From Cereibacter sphaeroides 2.4.1 (GTDB lineage Bacteria; Pseudomonadota; Alphaproteobacteria; Rhodobacterales; Rhodobacteraceae), in assembly GCF_000012905.2 (NCBI RefSeq), contig NC_007494.2, positions 180,001 through 212,000 on the forward strand: DNA of 32,000 nucleotides, given 5' to 3'. Positions 1 to 32,000 of this stretch are shown here, in pieces. Positions within the stretch are counted from its first letter, which is position 1, and every line of letters starts with the position of its first letter. The notes under the pieces were generated by a model. It did not search any database. It saw only the letters and a list, made by a program, of their open reading frames with translations, and had not been told where the DNA came from. Position numbers and translations under genes: made by a program.

Positions 1-1099
1 GTTCCGCCGCGAGGCGCAGCTCTTGCGCAAGGTCCAGAGCGACGCGGTGATCCGCTACGAGACCACGCTTCAGGACCGCGAGGGACGGCTGTACCTGATC
101 ATGGAGTTCGTCGACGGCCAGCCGCTGTCGCATTACCTCGAGCGCGGGGCGCGGCTCGCGCCCGGCGACGTGCTGCGGCTGGGGCGGCGGATGGCGGGGG
201 CGCTGGCGGCGATCCACGCGCTCGGCATCGTGCACCGCGACGTGGCGCCCGACAACATCATGCTGCCCGACGGCGACATCGGCCATTGCAAGCTGATCGA
301 CTTCGGGCTCGCCTCGAACACCTCGGGGACCGAGGCCTCGATCATCGGGGCGAGCTATGCCGGGAAGTACTCCTATTCCTCGCCCGAGCAGTTCGGGCTG
401 CACGGGGCGCGGGTGGGGCCGGCCTCCGACATCTACTCGCTGGGCCTTGTGCTGATGAAGGTCTGCGGGCTGAAGGTGCCGGGCGAGGGGATGGGCATGG
501 CCGCGGTCGAGGTGCGGCGGGAGAACGTGACGATCCCGCGGGATGCGGGCCTGCCTCCGGCGCTGGCGCGGCTGCTCGAAGCGATGCTGCGCACCCGGCC
601 CGACGAACGCCCCGCCGATCTGCAGAAGCTGTTCGCCGAGGCGGCGCCGGGGCTGGAACGGGCGGCGCCGGCCCGCACGCCCCGCCGATCGGGTCTGGCG
701 CTTGCGGCCGGTGCGGGCGTTCTGGCCGCCGCGGGGGCGGGCCTGTGGTTCGCCCTGCCGTATCTCGACACGCCCCCGGGCAGCCGCGTGGTCACCGATG
801 CCCGCGCGGTTGTGGCCGCCCATGATCCGCTTGCTGAAATCGAAAGCCGCTTCGCCGCGGGCGATGTCGAGACGGCCTTCGCAAGCCTGATGGCGCTGGC
901 GAACGATCAGGCCGGCCCGCCCGAGACCCGGAGGCAAGCCTATTTTGCGCTGGGGCGGATGTACGATCCGGCCAGTTTCAACGCCAGCCGCAGCCCGTTC
1001 AAGGCGCCCAATGCCTCGGCCGCGCGGCGGAACTATCAGGCGGCTGCGGACCTCGGCTCGGCCGAGGCGCGGCAAGCCCTTGTCCTGCTGAGAGAATGA
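1..1099 (+). CDS. Hanks-type Ser/Thr protein kinase, single-pass membrane protein with a periplasmic Sel1/TPR-like tail (5' end cut by the window; reading frame starts at nt 2)
   Basis: The frame of track ORF 23..1099 stays open back to nt 2 (FRREAQLLRKVQS...). Kinase subdomains are visible: catalytic loop HRDVAPDN (233-256), DFGLA and SPEQ. They are followed by an Ala/Pro-rich linker, one hydrophobic helix (LALAAGAGVLAAAGAGLWFAL) and a Sel1-like C-terminus (YFALGRMYDPA...ARRNYQAAADLGSAEARQAL). The stop overlaps the next start (ATGA). Confidence 0.85.
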   Translation, partial: FRREAQLLRKVQSDAVIRYETTLQDREGRLYLIMEFVDGQPLSHYLERGARLAPGDVLRLGRRMAGALAAIHALGIVHRDVAPDNIMLPDGDIGHCKLIDFGLASNTSGTEASIIGASYAGKYSYSSPEQFGLHGARVGPASDIYSLGLVLMKVCGLKVPGEGMGMAAVEVRRENVTIPRDAGLPPALARLLEAMLRTRPDERPADLQKLFAEAAPGLERAAPARTPRRSGLALAAGAGVLAAAGAGLWFALPYLDTPPGSRVVTDARAVVAAHDPLAEIESRFAAGDVETAFASLMALANDQAGPPETRRQAYFALGRMYDPASFNASRSPFKAPNASAARRNYQAAADLGSAEARQALVLLRE

Positions 1100-2991
1100 C
1101 GATGCTGCGCCTGCTGGTCCTGGTTCTGAGCCTCGCCGCCACCGCCCTTTGGGCCGGGGATGTCCGTCCGCTGGTCATGGAGGGCAAGTCCGCCCTGCCG
1201 CAGCGCGTTCTGGTGCGCGAGGCGGGCGAGCGTCTGGAGACGCCCGGCGGCCGGTCTCTGGGGCCGGTCGTGCCGCTGCAGCAGTTCTACGTCTATGCGC
1301 GTCAGGACGGCTGGGTGAAGGTCGGGCCGGGGCAGGATGGGAGCGATCTGGGCTGGCTGCCGGCCCAAGAGGTGGCCGACTGGAACCAGAACATCGTGGC
1401 CACGCTGGAGGTGACGGCGGGGCTGGAACGCACGCTGTTCTTTTCCGACTTTGATGCCGCCTATGAGGTGGTCGAGGCCGAGGACCCGGGCCGCGACGCG
1501 GCCGCGCTGCGCGCCGAGGCCGAGGCGGCCGAGCAGAGCGGGGCGCCCTCCGACCGCATCGTTGCGCTGGGGCCGCGCGAGGCGATCGACCAGCGGCAGC
1601 GGCTGCACGTCCTGCCGATCCTCTCGGCCGAGGAGGCGCTGTTCGAAAGCGGCGCCTTCGTGAACCTGCTGAAGGTGGCGGTGGCGCGCGCGCAGGCGCC
1701 GTCGGAGGCCGCGCAACCCATCGGCCAGCCGATGCGCGCGGGCATCGTCTTCGTCGTCGACACCACGCATTCCATGGCGCCGTACATCAGCGCCACCCGC
1801 GATGCGCTGCGCGAGGTCTATGGCGAGGTGGCGGCCGCGGGTCTGAGCGACCGGGTGTCCTTCGGTCTGGTGGGCTATCGCGACAGCCTGAAGGGCCAGC
1901 CGGCACTGGACTATGCTGCGCGCACCTTCGTCACCCTCGAGGAGGGGCGGACGGCCGAGGGCTTCCTCGCCGGGATCGCGCAGATGTCCGAGGCGACAGC
2001 CTCGAGCCGGAACTTCCGGGAGGACAGCTATACCGGGATCGACCATGCGGTGACCTCGCTCGACTGGTCGGGATACGACGTGCGCTTCCTCGTGCTGGTG
2101 ACCGACGCCGGACCCCGCGAGGCCACGGACGACCTGAGCGGCACCGGCCTCAGCGGACAGGCGCTGAACCGGCTGGTGCATGAGGATCTCGGCGGCTACA
2201 TCGCCGTAATGCACCTGCTGACGCCGAAGGGCGGCGAGGTGGGCGACCATGACCGGGCGCAGCGGCTCTACAGCGAGCTGACGAGCTTTCCGAACCTTCC
2301 GCCGCTCTACTTCCCGGTAGCCCAGGGGCAAGCCTCGGCCTATGAGGCGGCGGCGCGGCGGCTCGGGCAGGTCGTGGTGAGCCAGATGTCGGCAGGGACC
2401 GCACCGCCGGCCGAAGGCGACGGGATCGCCGAGGCCATGGGGCAGGCGATGCAGACGCTGCATCTGGCCTGGCTGGGGCGGCAGGAGGGGGCCGAGGCGC
2501 CGGACGTCTTCGAGGCGGTGATCGCCGACCGCGATTTCGCCCGGCCCGCGCTGCGGCCCGTGTCGATCCGGCTCCTGCTGTCCAAGGCGCAGCTGTCGGA
2601 TCTGGCCGAGGCGCTGCAGATCATCGTCGAGAAGGCCGAGACGAATGTGCTCGATCCCGACCGCTTCTTCGAGCAGGTGCTGGGCGCTGCCGCCGACATG
2701 AGCCGTCGCCCGGAACGGGTGTCGCGACGGCAGGACGAGACGCTCGCCGGCGCGGTCGCGGTGTCGGAACTGCTCGAAGGGCTGCCCTATCGCTCGCGGA
2801 TCATGACGATCACCTCCGACGACTGGGTGAGGATGTCGATCTCGGAGCAGCAGGCTCTGGTGAATGACCTCTACGACAAGCTGGAGCGCTACCGGCGGTA
2901 CAATGCCTCCTCGGACCTCTGGGTGAACTACTTGGGCCAGCCGGGTGCGGATGGCCTGCTTTATCCCATGCTGCTGGACGATCTGCCCTAG
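1096..2991 (+). CDS. Secreted von Willebrand factor A (vWA) domain protein with an N-terminal SH3-like segment
   Basis: Signal-peptide-like N-terminus MTMLRLLVLVLSLAATALWAGD. A bacterial-SH3-like stretch follows (FYVYARQDGWVKVGPGQDGSDLGWLPAQEV). The vWA core has a MIDAS-like motif, VFVVDTTHSM (D222 at 1759), and LVLVTDAGP. G/C dominates third codon positions. The gene has a 4-nt ATGA overlap with the kinase gene. Confidence 0.85.
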   Translation: MTMLRLLVLVLSLAATALWAGDVRPLVMEGKSALPQRVLVREAGERLETPGGRSLGPVVPLQQFYVYARQDGWVKVGPGQDGSDLGWLPAQEVADWNQNIVATLEVTAGLERTLFFSDFDAAYEVVEAEDPGRDAAALRAEAEAAEQSGAPSDRIVALGPREAIDQRQRLHVLPILSAEEALFESGAFVNLLKVAVARAQAPSEAAQPIGQPMRAGIVFVVDTTHSMAPYISATRDALREVYGEVAAAGLSDRVSFGLVGYRDSLKGQPALDYAARTFVTLEEGRTAEGFLAGIAQMSEATASSRNFREDSYTGIDHAVTSLDWSGYDVRFLVLVTDAGPREATDDLSGTGLSGQALNRLVHEDLGGYIAVMHLLTPKGGEVGDHDRAQRLYSELTSFPNLPPLYFPVAQGQASAYEAAARRLGQVVVSQMSAGTAPPAEGDGIAEAMGQAMQTLHLAWLGRQEGAEAPDVFEAVIADRDFARPALRPVSIRLLLSKAQLSDLAEALQIIVEKAETNVLDPDRFFEQVLGAAADMSRRPERVSRRQDETLAGAVAVSELLEGLPYRSRIMTITSDDWVRMSISEQQALVNDLYDKLERYRRYNASSDLWVNYLGQPGADGLLYPMLLDDLP

Positions 2992-3008
2992 GAGGCGGGG
3001 TCGCCTCC
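2991..3008 (+). terminator. Weak GC hairpin immediately after the vWA stop codon (possible terminator)
   Basis: ggaggcg-gggt-cgcctcc gives a 7-bp stem and a 4-nt loop starting in the stop codon. No T-tract follows, so terminator function is uncertain. Confidence 0.3.
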
Positions 3009-3422
3009 GGTCGGACGCTCCCGCGTCGCCGGCGGATCGGAGGCGGGCTTATTGCTTCGCTGCTGACGGTCTCACCTCGGGCCGCGCACCCGGCGCGGCC
3101 GGTCCGGGTCTGACGGCTGCGTCAAGATCGCCGCACTTGCGCCCCGGGTCGAAGCAGGACCCCGGCTGCGGATGCACCGGGGATGCTGGACGCGATTCCC
3201 CCTCGCGGGCAGGAGAGGGGATCTCTGGCTGCGCGGGGCATCCGCTGAGCGATCGTCGCAGCCCACGAAGCGGCCCGGCGGGCCTGACGGGCGCACCGAC
3301 CGGATGAGGAGGGTCCGCCGGATGCGGACCCCCGTGCGACGGTTTCTGACACTGCCTGAACCGGCCAGGGAGAGGACCTGCACCGGGCCGCCGACGCCGG
3401 ACTGTCGTCCGTGCCCGGCCCG

Positions 3423-5786
3423 TCAGAAATCCCAGGTCTCGGTCCCGGCCTGAAGGAACGTCCTGTCCGCACCGTTGACCTCGCCGTTCAGCCTGACCTC
3501 GTCGACATACAGGTTGCGGTCGCGGCCGGGCCCGGCATAACTGTCCTCAAGGAACCTGATGCCGACCTGATCGCTTCCGTCGAGGTCCCAGTCGCCCGTG
3601 AAGGTGAGCGTCTGCCAGTCCCCCGCCGCGCGGTCCGCCGTGACGATGGCGGACGGGGTCACCACCACGCCGTTGACGAGGAGCGCAAAGGCGGGGTCGC
3701 CCTCCCATGCATCGCCGCTGACCCGGACCGACACGGTGTCGGGGCCCGTGCCGCCCGTCGGGGCATCGGACCGGACGAGCACGAAGTCGTCGAGGAGAGC
3801 GCCCAGACCGTCGCCGCCCTGCGAGGCCACCTCGCGGATGGTCAGCCGGTCCGTGCCGGCCGTGCCGGTGAGGGTGGTCGTGAAGGTGCCCCAGTCCGCC
3901 CCCGGCGTGGCGGTGGCCACGACGCGGTCGTTCCACACCACTTCGACGCCCTGGCTCGAAACAGGCGCGCCGGGACGGGCGCGCAGGTCGAAGCTCAGCG
4001 TATAGGCCTCGCCGGCGGCAGCGTCGACGTCCTGAAAGAAGCCGTCCCGCGCGCCATGGAAGTCGAGCTCGACGAACTGCGAGCCGTCCGTGGCGGTCAC
4101 GCCATTGTGGGTGTCCCACACCTCGATGCGCCCGCCCGGAATGGCTTTCCAGCCGGCGGTCGAGCCGAGCTCGGCCCACTGCCCGGTCGCGACGGAAGGA
4201 CTCTCGAAGGACCCGTCCCTCAGGAGGTTGCCGGCAGCCGGCAGGGAGGGCGTGGGCATGGGCGCGGGCGCCTCGCCCACGTCGGGGGTTGTGCCGCCCG
4301 TCGGGGCTTTCGACCGGACGAGCACGAAGTCGTCCAGAAGGGCGCCCAGACCGTCGCCGCCCTGCGAGGCCACCTCGCGGATGGTCAATCGGTCCGTGCC
4401 GGACGTGCCCGTGACGGTGGTCGTGAAGGTGCCCCAGTCCGTTCCCGGCGTGGCGGTGGCCACGACGCGGTCGTTCCACACCACCTCTACGCCCTGGCTC
4501 GAGACGGGTGCGCCGGGACGCGCGCGCAGGTCGAAGCTCAGCGTGTAGGTCTCGCCGGTGGCGGCATTGACGTCCTGAAAGAAGCCGTCCCGCGCGCCAT
4601 CGAAGTCGAGTTCGACGAACTGAGAGCCGTCCGTGGCCGTCACCCTATTGTGGGCGTCCCACACCTCGATGCGCCCGCCCGCGATGGCCGTCCAGCCGGC
4701 GGTCGAGCCGAGCTCGGCCCATTGCCCGGTCGCGACCGAAGGCCCCTCGAAGGATGCGTCCTTCAGGAGGTTGCCGCCTGCCGTCGGTGGGGGCGTCGGC
4801 GTGGGTGCGGGCGTCGGCTTGGGGGTCGGCGTGGGCTGGGGCGCGTCGCCCTTCAGCCAGTCGAGGCGCGCGGCGAAGTCCGCCAGCCAGGCCGAGCGGT
4901 CCTCGTAGATCGTCATGGCGCCGTCGGTGTCGGGCCGGTCGAAATCGAGCGCGTCGTCAGGGTTGTCGGTGTAGTAGCGCCCCGGGCCGCCCGACGGCTG
5001 CTGCACGAACTCGCCGCCCCAGCTTTCCTTCGTAGGGTCGTTCTGATCGCCGCTGAGGAAGCGGAACACCGTGGGGCTGTCGCCCATCTTCACGCCCGAG
5101 ACGTTGAAGATGTCGCCCGACAGTTCCGCGAAGAAGTCCCCGAGCGCTCCGTGGCCGCGCGCGTTCACCTCGTGCCAGCCCTTGATGATGTCCTGCGTCC
5201 ATTCGCCCCCGGCCGGGCTGGCGTAGGTGCCCCTGAAGGTCGACAGGTTGTCCACCCACATGTCGAAGGCGCCCTTGAAGTTCGCCTTGATGTAGGCGTA
5301 GGCGGCCTCGTCCTGATCGTCGATGCTGAAGAAGCGGATGTGCGGCGCGATGGAGGGGTCGTCGTGGAGGGCCTGCGCGAGGTCGGTCTCGCCACCCCAG
5401 GTCAGCACGTTGAGCACCTCCCCCGCGGCCTCGGCCTTCTTTGCCTCGGCGATGATGGCGCGGGAGGAGTCGGTGGGGTTCGACCAGCCCTGGCTCGGCG
5501 CGGTGTCGAGAGCGCCTTGCCAGCTGATGGCCTTCAACTGCTCGGCGGTCTTGAAGTCGCCGCTGCGCGCGGCGAGCTTGGCGTGGTCGAGGCCATAGAC
5601 GTCGATGATGCGGTCGATGTCGCCCACGAGGCCGTCCTGGGCGTTCCACTTGGACGGGGTGGCGGCGATGCCGACGATGTTCATCTTGTCCTGGTAGAGC
5701 AGCGCATGGATGAGCGACTGGGAGTCGTCCTTCTCCTCGGCGGCGAGCCTGAGGTCGGTCGATATGAATACTCTGGGCAGTGGCAT
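3423..5786 (-). CDS. Mosaic 787-aa protein: DUF1593/nucleoside-hydrolase-like N-domain, Pro/Thr linker, two tandem ~162-aa DUF642/galactose-binding-like beta-sandwich modules, and a C-terminal CBM-like module
   Basis: The N-terminus PRVFISTDLRLAAEEKDDSQSLIHALLYQDKMNIVGIAATPS resembles DUF1593. The linker is PQPTPTPKPTPAPTPTPPPT. Two modules begin GNLL[KR]D.SFE.PSVATGQWAELGSTAGW. The C-terminal module VSVRVSGDAWEGDPAF...DRNLYVDEVRLNG resembles Ca-dependent CBM-type modules. The opposite-strand 820-aa ORF is R/G/H-rich low complexity. Confidence 0.85.
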   Translation of the reverse strand: MPLPRVFISTDLRLAAEEKDDSQSLIHALLYQDKMNIVGIAATPSKWNAQDGLVGDIDRIIDVYGLDHAKLAARSGDFKTAEQLKAISWQGALDTAPSQGWSNPTDSSRAIIAEAKKAEAAGEVLNVLTWGGETDLAQALHDDPSIAPHIRFFSIDDQDEAAYAYIKANFKGAFDMWVDNLSTFRGTYASPAGGEWTQDIIKGWHEVNARGHGALGDFFAELSGDIFNVSGVKMGDSPTVFRFLSGDQNDPTKESWGGEFVQQPSGGPGRYYTDNPDDALDFDRPDTDGAMTIYEDRSAWLADFAARLDWLKGDAPQPTPTPKPTPAPTPTPPPTAGGNLLKDASFEGPSVATGQWAELGSTAGWTAIAGGRIEVWDAHNRVTATDGSQFVELDFDGARDGFFQDVNAATGETYTLSFDLRARPGAPVSSQGVEVVWNDRVVATATPGTDWGTFTTTVTGTSGTDRLTIREVASQGGDGLGALLDDFVLVRSKAPTGGTTPDVGEAPAPMPTPSLPAAGNLLRDGSFESPSVATGQWAELGSTAGWKAIPGGRIEVWDTHNGVTATDGSQFVELDFHGARDGFFQDVDAAAGEAYTLSFDLRARPGAPVSSQGVEVVWNDRVVATATPGADWGTFTTTLTGTAGTDRLTIREVASQGGDGLGALLDDFVLVRSDAPTGGTGPDTVSVRVSGDAWEGDPAFALLVNGVVVTPSAIVTADRAAGDWQTLTFTGDWDLDGSDQVGIRFLEDSYAGPGRDRNLYVDEVRLNGEVNGADRTFLQAGTETWDF
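3747..4232. repeat. Copy B of an intragenic tandem duplication (486 bp unit, 543 bp period)
   Basis: Encodes residues 519-680 of the 787-aa protein. It is nearly identical at the DNA level to 4290-4775. For example, gtgccgcccgtcgggg occurs at about 3748 and about 4291, and long identical runs such as gaagtcgtc...gaccgtcgccgccctgcgaggccacctcgcggatggtca are shared. Confidence 0.9.
4290..4775. repeat. Copy A of an intragenic tandem duplication (486 bp unit, 543 bp period)
   Basis: Encodes residues 338-499. By my count there are 15 amino-acid differences from copy B over 162 aligned residues. The copies are separated by a 19-aa Pro-rich linker. Confidence 0.9.
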
Positions 5787-6411
5787 GGCGGGTGGGGTCT
5801 CCGTTGTCGTTGCCTAGATCGGATTGAGGGTTTTGCGGCGGCGGCGGCGCGTGCCTCTTCGATGATCGCCTGAACTTCAAGCCAAAAGATTACCGTGGGA
5901 TGTGCCGGCGACCACAACTCGCGTCATGATTGTGCGGCTTTCGGGGGGATTTATCCTTTTGAGAGAAGGCAGTAGGAGCGCGGCATCAGCCCATGGGCGC
6001 GACCCGCCCCGGATGCGGCAGCGGCGGCAAACCGCTTACATCCCGCGGGCAATTGCGCCGAGGGGCGCCTAGGCACGGGGCGGAGGCGATCCGGCGGGAG
6101 TATCCTTCCGAGGATGAGGGGAGGGCGACTGCGCCGCCGCATGGCGCGCGAAGGGTGCCGCATGCAGGATCCGGCCGAAGCGACCCCGGGCGATATTCAG
6201 CAGTCTGACTGAACCCGGGGGACCGACGTCTCGGAGCCCCCTCCCGGGATGCACCGTGAGACATGAGCGCCCTGACGAGACGGCCTCGCAGTGTGGATCC
6301 TTCAGGAGCAAGGTTCTGGCGCAATGCTCCTCGCGCCCGGCCCTGCGGATCCTCAGATCTGCAGTCTCCACCGCAAGCGGCTGAGCCTGTGTCTGCCGTC
6401 CCAGACCATCT

Positions 6412-8016
6412 TCAGCCGGTCGCCACGACAGGAGCGGAAGATCTCCGACCGCCCTGGGCAGCACGGTCGCCCACGGCCTGAGAGATCCCGCGGGCAATCG
6501 TGGCGCCGATTTCGGCGCTGGCGGTGATGCCTTGGACGAAGGGCCGATCGTGCATCAGGTAGGGGATCGCGGCCAGGTGCGCGTGACGGTCATAGTCGGG
6601 AACGCCGACGAGGGCGAAGTCGGCGTCCAGCTCGGGGATGTCCTGTTTCGATCCCATCAGCGCCCGCCGCAGGCTCGGGAAGGGCATATCCCTGCTTTCC
6701 ATCGGCTTCTGGCCTCGTGCGTCGATGAATACCGGAAACACATGCGTCTTTCCCTTGGCGTGGATCACCGTGCGGTCGGGCTCGCGCTTCAGCTCGTAAT
6801 CTTCGCCGAGCGCCAGAACCGACAACAGCCCGGCATCCCGGAGCGCCAGAAGGCGTCGGATGGATTCGGAGGGCACGGCGGCGTAATTGTCGACGAAGAC
6901 CTTCTTCAGCCCGCCATCGAACCGCTTGCGATCCGCATCGCCCAGATGCGGCACCAGCGTTTCCACCTTCTCGTGCATCCGCAGCAGGGCATATCGCCAG
7001 GGGACGGTGATCTGGTGCGCCTTGTTGTGTTCGACCTCCTCCAGATTCCTGCGGGCCCAGCGGAAGGGATCCTGCGCCTCGCGCGCCGCGAAATAGGCAT
7101 CGCCGAAGGTGTCGGCGGTCAGCGTGGCCAGCCCGATCCGGTCGGCATAGGCAGGGTCGGCTTGCGCGATCTCCTCCTGCAACAGCGCGAAGACCCGATC
7201 CAGCGGGTCCGCCTGCGCGGCGCACTGTGCCACCGCGTCGTCGGTCATCACCTGCAGGGGTTCGTAGGGGATCGGGCACCAGAAATCGGCCTCGGGCAGC
7301 ACGCCGGACCAGGACATCAGGGTCAGATGCAGGCCCTCGGTCGCTGGTTCGAAGGTCAGCTCCTCACCGTGCCGGCGAAACCGGCCGTGCTGGTTTGCCA
7401 CCGCCATCGCCGCGTCGATGGAACTGAGCGAGGTGCCCATGATGCCCACGGACACCGGCGGAACCTCCGCCTGGATCAGGCCGGACCACGGGCTGGGGAA
7501 ATAGCTGCGGGTCGCTTCATCCGCGTCGGGAAACACATGTCCGGTGGCGAGGATCACACGGTCGAACGGGCCGAACTCGCGCTCGGCCGCGCGCAGGAAC
7601 AGGGCATCGTTGCGCGCGATGACGTCCGTAACCTCGGTAGTCTCGAGCACCTCGGTGCGGGCGCGGTGACGATCCAGCAGAGACAGCAGCTGATCGCGGA
7701 AATACTCTCCCAGCAGCAGACGCGGCGTGAACTGGCGGTCATCCAGCTCGGCCCGGTCAAGGCCGTAGGCGCGGAGCTTCGCGTCCGGCTGACCCTTCAA
7801 CCAATCCAGATAGGTGGCCTCGATGGGCGGGATCTCGATGCTTGCGATATTGGCCAGCATGGATTTGCTGGCCGCCTCGGGTGAGTAGGGCAGGCCGATG
7901 CCCGCCTTCTCGCCCCGTTCGAACAGGGTGATGTGATGCGAGGGGTCGGTCTGGATGAGGTTGAAGAAGGTGTAGATGCCCGTGGGCCCGGTTCCGACGA
8001 TCGCGACACGCGCCAT
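6412..8016 (-). CDS. FAD/NAD(P)-binding protein (FAD-NAD(P)-binding domain family oxidoreductase, function unknown)
   Basis: The start was moved to Met85 of track ORF 6412..8268, giving MARVAIVGTGPTGIYTFF, a Rossmann GxGxxG at the extreme N-terminus. A GGGGAG Shine-Dalgarno lies just upstream (plus-strand ctcccc at 8021-8026). A second dinucleotide-type motif is VGIMGTSLSSIDA. The upstream 84 codons are R/G/P-rich. Confidence 0.8.
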   Translation of the reverse strand: MARVAIVGTGPTGIYTFFNLIQTDPSHHITLFERGEKAGIGLPYSPEAASKSMLANIASIEIPPIEATYLDWLKGQPDAKLRAYGLDRAELDDRQFTPRLLLGEYFRDQLLSLLDRHRARTEVLETTEVTDVIARNDALFLRAAEREFGPFDRVILATGHVFPDADEATRSYFPSPWSGLIQAEVPPVSVGIMGTSLSSIDAAMAVANQHGRFRRHGEELTFEPATEGLHLTLMSWSGVLPEADFWCPIPYEPLQVMTDDAVAQCAAQADPLDRVFALLQEEIAQADPAYADRIGLATLTADTFGDAYFAAREAQDPFRWARRNLEEVEHNKAHQITVPWRYALLRMHEKVETLVPHLGDADRKRFDGGLKKVFVDNYAAVPSESIRRLLALRDAGLLSVLALGEDYELKREPDRTVIHAKGKTHVFPVFIDARGQKPMESRDMPFPSLRRALMGSKQDIPELDADFALVGVPDYDRHAHLAAIPYLMHDRPFVQGITASAEIGATIARGISQAVGDRAAQGGRRSSAPVVATG

Positions 8017-8675
8017 GCGACTCCCCTGAGATTGGTGGTCGGAGAACCCGCCGCGCGGCGCGGCGGTTCCCCGGCCGGCAGTCTCCTGTCCGCAGCCTCC
8101 CTGTCGCATCGCGATCAGTGTGGTTCGGTCTAGCCCCCCGCTGCACGGGACAGGTCGCCGGCGGCCGAAGCGACGTCTCGTCGATGTGCGGGAGGCAGGG
8201 GCGCGTGATCCGGGATTTCTCCCGAGCCACGGTCGGCGCGTCATCCATGATCGCGGACCGGACCGCATGCGGCTGGCGCGGGAAGGCGGGCAAACTGGGC
8301 TGCCCCGGCAAGGCGAGACGGCGAACGTTCAGGTTCTCGAGGCCGACCTCAGGACTACCGCACGAAGGGTCTTCCCGGCCATCGCGGTCCGCGCAAAGAC
8401 CAGCCGCAATTCGGGAGTCTTGATCTGGCCGGCCGTGTCGAATGACCGAACCGTCCAGATTTCTCGACGCGTTGGTGCGGAGGTTCGGCCCGAGGGACGC
8501 GCGTGCAGGCAGGGGCTCCGAGCCGTGTCCCTGCGAGCGCGCCGGCCTATATGGTCCGGTTGCCCCTCGACATCCCGGAGGACCACATGCCGACCGACAT
8601 GCCGCTTTATCCAGCCATCGCGATGAGAGGGACGTGCGAGGTCCCGTCCCGGGTGCTGCCTGCCACAGGTGCGGC

Positions 8676-9515
8676 ATGAGCTGGGAAGTGTTCGATCCCC
8701 GCGTCTGCGGCCTGGGCGAGGGGCCGCTCTGGCATCCCGAGCGGCAGCAGTTCCTCTGGTTCGACATCCTCGGACGGCGCCTGCTGGGTGAGGGAGGTGC
8801 GGCCTGGACCTTCGACCGGGCGGTCACGGCGGCGGGCTGGATCGACCGCGACCGGCTGCTCGTCGCCACGGAGACGGGGCTCGCGGTCCTCGATCTGCAG
8901 AGGCGCACGCTCGACCCGCTGCTGGCGGTCGAGGCGGATCGGCCCGAGACGCGCTCGAACGACGGGCGCGCCGACCGGCAGGGCGGGTTCTGGTTCGGCA
9001 CGATGGGCAAGGAAGCCCAGTCCGGGGCGGGCAGCCTCTACCGCTACCACCGTGGACGCATTGAGCGGCTGGTGGAGGGCCTCACCATCCCCAACGCGAT
9101 CTGCTTCTCGCCCGACGGCCGGACGGCCTATTACTCCGACACGGACCGGCAGCTGGTCTGGACCCAGCGGCTCGATGCCGAGGGCTGGCCCGTGGGCGAG
9201 CGGGAGCTCTTCCTCGATCTCGCGGACGAGGGGCTCAATCCCGATGGGGCGGTGATCGACGCCGAAGGCGGCTTCTGCTGCGCCGCCTGGGGGGCGGGGG
9301 CGGTGCTGCGGTTCGATGCGCGGGGGCGGCAGACGCACCGGCTTGCCGTCGGCGGGCGGCAACCCTCCTGCCCGGCCTTCGGCGGGCCGGAGTTCGACCG
9401 GCTCCTCGTGACGACGGCGACGGAAGGGATGGAGGATCCGGGCCCGGGCGAGGGCCTGCCCTACCTCCTGCGGCCGGGTCTCCGCGGGCTGGCCGAGCCG
9501 CGGGTGACGCTCTGA
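8676..9515 (+). CDS. SMP-30/gluconolactonase/LRE-family beta-propeller protein
   Basis: The start was moved to Met79 of track ORF 8442..9515. The sequence MSWEVFDPRVCGLGEGPLWHPERQQFLWFDI, RSNDGRADRQGGFWFGTM, IPNAICFSPDG and PDGAVIDAEGGFCCAAWG is the typical SMP-30 motif series. Confidence 0.85.
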   Translation: MSWEVFDPRVCGLGEGPLWHPERQQFLWFDILGRRLLGEGGAAWTFDRAVTAAGWIDRDRLLVATETGLAVLDLQRRTLDPLLAVEADRPETRSNDGRADRQGGFWFGTMGKEAQSGAGSLYRYHRGRIERLVEGLTIPNAICFSPDGRTAYYSDTDRQLVWTQRLDAEGWPVGERELFLDLADEGLNPDGAVIDAEGGFCCAAWGAGAVLRFDARGRQTHRLAVGGRQPSCPAFGGPEFDRLLVTTATEGMEDPGPGEGLPYLLRPGLRGLAEPRVTL

Positions 9516-9738
9516 CGCGGCCGGGGTCACTCTGATGCCGGGAGCGCCTCCTGTCGATGTGAGTTCCTGTCGGACGCGGAGAAAGGGAGAGGTTCCGCGG
9601 CTATCGCGCCGTGCTCGAGGTGCCAGCAGTCCCTCCTGCCTCAGGCAAGGCCCCTGTGGTTGAGCGAAGCTCGGGCGACGCTTCGTTCCCGGATCTCGCG
9701 TCTGCCGGCGCCGGATCGTGGGGGACCTGGTTGCGATG

Positions 9739-10264
9739 TCATGGGCTCCTTGCTCTCCGTTTGCGCCAGAGCCTCCGGCCGCCGACGCGCATCGCCGTGG
9801 CCGGGATCGGGAAGGCCATGTCCCGCTGGGTCCACTGGCTCCGCGGGACCGTCTCGGTCACACGGTGATCCCGAGGACCTGGTGGCTCGCGACCCCTTTC
9901 GCGGAGGCTGAAGAGGCCGAACCCCATGACGACCGTGCCGGGGAAGGCGCGGGCCAGAGCGCGTGCGGCCGTCGGGCTGCCCGCCAGAGAAGGACGAGCC
10001 CTCCCAGCAGGCAGAGATAGGTGGCCGTGTGGAAAAGCCTGTCGAGCTGCGTGTTGAGCTGGAGGTTCTCGACGCTGTGCGGCGGATAGCCGGCACTCGT
10101 CGCCATGTGATGCCATTGCAGGATCCGGTGCGGCACGATGCCGTCGAAGAAGCCGCCGAGGCCGGGGAGGATGCCGGCGCCGGGGGGGGAAGCGTGGTCG
10201 GTCGATGGCCACTCCCGGGGATGCGTCCCGAAGGAACCGGAGGCGCGCCGTCCCGTTCCCAAAG
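9739..10264 (-). pseudogene. DUF2243-family membrane protein gene, apparently disrupted by several frameshifts
   Basis: Frame B (track 9858..10655) carries LGGFFDGIVPHRILQWHHM...DRLFHTATYLCLLGGLVLLWRA. The expected second motif is split between frames: frame A (track 9739..10320) has ALARAFPGTVVMGFGLFSL, frame B has GVASHQVLGI and frame A has HRVTE. One switch sits at a C4 run (9893-9896), and a G8 run (10182-10189) lies in the N-terminal region. The extant open frame is 9858..10262 if the TTG is used as start. Confidence 0.5.
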
Positions 10265-10401
10265 GCGCGTGCCGCCCTGCCGGAGCGACCCGCCGCGCAG
10301 GCGCGCCGGGGCCTGCGCATCGGCTCTGGCGCGGGAGGGCCCGTGCCTCTATCGCTGGACGTGACCGCACCCTCTCGCCTGCCTCAGGATCGGAGCCAGA
10401 C

Positions 10402-10983
10402 TTGACCTCTGCCGCCCCCGCCGCTTCGCCTGCCGCCGCCCCGGTCACCGCCGAGGAGCTTGCCGCGGCCTTTCCGCATGTTCTGGCGGCGCCGAAGACC
10501 GACGCGCCGATCGCGAGCCTCTGCTGGCGGGCCCGCTTCAATGCCCGGAGCTTCCCCGACCGGCTCCTCCTGACCCGCGGCTGCGGCGTGCCGGGCGAGC
10601 GGTGGCGCAAGCATCCGTGGCTCACCCTCCCGGACGGCTCGCCGGATCCGCGCATTCAGGTCTCGATCCTGCCCACCCGGGTCTGCGACCTCGTCTGGCG
10701 CGACCGCACCGGCACGCCGCATCCCGGCGACACGATCGTGGCCGATCTCGACATGAGCGAGGCCAACCTGCCCACGGGCAGTCTTCTGCAGGCGGGCACT
10801 GCCGTGCTCAGGGTCTCGGATGTCTTCAACGACGGCTGCGTGAAGTGGAAGGTCCGCTACGGGCGGGCGGCGAAGGACTGGATCGTGGCCGAGGGCCATC
10901 CGCCGCTGCGGCTGCGCGGGGTGCTCTGTTCGATCGAGCAGAGCGGGGTGGTGCGGCTTTCGGACCGGCTGCGCAAGCTCTAG
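10402..10983 (+). CDS. MOSC-domain-containing protein (putative)
   Basis: The C-terminal part of track ORF 10138..10983 reads GDTIVADLDMSEANLPTGSLLQAGTAVLRVSDVFNDGCVKWKVRYG...LRGVLCSIEQSGVVRLSDRL, which resembles a MOSC beta-barrel with its conserved Cys. I chose the in-frame TTG at 10402, which has GGAG (10392-10395) 6 nt upstream. The start is uncertain. Confidence 0.6.
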   Translation: MTSAAPAASPAAAPVTAEELAAAFPHVLAAPKTDAPIASLCWRARFNARSFPDRLLLTRGCGVPGERWRKHPWLTLPDGSPDPRIQVSILPTRVCDLVWRDRTGTPHPGDTIVADLDMSEANLPTGSLLQAGTAVLRVSDVFNDGCVKWKVRYGRAAKDWIVAEGHPPLRLRGVLCSIEQSGVVRLSDRLRKL

Positions 10984-10985
10984 CC

Positions 10986-11016
10986 GGACGTCCGCAGAGA
11001 CGGAAAGCGGGCGTCC
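10986..11016 (+). terminator. Hairpin just downstream of the MOSC gene (possible terminator)
   Basis: ggacgtccgc (10986-10995) pairs with gcgggcgtcc (11007-11016), giving a 10-bp stem with one G-U and an 11-nt loop. There is no T-tract. Confidence 0.3.
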
Positions 11017-11344
11017 CAGACGAGGCTTCAGGCCGGACACCGCCCTGTCGGAGCGCGCCCTGCGAATCCTGCGGCCGGACGGGCGCAGTCGTCTTCTCCG
11101 ATATCGCGTTCCAAGGCGTCTGGTGGCGCTCTCCCGGACGCTTCCCGCGCCGCGGACGCCGGAGGAGTCCGTCCTCGCGACCGGGCGGCGGTTCTGCGGT
11201 GGCGGCCTCGTGTCCTGAGGCCGTCAGTCTCTAAGTGGGCCTGCCGTCTGAGAAATGGCTTCCGCACCGTCATCCTTCTCGCGGATGCAGGAATGCCGCA
11301 GCGCGGCGTTGCGCGCGGCGGTCCAGCGGCTCAGGCTTGCGGAT

Positions 11345-11406
11345 CCTTGCCTGTAAAGAAATTCACAAACTAAATCATTGTATGTAAACATTTTTCAAAT
11401 TATCAG
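11345..11406 (+). promoter_or_regulatory. AT-rich island upstream of yjcH-actP (putative promoter/operator region)
   Basis: About 60 nt of low-GC sequence (ttgcctgtaaagaaattcacaaactaaatcattgtatgtaaacatttttcaaattatcag) sit in otherwise high-GC DNA. Several -35/-10-like spacings are possible, for example TTGCCT-N17-CTAAAT and TTGTAT-N17-TATCAG. TGTAAA occurs twice, 31 nt apart. The exact promoter was not resolved. Confidence 0.4.
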
Positions 11407-11632
11407 ATCCGGGAACGGGCGCCCCAGACGTTCGGCCAAGTGCCGGTCCTGCGGCGCCCGCGTGAAGGGGGATGGAGAACGGACAGGGCCGTTTCGCCGC
11501 GGAGCAGCATTGCGCCCGCGACCGAGGACGCTCGTCCGGAGAGATCCCTGGGGAGCGTCCGGGCGGGATCTCCGACCGGTCGTTTCCCGATGAGAAATGG
11601 TGGCGCACCGGGTGGAGCGAGAGGGGTCACGG

Positions 11633-11941
11633 ATGAAAACGAACTTGGTGGATCGGGTCCTGGCCGATCCGAATTACAGGCTGCTGAAGGCGCGCCGGTC
11701 GCGCCTCGGCTGGTGGCTGACGGCGGCGCTGATGCTCGTCTATTACGGCTTCATCCTGCTGATCGCCTTCGAGAAGCAGGTGCTGGCCACGCGGATCGGC
11801 GCGGGCGTCATCACCTGGGGCATCCCGGTGGGCTTCGGCGTGATCGTCTTCACGGTCGTCATCACCGCCTTCTATGTGATGCGGGCCAACCGCGAATTCG
11901 ACGATCTGACCGAGAAGGTCCGGCGGGGGGCGATCCAATGA
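11633..11941 (+). CDS. yjcH: DUF485 (YjcH-like) small inner-membrane protein
   Basis: [46 protein letters not shown]... shows the two-TM DUF485 pattern. GAGAGGGG lies upstream of the ATG at 11633. There is an ATGA overlap with actP, which is the canonical yjcH-actP arrangement. Confidence 0.85.
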
Positions 11942-13668
11942 GCCGTCTCACGTCTTCGCGCCGCCTTGCAGTGGCCATGGCCGCGCTGATCCTGCTGCCG
12001 ACGCTGGCGCTGGCCGCGGGCCCGGATCTGGGCGAGGTCCAGAAGCAGGCCACGAACTTCACCGCCATCGGCATGTTCGCGGCCTTCGTGGTCTTCACGC
12101 TCTTCATCACCAAATGGGCCGCGGCCAAGACCAAGTCCGCCGCCGACTTCTACACCGCGGGCGGCGGCATCACCGGCTTTCAGAACGGGCTCGCCATCGC
12201 GGGCGACTACATGTCGGCGGCCTCCTTCCTCGGGATTTCGGCAGCCGTGATGGCCTCGGGCTTCGACGGGCTGATCTATTCCATCGGTTTCCTCGTGGGC
12301 TGGCCGATCCTGACCTTCCTCATGGCCGAGCGGCTGCGGAACCTCGGGCAGTTCACCTTCGCGGACGTGGCGGCCTTCCGCTTCGCCCAGACGCCGGTGC
12401 GCGTGTTCGCGGCTTCCTCGACCCTCGTCGTGGTGGCCTTTTACCTCATCGCGCAGATGGTGGGGGCGGGGCAGCTCATCAAGCTTCTCTTCGGGCTCGA
12501 ATATTGGGTGGCGGTCGTCATCGTGGGCGGGCTCATGATGATCTACGTCCTCTTCGGCGGAATGACGGCTACGACCTGGGTGCAGATCATCAAGGCCTGC
12601 CTCCTTCTGGGCGGCGCCACCTTCATGGCCGTCATGGTGATGATGCAGTATGGCTTCAGCCTCGAGCGGTTCTTCGCGGCAGCGGTCGAGGTGAAGGCGC
12701 AGATCGCGGCCCAGACCCCGGGCACCACGCCCGAGGATGCGGCGGCGGCCGGACAATCGATCATGGGGCCGGGCAAGTTCATCACCGACCCGATCTCGGC
12801 CATCTCCTTCGGCATGGCGCTGATGTTCGGGACCGCGGGCCTGCCGCACATCCTGATGCGCTTCTTCACCGTGCCGGACGCCAAGGAGGCGCGGAAGTCG
12901 GTGATGTGGGCGACCACCTGGATCGGCTACTTCTACCTCTTGACCTTCATCATCGGCTTCGGCGCGATCACCTTCGTGCTGACGAGCCCGGGCTTCCTCG
13001 ACGAGACGGGCGCGCTGGTGGGCGGCAGCAACATGGCGGCGATCCATCTCGCCAAGGCCGTGGGCGGCAACCTCTTCCTCGGCTTCATCTCTGCGGTGGC
13101 CTTCGCCACGATCCTCGCGGTGGTGGCGGGCCTGACGCTCGCCGGCGCTTCGGCCGTGTCGCACGACATCTATGCGACGGTCATCAAGAAGAACAAGGCG
13201 GGCAGCGCCGCGGAACTCAAGGTCTCGCGTTATACGGTGCTGGCGCTCGGCGTGCTGGCGGTGGCTCTGGGCATCGTGTTCGAGAAGCAGAACATCGCCT
13301 TCATGGTCTCGCTCGCCTTCGCCATCGCGGCTTCGGCCAACTTCCCGGTGCTGTTTCTGTCGGTGCTGTGGAAGGGCTGCACGACGCGGGGCGTGGTGAT
13401 CGGCGGCTTCATCGGCCTCGTCGTGTCGGTGGTGCTGACCGTGCTCTCGCCCTCGGTCTGGGAGGCGACGCTGGGCTATGACAAGGGCTCGGCGCCCTTC
13501 CCCTATACCTCGCCCGCGCTATTCTCGATGACCGCGGGGTTCGTGGGGATCTGGCTCTTCTCGACGCTCGACCGCAGCCTGCGCGGACGGCAGGACCGGG
13601 CGGGCTTCGTGGCGCAGCAGGTCCGCTCCGAGACGGGCATCGGGGCCGCGGCCGCCTCCGCGCACTGA
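11938..13668 (+). CDS. actP: Cation/acetate symporter ActP (SSS family)
   Basis: The start was moved to Met167 of track ORF 11440..13668. The protein is collinear with my recollection of E. coli ActP over long stretches: [72 protein letters not shown] and [35 protein letters not shown]. Confidence 0.95.
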
Positions 13669-13684
13669 AGCCTTCAGAAAACGA

Positions 13685-13715
13685 GCCTGCCGCCCTTCGG
13701 GGCGGCAGGCTTTTT
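13685..13715. terminator. Rho-independent terminator between convergent actP and NIPSNAP genes (probably bidirectional)
   Basis: gcctgccgccc-ttcg-gggcggcaggc gives an 11-bp perfect stem (13685-13710), followed by ttttt (13711-13715). On the other strand the stem is followed by tcgttttct. Confidence 0.85.
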
Positions 13716-13732
13716 CGTGCCGGCGGGACGGA

Positions 13733-14074
13733 TCAGGCCGCGGCCTGAGGCTCGCGCCAGCGCTGCGCCTCGAGGAAGGGCGCGGGCAGCAGGAGCTTGT
13801 TCTCGACCCGCACCACCAGGGGGCGCATCTGGCGCGCGTAGGACTGCCACTCGGGCGAGGCCTGCAGCGCCTTCCTGCGCTCGTGCCGCTCGTCGAGGCT
13901 CTCATAGCCCCACATGTGCACGATCTGGTTCAACGGCCCGAAGTCGGTGTAATAATAACCCACCATCCGCCCGAGGATGCGGACCTGACACTCCATTCCC
14001 TCCTCTTCGTAGAGCTTCAGGAAGACCGGCACCTGCCCGGCATGGAGGGTGTAGATTCTTTCGTCGACGAACAT
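13733..14074 (-). CDS. NIPSNAP-family protein
   Basis: MFVDERIYTLHAGQVPVFLKLYEEEGMECQVRILGRMVGYYYTDFGPLNQIVHMWGYESLDERHERR shows the typical NIPSNAP dimeric alpha-beta barrel pattern. GGAG lies in the 9-nt spacer after the yeiH stop. Confidence 0.85.
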   Translation of the reverse strand: MFVDERIYTLHAGQVPVFLKLYEEEGMECQVRILGRMVGYYYTDFGPLNQIVHMWGYESLDERHERRKALQASPEWQSYARQMRPLVVRVENKLLLPAPFLEAQRWREPQAAA

Positions 14075-14083
14075 GATGTCTCC

Positions 14084-15082
14084 TCAGAACAGAAGGCCGA
14101 TGAGCCCGAGCGCATAGAGCGCGAGCAGAAGCGTGAGCGTGCAGATGAGCAGGATCGGCCGCCCGCCCACCGCCGCGAGGCGTCCGAGCGAGGTCTTGGT
14201 GCCGAGCGCGGCAATGGCCACCACGAGGCACCAGCGCGAGAAGGAGAGGAGCGCGACCTTCACCTCTTCGGGCACGAGACCGGCCGAGCCCAGCACGACG
14301 AGCGCCGCGAAGCCCAGCACGAAGAACGGAATGGGAAGCGCGCCGCCCTCGCCGCCGCGGCCCGTGCCCATGACGAGCGAGAGGCCGGTCACGATCGGGA
14401 TCAGCAGGGCCACCCGCAAGAGCTTGACGAAGACGGCGGTGTCGCCCGCCTCCTGCGAGACGGAATAGCCCGCGCCCACCACCTGCGCCACATCGTGGAT
14501 CGTGGCGCCGAAGAAGACGCCTGTCGCGACGTCGCCCAGCCCCAGCCGCTCGGTCAGGATCGGATAGAGGATCATCGCGACCGTGCTCAGGGCCGTCACG
14601 CCGATCACGGTGAAGACGGTCGCGCGCTCCGTCCCCTCGCGGCGGGGCAGGACGGAGGAGATCGCGAGCGCCGCCGAGGCGCCGCAGATGCCCACCGCGC
14701 CGCCGGCAAGGATGCCCATCTGCAGGGGCAGGCCCAGAAGGCGCGCGAGCAGCAGGCCCGAGCCGATCGTCACCGCCACACCCGAGACGGCGATGGCGAG
14801 CACCTCTGGGCCGGAAGCCATGACCTGCTGCACGGTGATGCCGAGGCCGAGGAGCGCCACCCCGAAGCGCAGGAGCTTCTTCGAGGCGAATTCGATGCCG
14901 GGAAGGCAGCGGCTGCCCGGCTCGCTCAGGAAGTTCAGCGCCATCCCGAGCAGAAGCGCCATCAGCATCACCGGGATGCCGTAATGCTCCGACAGGAAGG
15001 TCGCGGCGAGCGCGACCGTGACGGCGCACAGAAGGCCCGGCACGAGGAGCGTCACGGGCGAGGCGAGGGCGAGAACCGTCAT
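14084..15082 (-). CDS. yeiH: YeiH/UPF0324 family membrane protein (putative sulfate exporter, PSE, family)
   Basis: Matches my recollection of E. coli YeiH motifs: ICGASAALA (ICGAAAVLA), ATIHDVAQVVGAG (STVHEVAQVVAAG), KLLRV and AIAALGTKT. It is a polytopic membrane protein. The start overlaps the stop of the hydro-lyase beta subunit by 4 nt. Confidence 0.9.
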   Translation of the reverse strand: MTVLALASPVTLLVPGLLCAVTVALAATFLSEHYGIPVMLMALLLGMALNFLSEPGSRCLPGIEFASKKLLRFGVALLGLGITVQQVMASGPEVLAIAVSGVAVTIGSGLLLARLLGLPLQMGILAGGAVGICGASAALAISSVLPRREGTERATVFTVIGVTALSTVAMILYPILTERLGLGDVATGVFFGATIHDVAQVVGAGYSVSQEAGDTAVFVKLLRVALLIPIVTGLSLVMGTGRGGEGGALPIPFFVLGFAALVVLGSAGLVPEEVKVALLSFSRWCLVVAIAALGTKTSLGRLAAVGGRPILLICTLTLLLALYALGLIGLLF

Positions 15083-15759
15083 CCGATCAATTCATCGCTG
15101 CGGTCGTCGGTCTCGCCGAAGCGGCGCAGCACGGCGGGCTTCGTACCCTCGTAGACGCGGGCGAGGTTCTGCGAGACGCGCTCGTTCTCGCGCTCGAAGA
15201 GGCTGTTGCCCTCGAGGTCGCTCTCGACGATGAAGGGGCCCATGTTCTCGGCCTCGAGCACCCACATGGCCTGCGCGAGCCCCAGATCCTCGCGCCAGTG
15301 GAGCGCCTTCACCCGCTTGATGCCGCGTCCGAGCAGCGCGCCCGTGCCATAGCCCACGGTGGTGAGGTAGATCGCGCCGTTCGGCACGAAATGCTCGCGG
15401 TAGTCGGCCGAGGTCATGCCGCCCTTGCCGATGATGAGCTTCGCGCCCGACAGGCGGAACCACTCGCCGATCCACTTGCTGAAGCGGAACGAGGCGGTGG
15501 CGGTGACCGCGCCCATGGTGAAGGAGCCGTCGGGCTCGACCGTTGCCGCGGGCGAGCAGTGGAAGTTCGCGGCGCTCTCGCGCGGCAGATCCATGGGCAG
15601 CGCGTCACCCTGCTCGCAGGCGCGCATGTAGACGCCCTCGCGCGCGGTATAGATCAGCCCGTCCAGATGCACGACATCGCCGATGTGCAGCCGGGCCAGA
15701 TCCTCCCGCGAGGGGGTGGTGCTCAGGCGAATTCGTTTTGGTCCTGCGGAACGGTCCAT
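15079..15759 (-). CDS. Fe-S type hydro-lyase, beta subunit (tartrate/fumarate hydratase TtdB/FumA-C-terminal family)
   Basis: The start was moved to Met57 of track ORF 15079..15927, with GGGAG 8 nt upstream. LSTTPSREDLARLHIGDVVHLDGLIYTAREG and IIGKGGM...GAIYLTTVGYGTGALLG...LGLAQAMWVLEAENMGPFIVESDLEGNSLF match the TtdB/class-I fumarase C-domain pattern. Confidence 0.85.
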   Translation of the reverse strand: MDRSAGPKRIRLSTTPSREDLARLHIGDVVHLDGLIYTAREGVYMRACEQGDALPMDLPRESAANFHCSPAATVEPDGSFTMGAVTATASFRFSKWIGEWFRLSGAKLIIGKGGMTSADYREHFVPNGAIYLTTVGYGTGALLGRGIKRVKALHWREDLGLAQAMWVLEAENMGPFIVESDLEGNSLFERENERVSQNLARVYEGTKPAVLRRFGETDDRSDELIG

Positions 15760-16685
15760 TCCACTGTCTCCCGGCGTTGATAATCGGTGAACCAGTCGGG
15801 GTCGGTGCGGTATTCGACGCGACCGTCCCCCCAGAGGCGCGCGACGGCGCGGCGCGAGGAGAGGCAGAAGGCATGGACGCTCATCTGCATCCCGCCCGTG
15901 TGGCAGTAGCCCACCTCGATGTTGCAATCGACCACCATGGACTTGCCCACGAAGCCCATGGCGCCCATGCCGATCGAGTTGCCGAGTTCCTTCAGCTCGC
16001 CCTCGAGCGCCGCGATGCGCGGATCGGAGTTGCGGCTGCCCACGGTGCGCAGGCAGGCCGCGCGCTTGCCCAGCACCATGCAGGCATCCTTCGACCCGCC
16101 GAGCCCGATGCCGATGATGGCGGGCTGGCAGGCGAGGCCGCGCTTGCCGAAGGCCACGAGGCTGTCGAGGAAGAAGCGCCGGATCCCCTGGATCCCGTCC
16201 GAGGGGAAGAGCATCCGGTAATCGGTGCCGAAGAGCCCGCCCTTGTGCACGGTGATGAGGTCGATCCAGTCGCCGCCCGGCTCGAAGCCATATTCGATTT
16301 CGGGCGCGCCGATGCCCACATTGTTGTCGTGGTCGGTCCGCCAGAGCGGATGGACCCGGTTCGGCCGCAGGGGGATGTCATGCGTGGCGCGCGCCGTGGC
16401 ACGGCGCAGCGCCGCCTCGAGCGCGATGGGCCCGCCCTCGATATGCGCCTCGTTGCCCATCTTCACATACCAGCGCGGACAGCCCGTGTCGCCGCACATC
16501 GCGCGGCGGTCCTCCTTGGCCGCCTCGTAATTCTCGAGCATGGCCTGCAGCACGAAGGAGGAAAGGTCGCCATCCTCGACCGCCGCCGTGGCCTTCAGCC
16601 CGTCGAGATAATCTTCGGGAATTTCGATGGCGGCCTTTTCCATCAGCCGCTCGGCCGTCCGCTGGATCAGATCGAGTGAGATCAT
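15723..16685 (-). CDS. Fe-S type hydro-lyase, alpha subunit (TtdA/FumA-N-terminal family)
   Basis: MISLDLIQRTAERLMEKAAIEIPEDYL..., MCGDTGCP (the CxDTG cluster-ligand motif) and AIIGIGLGGSKDAC are visible. The gene has a 4-nt overlap with the flavoprotein gene upstream and a 37-nt out-of-frame overlap with the beta subunit gene. Confidence 0.88.
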   Translation of the reverse strand: MISLDLIQRTAERLMEKAAIEIPEDYLDGLKATAAVEDGDLSSFVLQAMLENYEAAKEDRRAMCGDTGCPRWYVKMGNEAHIEGGPIALEAALRRATARATHDIPLRPNRVHPLWRTDHDNNVGIGAPEIEYGFEPGGDWIDLITVHKGGLFGTDYRMLFPSDGIQGIRRFFLDSLVAFGKRGLACQPAIIGIGLGGSKDACMVLGKRAACLRTVGSRNSDPRIAALEGELKELGNSIGMGAMGFVGKSMVVDCNIEVGYCHTGGMQMSVHAFCLSSRRAVARLWGDGRVEYRTDPDWFTDYQRRETVEWTVPQDQNEFA

Positions 16686-18445
16686 TCCGCTGCCTTTACC
16701 AGTGTGGTGGGTTCATCGGCCGGCAGGATCGTCTCGCCGGGCCGCACGATGGTGAAGCGCACGGGCTCGCGCGTGACGGGCAGCTCGTCGCCCGACCGGC
16801 GCACCTGCGTGAAGTAGGAGGCGTCCAGATCGCCCGCCTCGGGGTGATCCTCGCGGTAATGCGCCCCGCGCGAATTCTCGCGCGCAAGGCCCGCCGTGGC
16901 GATGGCCTCGGATATGTCCACGAGCGAGCGCATGTTCAGCCAGTCGTGCCAGGTGAGGTTGAAGGCGAGGTTCGCGCCATCGACGCCGGTCTCGGCCAGT
17001 TCCGCGCCGATGGCCGCCACCCGCGTGAGGCCGCGCTCGAGGCCCGCGCCGGTGCGCAGGACCCCCACATCCTCCCACATGGCCTCCTGCAGCGCCTCGC
17101 GCAGCACTTGCACCTGGCCCGGCCGCTTCGAGAGCGGCGCCATGGCACGGTCGATCTCGGCCGCGAGCACTGCCTCGTCCGCGGGGCGCAGATGGCGGAT
17201 CGAGGCCACCTCGGCGCCCATCACGTCGCCCGCGATGCCGCCGAAGACGGTGGAGTTGGCGACACCGTTGCCGCCCAGCCGGTTCGCGCCATGCGCGCCG
17301 CCCGCATCCTCGCCCGCGACATGCAGCCCGTCGATCTCGGTGCGGGTGTCGGGATCCACCACGACGCCGCCCATGAAGTAATGCGCGGTGGGCACCACCT
17401 CGACCAGCCCGCCGGCCAGATCGAAGCCGCAGTCGGCGCAGCGCTTGACCATGCCCTTGAAGCGGCGGCGGACATCGTCGGGGCCGAGATGGGCCATCGA
17501 GATATAGACGCCGCCGTTCTCGGAGGTGTTGCTCTTGCGCATCTCGGCATAGATGCCGCGGCTGACCACGTCGCGCGTGGCCCGCTCGCCCGCCGCATCA
17601 TGGTCATACATGAAGCGGTGGCCGTGCCCGTTCAGCAGATGCCCGCCCGCGCCGCGCAGACCTTCCTCGAGGACGGTGCCCGTCATGCGCGTGCCCGGCC
17701 CCGCGAGTAGCCCGGTCGGGTGGAACTGCACCATCTCCATGTCGCGGAGCGGCAGGCCCAGACGCAGCGCCATCGACAGCCCGTCCATCGTCTTGTCGCC
17801 CGATGGCGTGTGATACTTGTACATGGTGGGCCCGCCGCCCGTGGCCATCAGCACCTTCTTCGCCCGCACGAAGCGGAAGCGGCCCGTGCGCATGTCGATG
17901 AAGAGCACGCCCGAGATCGCCCCGCCGCCCTCGGCCGGGATGAGGCCCACGGCGCGATGCTCCTGCAGCCGCTCGATCGGACGCGCGAGCACCTGCTCCA
18001 TCAGCCGGTTGATGATCTCGATGCCGGTCAGATCGCCCTTGTGGACAGTCCGGTCGGCGGTCTGGCCCGCGAAGGCCTTGTGGTGCAGCGTGCCGTCCGG
18101 GTTGCGGTCGAAGAAACAGCCGACCTCGTTCTCCAGTTCGCGCACCCGCGTCACCGCCTCCTGGCAGAGCCGCCAGGCCATGTCCTGATCGGGCAGCCAC
18201 TTGCCGCCGTGGATCGTGTCCATGAAGTGCCGCTCGACCGTGTCGCCCGCGCCGAGCGCCACATTATAGCCGCCCTGCACCATGCGCGTGCAGCCGCATT
18301 TCCCGAGAAGCCCCTTCACCGCAATGGTGATCCGGGTGCCCGTGGGCGCGCTCTGCTGGGCGTGGAGGGCGGCAAAGAGCCCCGCGCCGCCCGAGCCCAG
18401 GATCAGGATGTCGGTCTCCTGCCGTTCCAGCCGGTCGTGCTGCAT
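16682..18445 (-). CDS. Succinate dehydrogenase/fumarate reductase-family flavoprotein subunit (SdhA/FrdA-like, divergent)
   Basis: DILILGSGGAGLFAAL is the FAD dinucleotide fold. The other motifs are MVQFHPTG, EEGLRGAGGHLLN, PTAHYFMGG, GLHVAGEDAGGAHGANRLGGN and ENSRGAHYRED. The dicarboxylate-site His/Arg set is retained. The covalent-FAD His position aligns with Cys (see findings). Confidence 0.9.
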   Translation of the reverse strand: MQHDRLERQETDILILGSGGAGLFAALHAQQSAPTGTRITIAVKGLLGKCGCTRMVQGGYNVALGAGDTVERHFMDTIHGGKWLPDQDMAWRLCQEAVTRVRELENEVGCFFDRNPDGTLHHKAFAGQTADRTVHKGDLTGIEIINRLMEQVLARPIERLQEHRAVGLIPAEGGGAISGVLFIDMRTGRFRFVRAKKVLMATGGGPTMYKYHTPSGDKTMDGLSMALRLGLPLRDMEMVQFHPTGLLAGPGTRMTGTVLEEGLRGAGGHLLNGHGHRFMYDHDAAGERATRDVVSRGIYAEMRKSNTSENGGVYISMAHLGPDDVRRRFKGMVKRCADCGFDLAGGLVEVVPTAHYFMGGVVVDPDTRTEIDGLHVAGEDAGGAHGANRLGGNGVANSTVFGGIAGDVMGAEVASIRHLRPADEAVLAAEIDRAMAPLSKRPGQVQVLREALQEAMWEDVGVLRTGAGLERGLTRVAAIGAELAETGVDGANLAFNLTWHDWLNMRSLVDISEAIATAGLARENSRGAHYREDHPEAGDLDASYFTQVRRSGDELPVTREPVRFTIVRPGETILPADEPTTLVKAAE

Positions 18446-18446
18446 G

Positions 18447-18791
18447 TCAGATCGCCCTCAGAAGGAAGGTCGCGGCCACGAGGAAGGCGCCGGCGACGGT
18501 GGCGGCGGCCAGCGTCTTCTGCCGCCCGCTCCAGGGCAGCATCTCGAGCGCGAGAAGCCGGAGGCCGCCGAAGAAATGGGCGGCGAGGAGGAAGACGAGG
18601 CCGAACTCGGCCATCTTCACCAGGGGGTTCTGGGTCCAGAGTCCGAAGCTGTCGAACCCCTCGGGGTCGGTCAGCACCATGGCCAGCATGTAGAAATGCA
18701 CGGGCAGGAACAGCGCGAGGCCGAGCCCCGAGAGGCGGTGGACGAGATAGGCGAGCCACAGAGGGTGCGAGCGGTGGGCGAGCGAGATCAT
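18447..18791 (-). CDS. SDH/FRD-like hydrophobic membrane anchor subunit (SdhD/FrdD-like, 114 aa)
   Basis: This is the C-terminal 114 codons of track ORF 18447..19676: MISLAHRSHPLWLAYLVHRLSGLGLALFLPVHFYMLAMV...LVFLLAAHFFGGLRLL...AATVAGAFLVAATFLL, with three hydrophobic helices. The ATG at 18791 overlaps the upstream stop by 4 nt. The remainder of the track ORF overlaps sdhB/sdhC-like genes out of frame. Confidence 0.75.
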   Translation of the reverse strand: MISLAHRSHPLWLAYLVHRLSGLGLALFLPVHFYMLAMVLTDPEGFDSFGLWTQNPLVKMAEFGLVFLLAAHFFGGLRLLALEMLPWSGRQKTLAAATVAGAFLVAATFLLRAI

Positions 18792-19123
18792 GCGAGCGTC
18801 ACCGCATGAAGGGCGCGCAGGCCGAGGATCAGGAAGACCGCACCCACCGCGAGGGTGAAGAGGTCGAGGAGCGGGCGGTTGCGGAGCGTCAGCGTCTCGG
18901 CGAGGATCACCCGCAGCCCGATGGCCGCATGGATCGCCGCCGCCACGAGGAAAAGGCCGTAATAGAGCGCCCAGCCGAGGCTGCCCTGCGTCCGCGCAAG
19001 GATCTCGCCCGCGCTGATCCCGCCCTGCACCGCGTAGATCATCAGCGCCAGATGGCCCAGCACGAGGGGCGCCATCACCAGCGCCGAGAGCCGTTGCAGC
19101 ATGTAGAGTCGCAGATCGAGCAT
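18788..19123 (-). CDS. SDH/FRD-like hydrophobic membrane anchor subunit (SdhC/FrdC-like, 111 aa)
   Basis: MLDLRLYMLQRLSALVMAPLVLGHLALMIY...ALYYGLFLVAAAIHAAIGLRVIL...LFTLAVGAVFLILGL has three hydrophobic helices with candidate His ligands. It sits 3 nt after the Fe-S subunit stop. Confidence 0.75.
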   Translation of the reverse strand: MLDLRLYMLQRLSALVMAPLVLGHLALMIYAVQGGISAGEILARTQGSLGWALYYGLFLVAAAIHAAIGLRVILAETLTLRNRPLLDLFTLAVGAVFLILGLRALHAVTLA

Positions 19124-19126
19124 GGG

Positions 19127-19855
19127 TCAGCGTCCTTTGCGCCAGAAACTGCGGGCCGTCTCGCGCTTGAGGCCCGCGATGGAATCGAGCGGCGAAAGCT
19201 CGTTCGGGCAGTGGCGCGTGCAGCTTCCCTGGCTGTGGCAGTTGTGGCAGCCGCCCGAGACCGAGACGGCCGCCAGCACCTCGGCCCGGCCCGCGTCGCG
19301 CTCGTCGTTCACCACGCTCCAGGCGCGGTTGAGGGCGGCGGGCCCGAGATAATCCGGGTTGCCCGCCACGGTGTCGCAGGCGGCATAGCAGACCGAGCAG
19401 TTGATGCATTCGATGGCCCGGTCGGCGGTGCGCCGCGCCTCGGAAGCGGGATCGACCCGCGCCACTTCCTCGTGGCGCGTGCGGGCGGGGTGGAAGAGCC
19501 CTTCGGCCTTGACCCATTTCTCGAAGAACGGGTCCATGTCGGCCGCGAGATCCTTGATGACCGGCAGGTTGCGCAGCGGCCCGATGGTGAGCGCACCGCC
19601 CTGATCGACCTTGTTCACATGGGTCCGGCAGGTCCAGCGCGGCACCCCGTTCACCATCATGGCGCAGGAGCCGCACATGCCGACCCGGCAGGCATAGCGG
19701 TAGGTCAGCGTCGGATCGAGGTTCTGCTGGATCCAGGACACCACGTCGAGCACGGTCTGGCTGCCCTGCCGCGGCACCTCGAAGCCTTGGAACGCCCCGG
19801 TCGTGCCGGTCCCGCGCCAGATCGAGACGGACAGGGTCTGAGGGCCGTCAAGCAT
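19127..19855 (-). CDS. SDH/FRD-family iron-sulfur subunit (SdhB/FrdB-like)
   Basis: CRVGMCGSCAMMVNGVPRWTC is the 2Fe-2S motif, CINCSVCYAAC the 4Fe-4S motif and CHSQGSCTRHCP the 3Fe-4S-type CxxxxxCxxxCP motif. I chose the ATG at 19855, which has GGAGG 6 nt upstream. The track start at 19900 is a TTG inside the AT-rich promoter patch. Confidence 0.88.
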   Translation of the reverse strand: MLDGPQTLSVSIWRGTGTTGAFQGFEVPRQGSQTVLDVVSWIQQNLDPTLTYRYACRVGMCGSCAMMVNGVPRWTCRTHVNKVDQGGALTIGPLRNLPVIKDLAADMDPFFEKWVKAEGLFHPARTRHEEVARVDPASEARRTADRAIECINCSVCYAACDTVAGNPDYLGPAALNRAWSVVNDERDAGRAEVLAAVSVSGGCHNCHSQGSCTRHCPNELSPLDSIAGLKRETARSFWRKGR

Positions 19856-19921
19856 CGCTTTCCTCCGCGCTTTCGTCTTCCCCAGCTTATTGAAAGACAA
19901 ACTGAAGAAAAAACGAGAAAT

Positions 19922-19944
19922 TCTGACGGTTATAGAAAGTCAGA
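19922..19944. promoter_or_regulatory. Perfect interrupted dyad TCTGAC-N11-GTCAGA in the AT-rich island upstream of the sdhB-like gene (candidate operator)
   Basis: The half-sites are tctgac (19922-19927) and gtcaga (19939-19944), with an 11-nt AT-rich spacer ggttatagaaa. The dyad lies 67-89 nt upstream of the chosen start codon, inside a low-GC patch (about 19880-19960). Confidence 0.45.
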
Positions 19945-19979
19945 CTTACAGAAGATCCGAGGGGGTGCTTTGAAACGCA

Positions 19980-20005
19980 CATCGGCCCCCGAACGGGGGC
20001 CGATG
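19980..20005 (-). terminator. Hairpin terminator downstream of the ABC importer genes
   Basis: catcggccccc-gaac-gggggccgatg gives an 11-bp perfect stem. On the minus-strand transcript it is followed by tgcgtttc, a short U-tract. It lies 128 nt past the stop of the distal binding-protein gene. Confidence 0.6.
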
Positions 20006-20132
20006 GCGGATGAAGGTGCCCCGAGCCGGAGGGAGCGCTCCTGACCGCAGGAAGGGGCTGGAAGGCCGTGTTCTTCGGGTGGGCGATCTCTTTCGGGCGG
20101 GTGCCGCGTCAGGTTTGACGGGCAGGGCGAGC

Positions 20133-21125
20133 CTATTCGAAGAACATCGCCTCCCACGGCTGGCCGTTGTCCTTCACCGTCCCGATCCGGCGCATGAAGT
20201 CGAGATACTTGTCGATGCCCGAAGGCTCGACGGTATAGTCGACCTGAGGATCCGCGAGGATCGAGGCCAGAAGCTCGGGGTCCGTCGCATTGCCCGCCTG
20301 ACGGAGGTAGACCTGCACCGCCTCGGCCGGATCCTCGTTCACCACCTCGACCGCCTGAGCCAGCGCGCGGCGGAAGATGTCGAAGAGCTTCGGATTGTCG
20401 TCATGGAAGGCCTTGGTCGTCCAGACGACGTTGAAGGTCACGGGCCCGCCCATCACGTCGAACGAGTTCAGCACCGTATGGACGCCCGGCTCGCGCAGCG
20501 CCATGTCCTGCGCGGGCGACGCGGTGAAATGGGCCGTCACCTCCTGCCTGGCGAGGAGCGCCGCGAGCCCGTCGGGATGGGACATCGAGACGGTCAGCGG
20601 GTCGAGCTTGCCGTAATTCTCGTCGCCCCAGATCTTCGCCGCCGCCATCTGCAGCACCATCGCCTGCACCGACACCTTGACCGAGGGCAGGGCGATCTTG
20701 TCGCCCGGCTTGAAATCCTCGATCGAGCGGATGTCCTCGCGGTTGACGTTCATCAGGAGCGGCATCGAGTTCATCGCCGCCACGCCCTTCACCTCGTTCG
20801 AGGTTCCGGCCGTCTTCGACCAGAGCAGGATCAGCGGCGGCACGCCGCCCGCGGCGAACTGGATCGTGTTCGACAGAAGCGCGTCGTTCATGTTCGAGCC
20901 GCCGGCGAAGGTGGCGTAATTCACCTTCACCTCGCCCAGCCCCTCGGCCTCGGCCATCGTCTCGATCAGCCGCCGCTCCTGCATGATCATCAGCGGCAGG
21001 TGCCCGATGCTCGGCTGGCGCGCGATGGTGATCTCGGACATTTCGGCGAGGGCCGGGGCGGCCGGCAGGGCAAGCCCCGCCGCGAGCGCGAGGGCGGCCA
21101 GTCCGGTGCGCAGATCCATGGTCAT
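20133..21125 (-). CDS. ABC transporter periplasmic substrate-binding protein, NitT/TauT (NMT1/SsuA/TauA-like) family, copy 1
   Basis: This is the C-terminal 330 codons of track ORF 20133..22106. MTMDLRTGLAALALAAGLALPAAPALA is the signal peptide, followed by EITIARQPSIGHLPLMIM...GDKIALPSVKVSVQAMVLQM. AGGAGGG lies 6 nt upstream of the ATG at 21125, and there is a 1-nt overlap with the upstream stop. Confidence 0.85.
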   Translation of the reverse strand: MTMDLRTGLAALALAAGLALPAAPALAEMSEITIARQPSIGHLPLMIMQERRLIETMAEAEGLGEVKVNYATFAGGSNMNDALLSNTIQFAAGGVPPLILLWSKTAGTSNEVKGVAAMNSMPLLMNVNREDIRSIEDFKPGDKIALPSVKVSVQAMVLQMAAAKIWGDENYGKLDPLTVSMSHPDGLAALLARQEVTAHFTASPAQDMALREPGVHTVLNSFDVMGGPVTFNVVWTTKAFHDDNPKLFDIFRRALAQAVEVVNEDPAEAVQVYLRQAGNATDPELLASILADPQVDYTVEPSGIDKYLDFMRRIGTVKDNGQPWEAMFFE

Positions 21126-22132
21126 CAGCTTCCCTCCTTGCCCGACATCGTGTCGAAGAAGATCTCGCTCCAGTCCTCGGCCGAGGTCTTGATGAGGCCG
21201 GACTCGCTCAGGAACTCGACGTAGGGCAGGGTCCGCTCCGGCGTGGTGGTCCAGACGGTCTGCTCGTCCCGGATCAGCGCCACGACCTCTTCCCGGCTCA
21301 GAGGGCTGCGCTCGGCCGCCATCCAGATCTCGGCCGCCTTCTCGGGGTTGGTGCTGATCAGCTCCATGCTCTCCTCGAGCGCCGCCATGAAGGCCTTGGT
21401 GATCTCGGGGTTCTCGGAGATGAACTTGTCGGCCGCCCAGACGACGGTGAAGGTGTGTGAGCCGCCGAGCACGTCGTAGCTGTCGAGCACCTTGTGGATG
21501 CCCTCGACCTTGGCCTCGAGGTTCTGGAACGGCGGCGAGCCGAAATGCGCCGTCACTTCGGACTGCCCGCCGGTCAGCGCGAGCTGCGCGTCGGGATGGC
21601 CCATCGAAACGGTGAAGGCATCCATCGCGGTGGCCTTGTCCGGTCCGAAGGCCTGTTTGGAGGCCATCTGCAGCGTCACGGCCTGGATCGAGGTCTTGAC
21701 GGCGGGCAGGGCGATCTTGTCGCCCTGGCTGAAGTCGGCCAGCGACTTCACCTCGGGGTTCGAGGTCATCAGATGCAGCGGCATCGAGGCCAGCGCCGCC
21801 ACGCCCTTGATCTTCAGGTTCTCGCGCGTGCGGGCCCAGATGGTGAAGAGCGGCCCCGTGCCGCCCGCCGCCAGATCGAGGTTGCCCGACAGCAGCGCCT
21901 CGTTCATCCCCGAGCCGCCGGTGAAGCGCAGCCATTCGGTCGTGATCTCGTGGCCCGAGGCGGCCGCGTGCTTCTCGAGCAGGTCCAGCTCCTCGACCAG
22001 CGTGAGCGGCAGGTAACCGATGCCGAACTGCTTGGCCAAGCGCACCGTCGAGACCTCGGCCAGCGCGGGCCAGGCCGTCGAGGCGAGCAGAAGCGCCGCC
22101 GCCCAAGGCGTCAGTGTCTTGTGGATCTTCAT
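21125..22132 (-). CDS. ABC transporter periplasmic substrate-binding protein, NitT/TauT family, copy 2 (paralogue)
   Basis: MKIHKTLTPWAAALLLASTAWPALA is the signal peptide, followed by VRLAKQFGIGYLPLTLV...GDKIALPAVKTSIQAVTLQM...EVTAHFGSPPF. It is collinear with copy 1 along its full length at modest identity. GGGAGGA lies 6 nt upstream of the ATG. Confidence 0.9.
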   Translation of the reverse strand: MKIHKTLTPWAAALLLASTAWPALAEVSTVRLAKQFGIGYLPLTLVEELDLLEKHAAASGHEITTEWLRFTGGSGMNEALLSGNLDLAAGGTGPLFTIWARTRENLKIKGVAALASMPLHLMTSNPEVKSLADFSQGDKIALPAVKTSIQAVTLQMASKQAFGPDKATAMDAFTVSMGHPDAQLALTGGQSEVTAHFGSPPFQNLEAKVEGIHKVLDSYDVLGGSHTFTVVWAADKFISENPEITKAFMAALEESMELISTNPEKAAEIWMAAERSPLSREEVVALIRDEQTVWTTTPERTLPYVEFLSESGLIKTSAEDWSEIFFDTMSGKEGS

Positions 22133-22280
22133 GGATGGTCCTCCCTGTGCCGCCGTTTCGCGGCTTTGCTGGCCGGGCCCGGCCCTGCGGCCGGTCCCTT
22201 GCGCGCGCGCCGTCCCTGCGGGCCTGCGGATGCGGCCGTGGCAGGGACGGGTGCCGGGGCCTCCCCGCCCCGGCGCCCTG
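22133..22280 (-). other. Structured GC-rich intercistronic spacer between the permease and binding-protein genes
   Basis: There are two clear stem-loops: cggggc/gccccg (22255-22272) and ccgtccctgc/gcagggacgg (22210-22250, with a 21-nt partly self-pairing loop). There is also the palindrome ccgggcccgg (22173-22182). All other junctions in this operon are 50 nt or shorter. Confidence 0.45.
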
Positions 22281-23192
22281 TCAGTGCTGCACCCCCCAGC
22301 GCTGGATCGTGCGCTTCTCGATAGTGGCGAAGATCAGGTTCTCGACCACGAGGCCGATGATGATGACCGTGAGAAGGCCGGCGAAGACGTTCGAGATCTC
22401 GAGCAGGTTCTTGTTCTCGAAGATGAACCAGCCGAGACCGCCCGAGCCCGAACTCACGCCGAAGACGAGCTCGGCCGCGATCAGCGTCCGCCAGGCGAAG
22501 GCCCAGCCGATCTTGAGGCCGGTCAGGATGCTCGGGAAGGCCGCCGGGATCAGGATCTTGGTGATGAAGCCCCATCCCTTCAGCCCGTAGTTGCGCCCCA
22601 CCATCTTCAGGGTCCGGCTCACGCCGAGGAAGCCCGAATGGGTGTTGAGCGCGATGGCCCAGGTCACCGAATGGACCAGCACGAAGACGAGGCTCATGTT
22701 GCCCAGCCCGAACCAGATCAGCGCCAGCGGCAGAAGGGCGATGGCGGGCAGGGGGTTGAACATCGAGGTCATGATCTCGAGGAAGTCCCGCCCGATCCGC
22801 GAGGCGATGGCCAGCGCCGTCAGCACCGCGGCCAGCAGGATCCCCACCGCATAGCCCGTCACCAGCACCTTGAGCGAGGCGAGCGCCCGCATCAGCAGTC
22901 CGCCGTTCAGCACGCTGTCCCAGAGCGCCGCGATGGTCTGCGAGAAGGAGGGGAACAGCAGGTCGTTGTTCAGCGTGCGCCCGTAGATCTCCCAGGCGAG
23001 GGCGAGGACGACGAGGATCAGCCCCTTGCGCAGCACCGGCACGTTGTAGAGCGCCTCGGCCCAGGTCAGCCGCGCCTGAATGACGCTGATCTCGTCCTCC
23101 GAGGTGGGGGCGCGGTCGTCGTGGTAGATCTCGGCCCGGACGGGCGTGGCGGGGCCCGCGTCGCGCGGCATGGTCGCGGTCATATTAAGCAT
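22281..23192 (-). CDS. ABC transporter permease (TauC/SsuC-like, binding-protein-dependent transport family)
   Basis: A polytopic membrane protein (LILVVLALAWEIY..., ALASLKVLVTGYAVGILLAAVL, IAAELVF...). GAGGAGGAGG lies 6 nt upstream of the first ATG, and there is an 8-nt overlap with the ATPase gene. Confidence 0.88.
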   Translation of the reverse strand: MLNMTATMPRDAGPATPVRAEIYHDDRAPTSEDEISVIQARLTWAEALYNVPVLRKGLILVVLALAWEIYGRTLNNDLLFPSFSQTIAALWDSVLNGGLLMRALASLKVLVTGYAVGILLAAVLTALAIASRIGRDFLEIMTSMFNPLPAIALLPLALIWFGLGNMSLVFVLVHSVTWAIALNTHSGFLGVSRTLKMVGRNYGLKGWGFITKILIPAAFPSILTGLKIGWAFAWRTLIAAELVFGVSSGSGGLGWFIFENKNLLEISNVFAGLLTVIIIGLVVENLIFATIEKRTIQRWGVQH

Positions 23193-23961
23193 GCTCGGCC
23201 TCCTCCTCGTCCGGCTCGTTCACGAACAGCATCTCGTGGATGCGCTTCTCCAGCCGCGCCGCCTCGATGGGGTCGGTGGTGCTGTTGATCTCGGCCTTCA
23301 CCCGGCCGGGGTGGGGCGAGAGCAGCAGGATGCGGTTGCCGATCTTGATCGCCTCGGCGATCGAGTGGGTGACGAAGAGGACGGTGAAATGCGTCTCCTC
23401 CCAGAGGGCCAGCAGCTCGTCCTGCATCCGCCGCCGTGTGAGCGCATCGAGGGCGGCGAAGGGCTCGTCCATCAGCAGGATGTCGGGCTCCATCGCCATG
23501 CCGCGCGCGATGGCCACGCGCTGCTTCATGCCGCCCGACAGCATGTGGGGATGGCTGTTGGCGAATTTCTCGAGGCCGACCTTGCAGACGTAATGCATCG
23601 CCCGCTCTTCGGCCTCGGCACGCGAGAGCCGTTTCGCGGTCTGAAGCGCGAAGGCCACGTTCTGCTTCACCGTCTTCCACGGCAGAAGCTGGTCGAACTC
23701 CTGAAACACCATCATCCGGTCGGGGCCGGGCTCCTTGACCTTCTGGCCCTTCAGCCGGATCTCGCCCTCGCAGGGCGTGATATAGCCGCCCACCGCCTTC
23801 TGCAGCGTGGACTTGCCGCAGCCCGACGGCCCGAGAAGGATGAAGCGATCCCCCTGATGCACGTCGAAATCGACCCGATAGGTGGCCGTGATCAGATGCT
23901 GAGGGGTCTTGTACTGGATCGTGACCCCCCGGACCGACAGCAAGGGCTCGCTGTGTGTCAT
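23185..23961 (-). CDS. ABC transporter ATP-binding protein (TauB/SsuB/NrtD-like)
   Basis: This is the C-terminal 258 codons of track ORF 23185..24501, starting MTHSEPLLSVRGVTIQY. Motifs: Walker A GPSGCGKST, MVFQEFDQLLPWKTV, signature LSGGMKQRV and Walker B ILLMDEPF. GGAGGAAAC immediately precedes the ATG at 23961. Confidence 0.92.
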   Translation of the reverse strand: MTHSEPLLSVRGVTIQYKTPQHLITATYRVDFDVHQGDRFILLGPSGCGKSTLQKAVGGYITPCEGEIRLKGQKVKEPGPDRMMVFQEFDQLLPWKTVKQNVAFALQTAKRLSRAEAEERAMHYVCKVGLEKFANSHPHMLSGGMKQRVAIARGMAMEPDILLMDEPFAALDALTRRRMQDELLALWEETHFTVLFVTHSIAEAIKIGNRILLLSPHPGRVKAEINSTTDPIEAARLEKRIHEMLFVNEPDEEEAEHA

Positions 23962-24011
23962 GTTTCCTCCCGTTTGCTCGGCCGGCGCGCCGAAGCGCGC
24001 ACCCCTGGCCA

Positions 24012-25664
24012 TCATCCGTCGGGCTGCGCCGTCTCCGCCGCTTCCGGCTCCTCTCCGGAAGGGGCTGCGCGGCCCTCGATCTCCACATTCACCAGAACCA
24101 CTCCGCCGGCGGCGAAGGCGCGCCGCAGGGCGCCCCGAAGCTCGGACCGGCATGTCACATGGGCGCCCGTGCCCCCGAGGGCCGCGGCGACCAGATCGTA
24201 ACGGGCGCCCGAAAGCTCGCATCCATGGACGCGGTCGGGGCCGAATTCGCGAAGCTGCAGCAGATGCTCGGCATTCCAGCGGCGGTCGTTGCCGATCACC
24301 ACCACGAAGGCCGCGCCCGCGCGCACCGCCGTCTCGAGTTCTGCCAGATGAAAGCCGATGCTGCCATCCCCGCTGGCGACCGCGATACGGGCCTCGGGGC
24401 AGGCGAGGCTTGCCGCCACCGCATGCCCGAGCGCCCCGCCGATCCCGCCTGCGGGCCCGTTGATGAGCCGTCGGTCGGCCTGCACGAGGGCCTGCGCCCA
24501 CTGGCCGAACTCGCCGCCGTCCGAGACGAGGATCGTCTCGCCCCCGTCCGCGCCCAGAACGTCGGACAGGGTGGCGCAGAGCAGCCCGGAATCGATCGGC
24601 CCCGGCGTCTCATCCGGTGCGGGCGGCGCGGGCCGCCGTCCGAAGCGGGCGCACCAGTCGCGGCGCGCCGCGTCGCAGCCGGCCTCGGGCAGGTCCGCCA
24701 GCCCCTGCGCCAGCGCCCGCGGATCAGCCGCGATCAGGCGGCGCAGCTTCGGGCCGAGGTTGCGGACGGCCTCTTCGCCCGCCCCGTCCTCGGGCTCGAC
24801 CACGATCCAGCCGCAGTCCGCGGAGGTGGCCCGACCGAAGTCGAGCATGTAATCGACGGACTTGCCGAGCGAGATCACGAGATCCGCCTCGGCCATCCGC
24901 TGCCGCAGGCCGGGCTGGGCCGGATCGCGCAGGCCGCGCGGGCTCTCCAGCGCCACGACCGGAACGGCGAGCCTCTGACCGAGCCTGCGGGCCAGATCGC
25001 CGCCGCGGGTCGGGCTGAAGAGGCCGCTCGTCACGATCAGCGGGCGGCGCGCTTCCGCGATCTCGGCCGCGAGCCTCGCGGTCTCGCGCTCGCTGGCCGG
25101 CACCGTGGCGGCTGCGGTCCGGCTGCTGCTCGGCACACCCTCGGCGCGCTGGGTCAGAAGATCCTGCGGCAGCGCCAGATGCACCGGCCCCGGCCGCCCC
25201 GCCCGGGCCAGCGTCAGCGCCGCCCTGAGCTCGTGCGCCAGCGTCGGCACCGAGCCCACGCGCGCGGAATGTTTGGTGAAGGGCGCGGTCGCGGCCACCT
25301 GATCGAGGGTCTGGAACGCCCCCATCCCGTCCTGCGCCCGGGGCGAGTCCCCGCTAAGGAGCAGCAGCGGCGTCTCGGACTGGCGCGCGCTCATCAGCGG
25401 CCCCACCGCATTGGCAGCCCCCGGGCCCGCCGTGACCAGCGCCACGCCCACTTCGCCCGTAAGCTGCGCCCAGCCCTCGGCCATGAAAACGGCGGCCGCC
25501 TCGTGACGCACATGGACGATCTCGATCCCGGAGCCCAGACAGGCGTCGTAGAGCGGCATGATCTGGTTGCCCGACAGGCTGAAGATCCGGGTCACCCCGC
25601 AATCGACCAGCGTGGAGACGAGAAGATCCGCTCCGCGAAGCAGGAAGGGGCGGCGGTCGTTCAT
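24012..25664 (-). CDS. Thiamine-diphosphate-dependent enzyme (acetolactate synthase large subunit / oxalyl-CoA decarboxylase-like superfamily; specific reaction unknown)
   Basis: GADLLVSTLVDCGVTRIFSLSGNQIMPLYDA...VHVRHEAAAVFMAEGWAQLTG..GVALVTAGPGAANAV is the TPP-enzyme N-domain. The C-terminal GDGSIGF...NDRRWNA is a TPP-binding GDG...N motif. I chose the start ATG at 25664, which has GGAGG 10 nt upstream. The ATG at 25673 is too close to the SD, and the upstream extension to 25760 has low GC3. Confidence 0.85.
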   Translation of the reverse strand: MNDRRPFLLRGADLLVSTLVDCGVTRIFSLSGNQIMPLYDACLGSGIEIVHVRHEAAAVFMAEGWAQLTGEVGVALVTAGPGAANAVGPLMSARQSETPLLLLSGDSPRAQDGMGAFQTLDQVAATAPFTKHSARVGSVPTLAHELRAALTLARAGRPGPVHLALPQDLLTQRAEGVPSSSRTAAATVPASERETARLAAEIAEARRPLIVTSGLFSPTRGGDLARRLGQRLAVPVVALESPRGLRDPAQPGLRQRMAEADLVISLGKSVDYMLDFGRATSADCGWIVVEPEDGAGEEAVRNLGPKLRRLIAADPRALAQGLADLPEAGCDAARRDWCARFGRRPAPPAPDETPGPIDSGLLCATLSDVLGADGGETILVSDGGEFGQWAQALVQADRRLINGPAGGIGGALGHAVAASLACPEARIAVASGDGSIGFHLAELETAVRAGAAFVVVIGNDRRWNAEHLLQLREFGPDRVHGCELSGARYDLVAAALGGTGAHVTCRSELRGALRRAFAAGGVVLVNVEIEGRAAPSGEEPEAAETAQPDG

Positions 25665-25759
25665 CGGGATCATGCCTCCGGCTGGTGCACGGCCATCGGC
25701 CGCGATCTGGTCTCGAACGAAGGGGGCGGAGCGGTTCGGCGAGGCTCCACCTGTTCCCA

Positions 25760-25788
25760 TTGACAGGCTAATCGAAAGCTAATCTAAT
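25760..25788 (+). promoter_or_regulatory. Sigma-70-like promoter candidate for the LysR gene within the divergent AT-rich control region
   Basis: TTGACA (25760-25765), N17, TCTAAT (25783-25788), about 58 nt upstream of the LysR ATG. The same region contains the direct repeat gctaatc (25767-25773 and 25778-25784, 11-nt period) and CTGAC motifs (25804-25808, 25826-25830). Confidence 0.4.
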
Positions 25789-25845
25789 AAAAACAAATAA
25801 AAGCTGACATGTGATGTAAGAAAATCTGACGAAAGAGAGGGGCGG

Positions 25846-26742
25846 ATGTCGATCCGGATGCTCCGCACGCTGATCGCGGTCAGCGAGCACGGGACCTTCA
25901 GCGCGGCGGCGGAGTCGGTGTTCCTGACCCATGCCGCGGTCAGCCAGCAGATGCAGAAGCTGGAAGAGGATTTCGGCATCCGCCTCTTCGACCGCTCGCG
26001 GCGCAGCCCCGAACTGACGCCTCTGGGGCAGGCCTTCGTCAGCCGCGCGCGCGACGTGGTGGCGGCCTACGACGGGCTCGCGCTCGCGGTGACGGGAGAG
26101 GGCAGCGTCGAGGGCACGATCCGGCTCGGCGCCGTGCCCACCACGCTGATCGGGCTCATCCCGGTCGCGGTGACGCTGCTCAAGCGCGACTTTCCGGCGC
26201 TCAGCGTGACCATCGTGCCGGGGCTGACCACGAACCTCCTCCAGCAGGTCGAGCGCGGCTCGCTCGATGCGGCGGTGCTCACGCGGCCCCATGTGGTGCC
26301 GCGGCGGATGGTCTGGAACCATGTGGCCGACGAGCCGCTCGAGCTTCTGGCCTCGCACGACACGGCGAGCGACGACCCGCTGGAACTGCTGGCCACGCAG
26401 CCCTTCATCCGCTTCTCGCGGCAAGCGGTGGTGGGCGGGCTGATCGAGGCCTGGCTCCAGCAGCGCCGGATCGAGGTGCGCGAGAGCATGGAGCTCGAGA
26501 GCCTCGAGACGATCTCGAGCATGGTGCTGGCGAACCTCGGCGTCTCCATCGCGCCGCGTCCCTGTGTCGATCACATCAACCCTCTGCCGCTCAAGCACAT
26601 CCCGCTCGACGCGGGCGGGCTCCGACGCCAGCTCGGCCTCAGCAGCCGGGCCGACAATGCGCGCCCGCGCGTCCTGCGCATCCTGCACGAGAAGCTGGTG
26701 CAGGCGGTGGGCATCGGCGTGCTCGACCCTTCTTCCCTCTGA
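25846..26742 (+). CDS. LysR-family transcriptional regulator
   Basis: MSIRMLRTLIAVSEHGTFSAAAESVFLTHAAVSQQMQKLEEDFGIRLFDRSRRSPELTPLG is the classic LysR winged-HTH N-terminus. The length is 298 aa. The gene is divergent from the TPP-enzyme operon. GAGAGGGG lies upstream of the ATG. Confidence 0.93.
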   Translation: MSIRMLRTLIAVSEHGTFSAAAESVFLTHAAVSQQMQKLEEDFGIRLFDRSRRSPELTPLGQAFVSRARDVVAAYDGLALAVTGEGSVEGTIRLGAVPTTLIGLIPVAVTLLKRDFPALSVTIVPGLTTNLLQQVERGSLDAAVLTRPHVVPRRMVWNHVADEPLELLASHDTASDDPLELLATQPFIRFSRQAVVGGLIEAWLQQRRIEVRESMELESLETISSMVLANLGVSIAPRPCVDHINPLPLKHIPLDAGGLRRQLGLSSRADNARPRVLRILHEKLVQAVGIGVLDPSSL

Positions 26743-26754
26743 CGGAGCCCTTTC

Positions 26755-27516
26755 GTGACCCTCGACTTCCTCCTTCTCTTCGGGCTCGGCGCGGCGGCGG
26801 GCGGGTTCGTCAACGGGCTCGCGGGCTTCGGCACGGCGCTCTTCGCGCTGGCCTTCTGGCTCGAGATCCTGCCGCCGGCGCAGGCCGTGGCGATCTCGGC
26901 GGTCATGTCGGTGACGAGCGGGCTGCCCGGCCTCTGGGCCGTGCGCGAGGCGATCTCGCGCCAGCCGCGGCGCATCCTGCGCTTCGTGCTGCCCGCGCTC
27001 GTGGCGGTCCCGCTCGGGGTGCTCTCGCTTCAATATGTCGAGGCGGGGTGGCTGAAGCTGGTTATCGGTGGCTTCATGGGGCTTTACGGGCTCTTCTTCG
27101 CCTTCCGCCGCACCTTGCCCGCGCTCGATCTGCGAATGCCCGTGGCCGATATGGCGGTGGGCTTCTCCGGCGGCTTTCTCGGAGGCGCGGCCTCGCTCTC
27201 GGGGGCGCTGCCCACCATGTGGTGCACGCTCCATGCCTGGACGCGGCAGGAGCAGCGCGGGGTTATGCAGCCCTTCAACGTCACCATCCTCGGCGCGACG
27301 GTGGTGCTCCTCGCGTTCCAGGGCGCCTACACCGCCGAGACGCTCCTCCTGATCGCGGGCGCATTGCCGGTGACGATGCTCGCGGCACAGGTGGGCGTCC
27401 GGCTCTTCGCGCGGCTCACCGACGCGCAGTTCAAGCGCCTGCTGATCCTGCTCCTCTTCGTCTCGGGGGCGAGCATCCTCGTGCAGGAACTGGGCAAGGC
27501 GCTGATGGCGCTCTGA
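26755..27516 (+). CDS. TSUP / TauE-SafE family membrane protein (putative sulfite or organosulfonate anion transporter)
   Basis: LLFGLGAAAGGFVNGLAGFGTALFALAF... and the second-half repeat GFSGGFLGGAASLSG fit the DUF81/TSUP internal-repeat architecture. The start is GTG at 26755, 12 nt after the LysR stop, with GGAG 7 nt upstream. The gene is probably co-transcribed with the LysR gene. Confidence 0.85.
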   Translation: MTLDFLLLFGLGAAAGGFVNGLAGFGTALFALAFWLEILPPAQAVAISAVMSVTSGLPGLWAVREAISRQPRRILRFVLPALVAVPLGVLSLQYVEAGWLKLVIGGFMGLYGLFFAFRRTLPALDLRMPVADMAVGFSGGFLGGAASLSGALPTMWCTLHAWTRQEQRGVMQPFNVTILGATVVLLAFQGAYTAETLLLIAGALPVTMLAAQVGVRLFARLTDAQFKRLLILLLFVSGASILVQELGKALMAL

Positions 27517-27605
27517 TCCCGGATCGGCGGGTGCGGCCGGCCGCCCGGCCCTGATGCCCGCGATAGGTCGCGCAGGAGCCGCGTCCGGACTGCGCGCCGC
27601 GCCGC

Positions 27606-27624
27606 GCGGCCCCCGAAGGGCCGC
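27606..27624. terminator. Small GC hairpin between convergent TSUP and ABC-2 permease genes
   Basis: gcggccc-ccgaa-gggccgc gives a 7-bp stem with only a weak T content afterwards (cgcctt). Confidence 0.35.
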
Positions 27625-27638
27625 CGCCTTCGCGCCCT

Positions 27639-28763
27639 TCAGCCCGCCAGCACCTTGCGGAAGCGGGCGAGAACGATGGCCAGCGCCACGACCGACATCG
27701 CGGCCATCGCCGCCATCTCCCAGACGACGAGCGAGAGGCCCGCCCCGCGGTAGAGGACGGACTGGGCGAAGGCCACGAAATGCGGCGAGGGGCTGATGAG
27801 CCGCATGACCACCTGCAGCCAGCCCGGCATCGACTCGAGCGGCGTGATCCCGCCCGAGAGCATGAACATCACGATGATGACGGGCAGCACCAGCAGGCCG
27901 AACTGGCCCATGTTCTGCGTGAACGAGGCCAGCATCAGCCCGAGGCTCGCCACCGCCACCACATAGAGCGCGGCGCCTCCGGCATAGAGCGCGAGCGAGC
28001 CTTCGATCGGCACCCCCATCGCCCCCTCGATCACGAAGGCGAGGCTCAGGACCGAGGCCAGGAGGATCACCGCGCCCGTGGCCAGCACCTTCGAGAAGAC
28101 GATCTCGTGCGGGCGCACCGGCATCACCAGCACATGCTCGATGGTGCCGTGCTCGCGCTCGCGGATCATCGAGGAGCCCGACAGGATGAGCGTGAGGATC
28201 GTCACCGAATTCATCAGCTGCATGACGGCGGTGAACCAGCTGCCGGTCAGGTTCTCGTTGAAGCGGTTGCGCGTCTCTACCGCGACGAGCGCAGCGGCGG
28301 GCGCGCCGGGGGCGAGGTAGCTCTGGACCTCGTCCAGCAGGAGCTGGCGCAGGAAGCTCGCGCCGTTGCCGGCCTGCGCGACCGCGGTGGCGTCGATCAG
28401 GATCAGGAGCGTGGCGGGATCGCCGCGGCGCAGGCTCCGCTCGAAGTCGGGCGGGATCGAGACGACCAGTACCTGCCGCCCGGCATTCTGCGCGGCCTCG
28501 GCTTCGGCGGCGGTCAGAAGCTCGGGCGGGGTGAAGAGCGGCGCGCGGATCGCGCCCGCCAGACGGTCCGAGAGTTGGCTCCGGTCTTCGTCCACCACCG
28601 CCACCGAGAGGTTCTTGATGTCGGTGTCGGCCGCGCCCGCCACGAGCCAGGTGGCGACGGTGAAGACATAGATCATCAGCACGATCATCACCCGGTCGCC
28701 GCGGATCGCGCGCAGCTCCTTGACCGTGAGCCGCAGGATGTTCTTCAGGCTCTGTCCGCCCAT
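27639..28763 (-). CDS. ABC-2 type transporter permease (YhhJ-like)
   Basis: 374 aa. It has an N-terminal helix, then a large periplasmic loop (VAVVDEDRSQLSDRL...), then five C-terminal TM helices, which is the ABC-2 membrane-protein layout. The start lies 1 nt after the upstream stop. Confidence 0.88.
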   Translation of the reverse strand: MGGQSLKNILRLTVKELRAIRGDRVMIVLMIYVFTVATWLVAGAADTDIKNLSVAVVDEDRSQLSDRLAGAIRAPLFTPPELLTAAEAEAAQNAGRQVLVVSIPPDFERSLRRGDPATLLILIDATAVAQAGNGASFLRQLLLDEVQSYLAPGAPAAALVAVETRNRFNENLTGSWFTAVMQLMNSVTILTLILSGSSMIREREHGTIEHVLVMPVRPHEIVFSKVLATGAVILLASVLSLAFVIEGAMGVPIEGSLALYAGGAALYVVAVASLGLMLASFTQNMGQFGLLVLPVIIVMFMLSGGITPLESMPGWLQVVMRLISPSPHFVAFAQSVLYRGAGLSLVVWEMAAMAAMSVVALAIVLARFRKVLAG

Positions 28764-28764
28764 C

Positions 28765-31470
28765 TCAGGCCTCCTGCTTGCGCAGCGCGAGGACGGAGAG
28801 CGCGAGATAGGCCGCGCAGAAGCCCAGCATCATCAGCCCCGCAGGCCAGAGCTCGGCCCAGCCGAACCCCTTGACGAAGCTGCCGACCGAGACCGGCTGA
28901 TACCACGCGCCGGGGAAGGCGCGGCCCAGCATCCGCGCGGCCGGGGCCAGCGACGAGACCGGCACGATCAGCCCCGAGAAGTTGATGGTGGGGATGATGG
29001 TGATGATCGCGGTGGCAAAGACCGCCGTCACCTGCGTCGCGGTGAAGGAGGAGATGAACTGCCCGAAGCCCGTTGTCGCCACCACATAGACCGCCGAGAT
29101 CGCGGCGAGCGCGCCCAGATCGCCCGAGAAGGGCACCTCGAACAGCAGGCGGGCCAGAAGGAACAGCACCCAGAAGCTACCCCAGGCGATCACGGCATAG
29201 GGCAGCTGCTTGCCCACGAGGAATTCGGCCCGCCCGACCGGCGTCGAGCGGAAGTTGGCGATGGTGCCGCTCTCCTTCTCGCGCACGACCGAGACCGCGG
29301 CCATGATGGCGGGCACCAGCATCAGGATCAGCATGATGATGGAGGGCACCATGGCATTGGCCGAGAGGAACGCCTGATTGTAGAGGAAGCGCGTCTCGAC
29401 CGTGACCGGCGAGGCTGTGCCGCGTCCCTCCTCGCGCGCGAGCCGGGCCGCGAAGGTCTGCAGCACGCCCGCCGCATAGCCGCGCGCGGTCTCGGCGCGG
29501 AAGGGCATGGCCCCGTCGATCCAGAGCGAGACCTCGGGCACGGTGCCGCGCCGGAGGTCGTGGCCGAAGCCGTCGGGGATCTCGAGCGCGACTGTCACCG
29601 CGCCGCGCGTCATGCGGGCATCGAGATCGGCCCGGCTGGCGAAGTCCGCCCGCCGGTCGAACTGGCGGATGCTCGCGAATTCGTCGACGAGGGCGCGGCT
29701 CTCGGCGCTGCGGTCCTGATCGTTGACGGCGAAGCTCAGGCGGTTCACGTCGAAGGAGATGCCGAACCCCATGGTCAGCAGCAGGATCACCGGCGCCGCT
29801 AGCGCGAAGAAGAGCCGGATCGGGTCGCGGACGAGCTCCAGCGTCTCGCGCCAGCTGTAGGCCCCGGCGCGGGTCAGCGCCTGCCGCATTCGCCCCGCGG
29901 GCGGGGCGGGATCGGGCGGCACCATGGCCGCCGCCTCGCCGCCGGCCGAGCCGGTCTGCTCCTCGAGGCAGGCGATGAAGGCCTCCTCGAGCGTGGCTGC
30001 CCCGCGGCGGGACACGATCTCGGCCGGCGTCCCCATCTCGAGCACGCGGCCCGCATGCATGAGCGAGATGCGGTCGCAGCGCTCGGCTTCGTTCATGAAA
30101 TGGGTGGTGATGAAGATGGTCACGCCGCGCTCGCGCGAGAGCACGATGAGCTTGCGCCAGAAGTCGTCGCGCGCGAGCGGATCCACGCCCGAGGTGGGCT
30201 CGTCGAGGATCAGGATCCGCGGCTCGTGGATGGTGGCCACCGCGAGCTGGAGGCGCTGGCGGATGCCGAGCGGCAGGCTCTCGGGTTTCTGATCGGCGAC
30301 CTCGGCCAGATCGAACTCGGCCATGACCTCGGCCACCCGGGGCGCGCGCCGCGCGGCGGGCAGGGCATAGAGCTGGGCATGGAGCGTCAGGTTCTGCCGC
30401 ACGGTGAGCTCGCCATAGAGCGAGAAGCCCTGCGACATGTAGCCGATGCGCATCCGGCTCTGCATGTCGGCGGCGCCCAGCCGCTCGCCGAAGAGCCGCG
30501 TCTCGCCTTCGGTCGCGTCCTGAAGGCCGGTCAGCATCTTCATCGTGGTGGATTTGCCGCAGCCGTTCGAGCCGAGGAAGCCGAAGATCTCGCCCTCGGG
30601 AATGGTGAAGCTCACATCGTCCACCGCGGTGAAGTCGTCGAACCGCTTGGTGAGGTGGCGCGCCTCGATGGCGGGGGTGGCGTCGGGCGCATCGCCCCGC
30701 GGCGGCAGGATGACGGGGGCGGCATCGGCCCCGCCGGGCAGGAGACGGATGAAGGCCGCCTCGAGCGTGGCGGCCCCGGTGCGGGCGCGCAGCTCGGCCG
30801 GGCTGCCGGTGGCGATCACGCGGCCCCCGTCCATCGCGGCCAGCCAGTCGAACCGGTCGGCCTCCTCCATGTAGGCGGTGGCGACGAGGACGCTCATCCC
30901 CGGCAGGTGGGTGCGGATGGCCGCGATCAGCTCCCAGAACTGACGGCGCGAGAGCGGATCGACCCCGGTCGTGGGCTCGTCGAGGATCAGCAGGTCCGGG
31001 TCGTGGATCAGCGCCGAGCAGAGCGAAAGTTTCTGCTTCATGCCGCCCGAGAGCTTGCCGGCGGGGCGGTCGGGGAAGGGGTCGAGGCCCGTGGCGCGGA
31101 GCAGCATCTCGATCCGCTGCGCGCGCTCCGGCGCCTTCTGGCCGAAGAGCCGGCCGAAGAACTCGAGGTTCTCGCGCACCGTGAGGGTGGGATAGAGGTT
31201 CCGCCCGAGCCCCTGCGGCATGTAGGCCACCCGCGGCGCCACCGCCTGCCGCTCGGCGCGGCGGGTCATGTCGTGGCCGAGCACGGTGAGCCCGCCGCCC
31301 TGCAGCCGCCGCACGCCCGCGACCAGCGCGAGAAGGGTGGACTTGCCCACCCCGTCCGGCCCGATCAGCCCCGCCATCCGGCCCGCGGGAATGGCGAGGC
31401 TGACCGCATCGAGGGCGGTCACGGTGCCGTAGCGGTGCGAGACGCCCGCGATCTCGGCTACGCTCTCCAT
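28765..31470 (-). CDS. Fused ABC protein: two ATP-binding domains plus a C-terminal ABC-2 permease domain (RbbA/YhiH-like)
   Basis: 901 aa. NBD1 has GPDGVGKST, LSGGMKQKLSL and LLILDEPTTGVD. NBD2 has GSNGCGKST, the degenerate signature LPLGIRQRLQL and ILILDEPTSGVD. A polytopic ABC-2 domain follows. The size and architecture match my recollection of E. coli RbbA (YhiH). Confidence 0.9.
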   Translation of the reverse strand: MESVAEIAGVSHRYGTVTALDAVSLAIPAGRMAGLIGPDGVGKSTLLALVAGVRRLQGGGLTVLGHDMTRRAERQAVAPRVAYMPQGLGRNLYPTLTVRENLEFFGRLFGQKAPERAQRIEMLLRATGLDPFPDRPAGKLSGGMKQKLSLCSALIHDPDLLILDEPTTGVDPLSRRQFWELIAAIRTHLPGMSVLVATAYMEEADRFDWLAAMDGGRVIATGSPAELRARTGAATLEAAFIRLLPGGADAAPVILPPRGDAPDATPAIEARHLTKRFDDFTAVDDVSFTIPEGEIFGFLGSNGCGKSTTMKMLTGLQDATEGETRLFGERLGAADMQSRMRIGYMSQGFSLYGELTVRQNLTLHAQLYALPAARRAPRVAEVMAEFDLAEVADQKPESLPLGIRQRLQLAVATIHEPRILILDEPTSGVDPLARDDFWRKLIVLSRERGVTIFITTHFMNEAERCDRISLMHAGRVLEMGTPAEIVSRRGAATLEEAFIACLEEQTGSAGGEAAAMVPPDPAPPAGRMRQALTRAGAYSWRETLELVRDPIRLFFALAAPVILLLTMGFGISFDVNRLSFAVNDQDRSAESRALVDEFASIRQFDRRADFASRADLDARMTRGAVTVALEIPDGFGHDLRRGTVPEVSLWIDGAMPFRAETARGYAAGVLQTFAARLAREEGRGTASPVTVETRFLYNQAFLSANAMVPSIIMLILMLVPAIMAAVSVVREKESGTIANFRSTPVGRAEFLVGKQLPYAVIAWGSFWVLFLLARLLFEVPFSGDLGALAAISAVYVVATTGFGQFISSFTATQVTAVFATAIITIIPTINFSGLIVPVSSLAPAARMLGRAFPGAWYQPVSVGSFVKGFGWAELWPAGLMMLGFCAAYLALSVLALRKQEA

Positions 31471-31474
31471 GCCC

Positions 31475-32000
31475 TCAGTCCGGCAGCTTCACGGCCAGAT
31501 CGGCGGGCCAGTCGCGGCCGGGCTCGGTGCGCACGAAGCCCAGACCGCGGACGCCGGTCTTGATCTGGGTCTCGAACCGGGAGAGCAGCTCGGGCGGCAC
31601 CCGGAGCTTCACCCGGAACACCAGATCCTCGCGCTCCGAGGCGGTCTCGACCGACTTCGGCGTGAACTGCGCCTCGGGCGAGATGAAGGTGACGGTGGCG
31701 GGGATGACGTAGCGCGGCACCGGATCGAGGATCAGCCGCGCCTCGTCGTTCAGCACCAGCGGCCCCACGTCGGCGGCGGGCAGGTAGATGTTCATGTAGA
31801 CGTCGGAGAGGTCGAGGATCGAGACCACCGCCGCGCCGGCCGCCACCACCTCGCCCGGCTCGCGCAGCCGGTAGACCACGCGCCCGCGCACCGGGGCCGC
31901 GATCGTCAGATCCTCGAGCGCGATCTCGGCGCGGGCGAGGTCGGCCTCGGCGGCAGCGATCAGCGCTTCGGACTCCGTCACCTGCGCCCGGGCCATCTTC
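31475..32000 (-). CDS. HlyD-family membrane fusion/secretion protein (YhiI-like), with the 5' part beyond the window
   Basis: This is the C-terminal region: LTIAAPVRGRVVYRLREPGEVVAAGAAVVSILDLSDVYMNIYLPAADV...ATVTFISPEAQFTPKSVET, the typical HlyD barrel-sandwich and beta-barrel end. The frame is open to nt 32000. The stop lies 4 nt before the RbbA-like start. Confidence 0.85.
   Translation of the reverse strand, partial: KMARAQVTESEALIAAAEADLARAEIALEDLTIAAPVRGRVVYRLREPGEVVAAGAAVVSILDLSDVYMNIYLPAADVGPLVLNDEARLILDPVPRYVIPATVTFISPEAQFTPKSVETASEREDLVFRVKLRVPPELLSRFETQIKTGVRGLGFVRTEPGRDWPADLAVKLPD

Follow-up and report, generated by a model that had tools for sequence, protein, structure and literature searches.

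A candidate organosulfonate catabolic island in Cereibacter sphaeroides centred on a succinate dehydrogenase-like complex and an Fe-S hydro-lyase

Which compound is degraded by an island of Cereibacter sphaeroides that combines an ABC importer, a TPP-dependent enzyme, a complex-II-like enzyme, an Fe-S hydro-lyase and two putative anion exporters? Analysis of the 32,000-nt window (the whole stretch of DNA analysed) and of related loci indicates that organosulfonate catabolism is its likely function. We give a probability of about one half to the more precise reading in which the core is a paralogous counterpart, a "sulfo-version", of the Krebs-cycle steps from succinate to malate, acting on 3-sulfopropanoate, the sulfonate analogue of succinate.

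Gene organisation and candidate promoters

Gene models based on in-frame starts, on which all distances rest, reproduced the 12 junction distances of the initial annotation, and NCBIfam and Pfam matches supported its 15 genes and their families. The window is identical to C. sphaeroides 2.4.1 sequence, probably of chromosome 2. The island comprises:

26755-27516, plus, TauE/SafE-family anion transporter (TSUP; Pfam PF01925, 105.7 bits)
25846-26742, plus, LysR-type regulator (NCBIfam LysR-family matches, all below equivalog cut-offs)
24012-25673, minus, TPP-dependent enzyme, acetolactate-synthase / 2-hydroxyacyl-CoA-lyase superfamily (Pfam TPP_enzyme_N, _M and _C)
23185-23961, minus, ABC ATPase, NitT/TauT family (NCBIfam ntrCD and taurine ATPase models, below cut-off)
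22281-23192, minus, ABC permease, NitT/TauT family (NCBIfam SaoP, TauC and SsuC-type matches, below cut-off)
22133-22280, minus, 148-nt structured G+C-rich permease-SBP2 spacer (fold)
21125-22132, minus, periplasmic binding protein SBP2, SsuA/NMT1 type (NCBIfam SsuA_fam, 78.9 bits; Pfam NMT1)
20133-21125, minus, periplasmic binding protein SBP1, SsuA/NMT1 type, SBP2 paralogue (NCBIfam SsuA_fam, 72 bits)
19856-20132, minus, 277-nt SBP1-SdhB-like spacer (sequence, fold, palindrome)
19127-19855, minus, SdhB-like Fe-S subunit (NCBIfam dhsB, 183.7 bits, above the cut-off of 88)
18788-19123, minus, SdhD-type membrane anchor (NCBIfam succ_dehyd_anc; Pfam Sdh_cyt)
18447-18791, minus, SdhC-type cytochrome b556 anchor (NCBIfam TIGR02970, 56.2 bits, above the cut-off of 52.3; Pfam Sdh_cyt)
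16682-18445, minus, SdhA-like flavoprotein (Pfam FAD_binding_2, Succ_DH_flav_C)
15723-16685, minus, Fe-S hydro-lyase alpha subunit (HL-alpha), TtdA/FumA type (NCBIfam TIGR00722, 204 bits)
15079-15759, minus, Fe-S hydro-lyase beta subunit (HL-beta), TtdB/FumA-C type (alignment to 7XKY_B and 5DNI)
14084-15082, minus, YeiH-family membrane protein (Pfam PF03601, Cons_hypoth698, 219.9 bits; NCBIfam "YeiH family putative sulfate export transporter")
13733-14074, minus, NIPSNAP-family small accessory protein (Pfam PF07978, 97.9 bits)

The family of the two anchors had been correctly recognised but their SdhC and SdhD labels are exchanged here, following NCBIfam. The island had been called uncharacterised, and indeed no protein reaches an NCBIfam equivalog cut-off.

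The TPP and ATPase genes are separated by 50 nt, the ATPase and permease genes overlap by 8 nt, and the 148-nt spacer is followed by SBP2 and SBP1, overlapping by 1 nt. Beyond the 277-nt gap, the SdhB-like gene lies 3 nt from the first anchor gene, the anchor genes overlap by 4 nt, and the second ends 1 nt before the SdhA-like gene, which overlaps the HL-alpha gene by 4 nt. The two hydro-lyase genes overlap by 37 nt if HL-beta starts at ATG 15759, HL-beta and YeiH overlap by 4 nt, and NIPSNAP follows YeiH after 9 nt, with a strong terminator-like hairpin at 13684-13711 on its 3' side. For the TPP gene, a start at 25673 or 25664 is more probable than one at 25760.

The 148-nt spacer, described as structured on first inspection, folds better than shuffled controls (minimum free energy -92 kcal/mol versus -78.4 for shuffles, z = -3.74), and a search of Rfam with it returned no family match. 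The 277-nt spacer also folds better than its shuffled controls (z = -3.94) and contains, as proposed earlier, a terminator-like hairpin followed by an AT-rich stretch. At 19922-19944 it further carries a perfect palindrome of the T-N11-A type (TCTGAC-N11-GTCAGA), and at 19916-19927 the 12-mer GTCAGAATTTCT. The 12-mer GTCAGAWTTTCT, which was chosen after both its sites had been seen, occurs at just two sites, one in this spacer and one in the LysR-TPP spacer (25819-25830), and counts as a candidate shared operator in the explanation that we consider best. The LysR gene is divergent from the TPP and ABC genes, with the TauE gene 12 nt downstream. The sequence features suggest that the SDH-like operon probably has an internal promoter and a LysR operator of its own in the 277-nt spacer, that the 13 co-directional genes probably form at least two transcription units, and that the LysR protein probably controls both promoters.

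Conservation and sulfur context of the core

Counts refer to 55 full-length related loci from Alpha-, Beta- and Gammaproteobacteria, unless the wider set of 84 loci is mentioned. Both hydro-lyase subunits adjoin the SDH-like genes (SdhB-anchor-anchor-SdhA) in 54 of the 55, usually accompanied by the LysR-TauE pair: an orthologous LysR adjoins the core in 38 loci, mostly paired with TauE, and in 37 a TauE-family gene is found at most 10 kb away. The 13 genes are not conserved as one unit; what is conserved is the SDH-like and hydro-lyase block, usually with LysR-TauE. Association of the ABC and TPP genes with this block, the neighbourhood check initially suggested, proved non-random but accessory only. 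The ABC importer, TPP enzyme, YeiH and NIPSNAP recur in 9-27% of loci: the SsuA-type ABC system in 6/55, TPP enzyme orthologues (43-51% identity) in 15/55, YeiH in 5/55 and NIPSNAP in 7/55. ABC and TPP genes both accompany the core in two Methylobacterium loci. An ABC ATPase orthologue (83% identical) adjoins the module of Paracoccus versutus, and SBP2 orthologues (60-66% identity) are found in this species and in Methylobacterium radiotolerans. The M. radiotolerans cluster also encodes a distinct SBP1 orthologue (55% identity), which places the two binding proteins in separate conserved lineages.

The substrate had been proposed to be possibly sulfonated, and gene neighbourhoods back this strongly: in 41 of the 55 loci a sulfur marker gene lies no more than 10 kb away. 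SoxC/SorA-like sulfite dehydrogenase genes occur in five loci (within the operon in three Marivita loci), SuyAB-like genes in four, HpsN-like genes in four, and Ldh_2 (ComC-type) and 2-hydroxyacid dehydrogenase (SlcC-type) genes in six each; in the wider set, core-adjacent HpsO-type SDR and HpsP-type Zn-ADH genes are present in 8/84 and 9/84 loci. In some loci there are also genes for a succinate-semialdehyde-type aldehyde dehydrogenase, a 4-hydroxybutyrate-dehydrogenase-like Fe-ADH and a sulfolactaldehyde-reductase-like protein, by analogy the enzymes that would be expected to convert 3-hydroxypropanesulfonate or homotaurine to 3-sulfopropanoate. CoA-transferase genes within the operon in some loci, including that of Roseovarius nubinhibens, and methylmalonate-semialdehyde-type dehydrogenase genes in two loci hint at other chemistry and count against 3-sulfopropanoate.

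The module is present in R. nubinhibens ISM (SdhA 76% identity), a strain described as degrading homotaurine via 3-sulfopropanoate, sulfoacrylate and sulfolactate (thesis cited in PMC11489063); the thesis itself may have assigned other genes to the route. Paracoccus pantotrophus possesses the SdhA-like gene, and homotaurine degradation has been reported for its strain NKNCYSA. In Paracoccus wurundjeri, which degrades sulfofucose through sulfolactate and sulfite, a cluster of 11 genes that carries the annotation "fumarate and tartrate metabolism" is induced on sulfofucose together with a TauE homologue. As in the usual layout of the C. sphaeroides-type module, TauE is the seventh gene, which makes this cluster a candidate instance of the module.

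Active sites of the SDH-like complex and the hydro-lyase

The SDH-like genes are not the housekeeping sdh genes: SdhA falls below the cut-off of all NCBIfam equivalog models, orthologous modules are plasmid-borne (Paracoccus, Pseudorhizobium, Sulfitobacter, Methylobacterium), and the FAD-linking His is missing. The three Cys cluster motifs of the SdhB-like subunit are kept, as are the heme-ligand motifs of the SdhD-type (H-x3-G-x-R; HAAIGLR family-wide) and SdhC-type (HFFGGLR) anchors. In alignment with E. coli FrdA, the SdhA-like protein has Cys52 at the FAD-linking His and Glu260 at the active-site-loop Thr, and motifs bearing these replacements (GxxGCTRMVQGG and TVLEEGLRG) are present in 85/85 family members examined, the His-Arg-His-Arg substrate set being retained. 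These replacements suggest that the complex is no orthodox SDH. Histidyl-FAD is normally required for succinate-type C-C desaturation; its loss would be consistent with a substrate of lower potential or with a reductase, unless a cysteinyl-FAD link is made through Cys52. The heme-ligand motifs of both anchors and a Gln at position 57, as in SdhA, favour oxidation, the direction that we infer. The Glu in place of a Thr that contacts the substrate would be an unusual match for a sulfonate and counts against the sulfonate reading.

A dedicated tartrate, malate or mesaconate route, raised as an alternative in the initial annotation, is judged less likely. HL-alpha is below cut-off in the NCBIfam fumarase and TtdA equivalog models. 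Aligned with the M. jannaschii fumarase (MjFH, 7XKY), it keeps the catalytic Asp and all three Cys of the cluster, whereas the canonical CQDTG and KGXGS read CGDTG and KGGLF. HL-beta retains the equivalents of Arg32, Thr80, Arg84 and Lys104 and has Ala at Thr81 (TATASFRF in 66 of 91 beta-type ORFs; canonical GTTTSxRM). No class-I fumarase or L-tartrate dehydratase deviates from Gln61, which holds the distal C4 carboxylate, or from Thr81, and mutation of these residues abolishes MjFH activity. With Gly and Ala at these positions, and with Fe-S ligands, catalytic Asp and Thr, and Arg and Lys contacts intact, the enzyme was rejected as a fumarase. The remodelled pocket fits a bulkier sulfonate at the distal site. 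This "enlarged pocket" argument is weakened by Methylobacterium and Burkholderiaceae clusters. There, an orthologous SdhA is paired with a non-orthologous hydro-lyase (28-32% identity) whose active site is canonical for a fumarase throughout. Recruitment of this second hydro-lyase, together with the adjacency in 54/55 loci, indicates that desaturation followed by hydration is the selected function.

A possible route for 3-sulfopropanoate

The order of oxidation, hydration and anion export proposed at the outset remains the best reading. A substituted, succinate-like dicarboxylate, possibly sulfonated, had been suggested as the substrate; the carboxylate-sulfonate 3-sulfopropanoate is more likely than a substituted dicarboxylate. 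The SsuA-type ABC system, with its two binding proteins, would import a C3 sulfonate, most likely 3-sulfopropanoate, which can arise from homotaurine, 3-hydroxypropanesulfonate, or fermentation of DHPS or sulfoquinovose. The membrane-bound heme-b complex, with SdhA as the proposed 3-sulfopropanoate:quinone dehydrogenase, would yield 3-sulfoacrylate and pass electrons to quinone, and the two-subunit [4Fe-4S] hydro-lyase, the proposed sulfoacrylate hydratase, would give 3-sulfolactate, a regiochemistry that we infer.

Neither sulfolactate dehydrogenase nor SuyAB is encoded in the window, and the route to sulfite is therefore incomplete there. Desulfonation might proceed via sulfopyruvate and the local TPP enzyme, or by SuyAB or Xsc encoded elsewhere, or adjacent to the module in other genomes. 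The best NCBIfam matches of the TPP enzyme are all below cut-off (Xsc model, 151 bits versus 620) and its nearest solved structures are an actinobacterial 2-hydroxyacyl-CoA lyase and benzaldehyde lyase; we propose that this accessory enzyme acts further down the route, on a 2-oxo acid or an aldehyde, for example 3-sulfopyruvate. TauE, a presumed sulfite exporter, and the accessory YeiH, a putative sulfate/sulfite exporter, would allow exit of sulfite or sulfate.

To our knowledge, no genes for 3-sulfopropanoate degradation have been described in the literature. If the proposed reading is true, this island supplies them for a sulfur-bearing look-alike of succinate.

Organisation of the island

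The ORF scan, combined with the list of in-frame starts, gave the following layout.

13733 to 25673/25760, minus strand, thirteen genes
25846-26742, plus strand, LysR regulator, one member of the divergent LysR-TauE pair
26755-27516, plus strand, TauE/SafE protein, the other member of this pair

NCBIfam and Pfam searches identified the products as a NIPSNAP protein, YeiH, the beta (TtdB/FumA-C type) and alpha (TtdA/FumA type) subunits of a hydro-lyase, an SDH/FRD flavoprotein, two Sdh_cyt anchors, an SDH/FRD Fe-S protein, two SsuA/NMT1-type binding proteins (SBP1 and SBP2), a NitT/TauT permease and ATPase, a TPP-dependent enzyme, LysR and TauE/SafE. These searches upheld each of the gene families named in the initial annotation, all of its junction distances were reproduced from the ORF scan and in-frame starts, and the observation as a whole is confirmed. 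Its labels for the two anchors are reversed, NCBIfam assigning 18447-18791 to the cytochrome-b556 subunit and 18788-19123 to the SdhD-type anchor. None of the island proteins reached a curated NCBIfam equivalog cut-off and, consequently, a specific name can be assigned to none of them.

The NIPSNAP gene is followed by a strong terminator hairpin. A sodium:solute symporter (SSF) on one side of the island and an ABC-2/HlyD exporter on the other look unrelated to it, and its limits are therefore roughly those first drawn. The longest reading of the SSF ORF (11440-13668, plus strand), which converges on the NIPSNAP terminator, has an Arg/Gly-rich N-terminal extension of about 230 residues, and its true start probably lies near residue 165-200. 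Two further ORFs of the window have no relation to the island: one (1096-2991, plus strand) is 631 aa long, lacks a Pfam match and adjoins a Ser/Thr-kinase-like ORF, and the other (3423-5786, minus strand) encodes a 787-aa protein combining an Sde182 nucleoside-hydrolase-like domain, DUF642 and a CBM60 carbohydrate-binding module.

Two spacers between the minus-strand genes fold better than shuffled controls (z = -3.74 for the 148-nt spacer and -3.94 for the 277-nt spacer); an Rfam search of these structured spacers matched no known RNA family. The 148-nt spacer (22133-22280) contains several G+C-rich hairpins between the permease gene and the first binding-protein gene, and could serve to stabilise the binding-protein mRNA that lies downstream, or represent a repetitive extragenic element. 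The gap between SBP1 and SdhB carries a terminator-like hairpin, an AT-rich stretch and, upstream of SdhB (region 19916-19944), the perfect T-N11-A palindrome TCTGAC-N11-GTCAGA. Within the window, the 12-mer GTCAGAWTTTCT occurs only in this spacer and in the LysR-TPP spacer (within 19916-19944 and 25804-25830). The hairpin, the AT-rich stretch, the palindrome and the shared 12-mer together suggest that the island may form two transcription units under a single regulator, the GTCAGAWTTTCT/palindrome sites being candidate LysR operators. It should be noted that the motif was defined post hoc, after both sites had been viewed, and that no conserved LysR box (T-N11-A palindromes like TCTGAC) was shared upstream of SdhB and LysR in related loci; the operator idea is thus based on the window, and the evidence for it, like that for two units, is weak.

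Conservation and gene neighbourhood of the core module

One genome per species was scanned with an alignment of five SdhA-like orthologues as query. At least 600 matching stretches were obtained among species-representative genomes; 594 of those listed encode relatives, and 80 loci at 67-79% identity were retained from the matches listed. A protein search returned at least 8000 relatives at E <= 1e-100. The neighbourhoods of 84 loci and of the window were then analysed by tblastn with the 15 window proteins and by unbiased clustering of all ORFs, locus counts being given out of the 55 loci with full flanks.

Genes found with the SDH-like set among the 55 loci with full flanks
Hydro-lyase alpha and beta beside the SdhB-anchors-SdhA set: 54/55
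LysR: 38/55
TauE-family gene: 37/55
Tripartite tricarboxylate (TTT) transporter: 26/55
TPP enzyme: 15/55
Nitroreductase-family gene: 10/55
GST: 9/55
NIPSNAP: 7/55
SsuA-type ABC system: 6/55
YeiH: 5/55

From these counts, the core consists of the SDH-like genes and the hydro-lyase, usually with LysR-TauE. The transporter partner is interchangeable and may be of the TTT, ABC or TRAP type. The ABC/TPP block, originally drawn as part of a single gene string, is accessory and not core; it is not a chance neighbour, since TPP orthologues recur in distant taxa. That the ABC/TPP and SDH/hydro-lyase blocks are independent adjacent operons, an arrangement compatible with any substrate, appears improbable to us. 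Such an arrangement would suit the terminator-like hairpin and separate promoter region between SBP1 and SdhB, and the fact that most related loci have a TTT system and lack TPP and ABC genes. However, the TPP orthologues of those 15 loci (43-51% identity) are no more than 10 kb away from the core, SsuA-type ABC genes recur in six, and two Methylobacterium loci have TPP and binding-protein genes interleaved with the SDH-like and hydro-lyase genes. Moreover, SBP1 and SBP2 each have their own separate orthologue in the Methylobacterium cluster, and the 12-mer is common to the two promoter spacers and found nowhere else in the window.

The SdhA-like protein and hydro-lyase alpha are exact matches of ABA80763.1 and ABA80762.1 of Cereibacter (Rhodobacter) sphaeroides 2.4.1, an accession range that presumably belongs to chromosome 2, the housekeeping sdhCDAB genes presumably being located on chromosome 1. 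Plasmids carry related modules in Paracoccus versutus, Pseudorhizobium banfieldiae, Sulfitobacter sp. THAF37 and Methylobacterium radiotolerans, with 74-79% DNA identity in the plasmid collection. The SDH-like genes are therefore accessory genes and not the housekeeping sdh, a possibility that had been raised at the outset. The module is frequent in marine Roseobacter-group, SAR116 and Granulosicoccus genomes and also in soil Methylobacterium, Paraburkholderia and Paracoccus. Its SdhA-like protein appears in databases as 'L-aspartate oxidase', 'FAD-binding protein' or 'fumarate reductase flavoprotein subunit' and its hydro-lyase as 'fumarate hydratase' or 'L(+)-tartrate dehydratase alpha subunit', names that are probably wrong over thousands of entries.

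In other genomes, the neighbours of the module are overwhelmingly organosulfonate genes, and at least one sulfur marker lies within 10 kb in 41/55 loci. These genes include SuyAB-like UxaA pairs (4/55), Ldh_2/ComC-type and 2-hydroxyacid/SlcC-type dehydrogenases (6/55 each), HpsN-like genes (4/55) and, beside the core, HpsO-type SDR (8/84) and HpsP-type Zn-ADH (9/84) genes. A SoxC/SorA-like sulfite dehydrogenase is found in 5/55 loci and lies inside the operon, directly 3' of the hydro-lyase, in three Marivita loci (L024, L026 and L034). Genes of sulfolactate/DHPS catabolism (HpsNOP, SlcC/ComC, SuyAB, SuyZ; SlcD-ComDE-Xsc) frequently adjoin the module; both lead to sulfite/sulfate as end products and use exporters of the TauE and YeiH-type families. 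Their enzymes are homologous to neither the SDH-like nor the hydro-lyase proteins and none is encoded in the window. The Pseudorhizobium locus carries SSADH-type and sulfolactaldehyde-reductase-like genes with a TRAP system, and a 4-hydroxybutyrate-dehydrogenase-like Fe-ADH is also found among the neighbours. A family-III CoA-transferase gene, with formyl-CoA and succinate-glutarate CoA-transferases as its best matches, is placed between the genes of the two hydro-lyase subunits, or after them, inside the operon of Roseovarius nubinhibens ISM (locus L016, about 12700-13870) and of four other loci (L010, L013, L018, L021). Methylmalonate/malonate-semialdehyde dehydrogenase genes occur in two loci.

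In Roseobacter-group loci, the commonest divergent neighbour of SdhB is a nitroreductase-family gene (250-300 aa), often accompanied by GST and absent from the window; it lies just upstream of SdhB in loci L007, L020, L022, L025, L028, L031, L032, L039-L042 and L044. The nitroreductase may protect against an electrophilic enoate intermediate. 3-Nitropropionate is a succinate analogue and a textbook substrate of SDH; the SDH-like enzyme might accordingly detoxify it to 3-nitroacrylate, hydration of which would give nitrite and malonate semialdehyde, with TauE exporting the anion. The nitroreductase and GST genes flanking the core, together with the methylmalonate/malonate-semialdehyde dehydrogenases of two loci, would agree with this route. 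We regard it as highly improbable, given that the neighbours include sulfite dehydrogenase, SuyAB, DHPS/sulfolactate genes and SsuA-type binding proteins, that the nitroreductase match is weak (107 bits, cut-off 223), and that the module is abundant in marine pelagic taxa, a setting in which we know of no source of 3-nitropropionate.

Proposed pathway and the enzymes involved

According to a thesis (J. Mayer, Konstanz) as cited in PMC11489063, R. nubinhibens ISM degrades homotaurine via 3-sulfopropanoate, sulfoacrylate and sulfolactate; apart from that thesis, PMC11489063 knows of no report of bacteria degrading 3-sulfopropionate. A 2026 review describes the mechanism of 3-sulfopropionate degradation as unclear for Bilophila wadsworthia. 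Our literature searches found no published aerobic 3-sulfopropionate degradation pathway and no published genes or enzymes for the homotaurine/3-sulfopropanoate steps of R. nubinhibens; at the gene level, they found nothing on sulfosuccinate desulfonation, R. sphaeroides tartrate dehydratase or C3 sulfonates in sphaeroides. In R. nubinhibens ISM the module (L016) is accompanied by a TTT system and a LysR-TauE pair of its own, and the intermediates quoted from the thesis are exactly the expected products of an SDH-like and fumarase-like pair, from which we infer a link between module and pathway in this organism. The SdhA-like gene is also present in Paracoccus pantotrophus, strain NKNCYSA of which has been reported to degrade homotaurine.

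Succinate, fumarate, malate and oxaloacetate have as exact carboxylate-sulfonate analogues 3-sulfopropanoate, sulfoacrylate, 3-sulfolactate and 3-sulfopyruvate, and the counterparts of GABA, succinate semialdehyde and 4-hydroxybutyrate are homotaurine, 3-sulfopropanal and 3-hydroxypropanesulfonate. It is the succinate-type series that the module fits, while several neighbour sets fit the GABA-type series. On the basis of this fit, of the thesis and of the occurrence of the genes in R. nubinhibens and P. pantotrophus, we propose that 3-sulfopropanoate, or a close C3 sulfonate, would be imported by the ABC system and desaturated to sulfoacrylate with transfer of electrons to quinone; sulfoacrylate would be hydrated to sulfolactate, its sulfonate lying in an enlarged distal site; sulfolactate would be desulfonated, and TauE and YeiH would export the sulfite or sulfate. 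Organosulfonate catabolism with release of sulfite is in our judgement the probable function (probability roughly 0.8), while the chances that 3-sulfopropanoate specifically is the substrate are evenly balanced. More tentatively still, with the odds slightly against it, the module may represent a widespread and unrecognised branch of complex II, with cysteinyl or non-covalent FAD, which together with a remodelled Fe-S hydratase would form a quinone-linked 'sulfo-Krebs' shunt mineralising 3-sulfopropanoate. Such a shunt would also mineralise homotaurine and 3-hydroxypropanesulfonate, products of sulfoquinovose and DHPS turnover. In its boldest version, water would be added at the sulfonate-bearing carbon and spontaneous C-S cleavage would yield malonate semialdehyde and sulfite. 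The CoA-transferases, the semialdehyde dehydrogenases and the nitroreductase-GST pair are partners without explanation under the main proposal, and they leave room for such a hydration, with spontaneous sulfite release, or for CoA-dependent branches.

The SDH-like proteins share with complex II (SdhCDAB/FrdABCD) the four-subunit architecture and two small anchors with a heme-ligand His, both anchors keeping the H-x3-G-x-R motif. The Fe-S subunit has three Cys motifs (NCBIfam dhsB, 183.7 bits, cut-off 88) and the flavoprotein has the superfamily domains FAD_binding_2 (235 bits) and Succ_DH_flav_C (95.5 bits; Pfam). By contrast with complex II, the genes are ordered B-D-C-A, solved SDH/FRD flavoproteins show little similarity to the flavoprotein (250-290 bits), and the module lies on plasmids in other genera (probably on chromosome 2 here) and adjoins sulfonate genes. 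No NCBIfam equivalog places the flavoprotein in a named SDH/FRD group (TfrA, the best, 458 vs 718; sdhA_frdA_Gneg 403 vs 567; nadB 334 vs 453).

Compared with E. coli FrdA, the flavoprotein keeps four residues of the dicarboxylate site, His232, Arg287, His355 and Arg390 (FrdA numbering). The position of the His that links FAD (E. coli FrdA His44/SdhA His45; 8-alpha-N3-histidyl-FAD) is occupied by Cys52, within the motif GKCGCTRMVQGG (residues 50-57, ORF 16682-18445) that is invariant in 85/85 family members. Glu260 stands at the position of FrdA Thr244 in the active-site loop, which is 6 residues longer and reads TVLEEGLRG in all 85 members (region of residues 259-268), and Gln is found at the FrdA-Glu49/SdhA-Gln50 position; all of these features are common to the 85 members examined. 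Possibly, then, this lineage is a complex II with 8-alpha-S-cysteinyl-FAD. The absent histidyl-FAD is the main biochemical objection to oxidation of 3-sulfopropanoate; it suits a substrate of lower potential, for example sulfolactate, or a reductase, unless a cysteinyl-FAD link is formed by Cys52. Glu260 is also without explanation under the 3-sulfopropanoate proposal.

Two other substrate classes were rejected. A NadB-like amino-acid oxidase acting on cysteate was set aside in view of Phe-Ala-Gly, as in Frd/Sdh, at the position of the NadB-specific Glu121. DMSP or another cationic succinate analogue would explain Glu260, but the module is frequent in the soil genera as well and is tied to sulfite genes.

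A reductive direction, in which sulfolactate would be dehydrated to sulfoacrylate, quinol would reduce the latter as in fumarate respiration and TauE would export 3-sulfopropanoate, seems to us very unlikely. Non-covalent FAD is tolerated by fumarate reductases, the best NCBIfam match of SdhA is the thiol:fumarate reductase TfrA, a TauE protein of Enterococcus gilvus has been proposed as a 3-sulfopropionate exporter, and sulfolactate-forming genes adjoin the module. However, the hosts are mostly aerobic and ubiquinone-using, the anchors are of the heme-b SQR type, position 57 is Gln as in SdhA, uptake systems are co-encoded, and the intra-operon sulfite dehydrogenase of Marivita and adjacent SuyAB imply release of sulfite.

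Turning to the hydration step of the proposed oxidative pathway, the hydro-lyase was aligned to the M. jannaschii two-subunit fumarase (PDB 7XKY), whose alpha/beta two-subunit fold it shares with class-I fumarases and TtdAB. Cluster residues Cys60, Cys182 and Cys269, catalytic Asp62 and Arg102 are kept in alpha, as are catalytic Thr80, Arg32, Arg84 and Lys104 in beta. The invariant substrate-binding set of class-I fumarases and tartrate dehydratases is incomplete, Gln61 being replaced by Gly (CGDTG), Thr81 by Ala (TASFR) and the Gly147 loop, KGXGS or AGGGC, by KGGLF; a motif census found the changed motifs in most loci. All fumarases have Gln61, Thr81 and KGXGS without variation, and tartrate dehydratases likewise the Gln and Thr. 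According to two preprints, none of the substrate-binding residues varies among class-I fumarases and L-tartrate dehydratases; they also report that the Gln and two Arg hold the distal C4 carboxylate, and that replacement of Gln61 or Thr81, or mutation of Gly147 in the KGXGS loop, inactivates the M. jannaschii fumarase (MjFH). Both subunits remain below the NCBIfam equivalog cut-offs (alpha: fumarate hydratase 198.8 vs 276 bits, TtdA 143 vs 365; beta: 116.8 vs 269, TtdB 106 vs 264), and only the alpha subfamily-domain model TIGR00722 passes its own.

These changes bear on a sulfur-free role, either as a second SDH and fumarase or as a tartrate, malate or methylsuccinate-mesaconate pathway with transporters that are unrelated neighbours. 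It would accord with the database names 'fumarate reductase', 'fumarate hydratase' and 'L(+)-tartrate dehydratase', with a published Krebs-cycle reading of a Paracoccus wurundjeri cluster, and with the 14/55 loci that have no sulfur marker within 10 kb. Yet residues essential in fumarase and invariant in tartrate dehydratase are missing, the flavoprotein lacks the His that links FAD in SDH and the Thr of its loop, equivalog cut-offs are not reached, sulfonate or sulfite genes are found in 41/55 loci, and the commonest partner is the LysR-TauE pair; such a role is in our view very unlikely.

The initial annotation favoured a succinate-like substituted dicarboxylate, possibly sulfonated. In a version with a C4 compound, for instance sulfosuccinate, the substrate would be converted via sulfofumarate and unstable 2-hydroxy-2-sulfosuccinate to oxaloacetate and sulfite; a sulfinate such as 3-sulfinopropanoate is a variant of this reading. 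The four carboxylate-binding residues of the flavoprotein are all kept, loss of Gln61 and Thr81 could equally admit an extra C3 substituent, and sulfite exporters are conserved; as for a sulfinate, the module of Sulfitobacter THAF37 has a gene for 3-sulfinopropanoyl-CoA desulfinase at a distance of about 10 kb. On the other side, we know of no abundant natural source of sulfosuccinate, yet the module is frequent in marine genomes; the surrounding genes concern C3 sulfonates (DHPS, sulfolactate, GHB/SSA-type analogues) and not C4 compounds, and oxaloacetate as product leaves the TPP enzyme without a role. Sulfosuccinate desulfonation was not found in a literature text search, and we consider a C4 substrate or a sulfinate unlikely.

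The proposed desaturation and hydration sequence can also be examined in a second cluster type, found in Methylobacterium and Burkholderiaceae (M. radiotolerans pMRAD01, locus L002, 13193-15133; also L073, L081, L083 and L084). Here the orthologous SdhA-like protein is kept (64-69% identity), whereas the hydro-lyase is non-orthologous (28-32% identity) and its gene is inserted between those of the anchors and SdhA. That a second hydro-lyase was recruited independently speaks for desaturation and subsequent hydration as the function under selection. The second hydro-lyase has the canonical fumarase motifs CQDTG and GTTTSxRM, with KGSGS in 3/5 loci, which weakens the argument from an enlarged pocket. 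In 3/5 loci, the cluster lies among SuyAB/SlcC/ComC-type genes.

The TPP enzyme is not Xsc (model PRK07525, 151.3 bits, cut-off 620), is not of the ComDE type and does not reach the 2-hydroxyacyl-CoA lyase/oxalyl-CoA decarboxylase cut-off (253.5 bits, cut-off 600). Its nearest solved relatives, 2-hydroxyacyl-CoA lyase, benzaldehyde lyase and acetolactate synthase, are weak matches (about 200 bits or less). Decarboxylation of sulfopyruvate, possibly accompanied by the loss of sulfite, would be its most economical role; for this a sulfolactate dehydrogenase is needed, and its gene is absent from the window. CoA-transferase and CoA-ligase genes are likewise absent from the window, and a Frc/Oxc-like pairing of a family-III CoA-transferase with an HACL-like TPP enzyme was rejected because the two occur together in only one locus (L010).

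As for transport, the importer belongs, like TauABC/SsuABC, to the NitT/TauT family, and both binding proteins match the SsuA_fam model. It differs from these systems in its scores, which all remain below the cut-offs (SsuA_fam 72-79 vs 163.5 bits, TauC 80 vs 342, taurine ATPase 206 vs 357), and in having two tandem binding proteins of separate orthologous lineages; the ABC proteins are members of the NitT/TauT family only. No solved structure was detectable by sequence for the binding proteins or the importer. Both putative exporters exceed the Pfam gathering scores (TauE/SafE, PF01925, 105.7 vs 32.6 bits; YeiH, putative sulfate exporter, PF03601, 219.9 vs 24.5).

A proteomic study of P. wurundjeri described an 11-gene cluster, nine proteins of which were induced on sulfofucose, a substrate that this organism degrades through sulfolactate to sulfite; the cluster was annotated as 'fumarate and tartrate metabolism' with a TauE homologue and interpreted by the authors as Krebs-cycle related. 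The size of this 'cluster 3' (MDP0926751-61) and TauE as its seventh gene fit the usual module layout, from which we infer that it is probably the module. A search seeded with the Paracoccus onubensis orthologue gave no P. wurundjeri-labelled entry among the matches listed (at least 8000).

This cluster bears on a route that would consume sulfolactate. The complex II-like enzyme would convert 3-sulfolactate by oxidation into enol-sulfopyruvate, in the way that SDH turns malate into enol-oxaloacetate, and the hydro-lyase, acting as a reverse tartrate dehydratase, would hydrate the sulfonate-bearing carbon; the alpha-hydroxysulfonate would decay to sulfite and tartronate semialdehyde, a SuyAB-independent desulfonation. 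In agreement with this route, the module of Paracoccus versutus (HpsNOP, SlcC/ComC, TTT) and that of Pseudorhizobium (sulfolactaldehyde-reductase-like and SSADH-type, TRAP) adjoin genes that form sulfolactate but have no SuyAB, a substrate that generates sulfolactate induces the probable counterpart in P. wurundjeri, the absent histidyl-FAD suits a low-potential hydroxy-acid couple, Glu260 could bind the hydroxyl, and the commonest partner transporter is TTT, a type that in its SlcHFG form reportedly carries sulfolactate. However, R. nubinhibens keeps the module despite a separate, characterised sulfolactate pathway that it is said to possess (SlcHFG, SlcD, ComDE, Xsc, CuyA), the module would be redundant in the several loci where SuyAB adjoins it, and the remodelled site of the hydro-lyase is distal, in keeping with a sulfonate that is remote from the carbon being hydrated. 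A sulfolactate-consuming route is therefore a rather unlikely alternative to the 3-sulfopropanoate pathway.

Significance of the module

Taken together, these results partly support the initial interpretation and allow it to be sharpened: the catabolic island and the sulfonate context are retained, the gene string is not conserved as a whole, and a substituted dicarboxylate is the less likely substrate. What has been found adds a functionally new variant, widespread and systematically misannotated, to two very well-known enzyme families. The module is present in at least about 600 species-level genomes, abundant marine groups included, and, if the proposal is true, thousands of entries named 'L-aspartate oxidase', 'fumarate reductase', 'fumarate hydratase' or 'tartrate dehydratase' would be corrected. 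It offers two natural experiments, one on the purpose of the histidyl-FAD link and of the active-site Thr in complex II and the other on how the distal pocket of class-I fumarases sets substrate specificity. If its boldest version were true, it would constitute a new desulfonation mechanism in which no dedicated sulfo-lyase is needed.

3-Sulfopropanoate and 3-hydroxypropanesulfonate are known end products of the bacterial fermentation of sulfoquinovose and DHPS, and the module would supply candidate genes for aerobic mineralisation of 3-sulfopropanoate. If the proposal holds, a recognised gap in the organosulfur cycle would be filled, in a form testable in the genetically tractable model C. 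sphaeroides 2.4.1.
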